Virus record (IMG/VR): IMGVR_UViG_3300014205_000003
Coordinates: 32,001 to 96,000 of that record
DNA length: 64,000 bases
Reading direction: 5' to 3' (one strand)
Origin: a virus
Taxonomy: Duplodnaviria; Caudoviricetes
In this document: positions 1 through 64,000 of the stretch, piece after piece
How the letters are laid out: every line of letters begins with the position of its first letter
How positions within the stretch are numbered: the first letter of the stretch is position 1
The notes under the pieces: generated by a model
What the model was told of the DNA's origin: nothing
What the model saw: the letters and a program-made list of their open reading frames with translations, nothing else
Databases searched by the model: none
Position numbers and translations under genes: made by a program

Positions 1-1
1 G

Positions 2-295
2 AACATTCCTGTAGGAGCTTCGATCAATCTTATTAGGAACGATCCTATTCTCTTTCAGAGTTCTAGGAACAAGGTAAGTTCTTTGCTTACTAGCAGTGCG
101 TCTGGCACACATACAAGCAGTTTCAACTTGACTAATGCTGCTGTGAATGCTGGAGTGGACTTCGGAGCGGCTTATTTGTTTGGACAGGGTGTTGGAAAGA
201 TCTTGGCTATTCCTCAGCCAGTTGTGAATCGTGTAAGTATGGCTGGAGGACTTGCCGCTGCTGTAATCGGATCTGGAGTGCTTAAACAGCTATGA
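2..295 (+). CDS. Partial (5'-truncated) hypothetical protein with Gly-rich hydrophobic helices
   Basis: Frame is open from the window start; segments GVDFGAAYLFGQGVG and AGGLAAAVIGSG; stop overlaps next ATG (ATGA). Confidence 0.7.
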   Translation, partial: NIPVGASINLIRNDPILFQSSRNKVSSLLTSSASGTHTSSFNLTNAAVNAGVDFGAAYLFGQGVGKILAIPQPVVNRVSMAGGLAAAVIGSGVLKQL

Positions 296-840
296 GTATT
301 TTAGACGAATCTGTTAGGTCTAATATTCAGAACATCAAGAAGTTGTTGGCTGCTATAGAGCGCGAGACACCTTCGATGTCACATCTTGCTGCAGATAGAT
401 CGAGAGCTACTGGTTATAATCCTAGAGAGGTACTCAAGAAGATCTTTCCAGATTACGAAACTACATTAAGTAAGAACTCTAAGGATGTTTCCAATATGCC
501 CACTAAACAAGCTTCTAAAGCTTACTTCAACGGATACATGTTTAAGAACGCTGGTTGGGGCGAAGCTCTTGGCGGCATCTTGGACAAGGCCACTGGAAGT
601 GCCTTAGCTCTTGGACAGAACACAGCTCTATTGGCTCCTGCGGCTGCTGGCTTGCTTGGTGGAGCGGCTGTAAGTAAGTTGACTTCTCCTTCTGGTGAGG
701 CAACTGTTGCTCAGAAGGCTTTGATTGCAGCTGAGTTGGAAGAAGCTGTTGCAGAGATGAAGCGTCAGCGTAAAATTGAAACCATTAAAGAGGTCATGCG
801 AGATGGACAAGGATACAAAGGTAGAAGTCTCCACATCTAA
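292..840 (+). CDS. Hypothetical putative virion protein (internal AYFNGYMFKNA motif, glycine-zipper helix)
   Basis: ORF track; translational coupling; motif shared with neighbouring genes. Confidence 0.75.
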   Translation: MSILDESVRSNIQNIKKLLAAIERETPSMSHLAADRSRATGYNPREVLKKIFPDYETTLSKNSKDVSNMPTKQASKAYFNGYMFKNAGWGEALGGILDKATGSALALGQNTALLAPAAAGLLGGAAVSKLTSPSGEATVAQKALIAAELEEAVAEMKRQRKIETIKEVMRDGQGYKGRSLHI

Positions 841-1147
841 GGAACCTAAAGAACCTTCGTGGCAAGGATTGCCTTTCAGAGGACAGATTCCTCACATTAA
901 GAAGGACGATCCTGAGCACATGCTTCCAGTAAAAGACTGGGACATCTTTGTTGAGATCTTCGACATAACTAATGCTGAACAGAAGGCTAAGTACATTGAG
1001 GTCTGCAACAAAGCTGTTAAAGGACAAGCTCAGTGTTTTATTGAGAAGTACTTGGATGTGAAGGACACGGTTAAGATCTATCTGAAGTGGGGAGAACCCT
1101 ACTACAGGAATCGTACTAAGACAGAGAAGTCGAGGATGCTATCCTGA
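803..1147 (+). CDS. Hypothetical protein
   Basis: ORF 776..1147 with likely ATG at 803; stop overlaps next start. Confidence 0.65.
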   Translation: MDKDTKVEVSTSKEPKEPSWQGLPFRGQIPHIKKDDPEHMLPVKDWDIFVEIFDITNAEQKAKYIEVCNKAVKGQAQCFIEKYLDVKDTVKIYLKWGEPYYRNRTKTEKSRMLS

Positions 1148-2019
1148 TGTCTAAAGACTCAAAGACACGCAATGAACAACTTGCTGTAGCTGCACGACAC
1201 GCTGCAGGTATCGGAGCAGGTTGGTTTACTCTTACTCTCCTTGCTCGTCAGCTGATGGATGCTGCGGGTAAGGCAGAGTCAGACGACTACAACAAAACCC
1301 TCAAGAGCCTTGTCAATGCTCGTCGTCCTACCTTCTCTCCTGACTTGAAACTCAACGATCAAGCCAAAGAAGATGCTATGGCGAACTTAGGCTCTACTGA
1401 AGAGACGTCTAAGGACATCAGTGCTCTGTTGAGCAAACGTGCTTCCGATGACAATGAGAAGGACTCTGGGATTGGTCGTAAGATTATGGACAAGTTCATC
1501 AATCCAGTTCCAGTAGGTCCTGGACCAGTTACTCCCGGAAGTGTTGCAGGAGCCTTTGGTAATACTGGAATACATCCTTTGCACATTGCCTTGACACTTG
1601 CCGCAGGTATTGCTGGTACAGCAGGTGGAATGGCACTCAGCAAGAAGCTGTCAAACAAGTCTAAAGAACGTGAACTGGACGAACGGATTCGCGTCAGTAA
1701 GCAAGAGATGGATCAATTGATTGCTGAAGAGTATCGTCGTACTCGCGGATTGGACAAGACTGCTAAGGACAATGACACGTTTCTTGAGAAGGGTTTGAGT
1801 GGAGCTACAAAGCTCTATCTGCTGTATGCGGCTGGAGTAGCCGCTTTGAGCTATGGCATCAGCAAGAAATATCTTGACGAGAACGATCCTAACAGGGCTC
1901 GCTTGAGTGCCTTGAAAGACTTAGCTAAGGATCGTGCTCGCATGAGTGGTGCTCCGCAGATCATGGTAGATCCTACAGATCCTACTTATAGTAAGCTTTC
2001 ACAACCAGCACAGGGATAA
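1147..2019 (+). CDS. Hypothetical protein with three Gly/Ala-rich hydrophobic segments
   Basis: ORF track; AAGIGAGWFTLTLL, ALTLAAGIAGTAGG, LYLLYAAGVAALSYG; KRA and KTA motifs. Confidence 0.8.
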   Translation: MSKDSKTRNEQLAVAARHAAGIGAGWFTLTLLARQLMDAAGKAESDDYNKTLKSLVNARRPTFSPDLKLNDQAKEDAMANLGSTEETSKDISALLSKRASDDNEKDSGIGRKIMDKFINPVPVGPGPVTPGSVAGAFGNTGIHPLHIALTLAAGIAGTAGGMALSKKLSNKSKERELDERIRVSKQEMDQLIAEEYRRTRGLDKTAKDNDTFLEKGLSGATKLYLLYAAGVAALSYGISKKYLDENDPNRARLSALKDLAKDRARMSGAPQIMVDPTDPTYSKLSQPAQG

Positions 2020-2024
2020 TTAAC

Positions 2025-2339
2025 ATGTCTAACGTAAAATTGCAGGCCTTTTACACAGGATATATGGAGAAACGTGCAGAGTTTCCTCCAGAAGCAAATG
2101 ACATTACTGGTGGGAAGATTAACCAGCTCCCAGAAGTGAAGAAAGCTACTTTAGAAGTTGTTAAGCCTGTTGCGGCGAAAGCACCCGCAACCTTTGTTGA
2201 TCCTGCTCCTAAGATGTCAGCAAATGCTCAACAGGTAGCTAACGAGACTATGCAGGATGCTGAGCGTATCAAAAAGAAACAAGCAACAGTTCCTGCACAG
2301 ACAGTAAAACGTGTGTCTTCGACTCCTAAGGACAAGTAA
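2025..2339 (+). CDS. Hypothetical protein with N-terminal AFxxGYxxKxA motif
   Basis: MSNVKLQAFYTGYMEKRA. Confidence 0.8.
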   Translation: MSNVKLQAFYTGYMEKRAEFPPEANDITGGKINQLPEVKKATLEVVKPVAAKAPATFVDPAPKMSANAQQVANETMQDAERIKKKQATVPAQTVKRVSSTPKDK

Positions 2340-2340
2340 C

Positions 2341-2898
2341 ATGGCTACCTTGGCAATTCAAGCATTCTTCGAAGGTTACATGACCAAGCAAGCTTCTCCA
2401 CTTGAGGGAGATGCTCCTACAGCTGGGACTGGCGGTGCTGGTCCTTCTCAGGAAGCTACTGGAGCTCTTGGAAGTGCTGTCGGCCAACCTGCAGGTGCTC
2501 AGCCTACGGCAGATGCTCAGCAAGGCCCTTCGAATGTTGCTCCTGATGCTTCTGCTGGAGCGGCTCCTGAGCAGGCTTCTGTGGGTGTTCAAGAGGCCCC
2601 TGCAGCCTTCAACAGTCCTATGCAGAAAGAGATGGCAGAGCGCGAGAAGAATAAGAAGAAGAATGCGGAAGCTGTTGCCAAGACTACTGAGAAAGTCCGT
2701 GGTGACATTCAGAAGCATGAGCAGAAGGCTCAAGAAGCTGTTCAGGAAGTTAAGGTTTCTCAGGTTAAAGGTAATTCTGAGATTCAGAAGGCTAACGCTG
2801 TTGCTCAAGTGTCCGCTCAGCAAGACAACCAGCTTGCAAAACAGCTTCAGCAGATGATGCCGAGAGCTATGCAACAGCAACCTCAGCAAGTCGCGTAA
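2341..2898 (+). CDS. Low-complexity A/Q/P-rich protein with N-terminal motif
   Basis: ATG at 2341: MATLAIQAFFEGYMTKQA. Confidence 0.8.
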   Translation: MATLAIQAFFEGYMTKQASPLEGDAPTAGTGGAGPSQEATGALGSAVGQPAGAQPTADAQQGPSNVAPDASAGAAPEQASVGVQEAPAAFNSPMQKEMAEREKNKKKNAEAVAKTTEKVRGDIQKHEQKAQEAVQEVKVSQVKGNSEIQKANAVAQVSAQQDNQLAKQLQQMMPRAMQQQPQQVA

Positions 2899-2913
2899 TA
2901 AGGAACACATAAG

Positions 2914-3144
2914 ATGAATATCCAACTACAAGCCTTTTATGCCGGATACATGAATAAGGATGCCAACTCAACTACAGAGAGTCCTACTGTGGATACTCCT
3001 GTAGCCAAGGTTGATCCTGTAGATCCTTCTGCAGAAAAGGGAATGGCAATCTCTACTAATTCTACTCCTACAGGGTTTGGTAAGGTGTTGAAGCAGAACA
3101 AGTCGATTTCTGTTCCTGAGAACAAGACTTCTGGAAACACCTAA
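2914..3144 (+). CDS. Small protein with N-terminal motif
   Basis: MNIQLQAFYAGYMNKDA; AAGGA RBS. Confidence 0.8.
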   Translation: MNIQLQAFYAGYMNKDANSTTESPTVDTPVAKVDPVDPSAEKGMAISTNSTPTGFGKVLKQNKSISVPENKTSGNT

Positions 3145-3353
3145 TGGATAAGCTGGCAGCATTCTTTGCAGGATACATGCACAAGTGTGCGGCTCTTCCA
3201 GCTGTGTTGCCGCCTTCTCCAATAACTGCTGATCCTGCGACAACCTACAAGACTCCTAGGACTAAGGGAACTCCTCAGCCAGGACAAGTTGTACAGAACA
3301 GTCCACTTCCTACGACTCCTTCAAATGTTATTCAGGAAGGTCCTTCGAAATGA
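3144..3353 (+). CDS. Small Pro-rich protein with N-terminal motif
   Basis: MDKLAAFFAGYMHKCA; coupled start/stop. Confidence 0.75.
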   Translation: MDKLAAFFAGYMHKCAALPAVLPPSPITADPATTYKTPRTKGTPQPGQVVQNSPLPTTPSNVIQEGPSK

Positions 3354-4327
3354 CAAAGCTTCAGACTCTTATTTATCTTCAAGGCTACCTGAGCAAGGAA
3401 GCTTTCGACTTCAATCCTTTTGGCGATCGCAAGGGGCGTGCACAAGATGCTAAGGCAAATGCTCGTACTGCTAAGATCAATGCAGCTGAAGCTAAGTCGA
3501 ATCGTCAGAGCTACTTGACTGCTAATGATCTAGGGCTTCAAGATGCTTTAGCTAATCGTGCAACAAATAAAGGTGTGTATGGTCAGATGACTGCAGCGGC
3601 AAATGCTAAAGCTGCTCAGACGCCTGCACCGACTCCTGCTGCTTCTCCAGAGCCTATGCAAGATCCTGCGATTACTCGAGCACAGCAAGTAGCTGCCGCT
3701 AAGAAGATGTCTCCCTATATGCGCGGAAGCACAATGCCTCGGGCTCAACAGCTTAATCAAGCTGCTCCAACTGTTGCACAAGCAACTCCTACAGCTACTC
3801 CTAAGACTGTTGTTGATCCTAATCCGATGAATACAGGAAATGTAGGCGAGAAGCAACGCACAGCACTTTTACAAGAAGAACAACCAAACATGAATCGGTT
3901 AGCTATTCAAACAAAAGCACCTGCAATGCCTCAGTATCCTAGGAAAAATGTTGTTCCTACCTCGCCTAGACCTACGAGAGCTCAAGCGGCGGCACTGAAG
4001 GGTGAGGTAGCTAGTATTAAAGCAGCGCAGACAGCCCAAACACAACAACCTGCAGCAACTCCTTCGTTTAGACCTGTTGCAGCTGTTCCCCAAGGACGTG
4101 CGGCGTATACAGCAAGTAACAAAGATGATATGGGTCAAATTAGAGCAGGTACTGCTACAATGAATCCCGAATGGCTAAAAAGACCGTCTGGGGATTTTTC
4201 AAATAGTCAAAAGCGTCGAGATCTGATTAGAAATCAGCTGGTTGCTTTGCAAAGAGGGAAACGGACTCCAGATATTAACCAAGTTGCAAAAAATACGGGT
4301 GTTAACCTGCTTCTTCCGGCACTATAA
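3350..4327 (+). CDS. A/Q/P/T-rich protein with variant N-terminal motif
   Basis: MTKLQTLIYLQGYLSKEA; coupled start/stop. Confidence 0.8.
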   Translation: MTKLQTLIYLQGYLSKEAFDFNPFGDRKGRAQDAKANARTAKINAAEAKSNRQSYLTANDLGLQDALANRATNKGVYGQMTAAANAKAAQTPAPTPAASPEPMQDPAITRAQQVAAAKKMSPYMRGSTMPRAQQLNQAAPTVAQATPTATPKTVVDPNPMNTGNVGEKQRTALLQEEQPNMNRLAIQTKAPAMPQYPRKNVVPTSPRPTRAQAAALKGEVASIKAAQTAQTQQPAATPSFRPVAAVPQGRAAYTASNKDDMGQIRAGTATMNPEWLKRPSGDFSNSQKRRDLIRNQLVALQRGKRTPDINQVAKNTGVNLLLPAL

Positions 4328-5271
4328 TGACATCTCTCTCACATCTCCTAGAGAAAGACGCAGCTCCTGTTGCGGGTCGAGGTCCATTGAAGACCGTCCT
4401 GCGACAAGCTGTTGATCATCCAGACAATCACGCTGTCTCTGAAGACCAGTTGATTGACCTGCATGACTATCCACGCCATCGCCAAGACATCTTCGACAAA
4501 ACCCTCAAAGGTGTCGAAGCCGCCTTCCCAAAAGCCAATACTAAACATACGTTGACAGTAACTGATCTGCACTACGATGGTCCTGATCACTACTCCAAAG
4601 AAGACTACAAGAACGCGATTCTTGAACGACGTTCGATGACTCGCAAGCTTGTAGGAAAGTACGTCCTTACAGACAACGCAACAGGTAAAGTGATTTCGAC
4701 TAGTGGTCGTAAAACCATAATGAACGTTCCTTACTTGACAGATCAAGGGACGTTTTTGCGTAACGGCACAGAATCTGTGATACCTAGGCAGCTTAGGCTT
4801 CAACCAGGAGTCTATACGCATATGACTTCTGATGGATATCCAGAAGCACAGTTCAACGTAAAGCCCGGAACGGGAAGTGGCTTTCGTACTTATCTAGATC
4901 CTGAGACGTCTGTCTTCTATATGACTACACGCGGACGCAAAATTCCCCTTTATCCCCTGATGCAAGCCCTAGGAGTCGATGACAGATCTTTGCAGGCTAC
5001 TTGGGGAGATGAGATCTTCAAGGCCAATCAGGAGATGCGTACGAGTTCTCATGCTGCTCGCTGGCTGAACGAAATGAATACTAAGCTTGCTCCGAAGGTT
5101 GTAGATGTTCCTGAAGTGGAAGAACAGGATGTGAATCCTGGCGACGAAGAACTGCCTACTTCCAATTATCAGGAGACACCTGACGATGAACTCACAGATC
5201 TTACAGTTGGAGAAGCTGATCGATTACCTTCTACCGTTTCTGGAGATCAAGGAATCCTCGAACAACCCTAA
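4327..5271 (+). CDS. rpoB: DNA-directed RNA polymerase beta subunit, N-terminal piece
   Basis: [30 protein letters not shown] matches RpoB [43 protein letters not shown]; acidic C-terminal tail. Confidence 0.9.
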   Translation: [314 protein letters not shown]

Positions 5272-5587
5272 AGCTGTTGGAGACAACGGCAAGGCTCGAG
5301 GAATCCTTCAGATACATCAGATCTTTGTTGACGACGTCAATCGAATATATGAAAGCAACTTCACTTGGGATGACTGCTGGAGCAAGAGTCTCTCCGAGCA
5401 AATAGTTAAGCTGTATCTTGTCCATTATGGTCAACGCTATATGGACAAGGAGAAGCAAGACTTAACGATCGACGTACTCGCTAGACTACATCAGGGTGGA
5501 CCAGATGGATATAAGCACACTTCTACAGTTCCTTACTGGCACGCAGTCAATCAAATCATTCGACATTCAGAAATAACGAACATGTAA
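5186..5587 (+). CDS. Lysozyme-like (destabilase/lytic transglycosylase-like) protein
   Basis: KESSNNPKAVGDNGKARGILQIH and ARLHQGGP..GY...YW, typical lysozyme-fold motifs. Confidence 0.7.
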   Translation: MNSQILQLEKLIDYLLPFLEIKESSNNPKAVGDNGKARGILQIHQIFVDDVNRIYESNFTWDDCWSKSLSEQIVKLYLVHYGQRYMDKEKQDLTIDVLARLHQGGPDGYKHTSTVPYWHAVNQIIRHSEITNM

Positions 5588-5608
5588 AAGTGCACATCTG
5601 TGCGTTTT
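5586..5608. repeat. Dispersed palindrome YGCACA-NN-TGTGCR
   Basis: aaaagtgcacatctgtgcgtttt; one of 9 copies found. Confidence 0.85.
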
Positions 5609-5799
5609 CTGGAGGATGCGTGTCACAGCTCTGGCAGAAAGCTCAAGTATACGAAGCACATGCTCATGGTGACGCAGAGATCGCAAGAATTATAGTGATT
5701 AATCGACAGTACGGTTTAGAGACGTTCAGTTGGGAAGTTTTGTTGAAGAGATATCAAGAGAGTCTTGTCACCTTGTTGCAGGGGCAGTGTAAGAACTAA
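5590..5799 (+). pseudogene. Possible remnant of a glycosyltransferase C-terminus
   Basis: RQYGLETFSWEVLLKRYQE resembles a GT4 C-terminal helix; no convincing start. Confidence 0.25.
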
Positions 5800-7055
5800 T
5801 GAGCATTTGTACGAATCTCTTGCAGGATGTAAATGCAGGATATCAAGTTGCAAGAAATATGGATAGACTGTATCCTTGTGTAGATCCTATTCAGCGTCTA
5901 CAGGAAATGCATCCTGTCATTGTAGACTACGGAAGTAACTTTGGGGCTTTCTCTCTTACACTCGCTCAGATGTTTCCTAACGCTACAGTCTTCTCTATTG
6001 AGAGTGGGGAGATGCAGTATAATCCTGATCCGAGGTTTATAACCTCTAAGGGAGTAAGCTATCAAACGCAGAAAAAGGCTGAAAGAGGTTTAACCAACTT
6101 AGAGATCGGCCAGACTCACCTTACTTGTGACTTCTTCGAGCGTATGCGCAGATCCAACTGTCATGTAAGTGTTCATTTGATGATGAGCTTCATTCACTGG
6201 TTGGATGTGAAGAACTACACCGACTTCAGAAACCTGATTGAGAATCTCGTCCTTACATCTAGGGTTGTAATCTTGGAGTTGCCCTGTAAGAATGTGGATC
6301 AGTACAATCGAGCTGTAATCGACAACTGGTATGAAGGCGTAGAGACACCTGCGGAACTTCTCAAGAAGGTAAACAGAGATACAAAGCTAAACTTCAAGTT
6401 GATTCAAGTACGTCTGGCTGCGGCCTGCAGTCGTCCAATCTTTGTACTAGAAAACACACAAGCAGTTGTCTGCGGACGTTCTCCAGAAGGCTTGAAGTAT
6501 ATACTCACAGAGCAGGACAAGAAAGAGCCTTTAAACGAGTTGAGAAGACTGCCTTGGACAAAGACAAGTGTCAGTACAGTTGCTACAGATATACTAGAAG
6601 CCTCGTTCAATGGTAAGCCGGTTATCTGTAAGACGTTTAGAGATGTGCTGACTTGGCCCGATGGTGGACCTGTGGAGGAATCTACTGCAGTACGTCTGGA
6701 TGTACTTAGACATTTGAAAGGTGTTGCAGGTGTTCCTGAGTATCTTGCCTATGACTCTTACACAAAGCGGTTGTATACGAGTCATTGTGGTTGCAGGTTA
6801 ACTAAAGCGAATCTGCCTGCTGACTGGAAAGTACAACTTACAGATTTGTACAGTAGTTTGTGGAATTGTGGGGTTCTGATAAACGACTTCAAGTTAGAGA
6901 ATCTAACGGTTAGGGATAAAAGATTGTCCTTGGTAGACTTTGGGGCTGACGCTTTGATAGGGATACATTGCAGGACATCTACATATTTGCAGTATCGAGA
7001 GAGTGAAACTGCGGAGAATAGTATTGGGTGTTTGATTCGAGTCTTGTCCTTGTAG
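5799..7055 (+). CDS. SAM-dependent methyltransferase fused to a kinase-like domain (WbdD-like architecture)
   Basis: IVDYGSNFGAFS SAM motif I; VICK, NDFKLENL and LVDFG kinase motifs. Confidence 0.7.
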   Translation: MSICTNLLQDVNAGYQVARNMDRLYPCVDPIQRLQEMHPVIVDYGSNFGAFSLTLAQMFPNATVFSIESGEMQYNPDPRFITSKGVSYQTQKKAERGLTNLEIGQTHLTCDFFERMRRSNCHVSVHLMMSFIHWLDVKNYTDFRNLIENLVLTSRVVILELPCKNVDQYNRAVIDNWYEGVETPAELLKKVNRDTKLNFKLIQVRLAAACSRPIFVLENTQAVVCGRSPEGLKYILTEQDKKEPLNELRRLPWTKTSVSTVATDILEASFNGKPVICKTFRDVLTWPDGGPVEESTAVRLDVLRHLKGVAGVPEYLAYDSYTKRLYTSHCGCRLTKANLPADWKVQLTDLYSSLWNCGVLINDFKLENLTVRDKRLSLVDFGADALIGIHCRTSTYLQYRESETAENSIGCLIRVLSL

Positions 7056-7075
7056 TAGATGCGGTAAATTAGTAG

Positions 7076-7096
7076 AAGTGCACAGATGTGCGTTTT
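7076..7096. repeat. Dispersed palindrome copy
   Basis: aagtgcacagatgtgcgtttt. Confidence 0.85.
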
Positions 7097-7117
7097 CTCC
7101 TTTGAAAGGATATACAG

Positions 7118-7375
7118 ATGAGTCAACTTCAATTGCAGGCTTTCTACTGTGGCTATATGGACAAGAAGGCGGCTGATCCTGCTAATCAGCAAGTGCTGGC
7201 AACCAAGCTGCAAGAGGAACAGACGAAACCTAAAGCAGGTATGTGGGGCCAGTTGCCGAGTGTTGTTGGACAGAAAATCAAAGATATAACCCTAGGCAAA
7301 CAGACTACTCCTAGTCTTAATCAGCAGATTGCTCCAGTTAAGAACACTCAGAAAGACTTGATGTCGTCCCTGTAA
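7118..7375 (+). CDS. Small protein with N-terminal motif
   Basis: MSQLQLQAFYCGYMDKKA; AAAGGA RBS. Confidence 0.8.
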   Translation: MSQLQLQAFYCGYMDKKAADPANQQVLATKLQEEQTKPKAGMWGQLPSVVGQKIKDITLGKQTTPSLNQQIAPVKNTQKDLMSSL

Positions 7376-7382
7376 CCTTAAT

Positions 7383-7455
7383 GCACTACTGGTGTTCAAT
7401 GGTAGCACATGACCCTTCCAAGGTTATGGAATCAGTTCGAATCTGATGTAGTGCT
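7383..7455 (+). tRNA. tRNA-Gly (TCC)
   Basis: Acceptor stem gcactac/gtagtgc, D-arm gtgttcaatggtagcac, anticodon arm tgacc-cttccaa-ggtta, T-loop ttcgaat; U discriminator; CCA not directly adjacent. Confidence 0.9.
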
Positions 7456-7519
7456 CTCCACTTAACTCTTATGTCAAAAGAAGATACAAGTCACAAAGCA
7501 GATCAGACGGAGGTGTCGG

Positions 7520-7804
7520 ATGATTCCGAGCCCCCTCTCAACTCTAGTTCTCTATGGACTGTATTTACTTGTTGGTGCGAGCGAGTGGTCGCTCTGTGTC
7601 GTTCGTACAAGGGCAATAGCCTTGAATCATGTGCGGACAGCGGTTGTTATTGTCTTTATCGAAAACGCGCTTTCGCTTTGGGTACTCTCGAACTTTGTAA
7701 GAAGTAATGACTTTGGTCTAGCGTTTGCTTATTGCTTAGGTGGTTCAATCGGGGCGTATACAGTTTGTAAGAGTTCTGCGGGGAATAAGACAAATGACAA
7801 ATAA
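7520..7804 (+). CDS. Small membrane protein, DUF2179/DUF5698-like
   Basis: Three hydrophobic helices; VVRT, FIEN and AYCLGGSIGAY pattern. Confidence 0.6.
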   Translation: MIPSPLSTLVLYGLYLLVGASEWSLCVVRTRAIALNHVRTAVVIVFIENALSLWVLSNFVRSNDFGLAFAYCLGGSIGAYTVCKSSAGNKTNDK

Positions 7805-8366
7805 TCAACTGAACGCTTTCTTCACTGGCTACTTGCAGAAGTCTGATACAGACACTATGCAGAAGACTGCCAACAGTGTAGATATGCCTATTGGAGAGTT
7901 CTCCAAGATTCAACCTTGGGATCTGTACAAGCGCTTAGGCATTGCAGACAATACTGGACACGCTCCTCGAATAGAAGCTATCATTGCCAGTCGCAGAGAA
8001 CAAGGACAGCGGCTCAATGGAGATACCGCTAAGGCCTTTGAGTGTACTAAGCTCGCCAATGACTCTACAGATGCACGCAAGTATAGAGACTTCGTCGACA
8101 ACGACGGCAAGTACAACAAGTCAAAAGACACTGATGTAGATAACGAAAAAGCAGAGCTTGCTGCTGGACGTAAGGTAGAGAAGGAACATACGAGTAATCC
8201 TGAGATTGCTACTCGCATAGCGAAGGATCATCTCGTTGAATCCAAGGAAAGTCCTCTAGGATACTACAAGGGCTTGAGCATGCTGGAACGATTCATGGAC
8301 AAGCTCAAGCAGAAAGCACGTCCAACAGAAGCCATCAAAGAGTTCGATGAGGTTACTAAGAAATGA
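7794..8366 (+). CDS. Protein with N-terminal motif and DUF5661-like domain
   Basis: MTNNQLNAFFTGYLQKS; ELAAGRKVEKEHT..IAKDHL.E...YY.GL. Confidence 0.7.
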   Translation: MTNNQLNAFFTGYLQKSDTDTMQKTANSVDMPIGEFSKIQPWDLYKRLGIADNTGHAPRIEAIIASRREQGQRLNGDTAKAFECTKLANDSTDARKYRDFVDNDGKYNKSKDTDVDNEKAELAAGRKVEKEHTSNPEIATRIAKDHLVESKESPLGYYKGLSMLERFMDKLKQKARPTEAIKEFDEVTKK

Positions 8367-8944
8367 CTAGAGCTCAGCAGACAGCTTTCATGCATGGTTA
8401 TCTGGAGAAGTCTGGGAGCATTGTACAGAACGGTATTCGTTTCTTTAGTCGTGCAGGATTAGGTACATCTACACTTAAACCTAGTCAGTTTGAGTTCATA
8501 GAAAGATCCAAAAGCTGGAATCCTGTTAATAGGATGTTTCTAAAGGCTCTTAAAATGGCGGGTGGAGAAAAAGCTTTAGCAAAAATACGTGATGCATCTA
8601 TGCTTGAGGATATACAACCCGGAACAGGTCTTGCAGGAGTCGCGGCGACAGGCGGAAAAGTTGTTGCGTTGGCAGATGCAAAAGCTTTCACGCCAATGCA
8701 ACGACGATCTGTTATAGCACACGAGGCATTTCACGCCAACAATCCGCAGATAGGTAAATATGAGTTACTAGCTCGTCTGTATGGAGGGTATAAATCCCAG
8801 AAGAGTAGCAGTCTGTTCTCCAGACTGAAAGCAAGTGCAGACGAAGGGAGAGATTATATATCTTCCTTCAAGAATCCAGAGTTTGCAAAGCATTATCCTA
8901 AATCTCCTTTTCAGAACGAGACGGTTAGACGTCTTTTTGTGTAA
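8363..8944 (+). CDS. Protein with N-terminal motif and HExxH zinc-metalloprotease-like motif
   Basis: MTRAQQTAFMHGYLEKSG; VIAHEAFHA followed by E. Confidence 0.65.
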   Translation: MTRAQQTAFMHGYLEKSGSIVQNGIRFFSRAGLGTSTLKPSQFEFIERSKSWNPVNRMFLKALKMAGGEKALAKIRDASMLEDIQPGTGLAGVAATGGKVVALADAKAFTPMQRRSVIAHEAFHANNPQIGKYELLARLYGGYKSQKSSSLFSRLKASADEGRDYISSFKNPEFAKHYPKSPFQNETVRRLFV

Positions 8945-8970
8945 CACTAGAGACCTTATAGGACACCCTT

Positions 8971-11900
8971 ATGCCCGATGATCTCAAAACACCCATCGTT
9001 GAACCAACTCCTAACTACATCAAGTCCTACTTCGAGAAAATGGAGCTCGATCCTGAATCTGTCCAGTCAACACTCGGTCGTCCGCATACTCATGCGACAG
9101 CCGATGCGATCCTCGACGCCACCTCCAAAGTCCTCAAGCTCTCCCGCCGAGAAGTAGATCCAGACGACAGAGACTCTCTGGAGTTTCAAACTGTCCACGA
9201 TGCTTCCGACTTCCTTCCAGACAAAGTACGTATGGACCAAGGTGGAATATTGCGGAAAGCTCTGTGGAAGCTTACAAACAAGAACGGAGACTTCTCTAAG
9301 GTTCCTGCAGGACTCTTGGACAAACACAATGACAACCTGTTCAACGTCAGTGGTTTAAGCCAAGGCATTGAAGAAACGTCAAATTTCGAGATGTATGATC
9401 AGAACACTCGAGTTCATCGAATGGGTGAAGGCGCTCTTCCTAGCATTGATGCCATTCCTTTGGAAGCACGTGCAGTCTCTCCAAGTTACTTAGGTTTAAT
9501 AGATTGCGTCCGCACCCCCGAAAGTTTGAAGGTAGGTGTTGACCTCAAATTTGCGCGTAATGTGAAGAAGGGTCCTAACAACCTCGTCTATACCAAGATG
9601 CTGGATAAAGATGGGAAAGAGGTTTGGGTATCTTCTAGAGATTTACCTCGGTCGATCGTTATGTTTCCAGACTCTGGAGATAAAAACGATAAGTTCGTGC
9701 CTGCTATTGTTAGAGGACGTACTTTGGAGTATGTGGATAGGAAAACTGTAAATTACACGCTTCCTTCTGGAGATGACATGTTCTCAGAGGGCGGTAATCT
9801 TACTCCTAGTGTGTCTGGTGTAAAAGGTATGCGCTTGTTGCTTGCAGGCAAATATCCTGCGGCAGCACTGTCTATTACAGGACGTGAAGCTCCACTAGTA
9901 CAGACAATGTCTTCTGATGGAACTCCTACGTCCGATCGTATAGGAAAACACTTGGGGCCTTCCTATTCGTCTATTGAGGGTACTGTTACTAAGGTTACTC
10001 CTACAGAGATCTGGATCAAAGATGCTAAGGGTAAGATTGAAAAGAAAGATCTGTACAATGATCATCCGTACATGCGTAAATCCTATCTGCACAACACTCC
10101 TGAAGTAGAAGTCGGGCAGATGGTTAAAGCTGGAGACATTCTAGCTTCCAGCAACTTTACAGACTCTAAGGGTAATGCGGCCTTAGGTGCAAACGTACGT
10201 ATGGCTTACATGCCGCACGATGGTTTGACCTTTGAGGATTCCTCAATCATATCAGAGTCTTTGGCTAAGCGCATGACTTCGTTACATATGTACAACGAAG
10301 ATATTGACACAGATGACGCTACTCGCTTGGATAAGAAGACCTTCATGCAGATGTTCCCTGGAAAGTACTCTAAGGAACAACTGGCTAAGCTGGATGCCAA
10401 AGGCATGGTATTGCCGGGAGTAGTCCTCAATAGTGGCGATCCTATGTTCTTAGGAATTAAGGAAACTCCTCCGGGTCCTGGTAATATGGGACGTGGCTCT
10501 GTTCGACAGGTTGTCAAGAACTGGGAATACGACACTCCCGGAACTGTTGCGTACGCAGCTAAGACTAAGGGAGGCTTTACTGCCTTTGTAAAGACTCAGG
10601 AACCTTTTCAAGAGGGTGGAAAGATTGCTACTCCATATGGAAGCAAGTCAGTAGTTGCTAGAATCTATCCCGACGATCAGATGCCTAGGGACAATCAAGG
10701 ACGTCCTGTAGAGTGGATCATGAGTCCTTTTGGCGTTCAAAGCAGAACGAATCCAGCACTTATTCCTGCAGGAGCTTTAGGTAAGATTGCTGCCAAGACA
10801 GGTATTCCTTACAACCTTAGAGGCTTCAATCCCGGCGAGGTTAAGAAATTTGCAGACGAAGAGCTTGCTAAACATAACATGACCGATAAAGAAGACGTGT
10901 ACGATCCTGTGCGCAAAGTAACAATTCCAGGCATCTATGTTGGAAACGTTTACGCCTACAAGATGCAGCAAACTGCTGAGAATAAAGGACATGCACGTTC
11001 TGTAGGTACGTATAGTGCTGAGGATGTGCCCCTTAAGGGTGGTTCTAGCGGAAGTAAGCATGTGGGCGACATGGAGTGGTTTGGTTTACTTTCTCACAAT
11101 GCAATTGCGAATATCTATGATATGAAGCAAGTTAAAGGTCGTCGCAATGATGACTACTGGCGTCAGGTTAAGCTTGGACAGACTCCTAGTGTTCCCGGAA
11201 CTCCTGTAGTCTATTCCAAGTTCAAAGACTTGCTCAAAGCTGCTGGTGTAAATCTGTCGGAAGGTAAGGACACCACGTCTATCTTTGGTATGACTAACGC
11301 ACAAGCGGAGAAGTTGACAGGTAATCGAGAACTTGACTCTGCTTCTACCTTCAACGCGAATACCTTCAAGCCAATTCCTGGAGGTCTCTTCGATTCTGAT
11401 AAGACAGGTTCGTTGGGGGATGGTAGAGGCTGGAGCTACTACAGTCTTCCAGAACCTTTGCCCAATCCTGTAATGGAAGAGCCTATTCGAGCTTTGCTTG
11501 GAGTTACTAAGAAAGACTTCGACAAAGTGATCTCTGGAGAACTTCCTCTCAACGGTAAGTATGGTGGACAGGCTATTACAGAATACCTGAAGCGTGTCAA
11601 TCTGGATGATGTGATGAACACAGCTTCAGAGACCATTCGCAGTGGCAGTAAGTCTAAGCGAGATGCCGCTGTTAAGGTTTATGGCTACGCCAGTGCCATG
11701 AAGAAGCAGGGTGTACGCCCTGAAGAGTTCATGATGACTCGTGTACCTGTCCTGCCTCCTGCTTGGCGTCCTATTACTGCTAGTGGAGCTCGTACGATGG
11801 TTGCTGATCAGAACTATACGTATCGAGCATTGTTCGACAGTATTCAGGACTACAAGGATTCCATGAGTCTTCCTGAGGATCTTCGACAGACAGCTCGACA

Positions 11901-12663
11901 GAACATGTACAACAGCTACAGAAGTCTCGTAGGCACTACTGATCCTACACAGGAGAAGCTGGTACAGAAGAACGTTGGCGGTTTGCTGGACAGTCTGCTT
12001 GGCAAATCCTCGCCAAAACTGGGATTCTTTCAAAGGCGTGTAATTGGTTCTAACATTGACATGGGTGGTTTAGGGGTTGTTACCTTGAACTCCTCTCTCA
12101 AATTGAACGAAATAGGTTTACCAGAAGCGACTGTCTGGGACTTGTACAGTCCTTTCATTGTTCGTAAGCTTGTTCAGCAGGGTATGCCAGCTATGCAGGC
12201 AGCTGAAGCAATCAAGAGTAAGACAGAACAAGCAGGTAAAGCTCTACAGGGTATTATGAAAGAGCGACCTGTACTGATGAATCGTGCGCCTACCAACCAC
12301 AAGTACAGCATTATGGCTGTGTGGCCTAGAATGACTAAGGGACATTCTGTACAGGTTAATCCTACCCTTATGGGTCCCTACACAATGGACCTGGACGGCG
12401 ACGTTGCAAGTTATTCTGTTCCAGTGAGTAATAACGCTGTCAAGGAAGCAATTGCGCGTATGCTTCCTGAGAAGAATCTGCTGTCTGTTTCAAATGACAA
12501 GCCGATGTATGTTCCGAGTCAGGAGTTTGCTATGGGTGGCTGGACGATGTCCAAGGAGCCTAACAGGGACAAGCCTGTACGTTTCAACACTTGGCAGGAT
12601 GCTGTGAAGGCTTACAAGACTGGGCAGATTAAGGTAGATACTCCTGTAATTGTAGGACGTTGA
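8971..12663 (+). CDS. rpoB-rpoC: RNA polymerase fusion: beta (middle and C-terminus) joined to beta' N-terminal part carrying the catalytic DxDGD
   Basis: beta motifs RTPES, AYMPHDGLTFEDS, GGKIATPYGSK, SPFGVQSRTN, HARSVG, VGDME; then beta' motifs TFKPIPGGLF, VPVLPPAWRP, PVLMNRAPT, YTMDLDGD, PSQEFAMG. Confidence 0.95.
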   Translation: MPDDLKTPIVEPTPNYIKSYFEKMELDPESVQSTLGRPHTHATADAILDATSKVLKLSRREVDPDDRDSLEFQTVHDASDFLPDKVRMDQGGILRKALWKLTNKNGDFSKVPAGLLDKHNDNLFNVSGLSQGIEETSNFEMYDQNTRVHRMGEGALPSIDAIPLEARAVSPSYLGLIDCVRTPESLKVGVDLKFARNVKKGPNNLVYTKMLDKDGKEVWVSSRDLPRSIVMFPDSGDKNDKFVPAIVRGRTLEYVDRKTVNYTLPSGDDMFSEGGNLTPSVSGVKGMRLLLAGKYPAAALSITGREAPLVQTMSSDGTPTSDRIGKHLGPSYSSIEGTVTKVTPTEIWIKDAKGKIEKKDLYNDHPYMRKSYLHNTPEVEVGQMVKAGDILASSNFTDSKGNAALGANVRMAYMPHDGLTFEDSSIISESLAKRMTSLHMYNEDIDTDDATRLDKKTFMQMFPGKYSKEQLAKLDAKGMVLPGVVLNSGDPMFLGIKETPPGPGNMGRGSVRQVVKNWEYDTPGTVAYAAKTKGGFTAFVKTQEPFQEGGKIATPYGSKSVVARIYPDDQMPRDNQGRPVEWIMSPFGVQSRTNPALIPAGALGKIAAKTGIPYNLRGFNPGEVKKFADEELAKHNMTDKEDVYDPVRKVTIPGIYVGNVYAYKMQQTAENKGHARSVGTYSAEDVPLKGGSSGSKHVGDMEWFGLLSHNAIANIYDMKQVKGRRNDDYWRQVKLGQTPSVPGTPVVYSKFKDLLKAAGVNLSEGKDTTSIFGMTNAQAEKLTGNRELDSASTFNANTFKPIPGGLFDSDKTGSLGDGRGWSYYSLPEPLPNPVMEEPIRALLGVTKKDFDKVISGELPLNGKYGGQAITEYLKRVNLDDVMNTASETIRSGSKSKRDAAVKVYGYASAMKKQGVRPEEFMMTRVPVLPPAWRPITASGARTMVADQNYTYRALFDSIQDYKDSMSLPEDLRQTARQNMYNSYRSLVGTTDPTQEKLVQKNVGGLLDSLLGKSSPKLGFFQRRVIGSNIDMGGLGVVTLNSSLKLNEIGLPEATVWDLYSPFIVRKLVQQGMPAMQAAEAIKSKTEQAGKALQGIMKERPVLMNRAPTNHKYSIMAVWPRMTKGHSVQVNPTLMGPYTMDLDGDVASYSVPVSNNAVKEAIARMLPEKNLLSVSNDKPMYVPSQEFAMGGWTMSKEPNRDKPVRFNTWQDAVKAYKTGQIKVDTPVIVGR

Positions 12664-12684
12664 TAATCTCTTATGAGGTTGTCG

Positions 12685-12789
12685 ATGACTTCATTTGATA
12701 TTCCTAGATCTGTTCAGCATGATACGTATTCCTGTGGAGCTCATGCTGTAAGAAGTCTGTTGTGGTACTTCAAGCGTCCTGTTCATTAG
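12685..12789 (+). pseudogene. C39-like peptidase, N-terminal fragment interrupted by the TnpB element
   Basis: Hand translation MTSFDIPRSVQHDTYSCGAHAVRSLLWYFKRPVH*, with the Q-x5-CG catalytic motif. Confidence 0.65.
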
Positions 12790-12821
12790 TTGTCGAAATA
12801 GTTAATAAGCTGTAAGAAGCA

Positions 12822-12850
12822 TTGACAACTTTGACTTGGTGGTCTATATT
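12822..12850 (+). promoter_or_regulatory. Sigma70-type promoter of tnpB (probably leaderless transcript)
   Basis: TTGACA (12822-27), 17 nt, TATATT (12845-50); ATG at 12857. Confidence 0.75.
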
Positions 12851-12856
12851 AAGATT

Positions 12857-13900
12857 ATGATCAGAACCGTAAATATAGACCTAAATCATCTGACGCAACA
12901 TAAGCGGTCTAGCATTGCTGCGTTACTTACTGCATATAGAAGTGCTGTAAACTTCTACTGCAAAAGCCTATGGAACACTCCAGGGAAACTAGATGCAGTT
13001 ACAGAGAAACGTCTTGTAAACTCTCGTCTGACTGCCCGATATCGTTGCACTGCTCTCAAGACAGCTCTCGCAATTGTTATTACAACCCGCAGAGCTCTGA
13101 AGGTAACTAAGAAGTACGGATCAATTCCAGTTCTTACAGGTATGGTTTCTCTGGATCAGAAGTTCGTTACAGTTGAAAAAGGTAAGCAAAGCTTCGACTA
13201 CGTACTCAAACTCTCCTCGCTGTCTTCTGGAAACCGGATCACAATTCCTTTCAACTCTCACAAGAGACTTCAGTATTGGCTATCGAAGCCAGGAGCGGTC
13301 CTGAAACAAGCTTGTCAGATCTCTGAAGACAGGATGAAACTCTATGTAGAGTTTCCAGACGAAGCTCCTCGCACAACAGGACGTGTCCTAGGTGTAGACG
13401 TCGGAATAAACAAACTGCTGACTACTTCGGACAATGTCTTCTTAGGAACAACTTGGAAAGCTCTGTCTCTGAAGATCAGACGCTGCAAAGTTGGAAGTGC
13501 TGGAAGACAACGAGCATACAGAGAACGTGATCAGTTTATTAATCGTACTGTCAATCTTCTTCCTTGGTCAGAACTTCGAGCAATCGGAATTGAAGACCTC
13601 AAAGGTATGAAGACAGGTAAAAGTAAGAATCGAGGAAAAGCATTTCGTAAAGCACTGGCACCATGGCTGTACCGTCGACTGCTCAACCGCATAGAGGTTA
13701 AAGCAGAGGAGAACCGTGTTCGTCCTCTGCGTGTACCTGCGGCCAATAGTTCACGGGAATGTCCACGTTGTGGAATGGTGTCGAAGCTGAATCGCACAGG
13801 AGAGAACTTTGTTTGTATTCGTTGCGGCCACGCTGCGGATGCCGACTACGTCGGAGCAAGCAATGTTCTCGCTCGTACTATGCAGATCCTAGGGAGCTAG
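12857..13900 (+). CDS. tnpB: TnpB/Cas12f-like RNA-guided endonuclease (copy 1)
   Basis: RuvC residues in GVDVG, IEDL and DADY; CxxC...CxxC Zn finger; 3' hairpin ctagggagctagagtcccctag. Confidence 0.9.
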   Translation: MIRTVNIDLNHLTQHKRSSIAALLTAYRSAVNFYCKSLWNTPGKLDAVTEKRLVNSRLTARYRCTALKTALAIVITTRRALKVTKKYGSIPVLTGMVSLDQKFVTVEKGKQSFDYVLKLSSLSSGNRITIPFNSHKRLQYWLSKPGAVLKQACQISEDRMKLYVEFPDEAPRTTGRVLGVDVGINKLLTTSDNVFLGTTWKALSLKIRRCKVGSAGRQRAYRERDQFINRTVNLLPWSELRAIGIEDLKGMKTGKSKNRGKAFRKALAPWLYRRLLNRIEVKAEENRVRPLRVPAANSSRECPRCGMVSKLNRTGENFVCIRCGHAADADYVGASNVLARTMQILGS

Positions 13901-13949
13901 AGTCCCCTAGTGCCAAAAGCTGGAATTGTTAGCGCAAGTTAACTATTAC

Positions 13950-14227
13950 GGTAACTCTCTCCCAAGCCCTCTGAATGTCTAGACTACTCCTAAGAACAAT
14001 TCCTGTATGCTTCAAACCACTTGCTGTAAGTGCTCTAAGCAGACACACCCACCTTATCCTTCTTCCGTCGTGCAACATAGCTTCTTCATAGCCCTCCAAT
14101 ATGGTAATAGGACGCTAAATTAGTCTATGTTGTTGATTCAAGCAATGGCAGGGATACAGAGTTCAGTCACTTAGAGTGGTTTCGGTACGAATACGATCAC
14201 ATACGAGTGTTTGCGATAAAGAATTAA
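13950..14227. pseudogene. Remainder of the C39 peptidase: middle part inverted (- strand), C-terminus on + strand
   Basis: Minus strand 14104->13950 reads PYWRAMKKLCCTTEEG then (frameshift) LLRALTASGLKH; plus strand reads DAKLVYVVDSSNG...IKN*. Confidence 0.55.
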
Positions 14228-14229
14228 CT

Positions 14230-15156
14230 ATGACCGAAGCAGACCTTCAAAAACTTGCGGCAATCTCTTGGGGAAAACTTCTGCACGAAGGTTCAGAAGG
14301 GCAGAATGCTTCTAGAGATGCTATCGCAAAACTCTTGCAGATCATGCGCAAGCATACGCCTACAACTTTTCTTCCTCACAAATATCGCTTGCCTAATCTG
14401 TTTAACAAAGCTCCTGACTTCTTCTTTCCTGGTTGGTCAGAGCGAAAAGTTCTAGAGCATCCTGTAACGCAGAAAGTCCTTCAAGCGACTGTAGGTAAAG
14501 TTCCAGGTATGTCCTTGCCTATCTCTAATCTGCCAAACAGGCTTGAGCAGGTTTCTGGACTACTGTCAGATGCCGCTAAGCAGTATACGGCTCCTCTCAG
14601 TAGAGGTGTTAACAAAGCTGTATCTCTTCTTCCTCGTAAGACTCAAAAGATTACACCTCTCAAGGTGGACGATTTGAAGATTACCGACGATGTATCGAAG
14701 CTGGACAAGACAGGTTCAGACGCTTGCAGTCTGTTGCTTCAGAAGCTCGCAGAGAAAAACGATGAGTGGACTGCAGGCGATGTAGCTCTAACAGGCGCGG
14801 CTGGAAGTCTAGCCGCTCCTATCTATGCAGGGTCTGAATATGCTACAATGAAGCACTTGGCCAAGAAGCAACCTGTTGCTCAGGGTTTGATGAATCCTAA
14901 CAAGTGGGCACATGTAATTGCTAAGTTGATCAAAGCCCAGAAAGATGTTGAAGTTTCTGACAAGACACGTGCAACGTATATAAAACAGTGGAACAATGCG
15001 GCTAAGAGTACTTGGAGAAATGGTAGAGACGTTATGCTTACTGCAGAAGGTGTAAATCCTAAGCTGGTTAAAGGCGGTAAGTACAGTTTGATGATTCTTC
15101 CTGCAGTACTTACTGCTTTAGCCATTCAGAGTAAGCATAATGACAAGTTAAGTTAA
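14230..15156 (+). CDS. Hypothetical putative virion protein (KxA motifs, hydrophobic segments)
   Basis: ATG at 14230: MTEADLQKLAA; C-terminal hydrophobic helix. Confidence 0.75.
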   Translation: MTEADLQKLAAISWGKLLHEGSEGQNASRDAIAKLLQIMRKHTPTTFLPHKYRLPNLFNKAPDFFFPGWSERKVLEHPVTQKVLQATVGKVPGMSLPISNLPNRLEQVSGLLSDAAKQYTAPLSRGVNKAVSLLPRKTQKITPLKVDDLKITDDVSKLDKTGSDACSLLLQKLAEKNDEWTAGDVALTGAAGSLAAPIYAGSEYATMKHLAKKQPVAQGLMNPNKWAHVIAKLIKAQKDVEVSDKTRATYIKQWNNAAKSTWRNGRDVMLTAEGVNPKLVKGGKYSLMILPAVLTALAIQSKHNDKLS

Positions 15157-15179
15157 TAAGTAGAACAAAGGAAACGCAC

Positions 15180-15857
15180 ATGTCAGTTCACACGCAACGT
15201 CTTATCCAGCTTCTGCAAAAAGAAGGCTTCGTTCCTCCGACTCCTCCCCCGCAGGGTATGCCTCCTGGCGCTCCTCCTGCTGATCCGAATGCTGGAATGC
15301 CTCCCCAAGGTGATCCTGCTGCCGCTGGTGCACCTGTTGATCCCGCGACAGGTATGCCAATGGACCCTGCAATGGCTCAGCAGATGCCAGCAGATCCTGC
15401 CGCAATGCCTCCTCCGGGTGATCCTGCAGCTATGGGTGGTGCACCTGTTGATCCTGCTACAGGTATGCCGATGGACCCTAACGCTATGCCTGCTGATCCC
15501 AATGCTCAGCCGCCAGTTCCTACTCTTGCAGAGATTCCTGTGGATCAGTTCATGGCGATGATGCAGGACATGATGACTGCTGGTAAAGCTCCTGAGGGTC
15601 CTGCGGATGACGGCAAGAAAGAATCTGTTGCCGATCTGAGCAAGCGCATGGAGAATCTTGAAGGTATGCTGAGTCAGCTCCTGCAGGCTTCGGGTATGAT
15701 GCCTCCTGAGCAGGGCGCGGCTCCTATGGCTCCTCCGATGCCTCCTCCTGACGCTACGCAGAAGACTGCCGCTCTTGCTGAGTTGAAGAACAAGAACGCT
15801 GTCAAGAACGCAACTCTGGCAGGCAAGCTTCGTAAACTCGGTGGCGTGGTTCGCTAA
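15180..15857 (+). CDS. Pro/Met/Ala-rich low-complexity protein
   Basis: GAPVDPATGMPMDP repeated twice; AAAGGA RBS; QKTAA. Confidence 0.8.
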   Translation: MSVHTQRLIQLLQKEGFVPPTPPPQGMPPGAPPADPNAGMPPQGDPAAAGAPVDPATGMPMDPAMAQQMPADPAAMPPPGDPAAMGGAPVDPATGMPMDPNAMPADPNAQPPVPTLAEIPVDQFMAMMQDMMTAGKAPEGPADDGKKESVADLSKRMENLEGMLSQLLQASGMMPPEQGAAPMAPPMPPPDATQKTAALAELKNKNAVKNATLAGKLRKLGGVVR

Positions 15858-15879
15858 AAAGTGCACATCTGTGCGTTTT
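15857..15879. repeat. Dispersed palindrome copy
   Basis: Identical to the 5586 copy, including the downstream ctggag. Confidence 0.85.
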
Positions 15880-15892
15880 CTGGAGATTGTAG

Positions 15893-16570
15893 ATGCCTGA
15901 TCAAGATCATCAGAGTCGTGTTGAGCGCATGAAAAACTCTTTGAAGAGTCTGGCTACTCAAGCTGGAAACACTCTCAAAGAACATCCAGAATACGTTACA
16001 GCGCCTGCTGGAGCTCTTGCCGGGGGTTACTTAGCTAACAAGGCTACAGGTAATCCTTTGATGACTGCTGGAAGTGCCGCTGGTGGTGCAGGACTGGCTT
16101 ATGCTCTAACAGACGTCTTGAAACATCAGACTCCTGGAGTACTTGCTAAAGACTTGAAGCCTGAGAGTACTTCTAATGCTGTCGAGGACTTTGCAGAGTC
16201 TCCAATAATGACGACTGTTGGAACAGCGGCATCTGCTCTACCTTCTGCGGCTCTTACAGGAGCTCAACTTACAGGTCTGTCTGCTATTCCTGGATATGGT
16301 CTCTATCGGCTTAAAGAACTTCTCAGACGTAAGGGTGTTTTTGACAAAGTAGTAGATGAAACAGGTAAAGCAAAGAAACCCACAGGTGTTTTAGGTGGGA
16401 TTAAAGGCTTCGTTACAGGCAATGAACACATTTGGAACCCTATTCAGGCTAGTGGGATAAACCCTATTGCTCAGAAAGCTCACAGAGTTGTTAAAGCTTC
16501 TGCAATTCCTGAAGGCGTTAAGAAGGTCTTGCGTGCGGTCATAGGTTCTGGTATCATTAAGGCTAAATAA
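15893..16570 (+). CDS. Glycine-zipper-containing hypothetical protein
   Basis: APAGALAGGYLA and AGSAAGGAGLAYAL; GGAG RBS. Confidence 0.75.
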   Translation: MPDQDHQSRVERMKNSLKSLATQAGNTLKEHPEYVTAPAGALAGGYLANKATGNPLMTAGSAAGGAGLAYALTDVLKHQTPGVLAKDLKPESTSNAVEDFAESPIMTTVGTAASALPSAALTGAQLTGLSAIPGYGLYRLKELLRRKGVFDKVVDETGKAKKPTGVLGGIKGFVTGNEHIWNPIQASGINPIAQKAHRVVKASAIPEGVKKVLRAVIGSGIIKAK

Positions 16571-16572
16571 GC

Positions 16573-18405
16573 ATGCCTGCTCAAACAGTAGGTCAGTACC
16601 TAATTCAGAATATCCTTCCAGCAGACGTCTACGACGGCTCTCCGCTGGACAAAAAGGGTATTGCTAAAGTCTTCTCCCAGTTGGCTGAAAAGTATCCAGA
16701 CAAGTACGTAGATATTCTGGATGACTACAACCAAGCTGCTGGAGACGCTGTAGCACGTTATGGTGGCGTTGCTTCTATTGGTCTCTCAGACTTAGACATT
16801 CCAGAACCTGTTAAGATTCATCGTGATGCTCTCCGTCTGAAAGTCAAAGCTATTCAGCAGAGTCCTACGCTTACAGGTAAACAGAAGAATGACGCTGTAG
16901 TCAAGTTGATGCTCTCAGAAGCAGACAACATTCGCAAGATGACTACAGAAGAGTCCATGAAAAATGGCTCACACTTCGGTCTTTCAGCTTCCAAAGGCTT
17001 CAGAGGAAATCCGTTGCAGACTACGCAGATGATTTATGGAGATCTTCTCGTAGCCGACCATAAAGATCGGCCAATCCCTGTTGCAGGTCTGCATGGTTAT
17101 GGCGAAGGTGTAACCCCTGCTGAGTACTTCGCAGGCTCGTATGGTGCTCGTAAAGGACAGGTCTCAGTACAGATTGCTACTGCTAAGTCTGGATTCTTAG
17201 GTAAAGAAATATCCTACGCAGCCCAACGTCAAGTAATTACCGGAGACGACTGCGGAGCTAAGAATGTAGGCATAACAGTCAATGGAGATAATCCTGAGAT
17301 CATAGGAAGTGTTCTAGCCAAGACTACAAAAGGTATCCCCGCAGGAACAGTTATTACCAAGAACAATCTTCCAGACCTTGAAGGTACTAAAGTTCGTATC
17401 CGTTCTCTCAGTACTTGTCAGATGCCTAACGGAGTTTGTAAGATGTGCGCAGGCAAGAGAGAACAGGGAAAGTTCCCCGACACAGGGTCTTACGTTGGAA
17501 TCACGTCTGCCAGAAGTTTGTCAGAACCCTTTACGCAATCGGCACTTAGTTACAAGCATACTGGAGGAGTTGCAAAGGGTAAAATTGATCGTGGTCTTCA
17601 AGGCTTTGCAGAGGTTGAGCAGTTCTTCAATGCTCCTGAGAACTTCAAAGGTGTTGCTCTGCAGTCTACCAAGGATGGGATTGTTCAGAACATCATCAAA
17701 GCTCCTCAAGGGGGCTCGTACGTATTCATTGACGGTCAGAAGCACTACGCTGATCCTGACATGACATTGACAGTTAAGAAAGGTGATTCTGTAGAAGCTG
17801 GAGATGTTCTTTCCGATGGAACTCCTCATCCAGGCCTTGTAGCTCACTATAAGGGATTGGGAGCTGGACGCGCTTATTTCATTGATAAGCTTGGCCAGAT
17901 CTTAGAGAAGAATGGTATTCCTGGGCACATGAGACACGTCGATTCTATGGCTAAAGCCTTCTACGACAGAGTACGTATAACTAATCCAGAAGGCTTCATG
18001 GGATACAACCCTGACGACGTTGTTCCCTATACAGAGATCCAAAAGGATTATAGCCCACGGAAAGGTACTATCTCTGTTGCTCCTAAACAAGCTGTCAATC
18101 AATACTTAGAACGTCCTGTTCTGCACTACACCATTGGAACACGTGTTACTCCCAATGTGATCAAAGAGATGAACGAAGAAGGTGTTCCTGCAATTGAAGT
18201 CCATAAAGACCTTCCAGACTTCGAACCTGAAGTCTCAAGGATTATGGATATCCAAGCATCTGATCCAGATTGGCAGACACAGCTTGCGGGCTTCAATCTA
18301 AGGAAGAGTTTGCTGAAGTCTGTTACACACGGCTCCACAAGTACTACAGCTGGTACTTCCTATGTTCCCAAGTTAGTCAATAGTACGGTTCTGCAAAATG
18401 CTTAA
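16573..18405 (+). CDS. rpoC: RNA polymerase beta' C-terminal piece (RpoC2-like)
   Basis: Bridge helix EYFAGSYGARKG..TAKSGFL, DDCG, RSLSTC..VCKMCAG Zn site, trigger loop SLSEPFTQSALSYKHTGG. Confidence 0.95.
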   Translation: MPAQTVGQYLIQNILPADVYDGSPLDKKGIAKVFSQLAEKYPDKYVDILDDYNQAAGDAVARYGGVASIGLSDLDIPEPVKIHRDALRLKVKAIQQSPTLTGKQKNDAVVKLMLSEADNIRKMTTEESMKNGSHFGLSASKGFRGNPLQTTQMIYGDLLVADHKDRPIPVAGLHGYGEGVTPAEYFAGSYGARKGQVSVQIATAKSGFLGKEISYAAQRQVITGDDCGAKNVGITVNGDNPEIIGSVLAKTTKGIPAGTVITKNNLPDLEGTKVRIRSLSTCQMPNGVCKMCAGKREQGKFPDTGSYVGITSARSLSEPFTQSALSYKHTGGVAKGKIDRGLQGFAEVEQFFNAPENFKGVALQSTKDGIVQNIIKAPQGGSYVFIDGQKHYADPDMTLTVKKGDSVEAGDVLSDGTPHPGLVAHYKGLGAGRAYFIDKLGQILEKNGIPGHMRHVDSMAKAFYDRVRITNPEGFMGYNPDDVVPYTEIQKDYSPRKGTISVAPKQAVNQYLERPVLHYTIGTRVTPNVIKEMNEEGVPAIEVHKDLPDFEPEVSRIMDIQASDPDWQTQLAGFNLRKSLLKSVTHGSTSTTAGTSYVPKLVNSTVLQNA

Positions 18406-19460
18406 CCACTTTTCACGGAAGGGGGACTATAAGCTCCCCTCTGTCGAATATTAATGGCCGCATTGAAGTCTGCGTCCATCGTCATTCCACACGCGGTACA
18501 ACAGAACGACTCTCCCTTACGGGAAAGTTTGTCTACCGCTCCGCACAAGCTGCATGTCTGCGAAGTATAGGCAGGAGGTACTTTCGTATACTTAATGCCT
18601 AATTCTTCGCTGACCATCTGAAGCCGACTCAAAACTTTTGAGTAGCTCCAGCGTTGCAGCTTGTTCATGAACTGTTTGCGAATCTTACCTTTAGACCCCT
18701 TCTTCACATCCTTCAAATCTTCTACTACAAGCTCTCGAACGTTCTGCAAGTCGAGAAGATTAACAGACTGATTGATCTTCTGATCACGTTCTGTAAGAGC
18801 TCGCTTGAAAGCTTTAGATCCTTGCTTCTTCCTAGCAATTTTCTTATACACATCTTCCATACCTACGTCGTAGATTTGCTGATCTGACGAAGCAAGAAGC
18901 TTCTTGTACCCGCAATCAAGACCTAAGGAAGATCCTATAGAAGAGCTAGGAGTAGTCTTCTCGAAGAAGACATCGAGGAACCACTTTCCGTTTACGTTTC
19001 TTAAACAGGAGCCTTTCAGTAGTTTCCAGCCATTCTGACTGAACTTGAGAAAGTGTTTATGTTTACGTGAAGGGATCTTAAGGATGAGCTTGTTCCCAAG
19101 ACAGTATATTTTTATCCAGAAGTCGAAGGAGTTAGTTTCGGCGTAAAAGGTGCAGATATTTTCACTTAAATCAAACGTCTTCTGTTTGATCACCGGCTTG
19201 GAAGCTTTCTTGCCTTTGTTCTTTCGCGTCCTTGTTCTGTTAAGCACGCCAAAAGCCTGAATAAAGAGACAGTGACAAATTCTATGAGAGAGCCATGTTT
19301 GAACAGGTTGTAGCTTGTCAAATTTTCTTGCTGACGGATATTGCCAAAAGTGATCTACGTAGACGTTGAGAACACGTAGAGCTTCATCACTGAACGTATT
19401 AAGCTTCTGGAGCTTTCCAGCATTAGCAAAATTCAATGACATTTGAACTCGACGAATCAC
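18402..19460 (-). CDS. tnpB: TnpB/Cas12f-like endonuclease (copy 2)
   Basis: GLDCG, VEDL, DADFNAA; CSLC/CTAC Zn finger. Confidence 0.9.
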   Translation of the reverse strand: MIRRVQMSLNFANAGKLQKLNTFSDEALRVLNVYVDHFWQYPSARKFDKLQPVQTWLSHRICHCLFIQAFGVLNRTRTRKNKGKKASKPVIKQKTFDLSENICTFYAETNSFDFWIKIYCLGNKLILKIPSRKHKHFLKFSQNGWKLLKGSCLRNVNGKWFLDVFFEKTTPSSSIGSSLGLDCGYKKLLASSDQQIYDVGMEDVYKKIARKKQGSKAFKRALTERDQKINQSVNLLDLQNVRELVVEDLKDVKKGSKGKIRKQFMNKLQRWSYSKVLSRLQMVSEELGIKYTKVPPAYTSQTCSLCGAVDKLSRKGESFCCTACGMTMDADFNAAINIRQRGAYSPPSVKSG

Positions 19461-19624
19461 TTAGAGACTTCTCCTATAAGAGCTTCGACAGCCTTTAAAG
19501 AAACCTTACGGCGTTTTGACGGGGTGACGTAACCTTTAAGATGTCCAGAGTCAAACCAGTTACGAACTGTATCAGGATGAACTCCTAGCATCTTAGCTGC
19601 TTTGACGATTGATATGAATTCCAT
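19457..19624 (-). CDS. MerR/excisionase-type HTH protein (55 aa) coupled to tnpB
   Basis: Hand translation MEFISIVKAAKMLGVHPDTVRNWFDSGHLKGYVTPSKRRKVSLKAVEALIGEVSK; GTGA overlap with tnpB start. Confidence 0.8.
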   Translation of the reverse strand: MEFISIVKAAKMLGVHPDTVRNWFDSGHLKGYVTPSKRRKVSLKAVEALIGEVSK

Positions 19625-19804
19625 GTTTCTTGTTCTTTCTGTTCTAATTCTAATATAGCACCGCTTTTAAATAAACTGTTCATCTGTGCGTTTTTATTCA
19701 TAAGGTAAATGTTTTGTATTTTTGTTCGTATATTATCTCTAATGACTTTCCTCAGTATATTAGTTGTGTGGCACCTGTTGTAATCTAGTAAAGGAAAACT
19801 CACG

Positions 19805-21967
19805 ATGGCTGACATGACTTTCGAGGCAAAATTTGCTCAGCTCGCTGGGAACCAGTTGTCTGACAAACTGCCGTCGATGCTTCCCTACTTCGTCGGCTTC
19901 CAACTCCTCGACAAAGCAGATGACGAGACGCGTGCCGTAGGCATAAACGTCTTTGTTGTCAACGGCTTGTGGATCTATAATCCTGTCTTCTTCCTCAAGG
20001 GAGACATCAAAGGTCTTCAGGACTTGCTCTTTGTCAAGCAGAAGAACATGTTTGTTCCTGCTATGGATAACTGGATTAGTGCTCTGAAAGATCAGGGACT
20101 TGATTCGCTTACTCCGGGCAAAGCTAAGAAGAACACTGGTCGTGGTGGTTCTAAGAACCCTAAAGAGAAGTCCTTCGCTGCTCATCAGATTCCCTTTGAT
20201 GAAATGCTCTTCTCGTCCAGCTCTTCTCAGGACGGCATGGGCAAGACGGGTTCTGCTGCTAATGATATGGTCACTGAAGAAGACTTCAAGATGATGACCA
20301 AGCTTGCTTCCACTACGTGGGAACTCGGCTTGGATACTCAGTTGTCTGCCATGCCTAAGTACGCTCAGGACATGTTCTTCAACACTCTTACAGCTAATGC
20401 AGATTTTGCTAATGCTGTTCTCAAGTTCTACAGCCCTGACAGCATCAACGGTATGGCTTCTATGATGAAGACTGCTGCGACTGTTGTCAAGAATGAAAGT
20501 ACTTCTCCTGCGGAGGACAAGCTTCTGGTCGTTGACAGTATGTCGCATCCAGATGCCAAGAAGCTTTCTACTGCTGAGAAGAAACTGCTTACTCAGAATG
20601 GAGTCTTTGTACGAGACAATCGCAGCAATCATTCTCTGCTCTTCAAGACTGAAGTCAAGCAGAGCGCGCTGGAGAATCCTACAGCTTCAGGTGTCTACGA
20701 TGTCCTTCAGGCTGATGGAAGCATGAAGCCCTATATCGTGTTTGTAGGCGTTCATGGTCTGCAAGCTGGTAATCGCCCGTGTTGCAAGACTACAGATGGT
20801 AACTCTGGACGCGAAGTAGCACTGATCCCTCTGTCTGACACTACAACGTTTACTACAGAGAATGCGTCTAAGCTCTTTGTACGTCCTGTGAATGACAAAG
20901 AATCCTACAAGAAGGTTACTGGTCGAGTTGGTCGTGTTGCTACTAAGCGCGCTTGGAACACCAACACAGATGGAAGCTATGGCGAGATCTTGATGGTTCA
21001 GCCGTCTACTCAGTCTGTCTATGTGTTTGGTCGCACCGGAAATACTGAACTCCGATTCCACGACACTGAGACTGCTAACAGTGTTGGACGCTCTGATGAC
21101 TCTGGTTGTCTTGAGCCGCAGTTTACTGGTGAAGTCGGTAAGCTCTATGTTCAAGGCGGCGTAGTGGTTATTCCGAAAGACGTCAAGATCTTTACTCAGA
21201 TGAAATATTCTGACAAGCCAAACTTTGGAGATATGAATACGATCAATCGTATGGTCTTCAAAGAAGCTGAGATGCATCCTTTGCAGGTGATCGTCCGTGC
21301 TTCTGGTGTGACTATTCGCAGCGAGAAGATCAACCAGACGATGGACAAGACTGCAGCGATTCGTCACTTGGTTGAGAAGGAAGGCATTACAGGTCAGCAA
21401 GCTTTCATGTCTATCCATCATGACGTTGCTGGTAAGCCGGATGGAAGCGTCAAGTACTTTATCAAGTATGCCTTCGACTACGATGTCAATAACAACCAAG
21501 ACATCAAGCAGAACATCAATCGCAATGAAGAGACTGGTCCTGTTGAGACTATCTCTATGCAAGCTGCTCGTCCAGTAATGCCTGCAGATGCGGTACAGCA
21601 GGCCGTCAAGGCGTCTGAGAATGGGAACCGACAGGTATTCGACGTCACAGTGTTGAACAACCTTGTGCAGTCTGCAGACGTGTCCGAGCTCCGTAAGAGC
21701 TTCATCGTAGATATGATGAAGGGCATGGATAAAACTGGACGTCTTCTTTTTATCTATTACTGGCACAATGATCAGTTCTCAGAGCGCTTCGGCAAGGAAG
21801 ACTTGGCCTCTCTGGAGGATAAGATTCGTCAAGTGTTCCGCAATACTGGCGATCTCATTCTGTACCTCAAGGAGAAGATGCCCCTTGAGACTGGAACTCA
21901 GGAACACATCTTGGGTAATCTGTCCGAGGACATTGGCAGTGCTGAAGAGACTGACAGCAAGAGCTAA
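19805..21967 (+). CDS. Large hypothetical protein, probably virion-associated
   Basis: 720-aa ORF; AAAGGA RBS; multiple KxA motifs. Confidence 0.85.
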   Translation: MADMTFEAKFAQLAGNQLSDKLPSMLPYFVGFQLLDKADDETRAVGINVFVVNGLWIYNPVFFLKGDIKGLQDLLFVKQKNMFVPAMDNWISALKDQGLDSLTPGKAKKNTGRGGSKNPKEKSFAAHQIPFDEMLFSSSSSQDGMGKTGSAANDMVTEEDFKMMTKLASTTWELGLDTQLSAMPKYAQDMFFNTLTANADFANAVLKFYSPDSINGMASMMKTAATVVKNESTSPAEDKLLVVDSMSHPDAKKLSTAEKKLLTQNGVFVRDNRSNHSLLFKTEVKQSALENPTASGVYDVLQADGSMKPYIVFVGVHGLQAGNRPCCKTTDGNSGREVALIPLSDTTTFTTENASKLFVRPVNDKESYKKVTGRVGRVATKRAWNTNTDGSYGEILMVQPSTQSVYVFGRTGNTELRFHDTETANSVGRSDDSGCLEPQFTGEVGKLYVQGGVVVIPKDVKIFTQMKYSDKPNFGDMNTINRMVFKEAEMHPLQVIVRASGVTIRSEKINQTMDKTAAIRHLVEKEGITGQQAFMSIHHDVAGKPDGSVKYFIKYAFDYDVNNNQDIKQNINRNEETGPVETISMQAARPVMPADAVQQAVKASENGNRQVFDVTVLNNLVQSADVSELRKSFIVDMMKGMDKTGRLLFIYYWHNDQFSERFGKEDLASLEDKIRQVFRNTGDLILYLKEKMPLETGTQEHILGNLSEDIGSAEETDSKS

Positions 21968-22024
21968 CTGTCAGACAAACTGAAAAACAACGATCTTGTA
22001 TACTGTTATACAAGGGAGTAATTA

Positions 22025-23095
22025 ATGATTCGTAGAGTGCAAATGTCTTTAGAGTCGTCCAATAGAAGCAAACTACAGAAACTGGATACTGTGGAGGTAG
22101 AGGCTTTACGTGTTTTAAACCTTTCGATTGATTACTTATGGCAATATCCGTCTACAAGAAAATTTGATAAACCCCCCGCATTTCAGACGTGGCTCTCTTA
22201 CCGTTTTTGTCAATGTCTTTTTATTCAAGCCTTTAATGTTCTTAAAAAACTGCGAGCACGAAAAAATAAGGCTAAAAAAGTATCAAAACCAATCATCAAG
22301 AATAAAACGTTTGATGTGACTAAAAACATCTGTACGTTTTACAGAGCAGAAAACTCGTTTGATTTTTGGATAAAAGTTTACTGTCTGGGAAATAAAATCA
22401 ATCTCAATATCCCATCAAGAAAACATAAGCAGTTTCTTAAGTATAGTCAGAGTGGCTGGAAACTCTTAAACAGTTCCAGTCTGCGTAAAATAAATGGTAA
22501 ATGGTTCCTAGATGTCTTCTTTGAGAAAGCCCCACCTGCACCCGCTACAGGGACTTCCATAGGTCTTGATTGTGGGTATAAGAAACTCCTAGCGTCTTCA
22601 GATCAGAAAACATACGATGTAGGTATGGAGGTCGTTTATAAAAAGATAGTCAGAAAGAAGCAAGGGTCTAAGGCTTTTAAGAGAGCTCTTATAGAACGTA
22701 ATCAGAAGATCAACCAATCTGTTAAGCTACTAGACTTGAAGAACATTCAAGAACTCGTAGTGGAAGATCTCAAAGACGTTAAGAAGAGTTCTAAAGGAAA
22801 GATCCGTAAACAGTTTATGAACAAGCTGCAACGCTGGAGCTATCCAAAAGTTTTGGACAAACTTCAGATGGTCAGCGAGGAAGTTGGAGTCAAACTCCTT
22901 AAGGTGAGTCCAGCTTACACCTCGCAGACATGCAGCTTGTGCGGAGCGGTAGACAAACTGTCCCGTAAGGGAGAGTCATTCTGTTGTACCGCGTGTGGAA
23001 TGAAGATGGACGCAGACTTTAATGCGGCCAAAAACATTCTGATGAGGGGAGTTTATAGTCCCCCTTCCGTGACAAACCAATTAGAGATTATCTAA
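22025..23095 (+). CDS. tnpB: TnpB/Cas12f-like endonuclease (copy 3, close paralog of copy 2)
   Basis: GLDCG, VEDL, DADFNAA; C-terminal half nearly identical to 18402..19460. Confidence 0.9.
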   Translation: MIRRVQMSLESSNRSKLQKLDTVEVEALRVLNLSIDYLWQYPSTRKFDKPPAFQTWLSYRFCQCLFIQAFNVLKKLRARKNKAKKVSKPIIKNKTFDVTKNICTFYRAENSFDFWIKVYCLGNKINLNIPSRKHKQFLKYSQSGWKLLNSSSLRKINGKWFLDVFFEKAPPAPATGTSIGLDCGYKKLLASSDQKTYDVGMEVVYKKIVRKKQGSKAFKRALIERNQKINQSVKLLDLKNIQELVVEDLKDVKKSSKGKIRKQFMNKLQRWSYPKVLDKLQMVSEEVGVKLLKVSPAYTSQTCSLCGAVDKLSRKGESFCCTACGMKMDADFNAAKNILMRGVYSPPSVTNQLEII

Positions 23096-23970
23096 TGCGT
23101 AACTATTTACCTTCAAACAGCTCTGATGACTTTCACGAGCTCGTCTCAGCTCCTCTCAATCAGCGTCCACCAGCTTGGAGGCTGATTGTCGCTATGGACT
23201 TCCTTGCAGATCTCTCTAAGAATCTGCATCCTCTCTCCGTCGACGAGTATCTCATGCAAGCTGCTAGATACTACAGAGAAACCAAACTCTGCTCTCTAGA
23301 TCCCTCAAGGAGATTCAAAGCTGTTCCAGAAATCAAATGGGCCTTCAAGACTTATGGTCAATCTGGAGCAATGGGAATCCGCTGGACTACAGAAGCCCTA
23401 ATGATTGGCGGAATGGACGACGACAACATTGCTAAACTTACAGGAACCTCTGAAGATATCGTAAAGGCCTACAGGAAGATCTTCTTCGATGTCGATGGTT
23501 TCTTAAGCTCTAAAGATCTGGTCTATGCTTGTGTAATCCCTCAGAGCTTTGGCAACGCTAACTCGTATAACATTTGGGACTTCACCTGGAAGACTATTGC
23601 TCTTGAGTGTGGTGCAGAAGAGTTCTTAAAGATTCGTAGAGCAGACGTAAACATCTCTAAGGATCAAGTAAAGTTACTCAAGCATCAGCAGATGGTCAAA
23701 TCTCTTATATCATCTGGACACTTGCTTTCGGATAACAGATTAGCTTTTACTCAGGAAGCTCAAGGACTTATCGGAGTTGCGCAGAACTACTGGAAGCTCT
23801 CTCAAGCAGACACTCAGGAAATTCCTAAGCACGACGCAGCAGATGCGTTCTTCAATCGCGTAGTTCCGTACATTCAGGTAACTCTGCAGAATGCTGAACT
23901 CTTGACAGAAGCTAATTCCAATGGCAGATATCGAGAGATGGTTCCTGTACAACAACTTCTCAATGCTTGA
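23095..23970 (+). CDS. Hypothetical protein (possible HTH)
   Basis: ORF track; DDNIAKLTGTSEDIVKAY is HTH-like. Confidence 0.7.
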   Translation: MRNYLPSNSSDDFHELVSAPLNQRPPAWRLIVAMDFLADLSKNLHPLSVDEYLMQAARYYRETKLCSLDPSRRFKAVPEIKWAFKTYGQSGAMGIRWTTEALMIGGMDDDNIAKLTGTSEDIVKAYRKIFFDVDGFLSSKDLVYACVIPQSFGNANSYNIWDFTWKTIALECGAEEFLKIRRADVNISKDQVKLLKHQQMVKSLISSGHLLSDNRLAFTQEAQGLIGVAQNYWKLSQADTQEIPKHDAADAFFNRVVPYIQVTLQNAELLTEANSNGRYREMVPVQQLLNA

Positions 23971-23977
23971 GGATCAG

Positions 23978-24298
23978 ATGAAAACTGTAAATGATTATCT
24001 AATAGACTGTCATGAGAAGAAGTTGGTAGATGTTGTAACTGTTTTGAAGGCGCAAAGTATTGCGTCTGTCCTAGAACGTAAGGGGTTAGATCCCGATGTT
24101 ACTGTAGGTGCTAACCAGTCTATTATGCTTGCTCTAGATAATGGAAACAAGCACTTAGAGTTTGAGTGTCTACCAGATGGTACGATTGAGTACTTCTTTC
24201 TATACAGAGATACAAACAAGATGTTAGACGGTGATATTGAGTTCTTAACGCAAGAACCTCTCTTTCATCTTTTGACTTTATTTTCTCAGCAGACATAG
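23978..24298 (+). CDS. Hypothetical protein
   Basis: ATG at 23978 after GAGGA. Confidence 0.6.
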   Translation: MKTVNDYLIDCHEKKLVDVVTVLKAQSIASVLERKGLDPDVTVGANQSIMLALDNGNKHLEFECLPDGTIEYFFLYRDTNKMLDGDIEFLTQEPLFHLLTLFSQQT

Positions 24299-24351
24299 AC
24301 TTATATATTAGATACTGACAGCTCGTAGTCTTCGAACTAAGGAAATATCTC

Positions 24352-25929
24352 ATGGGTCGCCTCAGCTCTAAAGAAGAACAGCGCTTGGTAGATGCAGTCG
24401 CTCGCTCCATCGAACAAGTGAACTCTGGCAGTTCACCCAACGATGCTATTGAGAAAGTTGCTCGAGAAGAGAAGTACAATCCTAACTTCATTCGACAGAT
24501 GGTTGCTGCTTTCAACAAGTCTGCTTCCATCGCTAAGTTTACCAAGGAAGCTTCTCCAGAGAAACGTAAAGATACCTTCGAACTCGCAGATGCTCAGATC
24601 ATATGCCGCAGAATCTTTCCACCGATTGAAAAGACCGCTGAAGAAGTTAAGTGTGAAACACCTAGCTTTGAGATCAAAGCTTCCACAATGGAAAAAGCTG
24701 CGACGGCCTTGGAAGACTACAGCGCATATAAAGGTCTGTCCTATGCCAATATGATTTCTCGTATTGACAAGTGTCGCTCAGCACACAATCTTCTCTCTAC
24801 TAGCTTGAAGAACAAAGAAGCTGCCGCAATGGTAGACTTTGAAGAGACTGTAGATAAACTGGTTAAACACTCTCTCACTCTCGCTCCTGTAGAGTTTCAG
24901 AAGTTTGCGAGATTGACTGTCAATGGCTTTCCGATGACAGGTGAGAAGATGCTCAAACTCATCTCTATCAAGAGTGGACGAGCTCTTCCAAGTGATCTTC
25001 AGAAGACTGCTTCTGCTGCTGTTTTCCCTGCTAAAGAACCCTATTTCAGCTTGGCAAGTGCACATCTGTGCGCGGAATCGCTGGTTCGTGCACATAGGGA
25101 ACGTGACAGCTTTTCCAAGTACGCTGAAGGTTTTGTGAGCAATGCTCTGGATTCTCTTGGTTCAACTATTTCAGATGCGGCTGGCTTGTTCTCCAGTAAG
25201 GATGACAAGAAGGAAGTTGCTAAAGCTAAGACGCCTGAACTGGATCTCGATCCGCAGTTCTTCAATGCTCTGAAGGAAGTCGATTCTAGGAAAGCCTTTG
25301 CAGACTTGGCGTTGTATGATCCAGACTTGAAGCAACACGACATTCCTACACTGATTGGAGCATTCAACAGCGCTGTGCAGAGTGTTCCTGAAGCGGCTAC
25401 AAATCCTCCTGCCTTGAAGACCTTGATGCTTCAGCGAATCAACACAGGCAACCTGCAGGACACTTTCCAGATCGGACAGGAACAAGCACTTGGGAAGAAC
25501 CTGCAGTCGTCTGCTACGTCTGCCAAAGCGGCTCTTGATATGCTCAAAGAGAAGCTCAAGGCTAAGACAGAAGGTGCTCAGGACTGGTGGGAGAAAGAGA
25601 AGAAGCCTGCGGCGGCTCCCTCTGAAGGACTTCTCTCTAAGTTGCTTGCTGGTGGCAAAGGTGAGAAGAAGGAAGAGAAGGCTAAGCCTGCTGTAGAAGA
25701 TACTAAGCGCATTGAGCGTCTGATCAAGTCTGAGATGACTGCTACAAATGGTAAGCCCTTGAATATGTATAATGTCATTCAGGGCATGCAGAACAACGCT
25801 GGTGTTACTACAACTCCTCAGCAGATCGACAAGCTTGTTGAAAAAGCAATCAAGGGCGAGGCCTTTGAGGGCGATGAGCAAAAGATCTATGATGCCTTCC
25901 AAGCGGCTAAGAGTATAACTAATCCATGA
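24352..25929 (+). CDS. Hypothetical head-associated protein
   Basis: Many KxA motifs; directly upstream of the prohead protease. Confidence 0.8.
   Translation: MGRLSSKEEQRLVDAVARSIEQVNSGSSPNDAIEKVAREEKYNPNFIRQMVAAFNKSASIAKFTKEASPEKRKDTFELADAQIICRRIFPPIEKTAEEVKCETPSFEIKASTMEKAATALEDYSAYKGLSYANMISRIDKCRSAHNLLSTSLKNKEAAAMVDFEETVDKLVKHSLTLAPVEFQKFARLTVNGFPMTGEKMLKLISIKSGRALPSDLQKTASAAVFPAKEPYFSLASAHLCAESLVRAHRERDSFSKYAEGFVSNALDSLGSTISDAAGLFSSKDDKKEVAKAKTPELDLDPQFFNALKEVDSRKAFADLALYDPDLKQHDIPTLIGAFNSAVQSVPEAATNPPALKTLMLQRINTGNLQDTFQIGQEQALGKNLQSSATSAKAALDMLKEKLKAKTEGAQDWWEKEKKPAAAPSEGLLSKLLAGGKGEKKEEKAKPAVEDTKRIERLIKSEMTATNGKPLNMYNVIQGMQNNAGVTTTPQQIDKLVEKAIKGEAFEGDEQKIYDAFQAAKSITNP
25056..25072. 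repeat. Dispersed palindrome copy (inside CDS)
   Basis: aagtgcacatctgtgcg. Confidence 0.8.
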
Positions 25930-27398
25930 TCAACAAGTCTGTTACAGCTGCATTCTGGGACAGAGATCTAGAAGCTTCACATCTCATCGATGTAAGCTCT
26001 AAAGGTCTTGAGAAGTCTCAATTGGATAAGTACGCTGCTTCCAGCATCTTCAAGAATGCTGAGATTCATCCTGAAGACGGCTATGCATTCGTACACGTTA
26101 TTACCAATGCCAGTATGGATCACTATGGTCCAAACAGTAATAACGATGGCTTCAACGAAGCGGCTTGTGAATGGGAATTTCCCTGTAAGTGCGGACACCA
26201 GAAGACTGCGATGCTTGGTGGAGGTCTTAAGGAATATCACTCCACCTATATGCAGTACGGCGGTGCCTACAGGAATCACAAGAACTCTAAGAAGACTGAT
26301 CCTTCTACAGGCAAACCCTTTGAGAAGCTTGGAAGTATTGCCGCAGAAGCTTACAATGAAGACATGCACCGTGGCGAACTCATTCTCAAACTTCCTGTCA
26401 ATAAGTGGGGAGATGTTCTTGAGAAAGTAGCTAACAGTGAACCTGTCTGCTGGAGCATGGGTACGGCGGTTCCAACTGACTGCTGCTCAAGGTGTTGCAA
26501 CCGGGCTAAGAAGCGTAGTGACTACTGCGAGCACCTTAGATACGACATGGGTAAGATTGCAGAAGACGGTTCTCGTACCTTTGCTATCAACGATGTAACC
26601 TTCTATCACGACATCTCTGAAGTAGGGATGAATCCTGCTATGAAGGTTGCCTACACGCTTGAGAAGGTTGCAGCCTTTGGAATGATTCCTCAGAAGGACG
26701 AAATCGTACGTGAAGGCTTGTGGCTTCCTCTTGATCTGGTTAAGAAGCTTTCGTCTGAGCGCGAACGTTCTAGGATTGAAGTTCTGCAGAAGCTTGCAGC
26801 TAAGGAGAAAGAAACTCCTACAGAGTCTGATAAGAATCTTAGTGAAGCCTTTGAACACTCTGATGAAGAGCAGACAGATATTGCAGATAAGCTTAAGGGT
26901 GTTCCGCTTGATCAAGTTATCTCTCAAAGCAAGCAACATAAAGTTTTGTTGCCTCCTAAGAGTTTTAGCATTATAGTAATTCGTAGCGGCAAGCCTGCTG
27001 ACGACCAGACTCCTAACTGGTTAGAAGGGGTTCCTGAGAAGCTCAAGAGCATCTTTGGGGATATCCTTCAAGATCCCAACGATACTGAGGAAGTAGCCAG
27101 CGATGGTCACTACTCTCCTTCGTGTCACTTCCCAGATGTTAAGACTTCTCACAAGGTTAAAGATCTTGTACAGGATTTGTCCGTTGACCCTGAACCTGTT
27201 AAACAGAGAGCCATTAAAGCTTCTGTCAAAGGTAAAGAGAAGATGGATAAAAAGGCGTCAAGCTTGTCAGAAGTCGAGGATCAGATGGCTAGAGTGATGG
27301 CAAAGGAATACGCAAAGTATCAACTTGCATTCCTGTCAGACATCAGGACTCCATCAGATTGCTTGTCAATGGTAATAGCGCAAAACAGAGCTGGTTAA
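25926..27398 (+). CDS. Prohead (capsid maturation) protease with Zn-ribbon insertion
   Basis: YRNH (His), WSMG (Ser), CxxC..YCEH, HDISEV..PA: HK97/herpes-type protease pattern; position before scaffold and capsid genes. Confidence 0.8.
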   Translation: MINKSVTAAFWDRDLEASHLIDVSSKGLEKSQLDKYAASSIFKNAEIHPEDGYAFVHVITNASMDHYGPNSNNDGFNEAACEWEFPCKCGHQKTAMLGGGLKEYHSTYMQYGGAYRNHKNSKKTDPSTGKPFEKLGSIAAEAYNEDMHRGELILKLPVNKWGDVLEKVANSEPVCWSMGTAVPTDCCSRCCNRAKKRSDYCEHLRYDMGKIAEDGSRTFAINDVTFYHDISEVGMNPAMKVAYTLEKVAAFGMIPQKDEIVREGLWLPLDLVKKLSSERERSRIEVLQKLAAKEKETPTESDKNLSEAFEHSDEEQTDIADKLKGVPLDQVISQSKQHKVLLPPKSFSIIVIRSGKPADDQTPNWLEGVPEKLKSIFGDILQDPNDTEEVASDGHYSPSCHFPDVKTSHKVKDLVQDLSVDPEPVKQRAIKASVKGKEKMDKKASSLSEVEDQMARVMAKEYAKYQLAFLSDIRTPSDCLSMVIAQNRAG

Positions 27399-27413
27399 AA
27401 AAGGTTTCATATC

Positions 27414-28520
27414 ATGGCGAAAACTACTCAGAACGTGCAGGATGCTTTCGATCTCGTGACTTCCATCTACAAAGAAGTCGAAGCTGCGAACTTTCCGAAA
27501 ACTGCAGAAGTGGGCAAAGACATCTCAGCTGGCACGGACAAAGTAAACGACGAAGAGAAGAAAGCTACTCCAGAGTCCCAGAGCGGTGCTGCGAGTGCTG
27601 CGGAAAATGCTAAGGATCAGCCTGGCAAAATGCCTGTGGCTAAAGGTGAGAGCGCGAAGAACACTGGCGCAACTGCTGTGAAGAATACTGAGCTTACTCC
27701 TATCGCTACTGCAGAAAAGCCTGCTGTTGCGAAGAAGGAGGTTGCTGCAATGTCAGATTCTGAGACTAAGACTGCTATGGCGCAGAAACAGGCTCAGGCT
27801 GAACGTCTCATGGACAACATCGTTGGTATCCTGAAGAGTGCTGAAGCTCCTGTGGAAGCCGCTGTTGATCCTCTGCAGAAGGAAGCGATGGACAAAGGTG
27901 CGGAGTATGCGTACTTCTACTACCTTGGTCGCAAGACTCGTCAGGAACACGCGATGGAGCTGAAAGAAGCTAACATTCGCGCTGACCTGCTGGACAAAGT
28001 TGGTGGCATTGATGGTCTGTTGGACAAAGCTGCTGAAGCTGATCCCGGCAGTGTGCTTCCCCCGGAGCTCGCTGGTGCGGCTGGTGCGATGCCTATGGAA
28101 GGTGCTATGCCTGCGGAAGCTGGTATGGAAGCTCCTGCTGAGGGTGGTGGCGACGACGAAGCCGCGCTTGAGCAGATCGCTCAGGTTCTCTCCGAGTCTG
28201 GTGTGAGTGCTGAAGAGCTTGAACAGATGATTCAGCAGATCAGTGCGCTGAAGGCTCAGGGTATGGACGACGAGCAGATCATGCAGGCGCTCTCTGAGTT
28301 GGCTGACGAAGCTGGTGGCGGCGCTGGTGCTCCTGGCGAAGGCGCTCCTGAGACTCCTGCGATGGAAGCTGCTGAAGATCCTGCTGTTGAAGCCGCTGAG
28401 ACTCCTGCTCAGGAAGCCTCTGAGCATCCTGAGAAGACTGCCAGCATCCAGAAGACTGCTGAACAGGTTCGTGCTGGCATCGACATTGCCAAAGCGTTCC
28501 TCCGTAACGGTGGCAAGTAA
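27414..28520 (+). CDS. Putative scaffolding protein
   Basis: Acidic, Ala/Glu-rich, helical; many KTA/KEA sites; between protease and capsid genes. Confidence 0.65.
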   Translation: MAKTTQNVQDAFDLVTSIYKEVEAANFPKTAEVGKDISAGTDKVNDEEKKATPESQSGAASAAENAKDQPGKMPVAKGESAKNTGATAVKNTELTPIATAEKPAVAKKEVAAMSDSETKTAMAQKQAQAERLMDNIVGILKSAEAPVEAAVDPLQKEAMDKGAEYAYFYYLGRKTRQEHAMELKEANIRADLLDKVGGIDGLLDKAAEADPGSVLPPELAGAAGAMPMEGAMPAEAGMEAPAEGGGDDEAALEQIAQVLSESGVSAEELEQMIQQISALKAQGMDDEQIMQALSELADEAGGGAGAPGEGAPETPAMEAAEDPAVEAAETPAQEASEHPEKTASIQKTAEQVRAGIDIAKAFLRNGGK

Positions 28521-28551
28521 GCTAGTACCTTGAAAGAATGAGGTACACACT

Positions 28552-28977
28552 ATGAACATTCCAGAAGCTCTCAAAGTTAAGTTGGTAGAACTACTCGAGC
28601 TCAATGACTCGATCAGGGCTGACTACGAGCAGAAAGTGGCTGAACTTGAAGGTAAACTTCAAGAACAGCTGACTAAGACTGCTAGTACAGCTGCCGTGAC
28701 AGTCCCTCAAGAGCTTGTGGAGAAGACAGCAGAAGCACTTACGTATGTAGGTGTGTTCACTAAGAAAGACAAAGCAGAAGTGATTAGTCGTCTAACGTCT
28801 GATCCTACCTTTGCTTTTACTTGCTTGGAGAAACTTGCTGCAATTGAAAAAGACCGTAAGGACACAGTTGTACCGCTGGGCAGAGTGGTGAAGAGCCGCC
28901 CTGCTGCTGGTGATTACAAGTGTGAAAGCGACCGAGTTTGGGACGAAGGCATCAAAGAACTTCGTCAGTACGTTTAA
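28552..28977 (+). CDS. Head morphogenesis protein (scaffold-like)
   Basis: Coiled-coil character; KTA motifs; position. Confidence 0.6.
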   Translation: MNIPEALKVKLVELLELNDSIRADYEQKVAELEGKLQEQLTKTASTAAVTVPQELVEKTAEALTYVGVFTKKDKAEVISRLTSDPTFAFTCLEKLAAIEKDRKDTVVPLGRVVKSRPAAGDYKCESDRVWDEGIKELRQYV

Positions 28978-29003
28978 CAGTTAAGATAGAAAGGGTTTAG
29001 CAA

Positions 29004-29534
29004 ATGGCTACTCCTGCTCAGAGCTACGATCATATCGTCCGCATCTCCAGCGGACCGATCGAGCCGCACACCCTTCAGTACGGTGCGGCTTACAAAGCGG
29101 CGGAAACTTTCGTCGCTGGTGCTTGTGTTTCGATGCATACCGATGGTACCCTTCAGGCTGGTTGCAGCGACACTGCGATGCCGATGTGGGCTATCAACGG
29201 CGTTGCGGACCTCGATGTTCAGGCTGAAGGCATTGCCTATGCTGGTGGTGCTGGCATTAGTGGTGGCAGCGTGAACGCGTATGTTGCTACTGGTGGTTAC
29301 GAGTTGTTTACCACTGAGTACGACAGCGCTACTGGGAATACCTATACTCCCAACTTCCTGCTCACTCCCGCGACTGCTACTGCGGATGTTGGCAAAGTGA
29401 CCTTGGCTGATCAGAATGCGTATTCTGCTCACATGGTCTGCGGCGTGGTCAGCCGTGGTGTCGTGGCCGAAAAGTTCAGCAAGAACGTCCTGTTCTTCTG
29501 GCCGGTGTATCTCCCCGCTTACAATGGTGCCTAA
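29004..29534 (+). CDS. Putative head decoration/cement protein
   Basis: Small beta-rich G/A/T protein directly upstream of the capsid gene; strong codon bias. Confidence 0.6.
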   Translation: MATPAQSYDHIVRISSGPIEPHTLQYGAAYKAAETFVAGACVSMHTDGTLQAGCSDTAMPMWAINGVADLDVQAEGIAYAGGAGISGGSVNAYVATGGYELFTTEYDSATGNTYTPNFLLTPATATADVGKVTLADQNAYSAHMVCGVVSRGVVAEKFSKNVLFFWPVYLPAYNGA

Positions 29535-29552
29535 TAAAGGAGGATGACTCAT

Positions 29553-30518
29553 ATGTACGATCCTACTGTCAAAGCTAAGAATGCCACCCTCCTGGACTCC
29601 CTCACGTCTACTGACGGGAATCTTCAGAAGGAAGCCGCTGGGAAACTCACCGACTACTTGATCGTCAAAGCTCGTGAAGATGGTATCTTCCGTAAGGTCC
29701 TTCCTCCGACTCCGGTCACGTGGGACGATATGGTTCCCCAGGTTGATAGCCTTAAGCCGGTTATCATCCGTGAAATGCAGCCCGAATCCAATGGCGCGTA
29801 CAGCTTGCCGTTTGGTGGTGTGCCCTATGACACCTTCTTCGGTGCCCCGCGCTATCGGATTACCTTCGATCGCGTCAAGAGCCGTCGAATGACTGCTGAC
29901 GTGATGAACCTCCGTGGCTATACGATGGACATCCGTCAGGTGTTCAACGACCTCCTGCTCAAGGACATCCTTGCTGAGGAAGATCGTAAGTTCATCGTGC
30001 AGTGCAATGCACTCGTTGGTGCGAAAAACTCGACTGCTACTGCGCGTTATACCGCCGTGGCTGCGAAGGGTTACATCGACCTCGGTGGTCCGATTAGCCG
30101 TTCGACCCTCGAGCTGTTCCGCGAAGCTCTTCCGAGCACCAATCGGCACTTGAATCCGGCCCTGGCACTCGTCAACAACGTGACCATCAATCAGGTGATC
30201 ACGCTTGACCGTGCTGCGATCGGTGGTGACATGGCTCAGGATATCCTGCAGGAAGGTTTCTCCAAGAACCGTCTCGTGGGTATGGACTGGATCTCCACTA
30301 TCAAGACCGATCTCGTTCCGAACAACGTCGCGTTCCAGTTCACCACGCCGGAAGCCCTCGGTGACTTCTGCGTGTTGGAAGATGTGACTGTGAGCACGAA
30401 ATCAGAGAATTATTTCTTTGAGATGTTCGCGTATGAAACTATCGGCGGCAGCATTGCGAACGTAGGCGCTTTGGCCAAAGCCTACTTCGGAGGCAGTACT
30501 GCCGGTGCTTGGGTGTAA
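29553..30518 (+). CDS. Major capsid protein (probably HK97 fold)
   Basis: AGGAGG RBS, strong codon bias, REDGIFRKVLPP, order protease-scaffold-decoration-capsid-terminator; N-terminal LQKEAA possible cleavage site. Confidence 0.8.
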   Translation: MYDPTVKAKNATLLDSLTSTDGNLQKEAAGKLTDYLIVKAREDGIFRKVLPPTPVTWDDMVPQVDSLKPVIIREMQPESNGAYSLPFGGVPYDTFFGAPRYRITFDRVKSRRMTADVMNLRGYTMDIRQVFNDLLLKDILAEEDRKFIVQCNALVGAKNSTATARYTAVAAKGYIDLGGPISRSTLELFREALPSTNRHLNPALALVNNVTINQVITLDRAAIGGDMAQDILQEGFSKNRLVGMDWISTIKTDLVPNNVAFQFTTPEALGDFCVLEDVTVSTKSENYFFEMFAYETIGGSIANVGALAKAYFGGSTAGAWV

Positions 30519-30557
30519 GCTGTATCTTACGTAGCTAGAAATAGTTACGGTACTTAG

Positions 30558-30590
30558 AGCCCTCGGAGAAATCCGGGGGCTTTTCATTTT
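30558..30590 (+). terminator. Rho-independent terminator
   Basis: agccctcgga-gaaa-tccgggggct followed by tttcatttt. Confidence 0.85.
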
Positions 30591-30600
30591 ACATGTTTTC

Positions 30601-30690
30601 AAACCACTTATACGAAATGTTTGCGTATGAAACTAAAACCGCTTCTTCGAAATGTTTGCGTACCTATAAAATAAATTCCACGAACCGCTT
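30601..30690 (+). repeat. Mini-array: RAACCRCTT x3 with two cgaaatgtttgcgta units resembling the capsid gene
   Basis: Repeats at 30601, 30636, 30682; 15-bp unit at 30613 and 30648. Confidence 0.8.
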
Positions 30691-30716
30691 GACGATGGGG
30701 TGCTTTATGATAAATT
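30689..30716 (+). promoter_or_regulatory. Putative sigma70 promoter of the HNH gene
   Basis: TTGACG, 16 nt, TAAATT with extended -10 TG. Confidence 0.45.
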
Positions 30717-30761
30717 ATTCTTAGGTAGAAATTCATCTATCTAAACAAAGGATACTAGAAA

Positions 30762-31808
30762 ATGCGTCCTCTCGAAACCAGAACCTGTGCATGTGGCAAG
30801 ACCTTCCAGATCAAACCGTACAGCAAGCAGCAGTGTTGCAGCTCTGTCTGTGGCGCTAACTTCCGTAAAGGGAAGACAGGCTTTAAGGATATGACAGGCC
30901 TTAAGGTCAACCTGCTTACAGCTACGCGTCAGGCTACGGATGATGACAAGAAGCATCTCCCTGTGATTGCTCAGCAAAAGATTCACTGGGTGTGCACTTG
31001 TGATTGTGGAAAGACGGGGGTTATTGTTGCAGGTGGTGATTTGCGTTCAGGTGCTGTTAAGAGCTGTGGTTGTGCACGTACTAAACGTCACCCTGAAGAC
31101 TATGTCTGCGAAGTCTGTGGAAAGACTTTTTCAGCTATTCCGTATCCTGGACGTCCTCATCGCGCTTGCTCCAATGAGTGCAAGATCCAGCTGGTGGGCG
31201 GTTTCCACAAGCGGAAAGACTATGTAGGGAAGCGATTTGGTCGTCTTACTGTACAGAGTGTTGACGAGACTTTGTCTGCGGCTCTTGATGGACGTAAGCA
31301 CTGCGTGTTGCATCTTAATTGTAAGTGTGACTGTGGTAAAGAGCTTGTTGTGAAAGCAAATGCTCTGAACAATGGTCAGAAGAGCTGTGGATGCTATCGA
31401 AAAGAACTTACTGCAGAGGATAATCGCATCTCTAGTGCTACAACTCTCTATAAGGTGTATGCGAAGAATGCCGCGAATCGTATGCTTCCCTTCGACCTAT
31501 CTCTTTCAGAGTTCATGCATATCGCTGGCCAAAAATGCCACTACTGCGGAGCTTTACCGAACACTCAAGGAAGCTACTGTGATCGTGTACAGGATCGTTC
31601 AAAAGCTTTTCCTGCTACTGGTGTGGACAGAAAGGACGCGAAGCTAGGTTACAGCTTAGAAAATTGCGTCAGCGCATGCTCATCCTGCAACCTTTCGAAG
31701 CAGTCTATGACCTATGATGATTACAGACAGCACCTGCTTAAATCTGCTGCACACATCATTAGTCAAGCAACTGTAGAAGTTATGCCTTCTGCAGAGCTTG
31801 CTGTTTAA
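30762..31808 (+). CDS. Free-standing HNH-type (His-Me finger) homing endonuclease with repeated Zn-binding DNA-binding domains
   Basis: CxCDCG...KSCGC modules x2; CHYCG...GVDRKD..GYSLENCV.AC..CN..K. Confidence 0.85.
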   Translation: MRPLETRTCACGKTFQIKPYSKQQCCSSVCGANFRKGKTGFKDMTGLKVNLLTATRQATDDDKKHLPVIAQQKIHWVCTCDCGKTGVIVAGGDLRSGAVKSCGCARTKRHPEDYVCEVCGKTFSAIPYPGRPHRACSNECKIQLVGGFHKRKDYVGKRFGRLTVQSVDETLSAALDGRKHCVLHLNCKCDCGKELVVKANALNNGQKSCGCYRKELTAEDNRISSATTLYKVYAKNAANRMLPFDLSLSEFMHIAGQKCHYCGALPNTQGSYCDRVQDRSKAFPATGVDRKDAKLGYSLENCVSACSSCNLSKQSMTYDDYRQHLLKSAAHIISQATVEVMPSAELAV

Positions 31809-31827
31809 GTTACACACGTTTTCTTCT

Positions 31828-31862
31828 AGGAGCCGCTTCTCAGGATATGGGGAGCGGCTCTT
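31828..31862 (+). terminator. Intergenic hairpin (terminator or processing site)
   Basis: aggagccgcttctca / tggggagcggctctt, 15-bp stem; weak U tract. Confidence 0.5.
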
Positions 31863-31928
31863 ATGCTTATCCGCTATATTAGGTAGTGTCGCAGTGACAT
31901 TTAAACTGCAAAACAAAGGAATCTAAAC

Positions 31929-32738
31929 ATGGTATTCAAGACAGCGATTAAGAACAATCTGGGCTATGAACGTCGATTGATGTGGTTGAAGGGTGGATTG
32001 ACGATTGATCCCTTTGGCTTTCAGTTGATGGAAGGTTGTTGGCCTGACAAGTGTAATGACTCGGAACGTAGAGGTTTCTTGAACGAATTGGAAGGTGGTT
32101 CGATTACTGTCACGTATGTGACCGACATGGCGACCATTCATCCAGACAAGCTTCAGGAGTTTCTTGAGACTAGTGGTAAGAATCCTAATCCGCCTGTTGA
32201 GGCTCCCGTGGCTCCTGTTGCTCCTGTCGCTGTTGCAGAGGAGTCTAAGGAAGTGATTCAGGCTCCTGCTCCTGTGAAAGAGAAGGTAGACGTTAAGAGT
32301 GATCCGATTCCTCAGGCGATTCGCAAGTTGCAGGAGGATGCTCGCAAGTTGTTTGCAGAGGCCAACAAGAATCCTGACACGAAGGCTTTCAAGTTTGGGG
32401 AAGCTGATGTGGATGCTCCTCGCGGCAAGGAAGTGGATTTGACTTCTAAGTTGGCTCACGAAGGAAGTATGGAGCAGTTCATGTCGCAGCGTAAGGGGTT
32501 TACTCCTGATGATGTGACAGCTGTTGCTGAGTTGCCTGAGCAGACTCCTGCGTTCAAGGAGATGGAGTTCAAGCCTACGGTTGACAAGACTCCGATGTTC
32601 AGCGAGACGTCAGCGCCTGCAAATCAGCCTGCAGAGACTCCTGCGAAGCTGGCAGAGGCTAACCCTGTTGTTGAGGCTCAGACGATTGTTGCAGCGGCTT
32701 CTAAGCAGTCTCAGCGTGGTCGTAAGAAAGGTGGATGA
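31929..32738 (+). CDS. Hypothetical protein
   Basis: ORF track; AAAGGA RBS; P/A/E-rich C-terminus. Confidence 0.8.
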   Translation: MVFKTAIKNNLGYERRLMWLKGGLTIDPFGFQLMEGCWPDKCNDSERRGFLNELEGGSITVTYVTDMATIHPDKLQEFLETSGKNPNPPVEAPVAPVAPVAVAEESKEVIQAPAPVKEKVDVKSDPIPQAIRKLQEDARKLFAEANKNPDTKAFKFGEADVDAPRGKEVDLTSKLAHEGSMEQFMSQRKGFTPDDVTAVAELPEQTPAFKEMEFKPTVDKTPMFSETSAPANQPAETPAKLAEANPVVEAQTIVAAASKQSQRGRKKGG

Positions 32739-33058
32739 ACATGAGTGAGCGCGTACTACTTTCGAGTGCAGCTTCTTTGAAGGGTGCGATTGAGGTTACT
32801 GCTTCTTCAGTTTTGAGTTTAGCTGAGGACGGCAAGAGGAATTTCTTGTACTTGTCGAACAACAGTTCGAATCCTGACGAGATTGTTTGGCTGGGCTTTG
32901 GAGTGCCTGCAGTGGTTGGAGAGGGTGTTCCTCTTTGTCCTGGGGGTGTTCCTGTAGTGATGTCTGGATCGACTGGCATCTATACTGGCGACATCTACAT
33001 GATTGCCAGTGAGGGTACTCCTTCTGTTTCTTGGCAGGTTCTCTGGTCGAACTGTTAA
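32735..33058 (+). CDS. Small beta-rich structural protein
   Basis: RNFLYLSNNS..VWLGFG..GVPLCPG; lies in structural operon. Confidence 0.55.
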   Translation: MNMSERVLLSSAASLKGAIEVTASSVLSLAEDGKRNFLYLSNNSSNPDEIVWLGFGVPAVVGEGVPLCPGGVPVVMSGSTGIYTGDIYMIASEGTPSVSWQVLWSNC

Positions 33059-33072
33059 CGAGGGTAAGCTAG

Positions 33073-33900
33073 ATGCCGCTTCCACTCACCTTGATGGATA
33101 CTGATGGATTGTCTCCAGCAGGTTATCCAGTGCTTCAGCTTCAGCAGGCTACAGAGCAGAACGTTGCTGTGTACTTGAAGGAGGCTGACGGGACTGAATA
33201 TGTCGCGGCATCTGGCAACGTTGTAACTCTTACGACTTCTGAGACTCTTGCTGGATATCCTGTAGACATGTTAATCACATGTACGTGGACAACTCCTTCT
33301 ACAGGACTTATAAATGTTCCAGTACCTCACGACGAAGAGCAGACTCCTGGAATCTGGATTGGCGAGTTTACAGTCTACGAAGACAGTACTCAGGCAAAGG
33401 CTTTACGCAGGTTTAGGTGTTATGTCGAGATTCAGCCATCGTTGGCTAAGCTTGGACAGGCTCAGGTAAATGCTCCTCTGTCTATTGCAGAGATTCGAAT
33501 GGCTATGCGGGACAGATGTGCGGAAGATAACTTCTTGCTTGACAGTATGGAATTCTCTGACTCGGAGATAGCTTTCTGCATACGTCGTCCAGTAGATTGG
33601 TGGAATGAGACTGCTCAACGGCTTCGGATTGCTACATATACGTATACGACGTTTCCTTACAGGTATCATTGGTTGGATGCTACTGTAGGGGAACTGTTGA
33701 AGATTGGCAGTTACAACTTGAACAGGAATCGGATCACTTTGAATGCTGGTGGGATCAACACAGACGACAAAGAGCGCGGGAAGCTCTATCTGGAGTTGTC
33801 GGACAAGTTGATTAAGGAGTACCACAGTTGGGGTACTGCTCAGATGAAGGGTTTGAATCTTCAGGGTTGGGGTGGCTTTGTACGCAACGGGTGGTTCTAA
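33073..33900 (+). CDS. Putative neck/head-tail adaptor protein
   Basis: EIRMAMRD...FSDSEI pattern; position after capsid gene. Confidence 0.55.
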   Translation: MPLPLTLMDTDGLSPAGYPVLQLQQATEQNVAVYLKEADGTEYVAASGNVVTLTTSETLAGYPVDMLITCTWTTPSTGLINVPVPHDEEQTPGIWIGEFTVYEDSTQAKALRRFRCYVEIQPSLAKLGQAQVNAPLSIAEIRMAMRDRCAEDNFLLDSMEFSDSEIAFCIRRPVDWWNETAQRLRIATYTYTTFPYRYHWLDATVGELLKIGSYNLNRNRITLNAGGINTDDKERGKLYLELSDKLIKEYHSWGTAQMKGLNLQGWGGFVRNGWF

Positions 33901-34226
33901 TGTCTAAAGTATCTCTACAGGCTTTCTTCTCTGGGTATATGTCAAAGAGTGCAGCCTTCTTCACTTCTGACGGAAAGCCGTATAAGCCGTATCCAGATCT
34001 GTATCCTAAACTTCCTGATCCTACAGCAAAAGAGAAAGAACTGGCGGCGTGGTGGAATCAAGATGATAAGAAGATAAAACAACCAGAGAGCACAAGTAAA
34101 GCTCTTGAGGAGTTTGGTAAAAGTTGGAAGAAAGCAGAACCTCCCAAAGGTCTTACAGGTTGGCCAGATGTGAGCAAACTTAAAAAGATACTCAATGTGG
34201 TTTTACGTATCGGTAAGGCTAAGTAG
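33900..34226 (+). CDS. Small protein with N-terminal AFxxGYxxKxA motif
   Basis: ATG at 33900: MSKVSLQAFFSGYMSKSA. Confidence 0.75.
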   Translation: MSKVSLQAFFSGYMSKSAAFFTSDGKPYKPYPDLYPKLPDPTAKEKELAAWWNQDDKKIKQPESTSKALEEFGKSWKKAEPPKGLTGWPDVSKLKKILNVVLRIGKAK

Positions 34227-34242
34227 GTTTAAAAATAACTAG

Positions 34243-35136
34243 ATGTCCACTTACCTCTTCAGTTATGTGAAGGCTCTTGTAAGTCCTGTAGACTATTCCA
34301 CTACAGTTGAGTGGAAGCTTGTCAAGGGCTACAAGCCTGTCTCAGCTACTTTGAATTTCTACGTAGAGGTAGCTCGAGCTGGTGGAGACTTTACACGACT
34401 CAATCCTTCTGCTCCTGTTGTGAATGATTTCCACTACACCGACAGTATTAGATATCAGTACAACATTCAGAACGACATCGTATATCGTGTAGTGATGGAA
34501 GACAACGGAACTTCGTATGCTTCTATCCCTGTACAGATTGGTGGACCTCTTTCCAGTCAAGAGCGAAACTTGGTAAGGGAGATCAGTCGTAGGAAGTATG
34601 TACAGCTGGTAAAACGCACAGGTGTGCGCGGATACTTACTTAGAGCTAGGGATTGGGGAACAGACTGTCCTAACAACGATCCAGACTCTGAGACACCTTT
34701 TACAGGTGAGTGTCCTCTCTGCTACGGTGGAGGGATTCTTGGTGGTTTCTTTCCAGCGATTGAGTATTGGCTTGAGCCTGCTGAGAAAGCTGGAATAGAG
34801 CGTAAGACAGATGGAACTACTGGAACAGAGATGACTCATATCTCTAAGTGGCGGTGTATTAACTATCCTGCAGTGTTTCCAGATGATTTGTGGGTTGATG
34901 CGCAGACAGGCGACAGATACACAGTTGCTCCTGAGTACATTCCAGAAGTGTACATCAGGAGTTATCCTATAATGGGTATCATTGCTATGACTAAGCTTCC
35001 TCCTACGTCATATCTGTACAATGTTCCAGTAGGTTCTGGAGCCGCTACAGGGACGGATGGCTGGACGAGTGGACTAGCGACGATTGCTGCGCGTGGACAA
35101 GAACAGCTTACAGAACCTAGAGAAGTACTCTTTTAA
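34243..35136 (+). CDS. Putative head-completion/neck protein with Zn-finger
   Basis: C...CPLCYGGGILGGF motif; position. Confidence 0.55.
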   Translation: MSTYLFSYVKALVSPVDYSTTVEWKLVKGYKPVSATLNFYVEVARAGGDFTRLNPSAPVVNDFHYTDSIRYQYNIQNDIVYRVVMEDNGTSYASIPVQIGGPLSSQERNLVREISRRKYVQLVKRTGVRGYLLRARDWGTDCPNNDPDSETPFTGECPLCYGGGILGGFFPAIEYWLEPAEKAGIERKTDGTTGTEMTHISKWRCINYPAVFPDDLWVDAQTGDRYTVAPEYIPEVYIRSYPIMGIIAMTKLPPTSYLYNVPVGSGAATGTDGWTSGLATIAARGQEQLTEPREVLF

Positions 35137-35156
35137 ACGCACAGATGTGCACTTTT
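35135..35156. repeat. Dispersed palindrome copy (reverse orientation)
   Basis: aaacgcacagatgtgcactttt. Confidence 0.85.
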
Positions 35157-35168
35157 CAGGAACAGACG

Positions 35169-35978
35169 ATGCAAGACAAACTGGCAGCTCTGCTTGGTGG
35201 AATGTTGAACGAGTATGTCTCAGGAGCTTCTGACTTGGCTGCTGGACAGGCAGGGGCGCCTGCTACAGGCTCTACAACTGCCAATGGGGACATTGTACCG
35301 TCTACCAACGAAGTCATGCTCCAGAGGCGATTGGCTGACGTTATGAAGCCTGTCTATCAGATGGCTGGACAAGCTAAGGAACATGAAGCTCGTCGTATCC
35401 GTGAAACGATGTTTGGAATCAAACCAGATGCTCCTACAGCTAATCCTATTGCTAAAGGCGTCTCAGAGTTCTTAGCTACTCGCTTGTACAACAGAGATCT
35501 TCAGCCGTACATCAAGGCTATGGAAGAGGAAGCTAAGAACAATGTACGAAACTCTTCTGCAGGTGAGGCTGGATATGGCGATCAGTGGAAGTCTACGATT
35601 ACCAGTTTCATTGCTCATCCAGATGCTGAAGTGAATCAGTATGGCAATCTGCTTAACATTATGAGTAAGACTCAAGACATGCAGACTAAGCAGAAAGCTC
35701 AGATAGGTTTGAACGCTTTGAAGAAGCGTTGGGTAAAGACAAATCAGGGAGATAAGCTGGCTTTGCTTCATCAGTTGGAAGCTCTGAAGAGCACTAAGGG
35801 GAAATCTGCTGACTTAGGTCAGGTGCAGAAGAAAGCTATTCGTTCGATGAAGACGTACTTGGACAGTTTGAAGTTCAATGTGGGACAGGACAACAAGGTT
35901 CGAGGATATAAGACATATCCTGTGAACAATGCGCAGATGGACGCGGCTAATCAGGAAGCGCAGGCTGTAAAGATCTAA
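35169..35978 (+). CDS. Hypothetical protein
   Basis: ATG at 35169 after AGGA: MQDKLAA. Confidence 0.7.
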   Translation: MQDKLAALLGGMLNEYVSGASDLAAGQAGAPATGSTTANGDIVPSTNEVMLQRRLADVMKPVYQMAGQAKEHEARRIRETMFGIKPDAPTANPIAKGVSEFLATRLYNRDLQPYIKAMEEEAKNNVRNSSAGEAGYGDQWKSTITSFIAHPDAEVNQYGNLLNIMSKTQDMQTKQKAQIGLNALKKRWVKTNQGDKLALLHQLEALKSTKGKSADLGQVQKKAIRSMKTYLDSLKFNVGQDNKVRGYKTYPVNNAQMDAANQEAQAVKI

Positions 35979-36602
35979 ATGACTACATACGTTGAACCAA
36001 CTTGGGGACTTCCGTCTGATCAATTTGTCAGACAGCAGAGCATCTTCTCGCAGAAGCCTATGGACATGCAAGCTCTTTCCGGCTTGCTTATTCGCTACAT
36101 GCAGATGTGCTTTATGGCTCCTACGAGTATTGTGAATCCTGACTTGCAGACGCTGTTGTGGAATTCGGATACGCAGTTGTCGAAGATCTTTATTGGAAGT
36201 GGTGCGGCGATAAATACTGCGAATGCGGGACAGAAGCCTGGAATCTATATTAGTAGAGATGAAGTTAAGACATTGGACATCAACATTCCTCCGAATGTGG
36301 TACAAGTATCTGTAGGACATTCGCCAACAGATCCAATGATCTTCAACGATACTTTTGTAGGCGCTCATACAATACGAGCTGAGAGTGGTAACTGTTACGA
36401 AGCTGAAGCGATAGGTCAGGAGATGTTCTTGAAGTTGTTGATCTTCCACAGTGTTATACAGGATGACGCACAACTTCGAATGTTGACACTTAGCAATTTG
36501 ACAAAGGTTCAGAAAGCTGAGAACGGAAACTTTGTGACAGGTATTGTAATGAGTTGGGCCGCAGATTTCAATTATTCACTTCCAACGATGGAAACTTGGT
36601 GA
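35979..36602 (+). CDS. Putative tail terminator/completion protein
   Basis: KPGIYISR motif; size and position before tube-like genes. Confidence 0.45.
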   Translation: MTTYVEPTWGLPSDQFVRQQSIFSQKPMDMQALSGLLIRYMQMCFMAPTSIVNPDLQTLLWNSDTQLSKIFIGSGAAINTANAGQKPGIYISRDEVKTLDINIPPNVVQVSVGHSPTDPMIFNDTFVGAHTIRAESGNCYEAEAIGQEMFLKLLIFHSVIQDDAQLRMLTLSNLTKVQKAENGNFVTGIVMSWAADFNYSLPTMETW

Positions 36603-36613
36603 GGTAAAAGAAC

Positions 36614-37066
36614 ATGGCTATTTCGACCTACGCAGCAAGTCCTTACTTCTTCACGATGTCTATCAGTGTTCCTGGGGAGACTGGTGGAGACAACATCATC
36701 GAAGGTATTGCAGATCTTACTCTGGACTGGACTAAGCCAATCCGTAAGTACAAGAACTTGGACGACAACTTCGTTCAGCTTGTCTATGGCAAGGCTGAGG
36801 GTCGAATGGTTCTTAGGGGCTTTGCTACCAGTTCGGAGATTGCGAATGTGTTCGCTACTACAGACACTTACTACACTGGTGGTGTGATGCCGAGTGCTTG
36901 GACTGCTCCTGTAGAGATTGCCATTATAGCTAAGTCGAGTCTTGCAGATGCTGGACAGACGGCTTCGTATACTGGTTACAACACTGGTGGCGGGTTTACG
37001 TTCCGACAGGTTGAGGAACGCATCTGGGTTTTGGATGGTATCAAGATCTTCGAGATATTCGAATAA
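36614..37066 (+). CDS. Tail tube-like protein 1
   Basis: ~150 aa beta-rich; position. Confidence 0.45.
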   Translation: MAISTYAASPYFFTMSISVPGETGGDNIIEGIADLTLDWTKPIRKYKNLDDNFVQLVYGKAEGRMVLRGFATSSEIANVFATTDTYYTGGVMPSAWTAPVEIAIIAKSSLADAGQTASYTGYNTGGGFTFRQVEERIWVLDGIKIFEIFE

Positions 37067-37083
37067 CTTAAGGAACACATAAG

Positions 37084-37494
37084 ATGCGCGCATTAAATCT
37101 TCAGAACGCCAACGCTACTTTTACGATTGCTTCTGTTAGTAAGGACTTGGTGTCTAATGTCTCTTATCAGACATCTACACGTCCTGTTGAGTTGGACTTG
37201 CCAGAGGGATCGAGCTTCTTGTGGCCATTGCGTGAAGGTCAGCTTACTTTTGAGCATCAGCTTGCTCCTGGGGTTGCTCCTACCTCACAGCCTGCTACGC
37301 TGACGAAGACTACGATTGTGGTTACTGCTCGTCAGAAAGAGACAGGAGCGTCTGGTACGATGACTTTGACTACTTCCAGTGCGTACTTGACAGCGATCAA
37401 CATTACTACAACGCGTATCCAAGGGTTGGCTATGCCAGTGTTGACGGAACGTCTGACGTATACACTCTTGGTGGACGACGATGGCGCTACCTAA
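37084..37494 (+). CDS. Tail tube-like protein 2
   Basis: Thr-rich beta pattern similar to neighbours. Confidence 0.45.
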   Translation: MRALNLQNANATFTIASVSKDLVSNVSYQTSTRPVELDLPEGSSFLWPLREGQLTFEHQLAPGVAPTSQPATLTKTTIVVTARQKETGASGTMTLTTSSAYLTAINITTTRIQGLAMPVLTERLTYTLLVDDDGAT

Positions 37495-37910
37495 TGCATC
37501 TTCAGACAAACTGGCACAATGTTCCTGCGACACTGTATCGAGGCAACATCAGCTTCGCTACACCAGTTGATCCGTCTGTAGATACTTACCTTCAGAGAGT
37601 TCCTGTATATCTCAGGAATGTCTCTATTTCCTACAACACCATTGAGATCTATCAGTACGGGAATCCGCAAGATTGGATTACTCGTATTCCTAAAGGTGGA
37701 ACCATATCCTGTTCAGGCATTATGGTTCCTACAGATTCTTCTCTCAAGTGGATAACTGCTAAGTTCTGGGAACGAGTAGTTATAGGAAACTTCGGAGGCT
37801 TCGAGGCCTGTAGAATCCTCAATCAGACCTTGACAGCTGAGCCGATTGCTGGAGGTTTGTCTGTACTTCATGGATCTTACACATTCTCTTTTGAGAGGAG
37901 AATTCCATGA
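37494..37910 (+). CDS. Tail tube-like protein 3
   Basis: NVSISY..GGTI..YTFSF pattern shared with neighbours. Confidence 0.45.
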   Translation: MHLQTNWHNVPATLYRGNISFATPVDPSVDTYLQRVPVYLRNVSISYNTIEIYQYGNPQDWITRIPKGGTISCSGIMVPTDSSLKWITAKFWERVVIGNFGGFEACRILNQTLTAEPIAGGLSVLHGSYTFSFERRIP

Positions 37911-38407
37911 GAGTAGCAAATTTCATTCGTCCTCGACACAGCAACAGCGCTACTGCAGATTACGCCTCGTACTGCAAGATTCCTGAGCTTGATCCTGCGA
38001 TGATGATTCAGAGCATTGCCATCTCTTGGGACAATGCTCAAAACTTCAACTCTGGTTTGTACGGAGCTGTTGCGATGGATCGCAAAGGAACTGTACAAAT
38101 AGGTTTCCTCTACACGTCTACACCAGCGGCTACAGGGACATTCTTTGAAGAGCCTTACATTGCTACGATGACTATCTCTGCAGGATTCTACAGCGGAGGA
38201 ACGTTAGAGAATCATTCGATGCCTCTGTATGGTTGTCAGCAGCGTGCTATATCTATACAGACTGTTGATCATGGTAATGGAGCCTTTACATTAGAAGGGC
38301 AAGTTACTTATTCTTTTGCTTGTGCAGATGACGACAACAACGGAGTAAGTCTTGGTGGTTATGCAAACACTGCACCTAATCGTCCTTGGTATCATGCACG
38401 CAGTTAG
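37907..38407 (+). CDS. Tail tube-like protein 4
   Basis: SIAISW..KGTV..VTYSF pattern. Confidence 0.45.
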   Translation: MRVANFIRPRHSNSATADYASYCKIPELDPAMMIQSIAISWDNAQNFNSGLYGAVAMDRKGTVQIGFLYTSTPAATGTFFEEPYIATMTISAGFYSGGTLENHSMPLYGCQQRAISIQTVDHGNGAFTLEGQVTYSFACADDDNNGVSLGGYANTAPNRPWYHARS

Positions 38408-38428
38408 TAAACAAGAAGGAATCTGAAA

Positions 38429-38842
38429 ATGAGTGAAGTATCTGCAGAAGACGTTCAAGAGTATATGCGTTGTCTCTTGGGTCGACGTCCGTTCATCAAG
38501 ACTTATCCGATATGTGGTAAAGAGCTCTGCAGCTTGCAGACTATGACTACAAAGAGTCGGATGCGGTTGAACAAGTTCATGGCTTGGTGTGAGACTCAGA
38601 AGGACATTGCAGCAGATACTTCTGACAGAGCAAACTTAGTTTTTCGTACAGATAGGGCTTGCGAGTTGGAGAAGCTTAGTGACGAAGACATCTTGAAGGC
38701 CTTGCATACGACATATGATGATTGGGTGTATGAGAGTTATGTAGCACACATCAGGTGTTTGCAGGAGTTCATACAGCTCATTGAGACTTTGAGAGAGAAA
38801 GTCTTGGAAGTGGATTTTTGGAAGGGCGCTGGGCAGGGCTAA
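38429..38842 (+). CDS. Tail assembly chaperone (gpG-like)
   Basis: Ends just after slippery GGATTTT; upstream of tape-measure-like gene. Confidence 0.6.
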   Translation: MSEVSAEDVQEYMRCLLGRRPFIKTYPICGKELCSLQTMTTKSRMRLNKFMAWCETQKDIAADTSDRANLVFRTDRACELEKLSDEDILKALHTTYDDWVYESYVAHIRCLQEFIQLIETLREKVLEVDFWKGAGQG

Positions 38843-39132
38843 CCCTCGACGCCTTTCTGGACAAAGCCTTAGACTTCTCCTACATAACTCGAGACGATCC
38901 TGAGAGCTTGTTGCAGGAAGAGTTAGCACACAAGTGGTTGTTTAGGAAGCGTCAGTTAGTTTCTCGTACGATGCAGACGCTTTATGGTATTCATATACAG
39001 GCTGTAAGTGACAGTCTGAAGATAGAGACAGAGGCGTCCGAGACGTTCAAGTTGATGTTTCCGTGGCAAGTTGAGAAACCTTGGTCACCTGAAGACTTGG
39101 CAGATGTAATGCAGTTCTTCAAGAAGAGTTAG
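38818..39132 (+). CDS. Tail assembly chaperone -1 frameshift extension (gpT-like)
   Basis: Overlapping -1 frame without its own ATG start/RBS at the overlap. Confidence 0.6.
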   Translation: MEGRWAGLTLDAFLDKALDFSYITRDDPESLLQEELAHKWLFRKRQLVSRTMQTLYGIHIQAVSDSLKIETEASETFKLMFPWQVEKPWSPEDLADVMQFFKKS

Positions 39133-39134
39133 AC

Positions 39135-40808
39135 ATGGCAGACGAAGAGAAGAAACAACCAGTAGCTGAGAAGGTTTTTCCTCCTGTTGTGGAGAAGTCT
39201 ATAGCAGATACTCCAGTCGCTGAGAGAGCTCCTGAGAAGTCTGTTGAGAACGTTCCTGAGAGAGCTCCTGAGAGAGCTCCTGAGCCTAAGAACTCTCAAA
39301 AAGAGATAGACGACAATAACAAGAACGCTCAGGGCTTTGCTAAGTTACCTGAGAAAGGTACTCCAAACGCTTTTGAGGTTAAAGTAAAAAGCCCAGCAGA
39401 GCGTGCAACAGGTTTTGCTAAGTTACCAGATACAGGAACTCCAAACACGTTTGGTAGACGTAAAGAAGCTCCTGCAATGACTGTAGAGAAGGCGTCTGAA
39501 GAACGCAGAGTAGCTGCAAAGAAGATTACTGAGACTAAGGATGCTGGTGGCACTAATGAGCGTGGAATGGCTTATTTGGATGCTCGACAAGCTGCTGTTA
39601 CTGCACGAGAAGAAGTAAAAGCAAGTCCTACAAAAGAGAACAAAGAGAAGCTGAAAACAGCTTATGAAGGCTTTACTGAATCTCGTAAAGCCGCAATGCA
39701 AGATCCGTCGACTAAGGATGCCGTACAGACCTTTGAGAAAGCAGCTTCTCAGGAAGAGAGAGTAGTATCTGCACAGCGATCGAAGGAGCAGAAAGCTTTT
39801 GCTACTTCTGAGAAGGCTCGTACAGAACGTATAAGTACTAAGGAAGGTGCTGTAGCAGAGGTTAAGAGTCTTGGCAAACAAGGTCAGCAACTTGAGAACA
39901 ATGTTGCTCGTGCCTCAAACACCTTAGAGACTACCCGAGAGTCTGCAAGACAGGACAAGCTTTCTCCTAAGGCCAAAGAGTACGTTCAAGCTGAAGACAC
40001 TATTAGAAATGAAAAATCTTCAGATAAAGAGAAGCAGAGCGCTGTAGCCGCTAAGACTAAACTAGAAGAAGACTTTAAGCAGGCGAAACCCAAGGATAAA
40101 GATCCAGGACTTCAAAAACTGGCAACAGATAAAGCCAATGTAGAGAAAGCATCTGCTGCTCAAGCGCAAACAATGCCTCGTCTTGCTCAAGAGCGTCAAG
40201 AAGCCCTTCGAGCTGTAGAAAGTGCACCTACAGCAGAAGCTAAAAAGAAGCAAGAGGTTGCCTCAGCTGAGAAAACTAAACAAGCGTCTGCAGCAACCGC
40301 TGAAGCAGATGCTCGCAAAGAAGATCCCACAAGAGGGAAAACTCTTAAGCTGAATAATGGCTTGCAGTACTACTCAGACAAGTCGTCAGATACTGCGGAT
40401 AAACCCCAAACTCGTACAGTAGTTCGCAACGGAATGCAGATGCAAGAGCCTGTTCAGCAGGCTGAGAAGGGTTCTGGAAAACGCACAGATGTGCGCGGAA
40501 GTGACTCTCAGGCCTCTGCAACAACCACTGAAACCGATAAGAGTAAAGAGACTCCTAAAACTCGTACTGTAGTTCGTAATGGCATGCAGATGCAGGAAGA
40601 GGTTAAAGCTTCTCCTAAGGACAAGACACCTGAAGCATCTCCTGAACAACAAGAAGCTATGAAGTCTCTCACTAAAGGTGCTAGAGAAGCTATAGGAGAC
40701 AGAGCAGCTTCTAAGACATCTGGTGGAAGTTCTACAGATGACATGAAGCAGATGTTGACAGAGATGAAGTTGAAGGTGGATGTGCTCTACTCAGAGATTG
40801 TGAGATAA
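39135..40808 (+). CDS. Tape-measure-like charged helical protein
   Basis: Follows the chaperone pair; A/K/E-rich; internal repeats GFAKLPxxGTPN x2 and TRTVVRNGMQMQE x2. Confidence 0.5.
   Translation: MADEEKKQPVAEKVFPPVVEKSIADTPVAERAPEKSVENVPERAPERAPEPKNSQKEIDDNNKNAQGFAKLPEKGTPNAFEVKVKSPAERATGFAKLPDTGTPNTFGRRKEAPAMTVEKASEERRVAAKKITETKDAGGTNERGMAYLDARQAAVTAREEVKASPTKENKEKLKTAYEGFTESRKAAMQDPSTKDAVQTFEKAASQEERVVSAQRSKEQKAFATSEKARTERISTKEGAVAEVKSLGKQGQQLENNVARASNTLETTRESARQDKLSPKAKEYVQAEDTIRNEKSSDKEKQSAVAAKTKLEEDFKQAKPKDKDPGLQKLATDKANVEKASAAQAQTMPRLAQERQEALRAVESAPTAEAKKKQEVASAEKTKQASAATAEADARKEDPTRGKTLKLNNGLQYYSDKSSDTADKPQTRTVVRNGMQMQEPVQQAEKGSGKRTDVRGSDSQASATTTETDKSKETPKTRTVVRNGMQMQEEVKASPKDKTPEASPEQQEAMKSLTKGAREAIGDRAASKTSGGSSTDDMKQMLTEMKLKVDVLYSEIVR
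40478..40496. repeat. Dispersed palindrome copy (inside CDS)
   Basis: aaaacgcacagatgtgcgc. Confidence 0.8.
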
Positions 40809-41386
40809 TGGCTATAGACTTTGCAGTAACAGGACGTGGTGTAAGAGCTCTTGATACATCTCAAGTGCCTGTGTGGTCGCTTAGTGATGTTGAACCTATT
40901 GTAGAAGAGTACTCTTGGAAGATCGTTCATACAGAGGAAACTCCTGCAGAACTTACTCCAGCAGGAACAGGAATTGTTATTCCTCTGCACTATTGGTTTC
41001 ACTACGTATTCACACAGAGAGTAGTTAAGCGCTTCAACATGGGTGATTCCGATGTGTTGAGCAGTGGACAGATGACTGCTAATCCTTTACTTCCCCCTTC
41101 ATCTTTTCCTATTACTCAAAGCTACTTTCGTCCTGACATCTCTCAACTAGCTGTCTTTCCTCTTCCGACAAACATTCCTGAAACAGACTTTGTCCACAAG
41201 AGCAGAACGTGGTTGTTGGACAAGATGGCGATTACATTTGACAAGGACAGGAAGCTGTATGAATTGAGAGCTGAGTTGACAGCTCGTACAGTTCAGAAAG
41301 AGAAATTGATTTGGGCTAACAAGTTTACGCTGACGAGTTGGTCAGCTCTTCCTATATATCCAGCGGCTGGAACAGGATATCCATAA
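40808..41386 (+). CDS. Putative tail tip/baseplate protein
   Basis: Position; coupled start. Confidence 0.5.
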   Translation: MAIDFAVTGRGVRALDTSQVPVWSLSDVEPIVEEYSWKIVHTEETPAELTPAGTGIVIPLHYWFHYVFTQRVVKRFNMGDSDVLSSGQMTANPLLPPSSFPITQSYFRPDISQLAVFPLPTNIPETDFVHKSRTWLLDKMAITFDKDRKLYELRAELTARTVQKEKLIWANKFTLTSWSALPIYPAAGTGYP

Positions 41387-41387
41387 G

Positions 41388-41900
41388 ATGCCAAGTGCTT
41401 TTGAAAACCCTCGTGAGATCTACAGTACTAATGCCAACTACCTGGAGAACTGGGATTTGGTAGAGTTCACTGTGCAGGAGAAGAAGGATGTAAAGACGTC
41501 AATTGTCTCAGATGCTACATACATCTACTACATTCAGGTTCCGCGCTTGCAGTATCAGTTCTCTCAGACGGTTAAGCTTACGTTTACAGATCGTCAGTCG
41601 TATGCAGCCGCTCAGAGAGAACCTCCTACGAGTGTTTCAGCAATGACTGACTATGCTAGGGGTTTGTCTCTGGTGAATCTTCCAAACGCTATAGCGCCTG
41701 TCACAGGGGCCTTCTACTCAGGGACCAAGATAAACGACTGGTTGGCTACTGGACATACCTTCCGCATGCTTACAGACGGCATATTCGAGGTTCAGGTACA
41801 TATGGAAGCATACTCAGATTTCATTTGGGACAGGACGAATGCTTGTCGTACGCAGATGTTGAAGGCCACGAATGTTACAGCAACTTCTCCAGAGGTCTAA
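41388..41900 (+). CDS. Putative tail tip/baseplate protein
   Basis: Position; beta-rich composition. Confidence 0.5.
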   Translation: MPSAFENPREIYSTNANYLENWDLVEFTVQEKKDVKTSIVSDATYIYYIQVPRLQYQFSQTVKLTFTDRQSYAAAQREPPTSVSAMTDYARGLSLVNLPNAIAPVTGAFYSGTKINDWLATGHTFRMLTDGIFEVQVHMEAYSDFIWDRTNACRTQMLKATNVTATSPEV

Positions 41901-41903
41901 CTT

Positions 41904-42356
41904 GTGGCTTCTCGATACATCCGCAACTTTGACTTGGACGACTTGGAAAGAGAGATGAAGGTTCTCTCTGGAAGTAGAGAGCTTACTTTCATCGATACGC
42001 TTACAGGAGTAAGAGCAGAAATTGCTCAAGATCTTAGAGTTCAGACTGTGAATCTCTACGGTGTTCCTGCTAGTACTGTGAGTGCTGGAGTAGATTACAC
42101 AGGATACATAGCAATTGATCAGGCTTCCTCAGAGTCGCAAATTGCAACTTCATATACTGTGCAGTACACAGGGACAAGATATGCGATTGAGATCTTTGCA
42201 GATGGCAGGTGGACTTCAGGAACGGGAAGTGCTTACTTAGATGCGATGCCTGTACATATTGGTGAAGTAGTTCCTACAGGTACTTGGGTAGTGGCGATGG
42301 CTTCGTACATAAGTGAGTATGAGGCTTATACAGGTTACACAGGGAATTGGCCATAA
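41904..42356 (+). CDS. Putative tail protein
   Basis: ORF track; position. Confidence 0.5.
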   Translation: MASRYIRNFDLDDLEREMKVLSGSRELTFIDTLTGVRAEIAQDLRVQTVNLYGVPASTVSAGVDYTGYIAIDQASSESQIATSYTVQYTGTRYAIEIFADGRWTSGTGSAYLDAMPVHIGEVVPTGTWVVAMASYISEYEAYTGYTGNWP

Positions 42357-42703
42357 TGAGTAATCTTGTTAGAAGAGAAGAGTTAGATGCCACTAGACAG
42401 AAGCTTACTGTCTTAGAGGGAAACGGGATAAAGGTTGATCAGACTCTAGATGGTCAGAAGGTAAGTGTTAACAATGACTTGAGAGCTGTAGCGTCTGCGT
42501 CTGGACCGATAGTAGTTACAGGATTGGTAGCATATGGGGGAGGTTTTTACAGGGCTACTGTTTCACCAGAGTTCCCACCGTCAGCTGCAGATTCAGTGCT
42601 TGTAGAACTGGTCCACATTCATCTTAATGACTCTATATCTAGCACAACCCGCTTATCCGTAATCCCACAGAATCCTTGGATGTACGCAGGACCTTTTCCA
42701 TGA
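42356..42703 (+). CDS. Putative tail protein
   Basis: ATG at 42356 coupled to upstream stop. Confidence 0.5.
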   Translation: MSNLVRREELDATRQKLTVLEGNGIKVDQTLDGQKVSVNNDLRAVASASGPIVVTGLVAYGGGFYRATVSPEFPPSAADSVLVELVHIHLNDSISSTTRLSVIPQNPWMYAGPFP

Positions 42704-43662
42704 GTGTTGCTTACACACAGTATGCTGGTTATGATATGATGGGTTTGGCAACGAATGCCTACCAGTCTGTTCCATCTATTTTTTCCGGTGCTATTTCTGA
42801 TATGGCAGCTCATCCTCAGATCTGGTATGAGGATTCTACTCAGTGGATGACGTATACAACCATCAATGTGTATTACACAACACACACGTTTTGCAGGCCT
42901 GTTGTATTAGCTTTTCAAGCGGTGACTAATTCTGTAGCGACACCTATTCAGCGCTTCTATAGTGCTGCATATAGTCCTGGGTATACCCGAATCTATCAAA
43001 CGCTTGTAATGGGTGCTCTTGTTCCTACATACATTTGGTTTTCTGGAAGTGTTGTGTTGTCCAGATGGATAGGGGGAGGACTTACTGCGGATGATGTTTG
43101 GTGGAGTGCTACAGGAACTTTTCCAAACTGGACTTTTACGCCTCAGGGTGTAAACACTACTGTGGGACACCCGTATAACTTTAACGTAGTGATGAGTAGA
43201 GCCCCCTTCATAGGGTGGTCGAAGTCAGGATCTTTAACAGGATTTTATACAGGAACAAGTATTCCTGCAGGGCTTCCCCCTGCAATGTTTGTAGGAGCTA
43301 GACGTCTTTCTACAGCTTCTCCGTTTGCGATAAGTCTGACAGAGACTGTATATAAGGCAAAAGGTCTATCCACTTTCACAGGAACATCTACAACACCTGC
43401 TTTGACTTGGACAATGACTACAGCGGGGACGGTGGTAGGTACGTATACTACAGGAGGCGCTGCATACGGAACATATGTTTGTTCTTTAACGATGACTAGT
43501 GTCTATCCTCCTGCCGATTTGAGTGGTGTGTATACAAGAAATAATGCGTTGCCTTACGACGCAGGGTCTCCAGCATCTATCACACTAACTTGTACGTGTC
43601 TCAATCAAACAACTGCTAGAACCACTTCCACATATGTAACACAAGCTCCAATACTTCTCTAA
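42700..43662 (+). CDS. Thr/Tyr-rich tail/receptor-binding-type protein
   Basis: ATG at 42700 (ATGA overlap); composition. Confidence 0.55.
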   Translation: MSVAYTQYAGYDMMGLATNAYQSVPSIFSGAISDMAAHPQIWYEDSTQWMTYTTINVYYTTHTFCRPVVLAFQAVTNSVATPIQRFYSAAYSPGYTRIYQTLVMGALVPTYIWFSGSVVLSRWIGGGLTADDVWWSATGTFPNWTFTPQGVNTTVGHPYNFNVVMSRAPFIGWSKSGSLTGFYTGTSIPAGLPPAMFVGARRLSTASPFAISLTETVYKAKGLSTFTGTSTTPALTWTMTTAGTVVGTYTTGGAAYGTYVCSLTMTSVYPPADLSGVYTRNNALPYDAGSPASITLTCTCLNQTTARTTSTYVTQAPILL

Positions 43663-43664
43663 CT

Positions 43665-45509
43665 ATGTCAGCAGTTATCTTTACAAATTGGAATGCTGGA
43701 ACGGACGAGAAAGATGTTCCGTTTACGTTAGATTGGACAAGTTCTGCAACGATTCGAAGTGCTCCTAGAAAGTGTTTATACGTAGAAGCACTTCGACAAG
43801 CAGTTCTTGAGAAATTGTCTGTTGTAGATGATGTGTCTCAAACAGGCTCACTCGGAACGATACTAAAGGGGATTAGTCCTTATCAAGGCTACAATCTTGA
43901 CTATTTTGATAAGTCCAACTATCCTCAGTTTTACGCCCCCGTTATTAAAGAGAGCTTCTTTGGGAGATTCTTAGATGCCAGTACTGCTGTGGTTGATCCT
44001 TTAAACAGATATCCTTTATCAGGAGTTGTTAATCAGCTTTACTACTCATTAGCAGGTTTGCTTACGGTTTTTGTAAACACAACAATTGCTAATGGGGAAT
44101 ATCACAACTATTCAAATTTTGGAACAGCTGCTTGGAGTCCGTCAGACGCTGGGAAGATTCCTATGTGGACGCAAGCATTGATGACTGATCATTTAGTGAA
44201 GAACCACGCTGTTATTCCGATGACTTACAACAGGTCAAACTTTTCCGTGATTTACGTAGCGTCAGCACTGTCAGGGTATACATACGAATCCTTTGAGTTT
44301 GCCGAGGCCATTTGGGAGATTCGTCAAACCTTAGATCACCTTACAGCTATTAGGAGATTAAACGATGTACTCGCTATAAATGGAACAGCGTCTTTTCCAT
44401 CTGTTCCTATGTTCTCTTATAGCAAAACAAGACTTTTGCAGAATACCACGTCTCGAGGGGGAAACTCTTCCAAAACTGTAGAGATCGAAGGAACTGGTCC
44501 TGCATTCACCTTAAATGCCGCACCGGCTGATCAGGTGGCGTCCGCACGATCTAAACTAGACACAGAGTGGTCTAATGGTTATCCTATAAACACTTGGTCA
44601 GACTCTGCACAGGCTGGAAATGTTGAAGCGTCGGGACTTATCTATGAAAACCTTTCTACAGGAACACAAGAGCGATACCCTACAGCTACTTATCCTGCAG
44701 ATGCCTTCATTGAGAAGTACGAAGGGACTTCTGCGCTTACTCCTGCAGACTACGGCAATGTGGGAACGCTGGTTACCAACGTCACAGCAGACAAGACCAA
44801 ACACACCTATGCGATCTACAACAAGAAGTTCAACTGCACCTACGACATATATGAGCGCTTCCTCAACAATCCTACTTGGGGAAGTACTCAGACAAGTGTA
44901 GACTACAAACTCTTTTGGGTCTACTACAAGGACTCAATGTTTGGAGCTCCTAACTATAACAATTACTACTATCTGCAGTGGCGATACATGCCTGCAGGAC
45001 AAATCTATCAAGGAATTGCGATAGCTTATTTCGGAGCAGCAACTTCTCACATCATTACAGGTAGCACACCTGTAGGCGCTTTCTTAGTAGACTCTGGGGG
45101 TTTTGTAGTAACTAACGTTCCTATGCCAGGGGATGGATACTGCATAACACAAATAGATAGTTGGTCACAAGCGCTTGACGTTACCCCAGCAACTCTCAAC
45201 TACTTTGGAATCTCCTTCAGCGCTGTTTTCTACAATTCGCTCTACAAGATAGCTACAGGCTCTTATACTACACCTGCAACGCCTTTGGGGCTTACTTCAG
45301 GTGTAGACTCTGAAACAACACCCACATATCCTGCAAAGCCTACATACAATGGTTGTAGATATGTGGCAACGTCTAAGATTGATCATACAGGAACATACGC
45401 ATATACGGTTGTGATGTCAGACTTTCATCCAGGATATCGAATATCTGTATCCAACAATCCTGTAGCTGTACTTAAGTTCAACGTAGTTGGTGGATTCACC
45501 TTTCAGTAA
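43665..45509 (+). CDS. Large tail/baseplate structural protein
   Basis: 614 aa, T/Y/N/S-rich; position. Confidence 0.6.
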   Translation: MSAVIFTNWNAGTDEKDVPFTLDWTSSATIRSAPRKCLYVEALRQAVLEKLSVVDDVSQTGSLGTILKGISPYQGYNLDYFDKSNYPQFYAPVIKESFFGRFLDASTAVVDPLNRYPLSGVVNQLYYSLAGLLTVFVNTTIANGEYHNYSNFGTAAWSPSDAGKIPMWTQALMTDHLVKNHAVIPMTYNRSNFSVIYVASALSGYTYESFEFAEAIWEIRQTLDHLTAIRRLNDVLAINGTASFPSVPMFSYSKTRLLQNTTSRGGNSSKTVEIEGTGPAFTLNAAPADQVASARSKLDTEWSNGYPINTWSDSAQAGNVEASGLIYENLSTGTQERYPTATYPADAFIEKYEGTSALTPADYGNVGTLVTNVTADKTKHTYAIYNKKFNCTYDIYERFLNNPTWGSTQTSVDYKLFWVYYKDSMFGAPNYNNYYYLQWRYMPAGQIYQGIAIAYFGAATSHIITGSTPVGAFLVDSGGFVVTNVPMPGDGYCITQIDSWSQALDVTPATLNYFGISFSAVFYNSLYKIATGSYTTPATPLGLTSGVDSETTPTYPAKPTYNGCRYVATSKIDHTGTYAYTVVMSDFHPGYRISVSNNPVAVLKFNVVGGFTFQ

Positions 45510-45528
45510 GCAAGGTTAAATTAGTTTC

Positions 45529-46050
45529 ATGACAGATCGTCGCAAGCTCTATGTGTATTGGAATGTTACGCAGGGTCTGTTGGTGAATTCTGCTAACGCA
45601 GCTATTCCTAACAGTCTCTATCCTCGTATGTACTTGGGAGAATATCCGTGTGTCTTCCTCAGCGTTGGAACAGGAGCTAAAGGAACTGCCTTCACTCCTT
45701 ATACAGGATGGGCCTCTGACACTATCTTTACAGCTACTGTAGATACTGATTACAATCATACAGATTCTCCTCTCATTCGCTGTGCTTGGGCTACAGACTT
45801 CAATCAAAGTGGTGATTGGGACGGAACTGCTCCAGACAATGCTTCTGTCGTAGCTGGAAGATTGTCCATTAGAGTAAATGCTAACACAGCCGCTCTAGAC
45901 GCTGAACTTGGACTTAATGCTTCTGTTGCTGCAACCTTTGAACTGATTGGATATAAGACTCTGACGATTAGAGGAAATCCTACAAGTGTTCCGATAAGTG
46001 TTATCCAGTTTCCAGTCTTCTGTTTGAACACGCAAGAGTACACGCCTTAA
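45529..46050 (+). CDS. Baseplate-upper (BppU-like) protein, paralog of the fibre N-terminus
   Basis: Shares [26 protein letters not shown] etc. with the 46060 N-terminus. Confidence 0.65.
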   Translation: MTDRRKLYVYWNVTQGLLVNSANAAIPNSLYPRMYLGEYPCVFLSVGTGAKGTAFTPYTGWASDTIFTATVDTDYNHTDSPLIRCAWATDFNQSGDWDGTAPDNASVVAGRLSIRVNANTAALDAELGLNASVAATFELIGYKTLTIRGNPTSVPISVIQFPVFCLNTQEYTP

Positions 46051-46059
46051 GGTCTACAC

Positions 46060-48804
46060 ATGACACCAAGAAAAATACTGGACGTCTATTTTTCCATTAC
46101 GCAACAGAGTCTTGTCAACTCTTCCAATGTGGCTATTCCTAATACGCAGTGGCCTCAGATATTCCTTGGAGAATATCCATGCATTACGCTACATGTGGGT
46201 ACAGGAGCTGCTGGAGCAGTCTTTACCCCGTATACAGGTTGGGCCAGCGACATGACCTTTACCTGTACTGTGGATACAGACTTCGATCATGCAGATGATC
46301 CTCTAATCAAATCCTTCTGGGCTACAGACTTCAATCAAAGCGGAGATTGGGATGGAACTCCTCCTAACAATGCTTCAGTGACTGCAGGACGCCTATCCAT
46401 AAGAATTGACGCAAACACTTTGGCAATGATTGCAGCTTTGGGTACGTCAGCATCGCTGAGCGCAACATTTGAACTCAAGGGATACAAAGAACTTGTCATC
46501 GACGCTGTTCCTACAATCGTCCCTGTAGACATCATTCAGTTTCCCGTATACTGTTTAAACGTAATGGATTATAGCGGGGCGAGTGGGGCAACTGGACCAA
46601 CTCCTACAGACAACTACTACACCAAGACTGAAGAAGATGCCTTCCACACTGCTCGAATGCACTGGGCAAGTCAATGGTTGATCTCTACAGATTATGTAGC
46701 TCAGTATGTAGTGACGAATGACAACTATACATATGTCTGTAAAGCTGTTCATACGAGTGCTGCCACAGACGAACCCGGTACGGGAGTCAACTGGACAGAC
46801 TATTGGACAGCTTGGAATACTCAAGGACCTACAGGACCCCAAGGAACTACTGGAGCATCTGGTATCACTGGAGCAACAGGACCTGCAGGATTTACAGGAG
46901 CTGCGGCAACAGGTGCTACAGGTCCTCAAGGAATAACCGGACCTGCTGGTGAAACAGGCGCAGGTATCACAGGCGCTACAGGGCCTACAGGCATTACTGG
47001 AGCAACTGGACCTATTGGTGAGACAGGTGCGGGTACTACGGGAGCAACTGGTCCTACAGGTGTTGAAGGCGCTACAGGCCCTGAAGGAAACACCGGAGCA
47101 GGTTTAACAGGGGCTACAGGTCCAGAAGGATTAACAGGTACTACAGGCGCTACAGGACCTACAGGCATTACTGGAGCTACAGGGCCTAAAGGGGATACTG
47201 GAGATCCTGGGGGTGTTACCGGAGCTACAGGGCCTGCAGGAACAATAGGTATCGATGGTGAAACGGGTGCTACTGGTCCAAAGGGTGACGCAGGAGATCC
47301 TGGAGGTGCTACTGGAGCAACAGGGCCTATTGGAGCGTCTGGAGCAAATGGTACAATTGGTGTCGACGGGATTACTGGTGCAACAGGGCCTACAGGATTT
47401 ACAGGAGCATCTTTCACAGGAGCAACGGGTCCTACTGGAGTAGGTACAGCGGGTTCAACTGGCGCTACGGGACCTATTGGAGCGTCTGGAGCAGGCGCGG
47501 CTCTTACTAAAGAAGCTGTCGATGCTTTGTTGCACACGGCTACAGCACACGCATACGCTGGTTCTAGTGTAGTGGTTGGTGCCACATCTGACTACCCAAC
47601 AGATGCTAACGATATCCTCCTATACCACTTCGACGGAGACGTGACCAACGCGCTCGATAACTACGATGGCACGGCATACAACACTCCGACCTACACCGAT
47701 GTTACCGGCTGGGGGAATTCACTGACGCTGAATCCAACGGCGCTTAGTCAGTATGTGCGTATCACGACACCACCATCGCTCGGCAATGGTGATTGGGCCG
47801 TGTCGATCCGTTTTAAGGCGGTGTCTTTTGCGGGTAATCCGCAGATCCTAAATTACCGCAGTGACTTTGCCGGTATGGCACAGGTTGGTATTGACCTGTG
47901 GGAAGATGGCAATATTAACGTGTGGGGATATTTCCCAACCCATAAATATATACGACCAGGTGCAGGCACAATAACAACAGGCGTGCAGTATACACTACTC
48001 GTGCAGCGCGTCGGTAATACCATGTCTGCATATCTGAATGGATCGGAAATAGGCGCAGCAGTTACGACGATGGGAGATGCTTATGCGACCGCTGGTGATA
48101 CATGCGTAGGCTGTGGTGGGGCTGGTGGTTCTCCTAACTACTTTTTCAACGGCCAAATTGATGAGTTGAAGGTCCGCATCGGAGCTACTCAAGTCACCAC
48201 AGTCCCGACTTCACCGTATGGTGTCACAACCATTGGCGAGCATACATGGACCGCCGCAGGCCGTGCCCTTCTGGCAGCATCTACAGCCATAGAGCAACTA
48301 GCTGCTCTCAGTTTAGGCTCTGGCTTCACAGGAGCCTTCTTACAGTCTCTTGGGCCTAATTTAGGCACTCAGTGGGTAACAGGACCTACAGGTCCCCAAA
48401 GTGTTATTGCTAGTGGAACAGCCGCAGTACTGACAAACACATCAAAACTTCTTGATTTTGGAACTACTGATCCGTCTATGACTCTTACAAATACTGGAAC
48501 GTATAGACTTAGTTGTATCCTGCAAGTAGAATACAATGCTGCAACTGTTGTGGCAGAAACAGCGGCTTTTAAACTTCGAAGAACAAACAATACCGCAGCA
48601 GATTTAAGCAATACAACATGGACGATTGATCTACCTGTTGCTACAACCTTAACTAATACTTATGGTATTATTACAATCTCTCCAATTTTTTATTCAGCAA
48701 CGGCGGGCGATGTACTTGAAGTCTGGGGGGTTGTTAGTGCAACACTGGGAGCAGGTACAATTGACGTAAGTCGGTGTCAATTCTTAGCAGAACGTATGAT
48801 GTGA
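46060..48804 (+). CDS. Collagen-like tail fibre (BppU-like anchor, CBM5/12-like module, Gly-X-Thr collagen, LamG/ConA domain)
   Basis: (GAT-GPT)n run; [13 protein letters not shown]...W; LLYHFDG...[10 protein letters not shown]. Confidence 0.85.
46823..47496 (+). repeat. Collagen Gly-X-Y coding repeats
   Basis: 9-nt periodicity ggN-NNN-acN. Confidence 0.9.
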
Positions 48805-48840
48805 TATCTATACCAGTACAAGACAAATTCAGATAAGCTT

Positions 48841-48871
48841 TTGCAAGTAGTCAATCACTGCTCTATATTAG
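48841..48871 (+). promoter_or_regulatory. Putative promoter of the glycosyltransferase cluster
   Basis: TTGCAA, 17 nt, TATATT(AG). Confidence 0.55.
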
Positions 48872-48906
48872 CTCTGTCCCTAAACTGAAACTCTTTGAGG
48901 TGAAAC

Positions 48907-49731
48907 ATGCCAACTGTCCCCGACGTCTCTGCAATGGTTCGTACGTACTACAACGCCCCTACCCTAGCTGCCTGCCTAGAATCTCTTACCAAACACAAAG
49001 AGATTACAGACATTGCAGTTACTACCAACGAACCTCCAGACGGTCCTGCACACTCCCTCGTCCCTGAAATGATGAAGGTCTATCCTCAGATTACCTTTCA
49101 TCACTATCCACACAACCTTACTCCCTTCGACGCCGCTAAGACTATTCCTCTGGACGATCCCACAGGCTGGTGGAACTACGCTAACTTCGCTCACCGCAAA
49201 TGCAAGAACGACCAAGTCCTCAAGGTAGATGGAGATCAAGTCTTAATCTTTGAAGGAGCACGCAAGCTATTTGAGACCTCAAGGACTCAAGAGTTCCTAG
49301 GATTGACCTGCTGGGAACTTACGTCTCCTAAAAGCAGGACTAAAGAGTTCACTGGAGAAGAACCGCGATACTGGAACAAGAACTTAGGCGTCAAGTTCTA
49401 CAGATTCCCAGGTCAAGGATTCGAGTACATCTGGAATCCTCATTGGGGAACTGATAAGTTTACAGGCTGGGGACCATGTATTCGTAGACTCGGAGCAGAC
49501 ATTCCAGTGTTCCTTCACTACGGCTGGCTGACGTCTACAGACCCTGTACGTCCTGCCAGAAACCTCGAACAGGTTCCCTACACAGGTACTCATTCAAATC
49601 TCGTTGACCTCGAAAAAGCCTTTGAAAAGTGCACACCTGTGCGCGAAGAACCCACTGTTCAAGCTCAACCAGTCACTGAAGAACGTCTTGCAGAACTTGT
49701 AAGCATCCTGAAGGAGGTGATGAAGCAGTGA
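48907..49731 (+). CDS. Glycosyltransferase family 2-like
   Basis: VSAMVRTYYNAPTLAACLESL; DxD motif in KVDGD. Confidence 0.75.
   Translation: MPTVPDVSAMVRTYYNAPTLAACLESLTKHKEITDIAVTTNEPPDGPAHSLVPEMMKVYPQITFHHYPHNLTPFDAAKTIPLDDPTGWWNYANFAHRKCKNDQVLKVDGDQVLIFEGARKLFETSRTQEFLGLTCWELTSPKSRTKEFTGEEPRYWNKNLGVKFYRFPGQGFEYIWNPHWGTDKFTGWGPCIRRLGADIPVFLHYGWLTSTDPVRPARNLEQVPYTGTHSNLVDLEKAFEKCTPVREEPTVQAQPVTEERLAELVSILKEVMKQ
49625..49644. repeat. Dispersed palindrome copy (inside CDS)
   Basis: aaaagtgcacacctgtgcgc. Confidence 0.8.
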
Positions 49732-50321
49732 AGAAACACATCATCACACCCTTCTCCAGACCTCACTTGCTTTCTCAACTCGTATCTATGTTAGATCCTC
49801 TGGATGTGCAGTGGCACCTTGTTGCACATGACTGTGCCTTCAAAGTAGAAAATAACTGGATACATGTTCTTCCTACAGACGTTCCTCCTGATGTCTTTGA
49901 CGTCTGCTACTACAAGATGAACGAAGGCTTGCAACGTGCTGATATTGCTTACGACGATTGGTTCTCCTTCATGTGTGACGACGATGCTCTTCCTCTCGAC
50001 TTCTACGACAAGCTGGATCTTGAGCATGTGCCAGATGCTATTGATGTTGTTGTGAGCTCTTCTCACTATTACTTCCACGGAAAACATATTGCTCTGATAG
50101 CAAAACCCTATAACTGTGTCACTGGCAAGATATCCATCCCTCAATTGTTCTTTCGAGGACGCTTAAAACCTTTTATCTACTACAGAGAAGATCATCATTT
50201 TGCAGACGGCTTGATGGCTGAATCTGTAGTAAAGCGATTTAACCTTGAATATCGTCCTGAAGCTTATGTTGAGTGGAACAAGTTGAATCCTAACTTTTGG
50301 AAACCTGGAGAAGTGAAATGA
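49728..50321 (+). CDS. Glycosyltransferase GT-A-like
   Basis: IITPFSRP; FMCDDD; ADG. Confidence 0.7.
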   Translation: MKKHIITPFSRPHLLSQLVSMLDPLDVQWHLVAHDCAFKVENNWIHVLPTDVPPDVFDVCYYKMNEGLQRADIAYDDWFSFMCDDDALPLDFYDKLDLEHVPDAIDVVVSSSHYYFHGKHIALIAKPYNCVTGKISIPQLFFRGRLKPFIYYREDHHFADGLMAESVVKRFNLEYRPEAYVEWNKLNPNFWKPGEVK

Positions 50322-51529
50322 AACACTATCGGTTTTTCGTTCTAGGGCTTGCTCACGTTCCTACTCACAAAGACGTGTCTGCATGTGCGTATACTCAGAA
50401 GATCGTAAAGCTCTGTACCATGCTCAAGACTTCTGGACACGAAGTCATCTTCCTCGGTACAGAAGGCTCTGATGTAGCTTGTGATGAATTCGTTCAAGTA
50501 CTCTCCAAGAACACTATGCGTATGTGCTACGGAGATCACAACGAAGACAAGACGAAGTTCTTCAAGCACGATCCCTCTGACTTGGCCTATACAACCTTTA
50601 TGAAGAATGCTATCCGAGAAATCAACACTAGAAAGAAGGATACAGACTTCTTGCTGAATCCTATGGGGAATTACTATTGGAAAGTTCAGCAAGGCGTAAA
50701 CCTCCGACGCACTGTAGAATCTGGCATTGGTTATTCTGGTGTCTGTGCCGGAACTTACAAAGTGTGGGAAAGCTATGCCTGGATGCATCACATTTGGGGA
50801 ATGATGAAAGTTGAGAATGGTCTCTTCCAAGACTGTGTCATTCCTAACTATTGGGATACGAGTGATTTTACCTTAGGTACACACGACGGAGGATATGCGC
50901 TGTATATGGGACGACTCATATATCGTAAAGGCATCAACCTCGCTGTACAGCTCACTAAGGAACTCAACATTCCTCTGCTCATTGTTGGTCAAGGCTCTTT
51001 GCAGAATCCTCAAGAGGGTTTGAACATTACAGACAGTCATGTCAAGCACTTAGGGACTGTTGGACATGTTGAGAGAAATCTGCTTATGGGTAAAGCTATG
51101 GTTACGCTTTGTCCTACTCTCTACGTTGGTCCCTTTGAAGGAGTTAACTGCGAAGCTCAATTCACAGGATGTCCTGTGGTTACTACAAACTTCGGAGCCT
51201 TTACAGAGACTGTAGAACATGGCAAGACAGGCTACAGGTGTCAGTCCTTTGAAGAGTTCTGCTGGGCAACTAAGAACGCCTCTAAGCTCGATTCTACCTA
51301 TATCAGGAACCGTGCAATCGGTATGTGGAGTCTTGATACTGTTAGACAGAAATACGATCATTTCTTCCAGCATGTCGATCAGATGTGTGGATCTGAAGGA
51401 TGGTATGCGAAGAATCCTGATCGGGTAGAGATGAATTGGCTTACACCTCCAAGTTTTTCAAGCACTGCCCCCGATAAGGATCAATATGAAGATCGTGAAC
51501 ACTTGACTACAGATTTCAAACATGTCTGA
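50318..51529 (+). CDS. Glycosyltransferase family 4
   Basis: MGRLIYRKG; GPFEGVNCEAQFTGCPVVTTNFGAFTETVEHGKTGY. Confidence 0.85.
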   Translation: MKHYRFFVLGLAHVPTHKDVSACAYTQKIVKLCTMLKTSGHEVIFLGTEGSDVACDEFVQVLSKNTMRMCYGDHNEDKTKFFKHDPSDLAYTTFMKNAIREINTRKKDTDFLLNPMGNYYWKVQQGVNLRRTVESGIGYSGVCAGTYKVWESYAWMHHIWGMMKVENGLFQDCVIPNYWDTSDFTLGTHDGGYALYMGRLIYRKGINLAVQLTKELNIPLLIVGQGSLQNPQEGLNITDSHVKHLGTVGHVERNLLMGKAMVTLCPTLYVGPFEGVNCEAQFTGCPVVTTNFGAFTETVEHGKTGYRCQSFEEFCWATKNASKLDSTYIRNRAIGMWSLDTVRQKYDHFFQHVDQMCGSEGWYAKNPDRVEMNWLTPPSFSSTAPDKDQYEDREHLTTDFKHV

Positions 51530-51555
51530 TATACGATAAGGATTACATTAGTTGT

Positions 51556-51942
51556 ATGGCAACGCCTGTTTATATCAATCTGCAGTACAAGACCTCCTTT
51601 ACAGCGGGTCTCTGGCGCTTGAAGGTCTGGGTAGCTTCTACTGAGTGGTGTCCTCAATGGATATTCCTCATGAGAGCCCTTCCAGAACTTCCAGCTACTG
51701 AACACGACGACAAAGCCTTCATACGCGTCTGTAGTTATTCAGACCTTATGAACTATCCGGCTCTCGAGACAGATGAACATCGCTGTCACTACCGAATCGC
51801 TTCTCTAGACCTCACATTCTCTTCCTTGACAGACTTGGAAGAACTCCTGACAGGCCTCGAGACAGATATCGGACATTTAGCAGATGACATCTACAACGTC
51901 TCTACTGCAACAGCTGTAAACACATCTACGGTGATCGCATGA
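51556..51942 (+). CDS. Hypothetical protein
   Basis: ORF track; coupled to next gene. Confidence 0.7.
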   Translation: MATPVYINLQYKTSFTAGLWRLKVWVASTEWCPQWIFLMRALPELPATEHDDKAFIRVCSYSDLMNYPALETDEHRCHYRIASLDLTFSSLTDLEELLTGLETDIGHLADDIYNVSTATAVNTSTVIA

Positions 51943-52349
51943 GTACGACTATTGCTCAAGCACTGAAAGATGGTGGAACAGACTTCTCCAAGATGATTAC
52001 CCTTATCATCTCGGCAAGTTCTCCTGATACAGAAACTGGATACTTCCTCCTAGGCAAAGCTTCTACAGGAGTATCCTCTTACGCAGATGTAGAACTTATC
52101 GCTATATGCTCTCCTGAAGACATCAATACTTATGGAACTACTCCAGTGCCTACAGGATACTACAGAAGTCCTAGCGGCATGTGGGTCTTTCCAGATTCGA
52201 CTAAGATGACAGAGTCTGTGAATAGTATCACTGCAGACGTTGCCGCTGCTGTTAGCGCATATAGGAAGTCTGTCAGTCCTTCTGGAGTATATACAGCAGC
52301 GACGACAGGAACATTGAGTTCAATGCCAGCTTTCTCGGATGACCTATGA
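51939..52349 (+). CDS. Hypothetical protein (possibly related to the upstream gene)
   Basis: ICSPEDINTY..YYRS versus VCSYSDLMNY..HYRI upstream. Confidence 0.65.
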   Translation: MSTTIAQALKDGGTDFSKMITLIISASSPDTETGYFLLGKASTGVSSYADVELIAICSPEDINTYGTTPVPTGYYRSPSGMWVFPDSTKMTESVNSITADVAAAVSAYRKSVSPSGVYTAATTGTLSSMPAFSDDL

Positions 52350-52510
52350 GACTACGACGATACTTAGACCGCAAGAAGATTACCAACGCTGAGGCTGCAG
52401 CTGTTCCGAGATATCTGCTGGAATGGCTTCGAGCTCACAACAGACCTCTGTATATTGAACTGAAGCAACTGGAAGATACCTCTCCAGCTACTAATGGTAA
52501 AACAGCATGA
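52346..52510 (+). CDS. Small hypothetical protein (54 aa)
   Basis: Hand translation MRLRRYLDRKK...; ATGA overlaps at both ends. Confidence 0.55.
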   Translation: MRLRRYLDRKKITNAEAAAVPRYLLEWLRAHNRPLYIELKQLEDTSPATNGKTA

Positions 52511-53223
52511 GTCTAGATCAAGCAAAGCTATATGATCAGTGGAAAGCCTCCCAAGACCCTAAAGTCCTGGCTGACTTGATGCAGACTCTCAAGCCCACTG
52601 TCGCGAATGCTGTCAAAACTTATGCCAACGGCAACGAAAGCCTGAACACCCGCGCATATATCTTGGCACGTGAAGCACTTGACTCTTACGATCCTTCGAA
52701 AAAGGCATCCCTGTCAACACACGTTTTTTCACGTCTTCAGAGGCTCTACAGGATCTCCAGTGAAAGATTCTCCGCCGTGCATGTACCCGAGAACGTTAGA
52801 ACGGACAGTCTTTCTGTGCAACGCTTCGTGAACCGCTTTAGTGATGAACACGGAATTGAACCTAGTGATTTACAGATTGCGGATGCTCTGAAGATGTCCC
52901 CCAAGCGTGTAATGAAGGCTACTACTCGCGGTCGCGAGACAATGGAGAGCAAGGCTACGTCTGATAAAGGGGACACCTTCGGGCAGAGCTCAGGCTTAAG
53001 TGAGGAAGAGGTGTGGAGGGACTACGTCTACGCTTCAGAAACGCCCGAGAATCAGAAGGTTATGGAGTATACCATGGGCTATGGTAATGCTAAAGTGATC
53101 CCCAAGGGTGTCGCCGCAGCTAAAATGGGAATCAGCGCCCCTGCCTACTCGCAACGCATAAACACTGTGACTAAGAAATTGAATAAGCTGTACGATCTCC
53201 CAACAGACGGTCCACAAATCTGA
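52507..53223 (+). CDS. Phage sigma70-family sigma factor (FliA/SigF-like)
   Basis: Region 2 ALDSYDPSKKASLSTH, region 3 EPSDLQIADALKMS, region 4 HTH AAKMGISAPAYSQR. Confidence 0.8.
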   Translation: MSLDQAKLYDQWKASQDPKVLADLMQTLKPTVANAVKTYANGNESLNTRAYILAREALDSYDPSKKASLSTHVFSRLQRLYRISSERFSAVHVPENVRTDSLSVQRFVNRFSDEHGIEPSDLQIADALKMSPKRVMKATTRGRETMESKATSDKGDTFGQSSGLSEEEVWRDYVYASETPENQKVMEYTMGYGNAKVIPKGVAAAKMGISAPAYSQRINTVTKKLNKLYDLPTDGPQI

Positions 53224-53235
53224 AAATACTAACCA

Positions 53236-53709
53236 ATGACCTTCGCAGGACTCATTAAGGGTTCGCCCCTTCAAATCGCCCATAAACAGACCTTCCCTGT
53301 CTACGACAGCAAACCTAAATCCGTTCTAGGTTGCACAGAAGACGGCGAGAATCTCTGCGAAGGCCTCTACAGCCCTGTTAGTCTCGTCTGGAGATGGGTT
53401 AAGCGCGTCTACGTCATCCATACACCCAGAGCCACTATAAAGGCCTCCCCAGGCGTTTCTCTGCGTCTAGGACCATTTGATACTCGAGTGAATACTGGCA
53501 ACTACTCTCTGGCAACTGTAGAAGAGTTTTCTGACAAGAACGTAGAGATTACAGAACTTAGAGTATTAGCGCCAATGTTCGTACTCTTGTTTGAAGAAGA
53601 AAATGTCTGGGTTACTGTAAGAGGTATTCGAGTCCTGATGCCAAGTGTTGAAAACTTCAAAAAGGAATCTGAAAATGAGCAAACTCGGAAAATTGAAGAC
53701 GCGATTTAA
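53236..53709 (+). CDS. Hypothetical protein
   Basis: ORF track. Confidence 0.6.
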   Translation: MTFAGLIKGSPLQIAHKQTFPVYDSKPKSVLGCTEDGENLCEGLYSPVSLVWRWVKRVYVIHTPRATIKASPGVSLRLGPFDTRVNTGNYSLATVEEFSDKNVEITELRVLAPMFVLLFEEENVWVTVRGIRVLMPSVENFKKESENEQTRKIEDAI

Positions 53710-54217
53710 CGTGCGTAATGTGTGTGGCTACAAGTACTCGAAAATTTCGCGTGTATATGCGAAGCTCGGTCGTGTGTGGGTAGAAGGGCATGACGGAAAA
53801 GAACGCAGTCTAGACCCGCGTGAAGCAGCTATCATCGCACTGCAGTTGAACTCTGCGCTACCAGACGAAAAATCCTCAAAAACTGTAGTGCTCAGGCTGA
53901 TAGACGATATCATCAAAGCTGCGCGAGACGCACAGGTACAGAGGGAAAGTCCTCCTGACAAAGACACAAAAATTTTGACAGACACTCTGCTTACCAACGA
54001 GATGAAGAACTCGATGGAGTTGGACCCCAAAGTTTTCGCAATGATTAAGTTCTACCAGACGCAGTTTGCTATGTTGGACTTTGCAGAAGTGAAGTCAGTT
54101 GTTTGCAATGACAAGTGGTCTGACGATCTGAAGAAGGACTTCCTGCGCCTTGCGAATAAGGATCGCTTGGACACTTTTATCAAAACGCAGGGTAGGATGC
54201 TTACAAAGCCAATTTAA
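53675..54217 (+). CDS. Hypothetical protein
   Basis: ATG at 53675 after AAGGA. Confidence 0.7.
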   Translation: MSKLGKLKTRFNVRNVCGYKYSKISRVYAKLGRVWVEGHDGKERSLDPREAAIIALQLNSALPDEKSSKTVVLRLIDDIIKAARDAQVQRESPPDKDTKILTDTLLTNEMKNSMELDPKVFAMIKFYQTQFAMLDFAEVKSVVCNDKWSDDLKKDFLRLANKDRLDTFIKTQGRMLTKPI

Positions 54218-55196
54218 GGATAGGGACTTCTACAGAGACCTCAGGCTTCCATAAGTCTGGGGTCTTTTCTTGTTTAACGAAGAAGGAGCAGAATTCTTTG
54301 AACTGTTCTGGAGTTGCATTCTTGCGCCCATACATAGAATGGAACAGTGCGTGAACGGGTGCCGCGACGGTGATTACGTTGGTAGGAACAAAACGTAAAT
54401 CTGCATGATCACACCAGGATAGTAAGTGATGCGCGTTTAAGGGGCAATAAGTCCCTTTTCTCCGTTTAACTCCTGTAACTTGACAGGTGTAAGCATCTCT
54501 AAAAAACGTAGAACGTATAAAGGGGTGCAACTCGGGATATAACATCGCTCTCTTTTTACTGCGCTGTCTCTCTTCTGTTGTAAGGTCGTGTTTGAACCAG
54601 TGATGATCTTTTCCAGAATGGTAACAAGAACAACCACAGCTTTTCTTTTCCCCTGTGGTTAGGGAGTGTCCGTTTACCTCAACAGTTTTTCCACAGTCGC
54701 ATACAGCTATCCAGCAATAACTCGGCTTAGTGGGTTTGTGTATGTGTTGCGTGATAAGAAGTTTACCAAATCTCTGTCCTAGCAGATTGTTAACTTTGTT
54801 ACAGTGTCGATTACAGCTTTTTGGTCTTTTCTTACTCCTGTTACAGAGGAGTTCATTTTGTAATTTCTGGACAGTCTTGCCACAATCGCACAGACACTCC
54901 CACAAATGTCCTTTTTCGTCGTGTGAAAGCCAGCGAAGAACCAACAACTTTCCATACTTCTTTCCAACCAAATCAGGCTTCCGTGAACAAGCCGCAGTAC
55001 AGGCTTGTTTTCTTTGTTTGGGGTTAGGGGCTATTAATGCGCGTTCTACAACCGTTGCAAACTGTCCGCAGTCACATTTACAGAGCCAGTAACGTTTTGC
55101 TGGATTACCACTCTCGTGTCCGTGGGCTTTGGCTACTACTGTTAAGTGATTAACAACATGTCCCACAAGATCAAGTCTAAGCGCTGTCATTCCCAT
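54201..55196 (-). CDS. HNH homing endonuclease with three CxCDCG modules
   Basis: DL.G.K.GKL.V...W.C.CDCG x3; RDAYTCQ..LNAHH..N...H..FH. Confidence 0.85.
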   Translation of the reverse strand: MGMTALRLDLVGHVVNHLTVVAKAHGHESGNPAKRYWLCKCDCGQFATVVERALIAPNPKQRKQACTAACSRKPDLVGKKYGKLLVLRWLSHDEKGHLWECLCDCGKTVQKLQNELLCNRSKKRPKSCNRHCNKVNNLLGQRFGKLLITQHIHKPTKPSYCWIAVCDCGKTVEVNGHSLTTGEKKSCGCSCYHSGKDHHWFKHDLTTEERQRSKKRAMLYPELHPFIRSTFFRDAYTCQVTGVKRRKGTYCPLNAHHLLSWCDHADLRFVPTNVITVAAPVHALFHSMYGRKNATPEQFKEFCSFFVKQEKTPDLWKPEVSVEVPILKLAL

Positions 55197-55201
55197 TTGA
55201 A

Positions 55202-55456
55202 TTATCCTTGTTCTGCTTTCTTATGGTAAATCAGTTGATAGCCGTCAGAGGTAAGGAATTTACCTTCTATGACTAAACGGCCTTCATGGACGTCGGAATG
55301 ACAATTACTACAGATGGCAATTTCGTTGTATCTGTGGTTAGCGTCCCATACGTCTCTACCGCGTATGTGGTGAATTTCCAGAGGCATGTAGAGGCCACAT
55401 CCGCTGCAGGGATGCAGTCCTGAACGTGCTCTAGCTTTGAGGGCTTGTTTGCTCAT
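55202..55456 (-). CDS. Small HNH endonuclease
   Basis: CSGC..LEIHH..N...CSNCHSDVH. Confidence 0.8.
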   Translation of the reverse strand: MSKQALKARARSGLHPCSGCGLYMPLEIHHIRGRDVWDANHRYNEIAICSNCHSDVHEGRLVIEGKFLTSDGYQLIYHKKAEQG

Positions 55457-55492
55457 CTACAGCGATTTACAATAAGTAGCGTAAGAGTAATG

Positions 55493-56170
55493 TCAAGTAG
55501 TTGGAGAAGATTTGAGTTGAGTGAGAACTTTATCTAGGAACGTGTTGTCGGGGTTCTTCAGTGGCAGGGACCTCAGCTCTGTGAAGAGGCTAAGCATATG
55601 TTCTTTTACAGCTCCGTTCAAATTGTCTTTGAGCGTTGCTTGATTTTGATAGTAAAATGCGTAGTCACTTTCGTTTTGACTAAGGGCCATGAAATTACTA
55701 TCCAGCAATCCTTCTTTGTATTCACAGAAACTGAGAAGATTTGGGGGGCTATAGATTCCCTCAGAGTCTAAAACCACGCCAACTGCCCTAGCGATGTCGT
55801 GCGAGAAATTTTCCTCAGAGTCATCTTTTCCAACTATGAGATTGGCCTCGGTGATCCCCCACATAATGTCATACGAATTGGGAATTGTGAGGCTACTAGC
55901 GACTGCCACTCCACGACTAAGAGTACTGCAGGTCAGGAAGAAGTGTTCTACGCTGACCTTAAACAGATTCGTAGTCAGTAGAGATATGGCGCAATTTAGA
56001 CGATCTTCATTATAGCCTGGGAGCTTGATGTCGAAATCGCGCTCAATCTCCATACGCAGAGTCACCACATCCCAATCCAAACACTCTGTACCGAAGTGAT
56101 CCAGAGTGGTTGCGAGTAGGCTCAGAGCATATGAATTTCTGCCGAGAAAAATCTGCTTAGCGTCTGCCAT
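55493..56170 (-). CDS. Hypothetical protein
   Basis: ORF track; in operon with terminase. Confidence 0.75.
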   Translation of the reverse strand: MADAKQIFLGRNSYALSLLATTLDHFGTECLDWDVVTLRMEIERDFDIKLPGYNEDRLNCAISLLTTNLFKVSVEHFFLTCSTLSRGVAVASSLTIPNSYDIMWGITEANLIVGKDDSEENFSHDIARAVGVVLDSEGIYSPPNLLSFCEYKEGLLDSNFMALSQNESDYAFYYQNQATLKDNLNGAVKEHMLSLFTELRSLPLKNPDNTFLDKVLTQLKSSPTT

Positions 56171-56175
56171 AGGAG

Positions 56176-57225
56176 TTATGCCACCAGTTTGGGGAATGCG
56201 CGAACAAGAATGCTGGCGTGTTCTGCAGTAATCTTCTTGAGGTCGTCTGACGTAGTCAGGTCAAGAGCAAGCGCGTCTTTGCAAAACTCGCCAATAGCCT
56301 TAGCCTGCTTCTGAATCTCCGAAGTCTTCACCAGAGTACCGTTAGGAAGCAGGATGTACTGACTCTTCATAGCCTGAGCCTGCTTATTGACTACGCCCCC
56401 GAAAACATCCTCGCAAGCAGGCATTTGACGAGTATAGCAGTGATTAGCACTGCAGAGTCCCACGAAGCGCGTCAAGTCATCCACGAGAGCTGCAGTCTTA
56501 TCCAAGAAAGCTTCATCAACAATGTCACCGCTGGCAGTCTTCTCAAGCTCTTCAAAGCCATTCTTGAGAGTCTGTACAGCTTCAATGTGACCAGCCTTAT
56601 GCAGATAAGACATCCTGTCCTTGACGACCTGCTTAACAGTACTCAACGCGGCTTTCTGCATACCCGCAGTACGTTGGAGCGCTACAATCTGTTCGTCCGC
56701 TACTTTGCTCAGGAACTCCTTAGGAGCCTGCAGCAGTTGTTTAGCGACATCTCGACGTGTATCCCAAGGGTACTTCTCCTTATGAGCGAGCAGATCTGAA
56801 GCGACCTTCTCGAAGTCCTCAAAAGTGCACACCTGTGCGCGAGCTTCCTCCATGTCCTTGTGAGTATACGTAATAGTCATTACAGGAGCCGCAGCTTCCT
56901 TCACCAACTGTTCCGGCGAATAGGTAAAGGAATCGCCAATCTGCCAGAAGTCAATTGCTGTCAGCAAGCGCTGGCTGATCTCGTTGCGAAGACCTCGAGG
57001 ATACTCAGCAGCCTGTTTGGTGAAGTATGTAGTAGAGAGCCAAGTGTCTGCAGGAGTGGGAACAGGGAACTGACGCTTGTCAGGATCTGCAAAGCTCTCG
57101 GAAGGCAGTGTCTTCAAGTCCTCTGGCGACACAAGCTCAGCTTCTTTGACGAAGTCAGGCATGTGAATAAGACTGCCGATCTTGAAGAGGTGGCCACGAG
57201 AAGTGTCTTGAGTGTGATCCTGCAT
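56176..57225 (-). CDS. Hypothetical protein rich in KxA motifs
   Basis: KEA, KQA, KVA and KTA repeatedly; AAGGA RBS. Confidence 0.8.
   Translation of the reverse strand: MQDHTQDTSRGHLFKIGSLIHMPDFVKEAELVSPEDLKTLPSESFADPDKRQFPVPTPADTWLSTTYFTKQAAEYPRGLRNEISQRLLTAIDFWQIGDSFTYSPEQLVKEAAAPVMTITYTHKDMEEARAQVCTFEDFEKVASDLLAHKEKYPWDTRRDVAKQLLQAPKEFLSKVADEQIVALQRTAGMQKAALSTVKQVVKDRMSYLHKAGHIEAVQTLKNGFEELEKTASGDIVDEAFLDKTAALVDDLTRFVGLCSANHCYTRQMPACEDVFGGVVNKQAQAMKSQYILLPNGTLVKTSEIQKQAKAIGEFCKDALALDLTTSDDLKKITAEHASILVRAFPKLVA
56821..56840. repeat. Dispersed palindrome copy (inside CDS)
   Basis: aaaagtgcacacctgtgcgc, identical to the 49625 copy. Confidence 0.8.
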
Positions 57226-57290
57226 AAGTCTTATTCCTTTGTAAGTACGGAAAATCTCCGCTTGCTTAGGAATAATATACAGCTTACAGC

Positions 57291-59078
57291 TTATCGAGGC
57301 TTCCAGTCAGGGCGCTTCGGCTCAACCTCTTCGTCATCCTCATGACTAGTTGCACCACTCAATTGAGGGTAGCTTTTCCTCAAATACCATATTGCAGAAC
57401 AAGCGAAGTTCACCGCGTGTACGAAGTCATCACTGCGACCTGCTTTACGATGAAAAAGAAGGATGTCAGAGCCTCGTGGGCTTTCTGATCTTTCCTCACC
57501 AATATTAAGAAAATCAGCTAATAAAGTCCAGCATTTATCCTGTCTGGGGAACTTAACTTTACCAGCTTTAATTGCTGCAAACAAGACTCTTAGAGAGCGA
57601 GCTTTGTCTATCAGATAGCATTTACGACTTCCATCATTCTGCCTATTCGTACGGATGATCTTGTGTCTGGGAGCCCAGTCGTAGGAGAAGGGTACAACAG
57701 TGGCAGGATTCTGTCCTTGTTCAATCATCAAGGCTTCGCGGATATTACCGGCACCGCCGTAGTCATGCGCAAACATATCTGGGTGCAACTGCGCATTTAA
57801 CCAACTAAGCTTACGAGATTCATCGTTAGCGTTCTGACTAGTAGGCATACGCTCCATATAGGAGATTTCGATTACATCGCTTCCATAGATCTGATTCGCA
57901 CAGACATATGTAGTTGTCGATGTGGCATCGTTACCACCACCAGACCAGTCTACGCCTGTAATGATGATACCAGACTGTTTCTGCTTCTCTAGGGAGCGCT
58001 TAAGTGTGTTATCATCTTTCTCTGATGTAGAGCAGGCGTTTGCGAGTTCCGAATGACTAATAGGCATTGAACTGTTATCCGAGGATTCTCCTAGAATCTC
58101 ATTCTCAAACTTGCTCTTTTCATAGGTGTTCATCTTGTGAAGAAGCTGTTGCCACTTAACAGGAGAGCTCAGATGCAGAGGGTGGGTGACCTGAGAGATG
58201 TGGATAGACTTGAATGTGTTGATGTACTGTGGTTGTTCATGCAGAAAGTAACCATCTTCTGTGTAAATAGGCTTCCCACACTTAGCACAGATAATACCTT
58301 CTTTACCGATCATTCTCATTAGATCGTATCTCAGTGCTGCTATGTTCTCGTGTTTACAACTACCTGAACGACAAGGAATTGTCCACTCGCCTTGGCTTGA
58401 TCGCTCATACAAAAGCTGAATGAAATTGTCTAAAGTCTTCGGAGTGCCGCTGTACATATAGAAACCGTACTGTTTACTGGCACTCATCGTCTCCCCAATC
58501 ACAGGCACAAAACTGTCAGTGAGATCTTGCACTTCGTCAAAAATCACCTGGCTCACGGCTGAAATACCCCTAATCCTATTACAGGAGGTAAAGGCATAGG
58601 AGAAGATTTCTTCAGATCGGTTCTTCCATTTATGATAGAGGGCACCATGTCTGCAGGAGGACGAATCAAAGCAGCCTTTGAATGGGCTCGAATCCACGAA
58701 GCTGCTTGAATAATCATCGTTGAGTCGTTTAGATTGAGCAAACAGAGGAGTAACTACTAGGGTTTTGAAGTCGGGTATCAAGATACTTTGCAGTTTGGAT
58801 GTAGCCATTAGGGAGGCAGACTTACCTACCTGTCGTGCAGACTTCAGCAAGAATTCCCTTGGGCGTCCGAGAAGCTGGAAGAGGGGGGCTAGTTGGTAGT
58901 GTTCTTTTAGTCCGAAAGGCTTGCCTTGGAAGCTCAAGAGGAAGAGAAGAGGTAACAGATTCGGAAGGCCGTTAGCTATAATTGAGTCGGAGAGCCTAGT
59001 CAGACTTGAGGCTAACTCCTCAGAGCTGTAGACTTTGTTTTGTAGATCGTCTATATCAGTTTGCAATGCTGTATTCAT
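57291..59078 (-). CDS. terL: Terminase large subunit (gpA-like, Zn-ribbon linker)
   Basis: Walker A KSARQVGKS, Walker B VIFDEVQD, SGTP coupling motif, nuclease GVDW and DDFVHA. Confidence 0.88.
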   Translation of the reverse strand: MNTALQTDIDDLQNKVYSSEELASSLTRLSDSIIANGLPNLLPLLFLLSFQGKPFGLKEHYQLAPLFQLLGRPREFLLKSARQVGKSASLMATSKLQSILIPDFKTLVVTPLFAQSKRLNDDYSSSFVDSSPFKGCFDSSSCRHGALYHKWKNRSEEIFSYAFTSCNRIRGISAVSQVIFDEVQDLTDSFVPVIGETMSASKQYGFYMYSGTPKTLDNFIQLLYERSSQGEWTIPCRSGSCKHENIAALRYDLMRMIGKEGIICAKCGKPIYTEDGYFLHEQPQYINTFKSIHISQVTHPLHLSSPVKWQQLLHKMNTYEKSKFENEILGESSDNSSMPISHSELANACSTSEKDDNTLKRSLEKQKQSGIIITGVDWSGGGNDATSTTTYVCANQIYGSDVIEISYMERMPTSQNANDESRKLSWLNAQLHPDMFAHDYGGAGNIREALMIEQGQNPATVVPFSYDWAPRHKIIRTNRQNDGSRKCYLIDKARSLRVLFAAIKAGKVKFPRQDKCWTLLADFLNIGEERSESPRGSDILLFHRKAGRSDDFVHAVNFACSAIWYLRKSYPQLSGATSHEDDEEVEPKRPDWKPR

Positions 59079-59128
59079 GGGTCATAGTTAAGATAGCCTC
59101 AATTTGAAAGTATACGTAGGAGATTACC

Positions 59129-59716
59129 ATGACTCGTTGCAGCAATTGTAATGAAGAGAAAGACGATAGTTGTTTTGGGCATGATGGTTCGAAGAAAAAT
59201 AAACTAAGATCCAGATGCAAAGACTGTATGAATTTACAAGCATTAGAGTACCGTACAAAGAACCCAGAGAAATATAGAGAAAGGTCTATGGATTATCGTA
59301 AAGCAGATCCTGTCAAACACTACAAAGGTGTTAGGAAAGCTCTTTTAAAGAGACGTGAGAACCCTGTAGAGGCAGAGCTGTTGCGAGCAAGGGACAGGGC
59401 TCGAAATAGAGCAAATCCTAATGTTAAGAGAAACAGCAGGATGAAACGTACATATGGCATCACTCTTTTAGATTTTGAAGAACTGAAGAAACAGCAAAAA
59501 CAGATGTGCGCCGTTTGTGGTAAACCGTTCTTAAAAACGACACCTCATATTGATCACGATCACAAAACAGGTGTGGTTAGAGGATTGCTATGCTCGCATT
59601 GTAATATTGGGATAGGCAATCTTATGGATAATCCAAGAATCCTTGAAAATGCGATTACATATCTGAAAATTCCGCGCTTAGCTATAGGTGAAATTACGTG
59701 TAATTACGCCTTTTAG
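59129..59716 (+). CDS. Endonuclease VII-like homing endonuclease
   Basis: YGIT...Q..CAVC..HIDHDH.TG.VRGLLCSHCN.GIG. Confidence 0.9.
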   Translation: MTRCSNCNEEKDDSCFGHDGSKKNKLRSRCKDCMNLQALEYRTKNPEKYRERSMDYRKADPVKHYKGVRKALLKRRENPVEAELLRARDRARNRANPNVKRNSRMKRTYGITLLDFEELKKQQKQMCAVCGKPFLKTTPHIDHDHKTGVVRGLLCSHCNIGIGNLMDNPRILENAITYLKIPRLAIGEITCNYAF

Positions 59717-59800
59717 GCCTCTTTTCAGCATAGCTATAAAGCCTTAAGTTTCAAGCACTTAGTTGGCATACTTAATTGTAAGCCTACAACCGTCCGTTTT

Positions 59801-59837
59801 GGACCCTATCGCCATACACAGGCAATAGGGTCTTTTT
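59801..59837 (+). terminator. Hairpin with U-tract (terminator or tiny RNA)
   Basis: gaccctat...atagggtc followed by ttttt. Confidence 0.7.
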
Positions 59838-60002
59838 GTGTGTATTTGGGGGCTGTTCTGCCTTTCTCAAAACAGGTCAAAAAGTGGCCTAAAAAGGGCT
59901 GTTTTAGCCTGCTTCCAGAGCCCTCCAAAACCTCTCTTTTGGACCCTTAAAAGGGAGGTTAAAAGTGGGCATCTTTACCTGTAAGACTTATATCTAGTTT
60001 TG

Positions 60003-60190
60003 GACCCTGTGGTAGAGCCGTGGGCTTCCATCTGTACCATGCGCAGGAAGCATCTGACCCAGCATTCTTAGCGGCTGACGAGACTCTGAAAATGAGTTGA
60101 AACATGTCTATGTAGACATGTACCGCGGAGTGACCCTAAGCTGGGGAATAACTGGTCACCAGTGGTACGGCTTTACTACAGGGTCTTTTT
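60003..60190 (+). ncRNA. Stem-closed ~185-nt structured RNA containing a hammerhead ribozyme
   Basis: 19-bp terminal stem 60003-21 / 60167-85 with two G-U pairs, then U-tract. Confidence 0.75.
60071..60126 (+). ncRNA. Hammerhead ribozyme (type I topology)
   Basis: gcgg-CUGACGA-gacuc/gaguu-GAAA-caugucu/agacaug-UA-ccgc; predicted cleavage after GUA (A60122). Confidence 0.85.
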
Positions 60191-60497
60191 CTCAGTTATT
60201 CGGAGTATTTGCAGAAAGTAGAAGAGGCACCCCATAGAGTTGGGCCTCCTGCAGAGCTCCATTTATTTGGGCTGCTGAACATGCTCCGGGTCGTATAGAC
60301 TCTTCCAGACTCCCAAGCAGGGTTTGGTTAGCATCAGTAAGCAGCCCTTCTTTCAAACGGCGGGGGTAATGGAAGTCATCTGAACAATGACTGCTTTGCA
60401 GAGGACACTCTGCTAGAACGCCTAGCAAGCTCACTGGAGAGCTAGTCATAAGGAGTTGCGAACCTTCCCCTTGCCACCATTCAAACAGAGGAGACTC

Positions 60498-60788
60498 ATG
60501 AAGACCTTGGAAGAGATCCTGCAACCACTGCAGGAGCAGCAAGATGCGATGATGAAAGAACTTGGAGACTTTCTTTCTCCGCATATGGAGAAGGCTGTTT
60601 TGCAAGAACCGTGTGCTTCTCAGTGGCAGATACGAATTAAGTACGACGCGAATGTCTTTGACCGAGTGCTTCACATTTGGAACAAAGTGTTCGTGAAGTA
60701 CTGTGATGATCGAGGGTGGGTAAAAACCTCCCTCATAGTTGCTGAGAGTGCAACTCTTATGTTTTCGTTTTCTAAGAAGGAGAGTTAA
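60498..60788 (+). CDS. Hypothetical early-type protein
   Basis: ATG at 60498 after GAGGAG. Confidence 0.7.
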   Translation: MKTLEEILQPLQEQQDAMMKELGDFLSPHMEKAVLQEPCASQWQIRIKYDANVFDRVLHIWNKVFVKYCDDRGWVKTSLIVAESATLMFSFSKKES

Positions 60789-60790
60789 AA

Positions 60791-60943
60791 ATGGCAACCG
60801 AAGTGAAAATCGTGAAACAGTCCCCCCGCCCCCGCGAAATCACCGGCCATATGCTGTGGAAAAAGAATCAGCCAATCCGGCAACTGATTCGGACTTCCCG
60901 CGACATGGTGGTTCTCACGGGTAAAGAGCTCGACACCCGCTAA
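60791..60943 (+). CDS. Small basic protein (50 aa)
   Basis: AAGGAG RBS; MATEVKIVKQSPRPREITGHMLW... Confidence 0.6.
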   Translation: MATEVKIVKQSPRPREITGHMLWKKNQPIRQLIRTSRDMVVLTGKELDTR

Positions 60944-61172
60944 CAGGTCTTTGGTGTCTGAAGCTCTGCTTGAAGCACCACTCCCAAGAACATTGATACG
61001 TAGGTATCTCTTGGGGGTGGTGTTTCAAAGTGTTGTGTGCGCCCACTATCAAGTGTGTTGGAAGCTATACAGCTTGCCGATGCTTGAAGTGCGGCGTACA
61101 CATCTTCTATTCCTTTTATCCCCAGTACATCCTAGTTTTCTTTTTAGCTACAACTGACCAAAGGAGAGCTGT

Positions 61173-61403
61173 ATGAAGCTTTTCAAAAAGGATCGTTTTA
61201 GATGGGTTTCCGATTACGGGTATGGAGACAAGTCTTGGTTGATTAGAGATTTGACTGCAGAAGAAGCTCTTCGCGTATTCAACAAAGAAACGGGGAACGA
61301 GTATTCAGAGCTGCATGAAGGCATGTTTGAAACAGATAGAACCTACTACTTGGAGTTTGACGACCCTGAGGATGTAGAAGATTGGGATGTTCAAGACAGT
61401 TGA
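61173..61403 (+). CDS. Hypothetical protein
   Basis: AAGGAG RBS. Confidence 0.7.
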   Translation: MKLFKKDRFRWVSDYGYGDKSWLIRDLTAEEALRVFNKETGNEYSELHEGMFETDRTYYLEFDDPEDVEDWDVQDS

Positions 61404-61417
61404 ACAAAGGAGATTCT

Positions 61418-61582
61418 ATGAAAGCTTTTTGTCAATGGTTAAAACGCCTATGGCAGACTTATCACTTCTGTGGGATGCATGCAGATCCATTAGGACAGTA
61501 CGATTTAGGTAAACATACAGGAAGACGTTTCTGGCGTCTGTACAGATGTAGAGTTTGTCAAAAAGAATGGTACGGAGCTTAG
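61418..61582 (+). CDS. Small hypothetical protein
   Basis: AAGGAG RBS, ATG at 61418; CxxC. Confidence 0.55.
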   Translation: MKAFCQWLKRLWQTYHFCGMHADPLGQYDLGKHTGRRFWRLYRCRVCQKEWYGA

Positions 61583-61755
61583 TATGCCTACGCCTTTAAG
61601 TATTGTGTCGTGGCAGTGGACAGGTAAGTGGCTTCTTACAGACAGAGGATTTCGACGAGAGTACGAGATAACCTATTCAGACGGTTCAGTAGAAAGGAAA
61701 GCTCTATGATGAGTAAAGGCTTGCTAAAAGCTCTACGCAAACTTCGCAGATTGGA

Positions 61756-62046
61756 GTGGGAGAAAAGGGTGTGTGTGAGTATGCTATTGGCGCAGGTCTG
61801 AAAGATCGTATGGAGCGTGTAGCCTTTCGTATGTCTCGTGAGCTGTCTAAGCAGATCGAGCGTCAACAGTTAGAATGCTTGCATCAAGAAGCAATTGTGA
61901 ATGGATGGACAATCTCACCTAGTGATCTCAGCGAAGATATAATCGTTCAAGGTCCGGGACATTGCCGTATCTTTCGTACTTTTCGCAATGCTGTGTTGTA
62001 CACAGAGCGTATGATTAAAGAAGCTAACAAGAGGACTTCACCATGA
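61756..62046 (+). CDS. Hypothetical protein (start uncertain)
   Basis: ORF track; ATGA coupling to next gene. Confidence 0.5.
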   Translation: MGEKGVCEYAIGAGLKDRMERVAFRMSRELSKQIERQQLECLHQEAIVNGWTISPSDLSEDIIVQGPGHCRIFRTFRNAVLYTERMIKEANKRTSP

Positions 62047-62291
62047 AGATCAAAATTACTGCGAAGTGTCCTGACTGTGTTGGAGATGCCGTTGATCGTG
62101 CTGTAGAAGATTGGGAAGCGTCCAAGGAATATGATAAAGAGGATCTGTCGAGCTCTGAAATGATGAGTGATGATCGCAGAGACTTTCGAGACAAGATTGA
62201 AGCGGCTGTCTACAAGTGGGTTGAGTATGGTGAGTACATCACAATTGAAGTTGATACAGAAACTGGAGAAGCAAGGGTGTGTCCTAAATGA
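62043..62291 (+). CDS. Hypothetical protein
   Basis: Coupled ORF. Confidence 0.7.
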   Translation: MKIKITAKCPDCVGDAVDRAVEDWEASKEYDKEDLSSSEMMSDDRRDFRDKIEAAVYKWVEYGEYITIEVDTETGEARVCPK

Positions 62292-62587
62292 GTATTCCTG
62301 TAAGCGTTTGTTTACTTGTCAAAGCAGTTAAAGATCCAGACGCGTTTAATGAGTATGTCAGGATAATGAAGTATAACTTGGAGAATTACGGACATTGGAC
62401 CACACTGCCTTGCAGCTGTTCTCCTCCGTGTACGGACGGTGTGTCTCCAAAAGAATGGGAACATCTATGTAGACGATACGCAGAGGCGATGGAAGGTGTT
62501 AAGACCTATGATGGTGATAAGGGGAAGAGGGGTTTTTCTGGTAGCGACAAGTTGATCTGGGACCAAATAAACAAGGAGTACGTCTAA
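62288..62587 (+). CDS. Hypothetical protein
   Basis: Coupled ORF. Confidence 0.65.
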   Translation: MSIPVSVCLLVKAVKDPDAFNEYVRIMKYNLENYGHWTTLPCSCSPPCTDGVSPKEWEHLCRRYAEAMEGVKTYDGDKGKRGFSGSDKLIWDQINKEYV

Positions 62588-62850
62588 TGACTGACTTAGA
62601 GCGAATATCTGAAGATTTAGGGAAGATCCTAAAAACACTTCTTGGGCAAGCGCACAGTCCTTTACAGACGGGCAGAGAGAATAGTGATTCCCTTACAATT
62701 ACCAAAGATGGGATCTTGGATGTTGCTATCAAACTGCAGAGGCTTCAAGACTACGTAGACGGTTTGGTTAAGTACACGATTTGGCTAAAAGACATGAAGG
62801 GTGAAGCTCCTGCAGAACAAACAGTGGATACAGGGAAAGGAAAGGTCTAG
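62587..62850 (+). CDS. Hypothetical protein
   Basis: AAGGAG RBS; coupled. Confidence 0.65.
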   Translation: MTDLERISEDLGKILKTLLGQAHSPLQTGRENSDSLTITKDGILDVAIKLQRLQDYVDGLVKYTIWLKDMKGEAPAEQTVDTGKGKV

Positions 62851-63026
62851 TGGATTATCGCAAAGTTACTGTTGAGGTAAAGATCAAGTTGTTGATTCAT
62901 GCAGACGATGACTTTCCGATTGAAAACGTCATGGACGACATGGAATACGATTTTCGGTCCTGTTCTGACAAAGCTGACATCATGGAAACTGAAATCCTCG
63001 ACTACACTGTTACTGACTCTCGCTAA
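62850..63026 (+). CDS. Small acidic protein (58 aa)
   Basis: GTG start; hand translation MDYRKVTVEVKIKLLIHAD...DSR. Confidence 0.6.
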   Translation: MDYRKVTVEVKIKLLIHADDDFPIENVMDDMEYDFRSCSDKADIMETEILDYTVTDSR

Positions 63027-63080
63027 TACAACTCAACAATCTATTCATTTACTCAAGTGGTTTTGCTAATGTAAAATGAT

Positions 63081-63449
63081 GTGCTCTACCCAATTAGTGG
63101 GCAACTGCTACACAGGCAGTTGAATGGTTCTGTTATGTCTACGTCAAGTGTCTTGTTGAGTGGCAGCTGTAAGGTTATGCGTCTTGTACTTGGAGGTACT
63201 GCAGTAATCTTAGCTGCTCTGTCATTAGGCTTCATAAGTCCTGGAGTGCTTGTTCTCCTATGTTTCCTATTTTTCTTCTTCAGTGGGTTGATAGGAAAGG
63301 TGTGTGGGAACGACTTTGAGAGTCTGATGATGTGTTTTGGTAAAGTGTGTGTCTGCAGCGTAGCCGCTGTGTTGATGCACATGGCAGGGATTCCGTTCTT
63401 CCTGCTCTTCGTGTTCACAATATTCTTCTTGTGGGCAATTCATCAATAA
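63081..63449 (+). CDS. Putative membrane protein (start uncertain)
   Basis: Several hydrophobic segments. Confidence 0.5.
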   Translation: MLYPISGQLLHRQLNGSVMSTSSVLLSGSCKVMRLVLGGTAVILAALSLGFISPGVLVLLCFLFFFFSGLIGKVCGNDFESLMMCFGKVCVCSVAAVLMHMAGIPFFLLFVFTIFFLWAIHQ

Positions 63450-63465
63450 ACAAAGGAAACAAACT

Positions 63466-63858
63466 ATGTGTACTGCCAAAACGACTAATTGCAGTGGTTC
63501 GTTGAGTTTTGAGGACCTCCCTGTGGAAGAGGGATGGGAATTGGATTGTCTGCGAGTTCCTAAGGTGGGTGAGTATGTATATTCCAGAGCGAGTGGTTAT
63601 AGGAAGATAACAGAAGCGACAGATTCTTTTCACATTGTCATAAAGCGAAAGGTTTGGGAGCCTGCGTACGGCCAGCAGTACTACTTAGTGAACACGTCTT
63701 CTGGTACAGCTATATCCGACCGATTCGACAACGCTACTTGCGACAATGACAGGATTGCTATTGGAAACTGCTTCAGGACAGAAGAACAAGCTAAGGAAGC
63801 AGCTAAGCGCTTCAAACAGATGTTGGCTGACTATCAGAAGGAGCTTACGCATGACTAA
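63466..63858 (+). CDS. Hypothetical phage protein
   Basis: AAGGA RBS; GNCFRTEEQAKEA motif. Confidence 0.7.
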   Translation: MCTAKTTNCSGSLSFEDLPVEEGWELDCLRVPKVGEYVYSRASGYRKITEATDSFHIVIKRKVWEPAYGQQYYLVNTSSGTAISDRFDNATCDNDRIAIGNCFRTEEQAKEAAKRFKQMLADYQKELTHD

Positions 63859-64000
63859 GGACTTTACCATCAAATGCTCACTGTTTATTCCTGAGGGCTA
63901 CGAAGCTGTTGAGATCAGGAGAGCAACGGACAAAGATCTCTGGATTCCTGTTTCTACAAGCAAAGAGTTAGTTCGACACGATGCGGACACAGTTTCACCT
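63851..64000 (+). CDS. Partial hypothetical protein
   Basis: AAGGAG RBS; frame open to window end. Confidence 0.55.
   Translation, partial: MTKDFTIKCSLFIPEGYEAVEIRRATDKDLWIPVSTSKELVRHDADTVSP

Follow-up and report, generated by a model that had tools for sequence, protein, structure and literature searches.

An N-terminal 13-residue peptide on unrelated head-region proteins of an uncultured phage is probably a removable capsid-loading tag with a lysine-alanine cut site

The window analysed here is a stretch of 64,000 nucleotides that starts at position 32,001 of the 188-kb genome of an uncultured phage. Coordinates are window positions unless marked "genome", and h denotes a hydrophobic position in sequence motifs. 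Ten genes in the window encode proteins that open with the same short peptide, which we refer to as the tag:

496..840, + strand: tag gene, 114 aa from the ATG at 496; tag profile score 20.7 bits; AAGGA site
2025..2339, + strand: tag gene, 104 aa, low-complexity body; 28.3 bits; Gly at residue 12
2341..2898, + strand: tag gene, 185 aa, Ala/Gln/Pro-rich body; 25.8 bits; start codon with ribosome-binding site
2914..3144, + strand: tag gene, 76 aa; 29.8 bits
3144..3353, + strand: tag gene, 69 aa; 27.1 bits
3350..4327, + strand: tag gene, 325 aa, basic (net charge +22), low complexity; 18.9 bits
7118..7375, + strand: tag gene, 85 aa; 29.5 bits
7794..8366, + strand: tag gene, 190 aa, weak DUF5661-like stretch (PF18905, E 2.5e-4, below the Pfam cut-off); 25.7 bits
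8363..8944, + strand: tag gene, 193 aa, HExxH-containing; 22.2 bits
33900..34226, + strand: tag gene, 108 aa, downstream of the capsid gene; 27.0 bits

An earlier note, made from the sequence of the window, had listed ten such peptides, and all ten are present where it placed them. The shared motif is stronger than was claimed there: a whole-genome scan found 13 copies of h-x-A-[FY]-h-x-G-Y-[MLV]-x-K-x-A rather than about ten. Three of these, at genome 26316, 30315 and 30898, flank the portal gene shortly before the window begins. The tag is 13 residues long and opens 13 otherwise unrelated small proteins. All are encoded within the portal-to-capsid head region (genome 26-40 kb and 66 kb), on the same strand as the portal and capsid genes. 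With a profile derived from the 13 copies, each copy scores between 18.9 and 29.8 bits; the runner-up across the six reading frames of the genome reaches 5.6 bits, and 20 shuffled proteomes give no more than 10.0 bits. The tag is confined to head-region genes.

The invariant Gly of the tag falls at residue 10-13 in every one of the 13 proteins. One copy had been described as internal to the open reading frame at 292-840. In fact, an in-frame ATG at 496 is situated four residues before this copy, and an AAGGA ribosome-binding site lies 9-12 nt upstream of that ATG, as in the other tag genes. Hence, all 13 tags are N-terminal. The bodies behind the tag have no detectable pairwise similarity by blastp (best E 0.4), in agreement with the claim that the downstream sequences are unrelated. 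Different codons are used at 54% of identical tag residues; hence, conservation is at the protein level, as had been proposed, and an RNA-level element or a recent DNA duplication is ruled out. The claim that the tag ends in K-x-A holds for 10 of the 13 copies, but the remaining three end in K-x-S, K-x-D or K-x-G. We also considered an amphipathic helix, which was dropped since the hydrophobic moment of the tag (0.13) is below that of shuffled sequences (0.21), and a loose resemblance to PIP-box/clamp-binding motifs (Q-x-x-h-x-x-a-a), which was rejected since the tag lacks a conserved Gln and the context does not fit.

What are the tagged proteins? The net charge of the cargo bodies is zero or positive in 12 of 13 cases, and polar or small residues make up 62-83% of them. 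Several tagged proteins have Gly-zipper-like hydrophobic segments; a Gly-zipper Pfam match among the tagged proteins of relatives is weak. Since they are mostly small, basic and of low complexity, with several Gly-zipper-like members, the cargo proteins are best read as internal or ejection proteins. A DUF5661-like domain had been reported in one of them; the match exists but falls below the Pfam cut-off. The HExxH motif reported in another is present, and that protein has no homolog but itself among 5.8 billion proteins. The product of 496..840 belongs to the only tagged family with recognisable homologs in related phages (L032, L042 and L062).

Relatives were collected by related-locus searches with portal and protease alignments; the same kind of search with a single RNA polymerase sequence gave no match. 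The tag recurs in these genomes: relatives with portal identity of roughly at least 33% encode about 50 further tagged, unrelated proteins, near the portal gene or upstream of the protease gene. Ten of these proteins were compared with Pfam, and none gave a match above the cut-off. Clustering of the 56 distinct tagged bodies at E 1e-4 gives 52 clusters; hence, the tag is far more conserved than its cargo. Tagged proteins range from 69 to 848 aa. The tag occurs in tandem in one protein, and in some variants extra residues separate G-Y from the K-x-A unit. These arrangements suggest that the tag consists of two separable modules. The tag was not found in the genome of the cultured Salmonella phage Arash or in the most distant relatives, and all tag-bearing phages are uncultured.

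Other genes of the window encode head-module proteins and a virion-type RNA polymerase:

4327..5271, + strand: virion-type RNA polymerase, N-terminal piece, homolog of Arash gp206
8971..12663, + strand: fused beta/beta' RNA polymerase, main piece (Pfam Rpb2_6 E 2.5e-33, Rpb1_2 E 4.8e-17)
19805..21967, + strand: 720-aa head-module protein; 6 predicted cut sites, 1.2 expected
24352..25929, + strand: 525-aa head-module protein; 8 predicted cut sites, 1.92 expected
25926..27398, + strand: prohead protease, with a predicted gp21/assemblin-fold N-terminal domain, disordered linker and helical C-terminal domain
27414..28520, + strand: acidic Ala/Glu-rich scaffold-like protein, 368 aa; 6 predicted cut sites, 1.18 expected
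28552..28977, + strand: small head-module protein; 3 predicted cut sites, 0.41 expected
29544..30518, + strand: major capsid protein, HK97 fold, 324 aa (Foldseek match to the HK97 capsid, E 1e-9, probability 1.00)
56176..57225, - strand: 349-aa protein adjoining the large terminase gene; 11 predicted cut sites, 0.92 expected (z 10.4)

As judged from its structural model, the prohead protease of this phage is a gp21-fold enzyme. In the model (AF2 pLDDT 87.6), residues 1-235 form the fold domain and residues 237-267 the disordered linker. The best structural match is T4 gp21 (5jbl_A; Z 11.0, rmsd 3.0, 146/165 residues), a match that came only from a structure search independent of Foldseek, and herpesvirus proteases follow (VZV, Z 6.0; HCMV, Z 4.3). 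Foldseek with the whole model, the protease profile against PDB sequences and a comparison with Pfam gave no match, and the similarity to PHROG 18299, "head maturation protease", is weak (E 0.0094). Among the Ser and His residues that could be catalytic, H118 and S177 do not vary across 59 protease homologs, and H57, H105 and H203 hardly vary. The homologs found number more than 2,000 at 50% clustering, and among their sources only Arash and three Vibrio phages are isolates.

The tag ends in h-x-K-x-A, that is, [LMIVFY]-x-K-x-A, and this motif is strongly overrepresented in head proteins. Six of them contain 41 sites where 6.8-7.1 are expected, an enrichment of about 6-fold; these six were picked by motif enrichment itself, which replication in relatives and in Arash partly offsets. 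The rest of the proteome has 91 sites with 86 expected, and ten of the 91 are tags. No residue pair is more enriched in head proteins than K-x-A, whereas there is no enrichment there of Glu-type motifs, including (L/I)-x-E and (S/A/G)-x-E, or of Arg and Glu-for-Lys variants. In 29 of the 41 sites the Ala is followed by Glu, Ala or Ser. In the protein encoded by 24352..25929, all eight sites fall within the first 260 residues. In 54 related metagenomic phages, open reading frames between the protease and capsid genes, the position occupied here by the scaffold-like gene, contain 483 sites (93 expected), and the protease open reading frames contain 352 (67 expected). Within the first 30 residues of all proteins of the proteome there are 24 sites with 20 expected. 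Since this is no overall enrichment, an early site alone is unusable as a predictor.

The protease has seven h-x-K-x-A sites with 1.05 expected, and its 59 homologs average 7.1 per protein with 0.96 expected. Sites at residues 35, 167, 247 and 289 are kept in 44-56 of the 59 homologs, and one of these four is in the disordered linker behind the catalytic domain. The capsid protein has a predicted cut site at residues 27-31, within the first 40 residues, which are modelled at low confidence; some 28 homologs retain the full motif at this position, and more distant homologs retain K-x-A there. The N-terminal piece of the RNA polymerase begins with a short leader, kept in two relatives (L007 and L032), that has h-x-K-x-A at residues 8-12. 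The main piece is 31% identical to Arash gp206.

Arash permits the motif to be followed in a cultured phage. In Arash gp220, gp223, gp225, gp222 and gp218, h-x-K-x-A is enriched 5-12 fold, and the Arash capsid protein, gp226, has a site at residues 25-29. The Arash RNA polymerase gp206 begins M-P-K-S-A and is the most abundant protein of the Arash virion preparation. The list published for that preparation is a wide one, with ribonucleotide reductases among its 116 proteins, and its supplement is a feature table rather than peptide-level data. Arash keeps the site motif without the tag; hence, loading can evidently work without the aromatic box.

Together, the predicted gp21-fold protease and the enrichment and conservation of h-x-K-x-A in head proteins support cleavage: the tag most likely ends in a putative site that the phage's own T4-type head protease cuts. 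A Lys/Ala site would set this enzyme apart from the known gp21-type proteases, which all cut after Glu. The earlier proposal of a capsid-targeting tag with a K-x-A cut site is partly supported, in that all of the computational predictions tried have held. We conclude that the peptide is probably a removable capsid-loading tag, as in T4, with a lysine-alanine cut site.

How might such a tag work? We consider it fairly likely that the 13 residues are a two-part prohead leader, with a docking box followed by a protease site. The front half, A-[FY]-h-x-G-Y (the aromatic box), would dock the protein to part of the prohead core as it assembles; candidates are the scaffold, the helical C-terminal domain of the protease and the inner face of the capsid protein. 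The back half, [ML]-x-K-x-A, would be the recognition site of the gp21-fold protease. After closure of the shell the protease would remove the leader, leaving the mature protein in the head with the DNA, and the cargo would leave the head together with the DNA. The same protease would trim the capsid N-terminus, itself and the short leader of the virion RNA polymerase, and would cut scaffold-like proteins at many sites. We infer docking, packaging, cleavage, the bond cut and ejection; the bond would be that after the Ala or that after the Lys. As to how this arose, we see an even chance that a large, almost entirely uncultured clade re-tuned its gp21-fold head protease from cutting after Glu to Lys-x-Ala, and that one sub-clade then added the portable aromatic docking box, giving a 13-residue two-part tag that loads an open-ended, fast-changing set of proteins.

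An alternative, which we think unlikely, is that the leader is a propeptide that the protease removes and not a loading signal: it would hold membrane-active or DNA-binding cargo inert or soluble until that cargo has entered the head, or recruit a chaperone, and other parts of the proteins would direct incorporation. Gly-zipper-like segments could indeed be harmful if exposed early, chaperone-related roles are also known for T4 propeptides (PMC10052503), and Arash retains the cut motif without the box. However, the bodies have nothing else in common that could direct loading, and the strict conservation of the aromatic box across some 60 unrelated bodies implies that all bind a single shared partner.

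It is distinctly unlikely, in our view, that h-x-K-x-A is an uncut binding motif through which the tag and the repeats in scaffold-like proteins anchor proteins to the inner capsid surface, as in encapsulins. The HK97 fold of the capsid protein is shared with encapsulins, and the repetition of the motif within scaffold-like proteins would fit with multivalent binding. Yet the motif also occurs in the protease linker, at the capsid N-terminus and within residues 1-12 of the RNA polymerase, a distribution typical of T4- and phiKZ-type cleavage sites, and the phage encodes a predicted gp21-fold protease.

Eight of the tag genes are arranged head to tail, five at 2025-4327 and three at 7118-8944, and low-complexity bodies diverge fast. 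This would suit a tandemly duplicated paralog family of 13 genes in which only the N-terminus is still recognisable, with no portable module. We regard this as quite improbable given the range of lengths, the globular-looking regions of some bodies (HExxH, DUF5661-like) and the number of clusters among the bodies; moreover, retention of the N-terminal 13 residues alone would still need a function, such that duplication would explain the history and not the mechanism. A role outside the capsid, as a membrane or secretion signal, host-factor docking motif or RNA-level signal, is highly improbable: nothing specific favours it beyond the loose clamp-box resemblance considered above, the Gln of that box is not conserved, codons vary, the tag is without a signal-peptide-like hydrophobic core, and tag genes occur only in the head module.

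What would a two-part prohead leader mean more generally? Experimentally, capsid-targeting leaders are known from T4 and, as longer peptides, from giant phages of the phiKZ type; in each case the protease is Glu-specific. If our reading is correct, the principle extends to an unstudied phage family with virion RNA polymerases, and there is a new protease specificity that could be checked in an existing isolate, Arash. Some 60 orphan proteins would be flagged as cargo that is probably injected, and among them would be candidates for host takeover or anti-defence. The clade would gain an annotation rule, by which N-terminal A-F/Y-h-x-G-Y-M/L-x-K-x-A indicates a head-internal protein. Furthermore, the tag would be a second, sequence-orthogonal means of loading foreign proteins into phage heads, and the tag and protease together an engineerable orthogonal packaging system.

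The closest parallel is T4, in which IPI-III and Alt carry a capsid-targeting sequence (CTS) that is removed by the prohead protease gp21 (Mullaney and Black 1996; PMC3012670, PMC5694885). The CTS is the only common feature of the T4 internal proteins (PMC3012670, PMC5694885). Like the CTS, the tag is an N-terminal leader of 10-20 residues on otherwise unrelated, fast-evolving proteins, and ends in a (here predicted) cut motif; in both phages the protease has the gp21 fold, scaffold proteins contain the motif repeatedly, and a single copy lies close to the capsid N-terminus. In contrast to the CTS, the tag has no Glu at its site and the two are without sequence similarity. The predicted motif is h-x-K-x-A rather than (L/I)-x-E, the HK97-type capsid protein is small (324 aa), and the aromatic G-Y box is distinct.

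The gp21-type proteases of T4, phiKZ, 201phi2-1 and SPN3US all cut after Glu (PMC5694885). As in phiKZ gp175 and SPN3US gp245, the protease described here has a C-terminal extension that carries cut motifs (here predicted), consistent with autoprocessing (PMC5694885, PMC7411985, PMC10052503). Similarly, head, ejection and virion RNA polymerase proteins are encoded in one module, and the virion RNA polymerase packaged there is of the multi-subunit type. However, the phiKZ and SPN3US enzymes cut after A/S/G-x-E, and their propeptides are mostly long (111-254 residues) rather than one shared short tag.

Encapsulin cargo-loading peptides are also short, with a conserved Gly, hydrophobic residues and Lys, and direct unrelated cargo into an HK97-fold shell. 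They differ in being C-terminal and uncleaved, with no protease involved, whereas the tag is strictly N-terminal. The maturation site of herpesvirus assemblin is (V/L/I)-x-A followed by Ser. Assemblin has a related fold, and an Ala followed by a small residue is likewise part of its site, but the invariant Lys two residues before the Ala and the phage context set the predicted site described here apart.

Thirteen proteins of this phage begin with the tag h-x-A-[FY]-h-x-G-Y-[MLV]-x-K-x-A. All ten peptides listed in the earlier note are present, and a genome-wide scan added three just upstream of the window, flanking the portal gene on both sides. The 13 copies score 18.9–29.8 bits against a profile built from the same copies; the best non-tag match in six frames stays at 5.6 bits, and the highest score among 20 shuffled proteomes is 10.0 bits. 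The copy previously described as internal to ORF 292-840 has its own ATG at 496, with an AAGGA-like ribosome-binding site. Since an ATG lies 2–4 residues ahead of the profile match in every copy, with such a site before it, all 13 tags are N-terminal. The consensus is M-x-x-x-Q-L-x-A-F-x-x-G-Y-M-x-K-x-A, with G, Y and K invariant (alignment A3) and the Gly at residue 10–13 in all 13. Different codons are used at 54% of identical tag residues.

The window covers bases 32001-96000 of one phage contig of 188,069 bp. The nearest cultured relatives, Salmonella phage Arash (OQ632216) and three Vibrio phages, are distant (31% identity in the fused beta/beta' RNA polymerase). Key genes were placed by comparison with Arash:

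Gene placement by comparison with Arash
genome 28094-29947, just upstream of the window: portal
4327-5271, 8971-12663 and 16573-18405: virion-type RNA polymerase
29544-30518: capsid protein
57291-59078, minus strand: large terminase

The capsid protein model resembles HK97 capsids (E 1e-9), and the order protease, scaffold-like genes, capsid gene is kept across 68 related loci. An HNH endonuclease gene (30762-31808; PHROG 374, E 4.5e-24) lies immediately 3' of the capsid gene. Three TnpB/Cas12f-like ORFs, at 12836-13900 (+), 18402-19460 (-) and 22025-23095 (+), lie within the head and RNA polymerase module (PHROG 506 transposase; Pfam Cas12f1-like TNB). The virion RNA polymerase gene is a single 1525-aa ORF in Arash but is split in the window (4327-5271/8971-12663). 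The 3.7 kb between its N-terminal 314 aa and the remainder encode a destabilase-like lysozyme at 5186-5587 (Pfam E 1.2e-5) and, at 5799-7055, an orphan protein of 418 aa; three of the tag genes also lie there.

The protein bodies behind the tag are, as the earlier note held, unrelated: pairwise similarity is undetectable (best E 0.4). They are mostly polar and low-complexity, with neutral or positive charge, up to +22. Many post-portal proteins, tagged and untagged, carry Gly-zipper-like stretches, which are Gly/Ala-rich, hydrophobic and end in Lys (2-295, 496-840, 1147-2019 and 15893-16570 in the window; 15898-16257 and 16898-17245 in related locus L006). A tagged protein of relative L035 has a weak Pfam Gly-zipper match. 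These are possibly membrane-inserting ejection proteins.

Related loci, gathered with portal and protease alignments, contribute about 50 more distinct tagged ORFs. In nearly all of these the tag is N-terminal and the ORF lies on the portal strand, either beside the portal or upstream of the protease. At E 1e-4, the 56 distinct tagged bodies form 52 clusters; hence, the tag is far more conserved than the attached protein. Only the family of the window gene at 496 is common to different phages. Reviews likewise describe the leader of T4 internal proteins as more conserved than the protein attached to it (PMC3012670). In some variants, G-Y and the K-x-A unit are spaced apart by one to six additional residues, and in one ORF (L009:11834-12592) the first 45 residues hold a tandem pair of complete tags; these sequences suggest two separable modules. 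In Arash, and in relatives whose portals share about 31% identity or less, h-x-K-x-A ([LMIVFY]-x-K-x-A) is kept and the aromatic box, A-[FY]-h-x-G-Y, is absent, which argues that the box was a later addition in one sub-clade. More distant relatives (L148 2235 and 2484; L111 3268) have a repeated Q-G-F-[IM]-[DE]-K-C-A-E unit, with internal copies too, that may be a diverged tag or site.

The candidate head protease (25926-27398) has only a marginal PHROG match to "head maturation protease". It has 2,081 homologs by exhaustive search. An AlphaFold2 model from an alignment of 59 of them is confident (pLDDT 87.6): a beta-rich domain (1-235) is joined through a disordered linker (237-267) to a helical domain at the C-terminus. 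A Foldseek search with this model gave no match. An independent structure search is topped by T4 gp21 (5jbl_A, Z 11.0, rmsd 3.0, 146/165 residues), followed by the varicella-zoster (Z 6.0) and cytomegalovirus (Z 4.3) proteases, well above unrelated entries.

We counted h-x-K-x-A per protein, with shuffles of the same protein as the expectation. Five contiguous head-module proteins are enriched (19805-21967, 24352-25929, the protease, the acidic scaffold-like 27414-28520, and 28552-28977), as is 56176-57225, adjoining the terminase. Together these six, picked by the enrichment statistic itself, contain 41 sites where about 7 are expected; the remaining proteome has 91 against 86, 10 of the 91 being tags. 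Glu, Ala or Ser follows the Ala at 29/41 sites. K-x-A also tops an unbiased residue-pair scan, and K/A stands out among all 400 h-x-X-x-Z patterns (z 13; runner-up 4.7). Variants with Arg or Glu for Lys or Ser/Gly for Ala, and canonical Glu-type motifs, show no excess over expectation. The K-x-A end of the tag thus looks, from motif distribution, like a site of the gp21-fold protease. The densest protein in the genome is 56176-57225 (-; 349 aa; 11 motifs against 0.9 expected), possibly a second core or scaffold protein with its gene outside the head module.

Because the six proteins were chosen by the statistic, independent replication was sought. The 59 protease homologs average 7.1 sites per protein (0.96 expected). 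Four site positions recur in 44–56 of the 59; one, at residue 247 in the disordered linker past the catalytic domain, recalls the C-terminal autoprocessing of the phiKZ and SPN3US proteases (PMC5694885). Across 54 related loci, the counts are 352 against 67 expected for protease ORFs, 483 against 93 for ORFs between protease and capsid gene, and 751 against 204 for upstream ORFs. About 28 homologs keep the capsid protein site (residues 27–31) in its full h-x-K-x-A form, and more distant ones keep K-x-A; in the Arash capsid protein (gp226) a site is at residues 25–29. Other Arash proteins are similarly dense (gp220, 9 against 0.8; gp223, 8 against 0.7; gp225, 6 against 0.5; gp222, 6 against 1.0; gp218, 4 against 0.75). 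Arash gp222 is a homolog of the protease modelled here; the Arash paper annotates no protease, and reports coverage only, with a supplement without peptides (PMC10585845). A short leader with h-x-K-x-A starts the RNA polymerase of this phage and of its closest relative, and the Arash polymerase (gp206), the most abundant protein in its virion preparation (PMC10585845), begins M-P-K-S-A.

What could be the function of the tag? Read most economically, the tag would be a capsid-targeting leader of the T4 kind, for which we infer docking, packaging and cleavage. The aromatic box would dock its protein in the core of the prohead, after which the gp21-fold protease would cut the leader off at h-x-K-x-A. 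Cleavage could follow the Ala, the arrangement of herpesvirus assemblin sites, or the Lys, if T4's h-x-E is the model. All known gp21-type enzymes cleave after Glu (PMC5694885, PMC10052503), so the predicted K-x-A specificity is the most novel element. The principle of a capsid-targeting leader is already known; new here is the combination, in which the tag, the predicted protease specificity and the phage family all differ from the known cases.

Follow-up and report, generated by a model that had tools for sequence, protein, structure and literature searches.

A predicted three-piece RNA polymerase with a beta/beta-prime fusion in an uncultured 188-kb phage

What kind of RNA polymerase is encoded by three genes that lie apart in a phage genome, and is its layout new? 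The window analysed here, a stretch of 64,000 nucleotides, belongs to the complete 188-kb genome, with terminal repeats, of an uncultured phage. An earlier note on this DNA had picked out open reading frames at 4327..5271, 8971..12663 and 16573..18405 as the parts of one bacteria-like enzyme; all three are present in the ORF list at these positions, and a genome-wide search identified them as the sole RNA polymerase set of the phage. Judged from sequence, our analysis supports their assignment to one bacterial-type, two-barrel multisubunit RNA polymerase. The bacteria-like character holds up, as the best solved-structure matches are bacterial beta and beta-prime chains and the genome encodes a sigma-70-family factor. 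We consider it likely that this is a single, phage-made polymerase of the clade that includes Salmonella phage Arash, in which the first chain carries an extra cut, the pieces reassemble and use a phage sigma factor, and the packaged enzyme starts transcription without the host.

The fused chain and its partners

The central gene (8971..12663, + strand) encodes a fusion protein of 1230 aa, P0001, which was characterized by Pfam, PDB matches, junction alignment, residue mapping, AlphaFold and Foldseek. A single uninterrupted frame takes in the rest of beta and then continues into beta-prime, reaching the catalytic DxDGD loop. Pfam placed Rpb2_6 (residues 334-683, E 2.5e-33), Rpb1_1 (909-954) and Rpb1_2 (1090-1162, E 4.8e-17) all on P0001, which bears out the proposal that both catalytic barrels share one chain, and the PDB sequence matches include both beta and beta-prime. 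The beta part comprises the fork, catalytic barrel, flap and C-terminal clamp part, and the beta-prime part comprises the clamp helices and catalytic barrel, ending at about E. coli beta-prime residue 552. Residue mapping located FEDS at 421-424, with the E813/D814 pair of E. coli beta kept, together with both conserved lysines of the beta barrel (K1065 and K1073 equivalents). The variant catalytic motif YTMDLDGD was found at 1137-1144; its loop, TMDLDGD (1138-1144), retains the three catalytic aspartates, which are invariant across relatives in sets of 20 and 40.

The join itself (11224..11391, + strand) falls at about P0001 762-770, where alignment against Salmonella RpoB and RpoC passes from the end of beta to beta-prime from about residue 15-20. 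It reads KDLLKAAGVNL (752-762, the beta end), a stretch of about 35 residues with homology to the beta-prime N-terminus, and TFKPIPGGLF (798-807). Past this motif about 44 residues of zinc ribbon are absent; the alignment shows that beta-prime has lost its Cys4 zinc-binding domain, in agreement with the N-terminal cysteine cluster having been reported missing, and P0001 contains one cysteine in total. The AlphaFold model has a pLDDT of 80.5 overall and 66-92 across the structured join, and its best Foldseek matches are bacterial beta chains.

The remainder of beta-prime is supplied by P0003 (16573..18405, + strand; 610 aa), assigned by a Pfam match to Rpb1_5 (E 3e-20), PDB matches and residue mapping. 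The bridge helix and trigger loop, predicted to be encoded here, mapped to residues 178-221 and 303-338, and a second zinc site is formed by four cysteines (227/282/289/292); the SI3 insert is absent from P0003. In PDB matches this chain begins at about E. coli beta-prime residue 569 (its residue 6 aligns with E. coli 574), which places the beta-prime cut at about E. coli residues 552/569, and the fusion ends opposite gamma residue 553 or so of 625.

Two features of P0001 bear on how the enzyme might behave. The rifampicin pocket carries the substitutions D516E, H526Q, S531H and F514G by residue mapping, and since the three main resistance positions are substituted, the polymerase is probably insensitive to rifampicin. 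The AlphaFold model and residue mapping also indicate that the flap-tip helix, the usual docking site of sigma region 4, appears to be missing, so sigma docking may differ from the bacterial model. The equivalent of E. coli beta H1237 is Gln in P0001 and His in at least 90% of relatives.

The absence of an alpha gene noticed in the window extends to the whole genome: neither alpha (PF01000, PF01193) nor omega (PF01192) was found in the 188 kb, in searches whose positive controls matched in 14/14 genomes. The enzyme could still draw on alpha or omega from the host. A sigma-70-family factor with regions 2, 3 and 4 (52507..53223, + strand; 238 aa) was recognized from phrog_351 (E 1.5e-8), Sigma70_r3 (E 2.5e-5), profile and fold, and the genome has no other gene of this kind. 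The profile of its family matches SigA (E 1e-12) and sigma-F (E 2e-12, nearly full-length) in the PDB; among 47 relatives, Sigma70_r3 was matched in 39 and r4 in 13. Its model has a pLDDT of 90 and the best Foldseek matches are all sigma chains. One orthologue per genome is found in 5/5 other fused-polymerase genomes, and the protein is presumed to be the promoter-specificity subunit of the fused polymerase.

A separate beta N-terminal gene in a fused clade

The third piece, P0002 (4327..5271, + strand; 314 aa), gave zero matches in a Pfam search and was identified by BLASTP to Arash gp206, by phrog_24349 (E 1e-8) and by a profile match. It aligns with gp206 residues 4-261 (E 5e-25), and the alignment of P0001 picks up at gp206 residue 240, which establishes the beta N-terminus as a gene of its own. 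P0002 comprises the beta1 domain and the initial portion of the beta2 lobe, corresponding to about E. coli beta 35-229 and to roughly the first 250 residues of beta, and a profile of the N-terminal region of unsplit relatives likewise matches bacterial beta 35-229. Profile alignment maps the extra cut to the beta-i4/SI1 insertion point, a variable surface loop of the beta2 lobe; the E. coli insert at this site is dispensable.

In IMG/VR, at least 235 contigs encode the fusion, and among protein clusters more than 300 extend across the join and match both PF00562 and PF00623. Together with the cultured phages that share the join, these numbers refute an assembly artefact. The carriers form a clade of phages of roughly 150-225 kb, with Salmonella phage Arash and Vibrio phages D69, D148 and D181 as cultured members. 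All 80 fetched loci (80/80) have a continuous frame across the join and a separate downstream beta-prime C-terminal gene, and the continuous join with the zinc-binding domain deleted also occurs in Arash, D69 and six metagenomic relatives. Nearly all carriers are two-piece, their fusion chain combining the whole of beta with the front of beta-prime; in 80/80 fetched IMG/VR loci this chain includes the beta N-terminus, whereas here 4327..5271 encodes it separately. Our literature search found no paper describing the fused layout. Of the novelty that had been claimed, the fusion does not survive, as it already defines a large clade with cultured members; the new element is the three-piece form, with its unusual extra cut that frees the beta N-terminus.

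This separate gene is a minority variant common to a few close relatives. The linker at which P0001 starts is also the starting point of the relatives P0005, P0008, P0031 and P0034, and the extra cut occurs in relatives that are 42-60% identical. Stand-alone beta N-terminal proteins with 44-51% identity exist, and the stand-alone homologues P0123-P0128 (273-290 aa) end, like P0002, in an acidic tail. At another locus, L089, a beta N-terminal gene likewise stands alone, and the other genes that come after it, over at least 2.4 kb, include a homologue of 7740..8366. In a FastTree tree, the distribution of the beta2-lobe cut requires three changes.

In the window, P0002 and P0001 are separated by a 3.7-kb block of six unrelated genes (5272..8970, + strand), none of which belongs to the polymerase. 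These include a lysozyme-like ORF (5186..5587), an ORF of 418 aa (5799..7055), a small leader-bearing ORF (7118..7375) and the ORFs 7740..8366 and 8363..8944; Destabilase gave a weak Pfam match in the block (E 1.2e-5). The ORFs of this block are absent from the equivalent position in all 80 related loci. Three TnpB-like genes lie further along. One, with a Cas12f-like TNB domain, directly follows the fusion gene (12836..13900, + strand), one adjoins the stop of the beta-prime C-terminal gene (18402..19460, - strand) and one lies at 22025..23095; their PF07282 E-values are 6e-15, 3e-19 and 4e-19, and phrog_506 was also matched. No displaced polymerase gene ends were found beside them. In 66 related loci, the genes for the fusion chain and the beta-prime C-terminal piece have between them a homologue of P0131 (15180..15857, + strand), a Pro/Ala/Met/Asp-rich low-complexity protein that we treat as part of the gene context.

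Such surroundings, in which the polymerase genes are interrupted and flanked by some 3.7 kb of unrelated genes and by three TnpB elements, together with the changed H1237-equivalent residue, could reflect decay or mis-assembly, in which an insertion broke the gene and left the enzyme dead in this phage. We regard this as very improbable: both parts retain long open frames and the residues that are invariant in the clade, the same cut recurs in the relatives and stand-alone proteins described above, L089 shows the same arrangement, and this is the sole polymerase of a complete genome. Joining of the chains after translation, by a split intein or trans-splicing, would restore a mature two-piece enzyme like that of the relatives, and the clade's polymerase genes very often contain inteins, with PF14528, PF14890 and Hint domains in many relatives. 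The chains themselves make this extremely improbable. P0002 ends in an acidic, low-complexity tail of 65 residues (17 D/E against 3 K/R) with zero cysteines, P0001 starts MPDDLK with neither an intein C-fragment nor an HN-Cys/Ser/Thr signature, Pfam detected zero intein domains in the chains of the window, and the intervening 3.7 kb consists of six ordinary ORFs.

Proposed virion packaging and assembly

The favoured reading, a three-piece phage polymerase carried in the virion, draws on gene context and on analogy with Arash. Here the polymerase genes have the portal gene on one side and a putative capsid gene (a weak match) on the other, amid small leader-bearing proteins, and the virion-gene block contains the polymerase genes in every relative examined. 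In Arash virions gp206 is the top protein by spectral counts (3516 spectra), gp216 is fifth (1210 spectra) and the sigma factor gp10 was also detected (PMC10585845). With both Arash chains ranking among the most abundant proteins that mass spectrometry detected in virions, packaging of the three-piece polymerase is plausible.

The polymerase could instead be a non-virion enzyme, made after infection for middle and late genes, with early genes read by the host polymerase, perhaps redirected by sigma. A genome with a single polymerase set and one sigma factor would suit such a scheme, and the host core enzyme is, in principle, another possible partner for the phage sigma. Many enzymes were also present in the Arash virion proteome, ribonucleotide reductases and ligases among them, some clearly non-structural, and the authors of that study warn that proteins abundant during infection may co-purify with virions (PMC10585845). 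Against this stand the location of the polymerase genes inside the virion-gene block in all relatives examined, the spectral count of gp206, which is the highest among the Arash virion proteins, and the consideration that an enzyme co-expressed with late structural genes is of little use unless it is carried onward. On balance we judge the non-virion scheme unlikely.

In the standard form of the clade, chain 1 carries both double-psi barrels, and the bridge helix and trigger loop are on chain 2; in this phage chain 1 has undergone a further cut in the beta2-lobe loop, with 3.7 kb of other genes now separating its two parts. For the packaged polymerase, an assembly scheme is proposed. The three chains may reassemble non-covalently into a core enzyme, in which the covalent beta/beta-prime tether would replace the alpha-dimer assembly platform, and the phage sigma would direct this core to phage promoters. 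Synthesis of the polymerase would occur late, together with that of the virion proteins; the enzyme would be packaged in the head, enter the cell along with the DNA and there start transcription independently of the host.

A bolder version, which we hold to be rather doubtful, describes a minimal sigma-dependent core with the tether replacing alpha2, carried in the capsid in pieces, with a loop that is cut repeatedly and a beta N-terminal piece that has its own leader. The putative "K-x-A site" of P0002 is an N-terminal motif of 11 residues that is conserved in some relatives; in this version it would be a capsid-targeting or cleavage leader, related to the LQAFYxGYMxKxA leaders of neighbouring small virion proteins. 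If so, the beta N-terminal piece would be packaged independently, and the capsid-carried pieces would reassemble in the host after ejection.

Relation to known polymerases

Division of beta-prime after the catalytic barrel is shared with cyanobacterial and plastid RpoC1/RpoC2 (gamma/beta-prime). The fusion had been described as ending near such a split, which is correct as to proximity but not as to position, because the phage cut lies about 50-70 residues before the cyanobacterial gamma end. In the rpoB-rpoC fusions of Helicobacter and Wolbachia, full-length subunits form chains of about 2,800-2,900 aa, which continue to function together with alpha2 and omega; the beta C-terminus meets the beta-prime N-terminus in the enzyme, and it is there that they are fused. 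The phage chain has the same connection, but only the front of beta-prime is fused, the zinc-binding domain is lost and the genome encodes no alpha or omega. A full-length RpoBC-type fusion was rejected, as P0001 stops at about beta-prime 552 and lacks the beta N-terminus, consistent with the distinction drawn in the earlier note.

The distinction also holds for the phiKZ/AR9 phages, which encode one virion and one non-virion set, paralogous to each other, with every subunit split and none fused; they lack sigma and use a gp68/gp226-type protein in its place (PMC7598289). Common to both are phage beta and beta-prime without alpha or omega, a beta-prime cut after the catalytic barrel, a beta cut into N- and C-terminal parts and, in one phiKZ/AR9 set, virion packaging. 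The phiKZ/AR9 sequences are far more divergent from the bacterial ones, and a phiKZ/AR9-type identity was rejected because the present genome has one set only, a fusion and a sigma-70-family factor. The mReC phages (Weinheimer and Aylward 2020) are also large environmental tailed phages with bacterial-like beta and beta-prime alignable to cellular enzymes, and their selection required an NADxDGD motif (PMC7481178), a filter that TMDLDGD would fail. Their beta and beta-prime are separate, adjacent, full-length genes (for example, 1011 aa and 904 aa), as opposed to the fused and split chains here, and an mReC identity was rejected on both grounds.

The closest counterparts are Arash (OQ632216), with gp206 (1525 aa) and gp216 (606 aa), and D69, whose 0261 and 0264 have the same two-piece layout. 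In the Arash paper gp206 is labelled simply beta and gp216 beta-prime, and neither "fused" nor "fusion" appears in the text (PMC10585845). Arash, D69, D148 and D181 share with the window the join, the loss of the beta-prime zinc domain, the cut after the beta-prime barrel and the post-portal position, and they also encode sigma factors. The window chains are 28-33% identical to those of Arash and the Vibrio phages, including P0003 against gp216 and D69_0264 (28-33%). In the Arash type the beta N-terminus lies in the fusion chain and the enzyme has two pieces, whereas here it is encoded by a separate gene 3.7 kb upstream; on sequence grounds, the polymerase of the window is a variant of the Arash-like fused family.

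The three polymerase genes and their boundaries

The window covers bases 32001-96000 of a single 188,069-bp virus record, which has direct repeats at its ends and a completeness rating of 100%; megablast of 25 kb of the window against a phage collection returned no nucleotide-level relatives. Three plus-strand genes encode the polymerase: a 314-aa beta N-terminal piece (P0002, 4327..5271; ORF list and alignment to gp206 of the cultured Salmonella phage Arash), a 1230-aa fusion chain (P0001, 8971..12663; ORF list, Pfam and PDB sequence search) and a 610-aa beta-prime C-terminal piece (P0003, 16573..18405; ORF list and Pfam Rpb1_5). Pfam placed the beta catalytic domain Rpb2_6 (residues 334-683) in the same chain as the beta-prime domains Rpb1_1 (909-954) and Rpb1_2 (1090-1162), which bears out the claim of an earlier note that this is a three-piece RNA polymerase with both catalytic barrels in P0001. 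A PDB sequence search likewise matched residues 65-492 to bacterial beta and 860-1228 to bacterial beta-prime (E about 1e-45). Residue mapping revealed that P0001 keeps the catalytic residues of beta (E813/D814, K1065 and K1073), and the beta-prime Asp triad is kept as TMDLDGD, invariant in 20- and 40-sequence alignments. The bridge helix and trigger loop map to P0003, as had been proposed, together with all four Cys of the second zinc site; residue 6 of this piece lies opposite E. coli residue 574 in a bacterial beta-prime alignment. P0002 has no Pfam match; it aligns with residues 4-261 of Arash gp206, which from residue 240 onward aligns with P0001, and a profile of the P0002 region, built from 24 unsplit relatives, corresponds to residues 35-229 and then 420-621 of bacterial beta. 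P0001 residues 31-1230, modeled with AlphaFold (mean pLDDT 80.5; 66-92 across the join), have bacterial beta chains as top structural matches. We conclude that the three-gene polymerase of the window is real and intact.

Alignment with Salmonella RpoB/RpoC showed that the beta C-terminus KDLLKAAGVNL (752-762) is followed directly by beta-prime-like sequence, from about residue 15-20 through TFKPIPGGLF. The beta-prime Cys4 zinc-binding domain is absent after this motif in the window, five metagenomic relatives, Arash and Vibrio phage D69; the alignment and the single Cys in the whole of P0001 confirm that the N-terminal Zn-binding Cys cluster is missing. In E. coli beta-prime numbering, P0001 ends near residue 552 and P0003 starts near 569. 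Cyanobacterial gamma runs roughly 70 residues beyond the end of P0001, and the cut therefore lies near the RpoC1/RpoC2 split, as the earlier note held, but does not coincide with it. The cut freeing the beta N-terminus falls in a variable linker, which in the unsplit relative P0009 spans residues 211-235; a profile match identified this linker as the beta2-lobe site of E. coli beta-i4/SI1, known as ‘dispensable region I’ (PMC2939025). A split intein rejoining the chains was rejected, as no signature of one is present in the window's polymerase chains.

Fused and split forms among relatives

Searching with just the join region retrieved more than 300 proteins, typically 1460-1490 aa long and many with inteins; nearly all of the best 120 contain both PF00562 and PF00623. 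An alignment-based search found 235 IMG/VR contigs encoding a fusion-chain relative, a single-protein locus search in IMG/VR having given none. A single frame covers beta, its N-terminus included, and the front of beta-prime in the 80 loci that were fetched, with the exception of L071, which is broken at a different point. Wherever the downstream flank was fetched, a beta-prime C-terminal gene of about 620-650 aa lies 1-8 kb downstream of the fusion gene. Arash gp206 (1525 aa) and gp216, and D69 0261 and 0264, have the identical layout, after portal genes. The clade's polymerase is therefore normally two-piece. An assembly artefact at the junction, which the earlier note had entertained, is excluded by these proteins, contigs and phages: the beta/beta-prime fusion is neither an artefact nor unique to the window phage.

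Evidence for the three-piece form comes from the window, from four relatives that begin at the same linker (P0005, P0008, P0031 and P0034), from stand-alone beta N-terminal proteins (P0123-P0128) and from locus L089, where other genes, over at least 2.4 kb, come after a stand-alone beta N-terminal gene. Split forms fall at three separate spots in a FastTree tree, which hints that the same beta loop has been cut recurrently; the count of three independent cuts is soft, as it derives from this tree alone. Single-chain forms of about 2050 aa (P0209-P0255), comprising beta and all of beta-prime, have 26-31% identity to P0003. P0016 (1997 aa) was rejected as a member of this group, being a two-piece chain that contains an intein. 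The beta-prime C-terminal chain is 1100-1700 aa long in many relatives (P0136-P0208), some with inteins and others with a long C-terminal extension; fusion to a conserved downstream 720-aa gene was rejected as an explanation, since the extension is not homologous to it.

Inteins and homing endonucleases are especially frequent in the clade's polymerase genes, with fusion chains reaching 1800-2360 aa (for example P0004, P0005, P0008, P0015 and P0016; loci L006, L007, L046, L053 and L079). A homing endonuclease is inserted in the polymerase genes of Vibrio phages D148 and D181; those of the window contain neither kind of element.

Subunit inventory, sigma factor and neighbouring genes

Each of three polymerase domains (beta barrel, beta-prime barrel, beta-prime C-terminal domain) has a single match in the whole genome. 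No alpha (PF01000, PF01193) or omega (PF01192) match was found in the whole genome, with positive controls detected in 14/14 genomes, which extends the lack of an alpha subunit from the window to the entire record. Two alpha/omega candidates were rejected. One, 15180..15857, has homologues in 66 loci (from L004-L083), lying after the fusion gene and before the beta-prime C-terminal gene, and is low-complexity and not alpha-like: its product, a repeat protein of about 240 aa rich in Pro, Ala, Met and Asp, has a central helix and a conserved N-terminus. The other is a conserved ORF of about 80 aa that immediately precedes the beta-prime C-terminal gene in many relatives and has no homologue in this genome.

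ORF 52507..53223 is a sigma-70-family factor. It has PHROG and Pfam matches and belongs to a family of 1154 representative proteins, the profile of which matches SigA (E 1e-12) and, over nearly full length, sigma-F (E 2e-12) in the PDB. Sigma70_r3 is matched in 39 of 47 relatives, the model (pLDDT 90) has only sigma chains as top fold matches, and five other fused-polymerase genomes contain one orthologue each. The assignment is built on profile and fold evidence because BLASTP gave no significant match to the Arash and D69 sigma factors. A promoter/terminator scan showed no enrichment over shuffled sequence.

A stretch of 10 kb holds three TnpB-like genes with a Cas12f-like TNB domain (12836..13900, plus; 18402..19460, minus; 22025..23095, plus). 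All three sit in gaps that separate conserved genes of the polymerase/virion block, and two abut polymerase-gene 3′ ends. No transposase gene was found among the ORFs examined, and no polymerase gene-end remnant beside the TnpB genes. The first copy has a near-consensus sigma-70 promoter (TTGACA-17-TATATT, 12822-12850) overlapping its start. The 720-aa product of 19805..21967 has no Pfam/PHROG match; in 60 of 80 related loci its gene comes next after the beta-prime C-terminal gene, and in the window a TnpB gene lies between the two. Between the polymerase genes, 14176..15156 and 15893..16570 encode Gly/Ala-rich proteins with hydrophobic stretches and no family match; both may be internal or ejection proteins that act on membranes. 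An N-terminal leader, LQAFYxGYMxKxA, is common to at least eight ORFs that are otherwise unrelated (2025..2339, 2311..2898, 2914..3144, 3350..4327, 7118..7375, 33828..34226 and two just upstream of the window), and its core pattern occurs 11 times in the first 80 residues of ORFs versus once elsewhere in the proteome. P0002 has a weaker look-alike at its start, which relatives P0123 and P0127 also conserve.

Proposed function and comparison with known polymerases

In the proposed assembly mechanism, the covalent tether between beta and beta-prime, placed where the C-terminus of the one naturally meets the N-terminus of the other, would take over the role of alpha in assembly. Docking of the beta-prime C-terminal piece, and in the window also of the beta N-terminal piece, would be non-covalent, and promoter recognition would come from the phage sigma factor. 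In bacteria, the flap-tip helix of beta docks sigma region 4. The beta flap of P0001 (10450..10510, residues ~494-513) has an 11-residue deletion and is modeled as a plain hairpin with a disordered tip; the flap-tip helix thus appears to be missing, and the region 4 contact may therefore differ from the bacterial model. Rifampicin cluster I (9337..9432, P0001 residues 123-154) has D516E, H526Q and S531H, at three classic resistance positions, plus F514G. Judged from the first three substitutions in the drug pocket, the enzyme is probably rifampicin-insensitive.

Gp206 tops the spectral counts of the Arash virion, in which gp216 and the sigma factor gp10 were also detected, with possible co-purification in the virion preparation mentioned by the authors (PMC10585845). 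These spectra and the position of the polymerase genes inside the virion block in every relative make packaging, with delivery alongside the DNA, the best reading.

If these proposals hold, two or three polypeptides plus sigma, without alpha, omega or the beta-prime zinc ribbon, would constitute the simplest known sigma-70-dependent multisubunit RNA polymerase, and assembly would be possible without the universal alpha platform. Fusion at the beta/beta-prime termini, a cut after the beta-prime barrel and a cut at the beta-i4 loop are all tolerated in nature. How an enzyme of roughly 240 kDa is delivered from a capsid is a question that this raises, and the cultured relatives Arash and D69 make such questions directly testable. 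A compact, sigma-programmable and probably rifampicin-insensitive polymerase could also serve as an orthogonal transcription tool.

Helicobacter and Wolbachia fuse full-length subunits. The mReC phages have separate full-length beta and beta-prime subunits, in contrast to the fusion in the window. The phiKZ/AR9 enzymes are split but never fused, as the earlier note stated, and comprise two sets that lack sigma (PMC7598289). No description of a beta::beta-prime-N fusion was found in the searchable literature, which covers a minority of subscription journals; the words ‘fused’ and ‘fusion’ are absent from the Arash paper (PMC10585845), and records label the fusion chain just ‘beta’, which hides the architecture. 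The phage design to which the window polymerase belongs is widespread and essentially undescribed; the window has it in a three-piece variant, whose own novelty is the extra cut in beta.

Follow-up and report, generated by a model that had tools for sequence, protein, structure and literature searches.

The 64,000-nucleotide stretch of phage DNA analysed here (the window) contains a TnpB element with an exactly placed right end, and the 152 bp beyond that end carry an open frame on the opposite strand, which combines with the open frames on the two outer sides into a single clean frame. The explanation that we prefer, to which we assign a probability of roughly one half, is that the element lies in a C39-like gene, that the reversed middle of this gene is a one-off fixed scar, and that the guide is the native flank, neither re-aimed nor switched. 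According to this proposal, a transposase-less TnpB/omega-RNA element with its own promoter would reside within a small phage gene, which would now exist in three pieces: a head (12685 to ~12784, plus strand), a middle (13959–14110, reverse strand), and a tail (14111–14227, plus strand). It would illustrate how a small rearrangement in an accessory gene of a phage can go together with a TnpB element that has no transposase. The window is part of a phage genome of ~188 kb with terminal repeats, in which there are six diverged tnpB copies, copy A being the one studied here. The features referred to below are the following, in window positions:

12685–12784, plus strand: head, the 5′ fragment (~31–33 codons, with Gln11 and Cys17) of a small, putatively C39-like cysteine-peptidase ORF (ORF list and sequence)
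12773–12780, no strand: left arm, AGCGTCCT, of a perfect 8-bp inverted repeat, with its partner at 14109–14116
12779–13958, plus strand: TnpB element A, of the IS607 lineage and without a transposase gene (right end exact; left end uncertain, 12777–12786)
12822–12850, plus strand: predicted sigma-70-like promoter, TTGACA-17-TATATT (11 of 12 matches; the −10 box ends 7 nt before the tnpB ATG)
12857–13900, plus strand: tnpB, 347 aa (Pfam PF07282; PHROG 506; invariant columns in the six-copy alignment)
13883–13958, plus strand: 3′ part of the predicted omega-RNA scaffold (covariance model, pseudoknot covariation and fold)
13899–13903, plus strand: loop AGAGT of hairpin 1, a hairpin lying across the tnpB stop codon (scaffold fold)
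13928–13943, plus strand: GNRA hairpin (scaffold fold)
between the GNRA hairpin and the pseudoknot strand, plus strand: scaffold linker, which contains ctattac (scaffold fold)
13943–13949 and 14104–14110, no strand: the 7-mers ctattac and gtaatag, exact, the left one within the scaffold linker
13954–13958, plus strand: pseudoknot strand ACTCT (covariation)
13959–13978, plus strand: predicted guide, ctcccaagccctctgaatgt (immediately downstream of the conserved scaffold end)
13959–14110, minus strand: putative middle piece, 152 bp, ~50 codons, ...ITILEGYEE...QRAWE (lone open frame, skew, joint frame and profile alignment)
14109–14116, no strand: right arm, AGGACGCT, of the 8-bp inverted repeat, with its partner at 12773–12780
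14111–14227, plus strand: tail, the putative 3′ fragment, 38 codons and a stop (open frame; the stop is separated by 2 nt from the next gene, whose ATG is at 14230)

The protein of copy A contains a Cas12f1-like TNB domain (PF07282, 55.6 bits vs a cut-off of 26.3) and matches the PHROG 506 transposase (5.5e-23), and in the alignment of the six copies the RuvC residues D181, E246 and D330, together with four Cys arranged in two CxxC pairs, are invariant. Judged from these conserved residues, the nuclease of copy A is catalytically intact, and its membership of the family predicts an RNA-guided, TAM-dependent cleavage. The TnpB/omega-RNA systems of the IS607 family (Karvelis 2021, PMC8612924; PMC13565253) likewise have the RuvC triad and the zinc finger, and copy A is also similar to them in that scaffold and tnpB overlap at the 3′ end of the gene, the right end of the element is also where the scaffold stops, and the guide is taken from the flank. 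The closest of the viral relatives that possess a transposase, L010 and L011, have a serine recombinase upstream and are, therefore, of the IS607 type. Copy A differs from this family in being without tnpA: it contains no serine-recombinase TnpA, nor any ORF between its left end and tnpB, and a 55-aa HTH_17 ORF is all that four sister copies keep. In the whole phage genome, there is no match to resolvase/serine recombinase (PF00239), tyrosine recombinase (PF00589) or Y1 transposase (PF01797). Furthermore, IS607 elements end in GG, lack terminal inverted repeats and have a G-rich TAM, AGGAG/GAGGG for most TnpBs (PMC13565253), whereas the right end of copy A is ...CT, the bases to its left are not the G-rich AGGAG/GAGGG, and its ends are similar to terminal inverted repeats (12788–12818 vs 13926–13956, 31 nt, 71%), a likeness found in copy A alone.

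On the left, the boundary between gene and element is uncertain within 12778–12786, and the left end of the element itself within 12777–12786. The left-end motif TCCT(T/G)(A/T)T is common to copies A, B, C and D, and because copies B, C and D have this TCCT.. motif, the bases cctgttc are placed inside the element, the left flank of copy A being ...AGCGTC(CTGTTC). Two further ideas were tried and discarded: a core dinucleotide shared in the IS607 style, which fits L010 and copy D and fails for L011 and copy C; and the 8-mer as an inverted target-site duplication, which leaves 5 bases unexplained, the sister copies being without duplications.

The right end of the element is at 13958 (...GGTAACTCT), and not at 13949, where the initial annotation had placed it, since the scaffold extends to 13958 in the light of three relatives, of the covariation in a pseudoknot, and of a covariance model made without copy A. 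In the three relatives (L008, L010 and L011) the loop is AGAGT and the last bases are ...AACTCT, and the homology between L010 and L011 stops exactly at this ...AACTCT. Covariation of the loop with the 3′ pentamer takes three forms (ATAGT/ACTAT, AGAGT/ACTCT and ATGGT/ACCAT), and the hairpin covaries as well; in nine relatives the pairing of the pseudoknot is 100% and includes two compensatory pairs, values that were reached by 0 of 500 shuffles. The covariance model, for its part, matches 13883–13958 over its full length (E = 6.8e-5); in an Rfam search, no family matched the scaffold, RAGATH-18 included. An end at 13946 (GTTAACTAT), whose spacing would match that of copies C and D, was rejected on the evidence of relatives, covariation and covariance model alike. 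The three-way covarying pseudoknot thus fixes, to the base, both the right end and the guide start of a phage TnpB lineage; placement of the right end by eye can err by ~10 nt, an error that alters every guide prediction.

As the omega-RNA scaffold ends at 13958, the guide would be read from 13959 onward, with a length that we have taken from known TnpB systems. The predicted guide is antisense to the final codons of the gene's middle piece, and it is unique in the genome, where no other site matches with fewer than 3 mismatches in 16 nt. The new guide that had been proposed, ggtaactctctcccaagccc, has to be replaced by one that starts at 13959, because 9 of its 20 bases belong to the conserved scaffold, the pseudoknot strand ACTCT among them. 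The same proposal supposed an omega-RNA whose 3′ end reaches 13950, and the predicted scaffold does run past this position.

With respect to the gene, a short ORF on the plus strand (12673/12685–12789) carries a Gln-x5-Cys motif, QHDTYSCGAH, and finds a stop just past ...cctgttc, and after the segment a plus-strand open frame resumes at 14111–14227, as had been indicated. In the stretch 13959–14110 the minus-strand frame, ...ITILEGYEEAML...QRAWE, is the sole open frame. Read as plus strand, this stretch has a GC skew of −0.39 (z ~ −4) and a purine content below that of all 283 windows taken from plus-strand genes, while on the minus strand its skew, +0.39, is similar to that of the tail on the plus strand, +0.26. 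If ~12779/12785–13958 is excised and 13959–14110 is inverted, one clean frame of 120–122 codons is obtained. Such in-frame restoration does not really test the model, since both the left end and the outer breakpoint can be chosen freely. Codon-usage scores are poor for all three pieces of the gene, and scoring of coding potential is uninformative. The ORF head, tnpB, the 7-mers and the tail are, then, present as first described, whereas the frame, the element end and the significance of the repeats are not: the continuation frame that had been quoted, PYWRAMKKLCCTTEEG, meets a stop after 16 codons, and the excision and inversion proposed with it restore no ORF.

The gene probably resembles, to judge from its sequence, a minimal C39-type (papain-fold) cysteine peptidase, and would be a small accessory gene of the phage. 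As in the C39 domains (PF03412 in bacteriocin ABC exporters; PF13529, the stand-alone C39_2), the head has Gln-x5-Cys, with Q11 and C17 aligning to the oxyanion Gln and the catalytic Cys of the C39 profile, and the reconstruction may share with them the order of a helical middle followed by a beta-strand tail; it differs from them in being far under the Pfam thresholds, in measuring ~120 aa, and in having no relatives in the searches made. Against Pfam Peptidase_C39, the head gives E = 0.23 and 11.7 bits, with a cut-off of 22, and a search of the six-frame genome with PF03412 and PF13529 yields no hit at E <= 10. Against custom profiles that we built from C39 and C39_2 domains, the head reaches 13 bits, when 300 whole-sequence shuffles give at most 4.2 bits, and the reconstructed frame reaches 15.8, 7.4 and 17.3 bits; on shuffling the pieces separately, p is <= 0.001 for the head and ~0.03–0.04 for the tail. 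The profile alignments end at residue 93–99, and the catalytic His and Asp/Asn are aligned by no tool, although in our own reading H104 and N122 (or D113) would be candidates. With the boundaries corrected, it is moderately supported that the TnpB lies inside a C39-like ORF with a reversed middle after its right end, and the identity of the gene is suggested more tentatively; the re-inverted sequence is collinear with C39, if weakly, in the corrected reconstruction, whereas the original one stops early.

A different and rather doubtful explanation is that the 152 bp to the right of the element are unrelated to the peptidase gene, for instance as flank that the element brought along from a previous site, as the remnant of another reverse-strand gene or as decayed DNA, and that the head and the tail are what remains of one short ORF. 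This would agree with the lack of any homologue found for the 152-bp piece, with its weak coding score, and with its look-alikes in the protein atlas, which are only helical repeats of the Clp_N type and not C39; moreover, the head and the tail join in frame directly (72 aa) and score almost like the full reconstruction, which barely surpasses them (15.8 vs 14.6 bits, and 7.4 vs 6.7 bits). However, 72 aa would be too short for a papain fold with a Gln/Cys head, and the middle adds collinear score in two independent profiles (p = 0.08 and 0.013 in shuffles of the middle piece, 0.012 combined). A single profile alignment, covering profile positions 4–93, crosses both joints with no gap at either, and the minus-strand skew of the middle, like that of the tail, also argues against an unrelated origin. 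The middle piece was also considered as an HTH like those of the ORFs beside the sister copies; this gave −1.6 bits, no better than shuffles.

No homologue of the gene fragments was found in PDB, in a word search of 5.8 billion proteins (longer proteins), among 1.84 billion representative proteins, in PHROGs or in NCBIfam, and neither a homologue nor an intact allele among viral contigs, metagenome contigs and GenBank phages (DNA and protein); the empty-site sequence was in none of the collections searched. The homologue search takes queries from 40 aa upwards, and the head and the tail are shorter than this. A synteny search recovered relatives of the RNA polymerase, downstream of which the genes differ, with no ORF of the peptidase-fragment kind.

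Returning to the fixed scar, the reversal would most likely have come about via the perfect 8-bp inverted repeat AGCGTCCT/AGGACGCT, with one arm at each outer joint, on either side of the element and the inverted flank. There would have been two possible routes: (i) the middle could have flipped prior to the landing of the element; or (ii) the element and the middle could have flipped as one block after insertion. Either route keeps the original junction between the right end and the flank, and hence the guide would be the native flank; the 6–8 bases to the left of the element would also be unchanged in either. Eight bp is very short for recombination, and ~22 pairs of 8-bp inverted repeats are expected by chance in 1.7 kb, the bracketing pair having been picked after the joints were inspected. 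The present joints are ACTCT|CTCCCAAG and GGTAATAG|GACGCT, whereas those expected after a flip of the block are AGCGTCCT|ATTACC and CTTGGGAG|AGAGTTACC, and those expected in the empty site, with the element absent, are AGCGTC|CTATTACC plus CTTGGGAG|GACGCT. The 7-mers, taken in the initial annotation as the limits of the inversion, do exist as exact copies, but this role is not supported: the left copy is inside the scaffold, and there are 156 inverted pairs of at least 7 nt in the 1.7-kb region, among which 7-bp repeats are nothing special.

It had also been suggested that the inversion changed the guide. With the corrected coordinates, this would mean that the element was inserted on the plus strand between ...AGCGTC (or ...CCTGTTC) and CTATTACC..., and that afterwards the 152 bp alone were flipped, the guide passing from ctattaccatattgg... 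to ctcccaagccctctg..., for which the joints expected after the flip are ACTCT|CTATTACC and CTTGGGAG|GACGCT. The frame is restored equally cleanly in this case; the restored flank starts with CTATTAC, which is also present 9 nt inside the right end, and in the restored gene the same hexamer, AGCGTC, precedes both candidate protospacers on opposite strands, so that both could be valid targets if the hexamer holds the TAM. Even so, we consider such an event unlikely, given that it requires a flip of the flank alone after insertion and a break exactly at 13958/13959, with a mediating repeat of merely 2 bp (CT/AG), and that the phage has no transposase or recombinase with which to cut at the element end. 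TnpB itself cuts ~15–21 nt into its target, not at the element boundary, which also counts against it. That the outer joints carry an 8-bp inverted repeat, with routes that conserve the native flank, would become a coincidence. If it were true, a guide re-aimed by inversion would add a new mechanism by which the RNA-guided nucleases of transposons acquire other targets with no transposition involved; the evidence is not in its favour. In the intact gene, two inward-facing AGCGTC|CT sequences would bracket the 152-bp middle; if the hexamer carried the TAM, both ends of this segment would be licensed as targets, and a flip beside the right end of the element would swap the guide between two valid protospacers of one allele, a natural re-programming of a TnpB guide, be it once or recurrently, that we regard as quite improbable.

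A reversible switch, in which the flank, or the element and the flank, would flip between short inverted repeats to provide two alternative guides, seems to us scarcely credible. The 7-bp and 8-bp inverted repeats and the AGCGTC symmetry at both ends of the segment are all that speak for it, whereas among the genes of the phage there is neither an invertase nor a resolvase nor a tyrosine recombinase, known crossover sites are much longer than these repeats, and the left 7-mer is inside the conserved scaffold, where a flip would remove the pseudoknot strand. Moreover, a single orientation is seen: an ENA contig (188,015 bp vs 188,069 bp), which may stem from the same data, is identical to the window over 10857–18156. 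This contig also bears on whether the local inversion could be an artefact of assembly, a very unlikely origin which the metagenomic source of the genome, represented by ENA analysis ERZ27247358 and the IMG sample, would permit; against it, too, the segment is without a flanking inverted repeat of k-mer length. Invertible segments are known in phages, such as Mu G, P1 C, and the 30-kb isomers of a cyanophage (bioRxiv 10.64898/2026.02.14.705889), and they are similar in that the reversed DNA is between inverted repeats in a phage genome; however, those have a dedicated recombinase or repeats of hundreds of bp, and their isomers coexist, whereas here the repeats are of 7–8 bp, there is no recombinase, and one orientation is seen.

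If the scar is fixed, as we propose, the role of the element would be that of other TnpBs, a nuclease for RNA-guided homing or retention which attacks the alleles where the element is absent. In this mode (PMC10690162; PMC13565253), the guide matches the right-end flank, and element-free alleles are cut and repaired from the element-carrying copy; the working mode expected for copy A is the same. Because the middle is inverted, the homology arms of copy A would not be collinear with an intact allele, and simple gene conversion would not, therefore, copy the arrangement. The setting of all this is a phage genome of the virulent type that carries six transposase-less copies of tnpB.

The rearrangement adjacent to tnpB copy A is probably a scar beside a TnpB element of known type. 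The virus record (188,069 bp with direct terminal repeats, the window being its bases 32001-96000) holds six diverged tnpB copies in the whole genome (A to F), which a tblastn search with the local TnpB as query places at 30-44% identity to copy A. A C39 peptidase gene had been described in the initial annotation as split by copy A, with a flank inverted between 7-bp repeats; the head ORF (from 12685 to about 12784), tnpB, the two exact 7-mers (ctattac and gtaatag) and the tail ORF (14111-14227) lie where it put them, but the quoted frame, the repeats as boundaries and the element end did not hold. The surroundings of copy A are as follows.

8971-12663: gene for a fused beta/beta' RNA polymerase subunit (1230 aa), upstream neighbour of copy A
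12857-13900, plus strand: tnpB copy A, between the RNA polymerase gene and the 308-aa gene
from 14230: gene for a 308-aa protein, downstream neighbour of copy A

Other tnpB-copy regions of the window lie at 18380-19460 (minus strand) and 22025-23106 (plus strand), and further copies are in the loci L002, L006 and L007.

TnpB of copy A retains D181, E246 and D330 together with both CxxC pairs, and upstream of its gene (12822-12857) there is a near-consensus promoter, TTGACA-17-TATATT, whose -10 box ends 7 nt short of the ATG, a spacing at which the mRNA may be leaderless. In L010 and L011, two viral-contig relatives of copy A, a serine recombinase is encoded upstream of TnpB (Resolvase, 64 bits), which makes the lineage of copy A IS607-type; from copy A the transposase is lost, and nowhere in the phage genome is there a gene for a resolvase, Y1 transposase or tyrosine recombinase. 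Immediately upstream of tnpB in copies B, C, D and F is a 55-aa ORF of HTH_17/MerR type (HTH_17 match, 28.7 bits), its TGA stop overlapping the tnpB GTG start, as though an IS607 TnpA had lost its recombinase domain and kept only the DNA-binding part; copies A and E are without this ORF. By its TnpB and RNA features copy A belongs with the IS607-lineage OMEGA elements and would resemble them in working mode (PMC8612924; PMC13565253), but it differs in the transposase, the end and the TAM as described in the review (PMC13565253).

The right end of copies C-F reads ...GTAACTAT and is preceded by a hairpin with ATAGT in its loop; in copy A the loop AGAGT (13899-13903) pairs with ACTCT (13954-13958) in a pseudoknot. 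Relatives obtained by an alignment-based scan of viral contigs have the AGAGT loop and the end ...AACTCT (L008, 45% identical; L010 and L011, 37%), and L010 and L011 share 93% identity up to exactly the final T of AACTCT, with unrelated sequence beyond. When copy A is left out, the loop and 3' end are 100% paired in 9 sequences, with two of the five pairs changed on both sides; neither the pairing nor the covariation score was reached in any of 500 shuffles, and slid controls were ~50% paired. A covariance model built from these 9 sequences matches, over its whole length, positions 13883-13958 of the omitted copy A (E = 6.8e-5), its 3' end aligned to CGGTAACTCT. The position of the pseudoknot gives the guide start with single-base precision and, together with the relatives and the covariance-model match, sets the scaffold end of the predicted omega-RNA at 13958 and the start of its predicted guide at 13959. 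The earlier placement of the element end at 13949 was thus mistaken, as was the new guide proposed from it, 9 of whose 20 bases are scaffold. Nor are the 7-mers boundaries: the 1.7-kb region has 156 inverted pairs of at least 7 nt, and the left 7-mer (13943-49) lies inside the scaffold, in the linker between the GNRA hairpin and the pseudoknot strand. The present guide has no near match elsewhere in the phage genome.

Among copies A-F, L008, L010, L011 and a further relative, L013, the pseudoknot takes three compensatory forms, ATAGT/ACTAT, AGAGT/ACTCT and ATGGT/ACCAT. L010:552-2245 and L011:671-2245 are two IS607-type elements (serine recombinase and TnpB) on unrelated viral contigs, 93% alike, whose homology starts with ACAAATAAT and ends with AACTCT; GC stands on both outer sides of the element in L010 and not in L011.

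The motif TCCT(T/G)(A/T)T lies at the left end, or immediately beyond it, in copies A (12777-12783), B, C and D, although the TnpB proteins are only about 30-44% identical. Being common to these copies, it suggests that cctgttc belongs to element A, and it would mark the left terminus or else be a short ...TC TAM. Copy A has, in addition, a 31-nt inverted match (71%) between the left-end region 12788-12818 and the right end 13926-13956, which scores 13 (the best of 200 shuffles scored 12) and has nothing similar in the other five copies; an inverted copy of the right end may have given rise to the left one.

That 13959-14110 is the middle of the interrupted gene, reversed, we consider probable, at about two chances in three. 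Only one frame, ...ITILEGYEEAML...QRAWE, stays open across the stretch. On the plus strand the stretch has a GC skew of -0.39 (z about -4) and fewer purines than any of 283 windows of the neighbouring plus-strand genes, and on the minus strand its skew is similar to that of the tail. The frame originally quoted for the reversed piece, PYWRAMKK..., meets a stop after 16 codons, so that the excision and inversion first proposed leave a broken gene. Excision of 12785-13958 with inversion of 13959-14110 gives an uninterrupted 122-codon frame, and an equivalent route 120 codons, though such a restoration cannot count as a test, with both the left end and the outer breakpoint free to vary; the tail's stop codon abuts the next gene.

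Against our own profiles, made from 28 C39 and 29 C39_2 domains of bacterial genomes, and their combination, the joined protein scores 15.8 (C39), 7.4 (C39_2) and 17.3 bits (combined). Shuffling the middle lowers the means to 13.0, 2.9 and 11.1 bits (p = 0.08, 0.013 and 0.012, respectively); p is about 0.04 when the tail is shuffled and <= 0.001 when the head is. The C39_2 alignment crosses both joints as one stretch, residues 5-93 being aligned to profile positions 4-93. Counting against the reversed middle, head and tail joined directly score nearly as high as the complete reconstruction, codon scores are poor, the Pfam C39 models have no match in the phage genome, and none of the search tools applied finds a homologue of the middle piece. 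An insertion with a reversed gene piece is plausible. From the sequence, we read His104 and Asn122 as candidate catalytic residues.

The present sequence can be reached from the same intact gene by three routes: (a) the element would have inserted on the reverse strand at AGCGTC|CTCCCAAG, and element and middle would then have flipped as a block between two 8-mers; (b) the middle would have flipped first, the element inserting on the plus strand at that same site; (c) insertion at AGCGTC|CTATTACC would have been followed by a flip of the flank alone, with one break exactly at 13958/13959. All three are compatible with cctgttc as part of the element. In routes (a) and (b) the right end still meets its native flank, with the guide unaltered throughout; a re-aimed guide results from (c) alone. 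The two outer joints carry a perfect 8-bp inverted repeat, AGCGTCCT (12773-80) and AGGACGCT (14109-16), both arms in the same codon phase, which favours (a) and (b) without proving them, about 22 such pairs being expected by chance in the region and the repeat having been spotted only after the joints were inspected. Route (c), and with it the re-targeting by inversion proposed earlier, is less likely, as it has only a 2-bp repeat as mediator and lacks an enzyme that could make the break at the element end.

A guide switched reversibly by flipping the flank, the other form of that proposal, is unlikely: the phage has no recombinase, the repeats are only 7-8 bp, a flip at the 7-mers would detach the pseudoknot strand, and the one other contig read (ENA assembly contig ERZ27247358, k141_162507; 188,015 bp) is base-identical across window 10857-18156. 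Known phage inversion systems, in contrast, have recombinases or long repeats, and both isomers were shown (bioRxiv 10.64898/2026.02.14.705889).

A second contig, of 20-50 kb, has the same TnpB and 308-aa protein. Metagenomic relatives of the RNA polymerase subunit number in the hundreds; many of them are longer, with intein or LAGLIDADG domains, and the next gene on the 3' side is different in each relative examined.

Follow-up and report, generated by a model that had tools for sequence, protein, structure and literature searches.

Diverged copies of a conserved capsid-gene site upstream of a free-standing HNH nuclease gene in a large phage genome are most likely look-alikes of its homing site

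Between its major capsid gene and a downstream HNH nuclease gene, the phage genome IMGVR_UViG_3300014205_000003 carries short, diverged copies of a capsid coding site. These copies are most likely look-alikes of a homing site, present as landing pads or as repair scars, and not RNA guides. The analysis covered a window of 64,000 nt, positions 32,001 to 96,000 of this record, and coordinates below refer to the window unless stated otherwise (Table 1). The region of about 30591-31870 (1.28 kb) is best explained as a free-standing homing-endonuclease cassette, extending from the terminator of the capsid gene to the promoter of the next gene. An earlier note on this DNA had placed a free-standing HNH homing endonuclease beside the capsid gene, and the sporadic occurrence of the gene and its HNH domain (phrog_374, PacI) support this assignment at the sequence level.

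Table 1. Features of the capsid-nuclease junction in window coordinates.
Feature	Position	Strand	Basis or remark
Major capsid protein gene, 321 aa from the ATG at 29553; reading frame open from 29544 too	29553..30518	+	
Capsid site, gag aat tat ttc ttt gag atg ttc gcg tat gaa act atc (ENYFFEMFAYETI)	30405..30443	+	
Intrinsic terminator of the capsid gene	30556..30590	+	Terminator scan: 12-pair stem with T run
U1, aac cac tta tac gaa atg ttt gcg tat gaa act	30602..30634	+	Diverged direct copy of capsid 30408-30440
U2, aac cgc ttc ttc gaa atg ttt gcg tac	30637..30663	+	Diverged direct copy of capsid 30408-30434
U3 stub, aaccgctt, opening 8 nt of a unit, running into the -35 box	30683..30690	+	
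Sigma70-like promoter of the nuclease gene, TTGACG, 16 nt, TG-a-TAAATT	30689..30716	+	Promoter scan
Small leader hairpin, taggtaga / tctatcta	30722..30743	+	MFE fold; predicted 5' leader
Putative free-standing homing endonuclease gene, 348 aa	30762..31808	+	phrog_374 HNH, 4.5e-24
Hairpin 3' of the nuclease gene, right end of the cassette	31830..31869	+	Read from sequence
Promoter-like motif TATATTAG of the next gene (31929-32738)	31875..31882	+	

The capsid gene product weakly matches the major head protein family phrog_2522 and is 27% identical to the annotated major capsid protein of Salmonella phage Arash; its 145 homologues are each about 320 aa long. The copied site is the best-conserved block of the capsid C-terminus, as judged from an alignment and from 35 alleles, and lies about 190 bp from the insertion point. 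Such top conservation marks it as the kind of site that homing enzymes choose. Within it, the window and two relatives, L002 and L004, have the same base at every synonymous position of a 17-nt core, against an overall third-position identity of ~50%. It is only through the unit copies that this site is pointed out as probably the recognition (homing) site of the nuclease in rival phages without the cassette. The core gag atg ttc gcg tat is common to the self allele and the three closest capsid alleles, including that of L002, which lacks the nuclease gene; HNH-bearing and HNH-less alleles thus have identical cores, which offers no basis for self-immunity and counts against the operator reading given below. 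No co-conversion tract, i.e., a rise in identity 3' of the site among HNH-bearing genomes, was found in this region, which is too short for the purpose.

The coordinates and counts of the earlier note were reproduced for the units: 30614-30635 agrees with capsid 30420-30441 at 20/22 positions, 30643-30663 with capsid 30414-30434 at 17/21, and the word RAACCRCTT stands at 30601, 30636 and 30682. This word has eight matches in the window against 2.06 expected, a number reached in 0/100 shuffles. It is in register with the capsid codons aat-tat-ttc (N-Y-F), which makes U1 and U2 diverged copies of one site of ~30 nt (NYFFEMFAYET). The stretch GAAATGTTTGCGTA occurs exactly at 30614 and 30649, and with two mismatches at capsid 30420. 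An ungapped +1/-1 scan of the 42-nt site against the 1.5 kb 3' of the capsid gene, with 70 other capsid windows as the null, gave the window copy a score of 18 against a null of at most 11. The similarity is thus far above chance, and the units are copies of the capsid coding site, as had been claimed. Over their full length, U1 and U2 agree with the self allele at 26/36 and 19/27 positions, respectively, and with each other at 23/27. Both begin at one shared codon (AAC, Asn), with no capsid sequence to its left. A search of the rest of the 188-kb genome found no further copies of the units.

Two statements about the units stand only in part. All mismatches had been described as synonymous; this is true inside the segments compared in the earlier note, where every one is a third-position transition, but first- and second-position mismatches occur outside them, and the counts by codon position are 1/2/7 for U1 and 1/1/6 for U2. 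The third repeat, at 30682, is present as a word but is merely an 8-nt stub on the -35 box, and in-register comparison beyond these 8 nt found no further similarity. A 43-aa open reading frame at 30593-30724, with YEMFAYET in frame, was rejected as a gene: no ribosome-binding site precedes it, and U1 and U2 stand in different frames. A 12-nt match at 14009-14020, ttcaaaccactt, near a TnpB gene, was set aside as expected by chance.

In the nuclease, a small zinc ribbon and a CapR-like zinc module occur twice in succession (residues ~9-31, 43-104, 116-140 and 153-211), and a PacI-like HNH domain follows at residues ~225-320. An internal repeat was detected with an E-value of 2e-8. PacI (3ldy) is matched by sequence over residues 233-316 (E 2.2e-7) and was the top Foldseek hit of the AF2 model (pLDDT 84) with a probability of 1.00, while Pfam PF01844 stayed below threshold (14.8 vs. 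21.4 bits). Eight residues, C259, H260, C262, N301, C302, C306, C309 and N310, are invariant in the nuclease alignment. PacI is the closest solved relative, sharing the motif CxxC...GVDRxD...GYS..N...C..CN; it is a stand-alone homodimeric restriction enzyme of 142 aa, whereas the corresponding domain here forms the C-terminal third of a modular 348-aa protein. The zinc modules align to the CapR-domain repeats of the homologue P0150, which passes Pfam PF21817; CapR was not found by Pfam in the isolated zinc modules of the window protein, which falls below the threshold, so that the CapR link runs through P0150. CapR is a zinc-finger domain that also occurs in phage homing enzymes and represses by binding a -35 box together with upstream sequence (PMC8096241), and homing enzymes with repeated CapR domains cluster near capsid genes (PMC10448857). 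The window enzyme resembles the CapR enzymes of Vibrio phage ICP1 and satellite PLE in joining repeated Cys-rich, DNA-binding zinc-finger modules to a nuclease domain and in having its gene next to a capsid gene, but the ICP1 enzymes carry nuclease domains of the T5orf172/GIY-YIG type in place of the PacI-like HNH. Two HNH paralogues are encoded in the genome, at window positions 54201-55196 (minus strand) and genome positions 109702-110580, and their leaders contain no copies of neighbouring genes.

An independent Logan assembly of the probable source sample gives the same locus sequence, which is therefore not an assembly artefact. From the hairpin at the right end of the cassette onward, the flank aligns to the intergenic region of HNH-less L002, in which the TATATTAG motif is also found, identifying it as resident sequence. 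Hairpins homologous to the capsid terminator lie 3' of the capsid gene in L002, L003 and L004. A blastn search of the locus against 50,697 phage records returned zero matches, and a single-protein scan of viral contigs found no relatives. In the contigs of four sequencing runs, a relative 96-98% identical was represented in a freshwater-sediment run by capsid and HNH pieces; the spacer 30486-30849 was covered solely in the probable source run, and no joints were seen in these contigs.

Only two close homologues of the nuclease, those of L003 and L004, were found among 5.8 billion proteins, and both occupy the identical junction between the capsid gene and the next gene. A more distant CapR-HNH gene lies at the same junction in L033. 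L002, the closest relative (82% capsid identity), lacks the nuclease, as do about 65 others, and L002 co-occurs with HNH-bearing L003 in one sample. The gene is thus sporadically present at one conserved junction (window, L003, L004 and distant L033), outside any intron or intein; an Rfam search found no group I intron at the window locus.

Copies of the capsid site follow the nuclease lineage, being found at 3/3 of its loci and at 0/25 of the other relatives for which downstream sequence was available; the distant L033 has none. The earlier note had suggested looking for equivalent arrays beside homologous nucleases; copies are present in L003 and L004, but they are single, inverted and without RAACCRCTT. 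The copy in L004 is 38 nt long, agrees with its own capsid site at 29/38 positions (E 2e-5) and scored 20 in the ungapped scan against a null maximum of 12; the piece in L003 is 17 nt long (15/17) and scored above 300/300 shuffled queries. Lineage-specific codons are shared between a copy and the capsid allele of the same genome, two in each case (ET in the window, EC in L004). In L004, the terminator and about 12 nt are duplicated and flank the cassette on both sides. The 250 nt upstream of 80 distant nuclease relatives contained copies of flanking genes no better than those of a downstream control; the best matches in this screen were duplicated promoters or internal zinc-finger repeats, and an apparent parallel in L131 proved to be repeated group-I-intron cores.

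The promoter layout is alike in the three loci, with TTGATT, 16 nt and TG-a-TATACT in L003 and TTGCAT, 17 nt and TG-a-TACATT in L004. Every copy lies no more than about 90 nt upstream of this conserved -35/extended -10 promoter. The distance from the copy edge to the -35 box is 26 nt for U2 in the window, 22 nt in L004 and 0 nt in L003, and contact with the box is limited to the 8-nt U3 stub and the L003 piece. Downstream, the leader hairpin has an 8-pair consensus in the three loci with one compensatory pair, a weak signal from three sequences only, and is followed in the window by the ribosome-binding site aagga at 30748-30752.

Among functional readings, an operator resembling the homing site, which the earlier note had offered as one option, is the best supported, since copies are also found upstream of the conserved promoter in L003 and L004. 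We tentatively propose, at somewhat less than an even chance, that the copies act at the DNA level as homing-site look-alikes and serve as operators in the manner of I-TevI. The nuclease would bind the look-alikes without cutting them and, once bound upstream of and on its own -35 box, would limit its own synthesis. The capsid site as target, the binding of protein to the copies and repression by that binding are all parts that we infer. The differing orientations of the copies fit a protein-binding DNA site and not an RNA. The enzyme I-TevI of the T4 td intron is described in PMC2988022 as having a homing-site-like operator (15/20) that overlaps a T4 late promoter, with binding and repression shown; putative operators of I-TevII and I-TevIII are also reported there, citing Edgell et al. 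2004. The window locus would be similar in placing a homing-site look-alike directly upstream of the endonuclease ORF (20/22 and 17/21, and 29/38 in L004), and in that the look-alike is without part of the full site and so could be bound but not cut. The two systems differ in several respects: the window enzyme is free-standing rather than intron-encoded, with its presumed target in the adjoining capsid gene; two and a half tandem copies, inverted in the relatives, take the place of a single operator; and U1 and U2 lie upstream of the promoter, mostly before the -35 box, and not over it. Autoregulation of this kind would also depart from CapR, which acts on the promoter of another element.

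Variation among the loci weakens the case for selection. Since copy number, orientation and length all vary across the three loci, the L003 piece is badly decayed and L033 has no copy, decay is as likely as selection. The sharing of codons between a copy and its own capsid allele further points to separate origins or conversion, rather than to one conserved operator. The copyless leaders of the two HNH paralogues also tell against the operator reading. The copies may accordingly be scars: faulty repair at capsid-site breaks during homing would have left short pieces by the nuclease gene, which are decaying without function, the proposed routes being template switching and break-induced tandem or fold-back duplication. 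We regard this as a realistic possibility, although we do not hold it to be probable. It would account for the shared AAC start and varied ends of the copies, whose lengths of 27, 33, 38 and 17 nt suit fragments from a fixed break, for their lineage-dependent orientation and number, and for the copyless L033; the codons shared with each capsid allele would imply repeated, separate origins. Non-synonymous and stop changes occur in the copies, and the U3 stub and the L003 piece suggest quick decay. Mismatches concentrate at third codon positions (about 2/6/14 over the three positions once those shared by U1 and U2 are removed), as expected if a coding allele, e.g., that of the recipient, was copied and the resident gene is synonymously different. 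The duplicated terminator and about 12 nt around the L004 cassette are in line with such events, and SegB of phage T6, another free-standing homing enzyme, sets a precedent: its breaks lead to tandem duplications close by that are joined at microhomologies (PMC13096335), a route to scars nearby. The SegB units, however, measure 718 bp, contain the gene for the enzyme and are under selection for tRNA dosage, in contrast to the 17-38 nt of target only found here (PMC13096335). Scarring also does not require a position on the promoter side, which is nevertheless seen in 3/3 loci, and known repair routes do not simply produce inverted copies that lie 200 bp from the site across unique DNA. U1 and U2 agree throughout the 14-nt core and differ at 3/13 positions in their 5' parts, a contrast that is not significant. 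Operator and scar might also be combined: free-standing homing endonucleases might repeatedly capture a cut-proof piece of their target (N-Y-F-F-E-M-F-A-Y) and place it by the promoter as a by-product of the break, so that each lineage draws its operator from its own capsid allele. We consider this unlikely.

Explanations that leave homing aside fare worse. Another factor, such as a phage or host regulator or a UP-like element, might recognise the capsid sequence and have no link to the nuclease. The units do lie where activators or UP elements sit, and the synonymous identity of the 17-nt core in the window, L002 and L004 hints at a DNA-level constraint within the capsid gene; the restriction of the copies to nuclease-lineage loci and their absence from the remainder of the genome make such a factor improbable. 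The suggestion that the units preserve the non-self capsid allele of a rival, as a decoy or for immunity, was not borne out among the nearest relatives. It draws on a U1/U2 consensus that encodes N-x-F-F-E-M-F-A-Y-E-T through other synonymous codons (aac, ttc, gaa, ttt, tac), on an 18-nt core, ttc gaa atg ttt gcg tac, that the alleles of L023 and L068 share without mismatch, and on U2, which agrees better with several non-self alleles (22/27) than it does with the self allele. However, only distant relatives with 54% capsid amino acid identity have the unit-type core, and since 64 synonymous versions of the core are possible, meeting it somewhere among 35 alleles is no surprise. The self-type core is carried by the nearest relatives, among them the single close HNH-less one, U1 is nearest to self, U1 and U2 bear residues of the self lineage (FF, ET), and drift from G to A and from C to T in a spacer of 37% GC, starting from a source gene of 65% GC3, explains gaa and ttt. 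The earlier note had expected the alleles of HNH-less relatives to match the units better than self does, and had named the opposite as one half of a refutation; among the nearest relatives, L002 matches the self core. With the three closest alleles of self type and the in-register identities indecisive between self and non-self, we think storage of a rival allele very improbable.

The other proposal of the earlier note, a small repeat-spacer array supplying an RNA-guided nuclease with its guides, retains hardly any credibility. Its appeal lay in three RAACCRCTT words with capsid-like sequence between them; this word belongs to the capsid copy itself, the third instance has no spacer, and the copies in the relatives are single, inverted and devoid of the word. 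The units lie between the terminator and the -35 box, and the promoter scan found no promoter ahead of them. The fold z-score is -0.61, Rfam gave no match, and the guide regions of the three TnpB genes of the window share at most 7 nt with the locus. The protein consists of zinc fingers and a PacI-like HNH domain, with no RuvC and no Cas9, IscB or TnpB architecture. Lacking array anatomy, RNA structure and an RNA-guided domain, this reading is close to refuted, and the idea of an RNA-guided anti-competitor nuclease is not supported and can be set aside.

Together, the two homing-related readings of the copies, operator and scar, carry different implications. If the copies are binding sites, they give, free of experiment, the recognition sequence of an uncharacterised homing enzyme of the CapR-zinc-finger/PacI-like HNH type, and self-repression in the style of I-TevI would extend from intron enzymes to free-standing, capsid-targeting ones. 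If the endonucleases do recapture their targets, a selfish nuclease would have a self-renewing means of adjusting its regulation to a target that drifts. As scars, the copies would document the cutting position of the enzyme and the ways in which homing repair fails. Either way, they mark the conserved capsid block ENY.FEMFAYE as contested between related giant phages.

The elements around the major capsid gene (Table) lie in a viral record of 188,069 bp with direct terminal repeats, of which the window covers bases 32001–96000. Downstream of this gene, beside a gene for a putative free-standing HNH homing endonuclease, are two diverged copies of a capsid-gene site, U1 and U2. These copies are genuine and statistically solid: scored without gaps (+1/−1) in the 1.5 kb 3′ of the capsid gene, the 42-nt capsid site reaches 18, against a maximum of 11 for 70 other capsid windows, and a second copy matches the same site with a score of 14. 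The probable source sample has a separate assembly in Logan, and the unit sequence there is identical. GC3 is 44% in the cassette versus 65% in the capsid gene. Two short contigs of the probable source sample have only the terminator hairpin (30560–30590) in common before running into unrelated sequence, so this terminator is used elsewhere or by other phages.

Features of the capsid–nuclease locus (window positions)
Feature	Position	Remarks
Major capsid gene	29553–30518	phrog_2522 (weak); 27% identity to capsid of Salmonella phage Arash; 145 homologues
Capsid site	30405–30443	source or look-alike of the copies
Intrinsic terminator of capsid gene	30556–30590	
Spacer before nuclease ORF		243 bp
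U1	30602–30634	copy of capsid site
U2	30637–30663	copy of capsid site
Nuclease ORF	30762–31808	348 aa
Hairpin		3′ of nuclease ORF, before TATATTAG word
TATATTAG promoter-like word	31875	between hairpin and next gene
Next gene after cassette	31929 (start)	

The earlier note had described capsid-gene fragments set between RAACCRCTT repeats, and its coordinates and counts were all correct on re-check. In the register of the capsid codons (aat tat ttc ttt gag atg ttc gcg tat gaa act), U1 reads aac cac tta tac gaa atg ttt gcg tat gaa act and U2 reads aac cgc ttc ttc gaa atg ttt gcg tac. Since the 9-mer keeps this register, it is the N-Y-F part of the same copy, and a spacer-separating repeat is ruled out; the third 9-mer is a stub whose final two bases start the −35 box TTGACG. 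Full-length identity to the resident allele is 26/36 for U1 and 19/27 for U2, with mismatches at the three codon positions of 1/2/7 and 1/1/6, respectively. The statement that all mismatches are synonymous thus holds within the stretches originally compared and fails over the full length, while the third-position excess is real; any coding-sequence copy would show it against a homologue that has since drifted synonymously.

The proposal that the units store the capsid allele of a rival phage found no support among the 35 tabulated alleles of the site. The core gag atg ttc gcg tat is the same in the window, its closest relative (contig L002) and contig L004, identities in register fail to tell self alleles from non-self ones, and the units hold residues typical of the window lineage (FF, ET). 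Only L023 and L068, at 54% capsid identity, have the core of the unit type, ttc gaa atg ttt gcg tac, a match that is uninformative because just 64 synonymous versions of the core exist. In the spacer, which has 37% GC, the two changes common to U1 and U2 (gag to gaa, ttc to ttt) are both GC-to-AT transitions. Copying from the capsid gene of an unsampled close relative is conceivable. The resident site itself (30408–30434) has T-ending codons (aat, tat, ttt, tat) despite the GC3 of 65% in its gene, the first being aac in 33 of 35 relatives; these could reflect drift, or synonymous changes by which the resident allele would escape the nuclease.

Close homologues of the nuclease were detected only twice in a collection of 5.8 billion proteins (53% and 51% identity), both at the same capsid/next-gene junction. 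At 1176–1213 the L004 leader carries, in inverted orientation, a copy of the site from L004’s capsid gene; reverse-complemented, it reads aac tac tcg tat gaa atg ttc gtt tat gag tgt ata gg and agrees with the capsid sequence aac tac atg ttc gag atg ttc gcg tat gag tgc atc gg at 29/38 positions (E 2e-5; score 20 versus a null maximum of 12). On contig L003, whose capsid gene lies off the contig, the comparison was made with the unit consensus, and the inverted 17-mer aacaccttcttcgaaat matches it at 15/17, better than all 300 shuffled queries. The two variable codons after Tyr track the phage’s own capsid allele (gaa act in the window, gag tgt in L004). Every copy is located just upstream of a promoter conserved across the three loci (window, L003, L004), with a TTGAnn-like −35 box, 16–17 nt, and TG-n-TAnAnT. 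No capsid-site copy was found 3′ of the capsid gene in 25 other relatives, including L033, with its leader of just 87 nt. All three loci retain a small hairpin where the nuclease mRNA is predicted to start (window 30722–30743, L004 1270–1292, L003 190–208), one of its pairs being compensatory; it may stabilise or regulate the transcript.

The junction was compared across ~70 relatives from viral and metagenome collections, in which L004 and L021 are the same contig. In L002 (82% capsid identity), the capsid terminator is followed directly, after 130 bp and without an HNH gene, by an orthologue of the gene at 31929, and this uninterrupted spacer aligns with both cassette flanks. Besides the window, just L004, L003 and L033 have an HNH gene at the junction; that of L033 is a distant form, a CapR-module/HNH gene of 28% identity at 3372–3965 (capsid identity 51%), and this family appears to have a hot spot here. 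L002, lacking the nuclease, and L003, carrying it, come from one sample. In L004, the capsid terminator plus ~12 nt stands on either side of the cassette (1076–1123 and 2424–2463), which could offer a route to cassette loss or gain by recombination. Another contig, L131, has three group-I-intron-like core repeats (aattgcggga...gttcaacgacta) at 2300–2840, ahead of an intron-type HNH gene, and seems to hold several introns in tandem.

The nuclease matches phage HNH endonuclease families (phrog_374, 4.5e-24). Over its C-terminal third it is a relative of the restriction enzyme PacI (sequence match E 2.2e-7; common motif GVDRxD...GYS..N..C..CN), which is also the top Foldseek match of the nuclease’s AlphaFold model (pLDDT 84). 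An internal duplication (E 2e-8), in which a small zinc ribbon followed by a W-C-x-C-D-C-G...S-C-G-C module occurs twice, makes up the N-terminal two thirds. These zinc modules align with tandem repeats of the homologue P0150, which scores above the Pfam threshold for the CapR homology domain, the window nuclease itself falling below it. Barth et al. described phage homing enzymes with repeated CapR zinc-finger domains, clustered by essential genes including capsid (PMC10448857).

Other elements recur across the genome. Copies of TATATTAG are found in the window at 19756, 24304, 31875, 36246 and 48864 (+) and 19657 (−), with more in the rest of the genome. At least 11 genes, on both strands, have this word 35–60 nt ahead of their start codons, usually with gc or tgc in front of it; it is absent from the nuclease gene and is probably a promoter element specific to the phage. 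Beyond the window, at genome position 122091, a gene whose product begins MLTGICAYCK follows TATATTAG and the leader word tctaaacaaagga, the latter common to it and the nuclease gene; it may encode another cysteine-rich nuclease. Four paralogous small genes (window ~19460–19660 (−); genome 102565 (−), 143660 (−), 147900 (+)) start with MEYTSVSKAAKM or MEFISIVKAAKM, each behind ttatgcTATATTAGtatt-type promoters, and look like helix-turn-helix proteins; one is directly upstream of a minus-strand 352-aa putative TnpB gene.

Regarding function, a repeat-spacer guide array for an RNA-guided nuclease is not supported: the units sit between a terminator and a −35 box with no promoter found ahead, their region is no more stably folded than shuffled sequence (z −0.61) and has no Rfam match, copy orientation varies among relatives, and the nuclease has no RNA-guided architecture. 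Between the locus and the guide regions of three putative TnpB genes in the window, shared sequence amounts to no more than 7 nt. Two other readings both assume that the conserved capsid block ENY.FEMFAYE is where the nuclease would act. Nearly as good as an operator is the explanation that the copies are repair scars of nuclease breaks; all begin at codon AAC and have ragged right ends, their origin is lineage-specific, copy number and orientation vary, they decay fast, L033 has none, and a homing enzyme is known to drive local duplications at microhomologies (PMC13096335).

In the operator reading, capsid-site look-alikes at the nuclease control region would serve as its DNA sites. We slightly favour it because the copies lie by the promoter in 3/3 loci, an orientation-independent DNA site fits the data, I-TevI is a direct precedent, and a CapR-type zinc-finger protein is known to act as a repressor that binds a −35 box together with upstream sequence (PMC8096241). 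I-TevI has a 15/20 look-alike of its homing site, bound yet poorly cut, with comparable look-alikes upstream of I-TevII and I-TevIII (PMC2988022); the window arrangement resembles it, binding here being predicted. The two readings are compatible, as scars could be the raw material of operators. The earlier suggestion of a homing-site look-alike at the nuclease control region is plausible, and represents a variation on an already known kind of arrangement.
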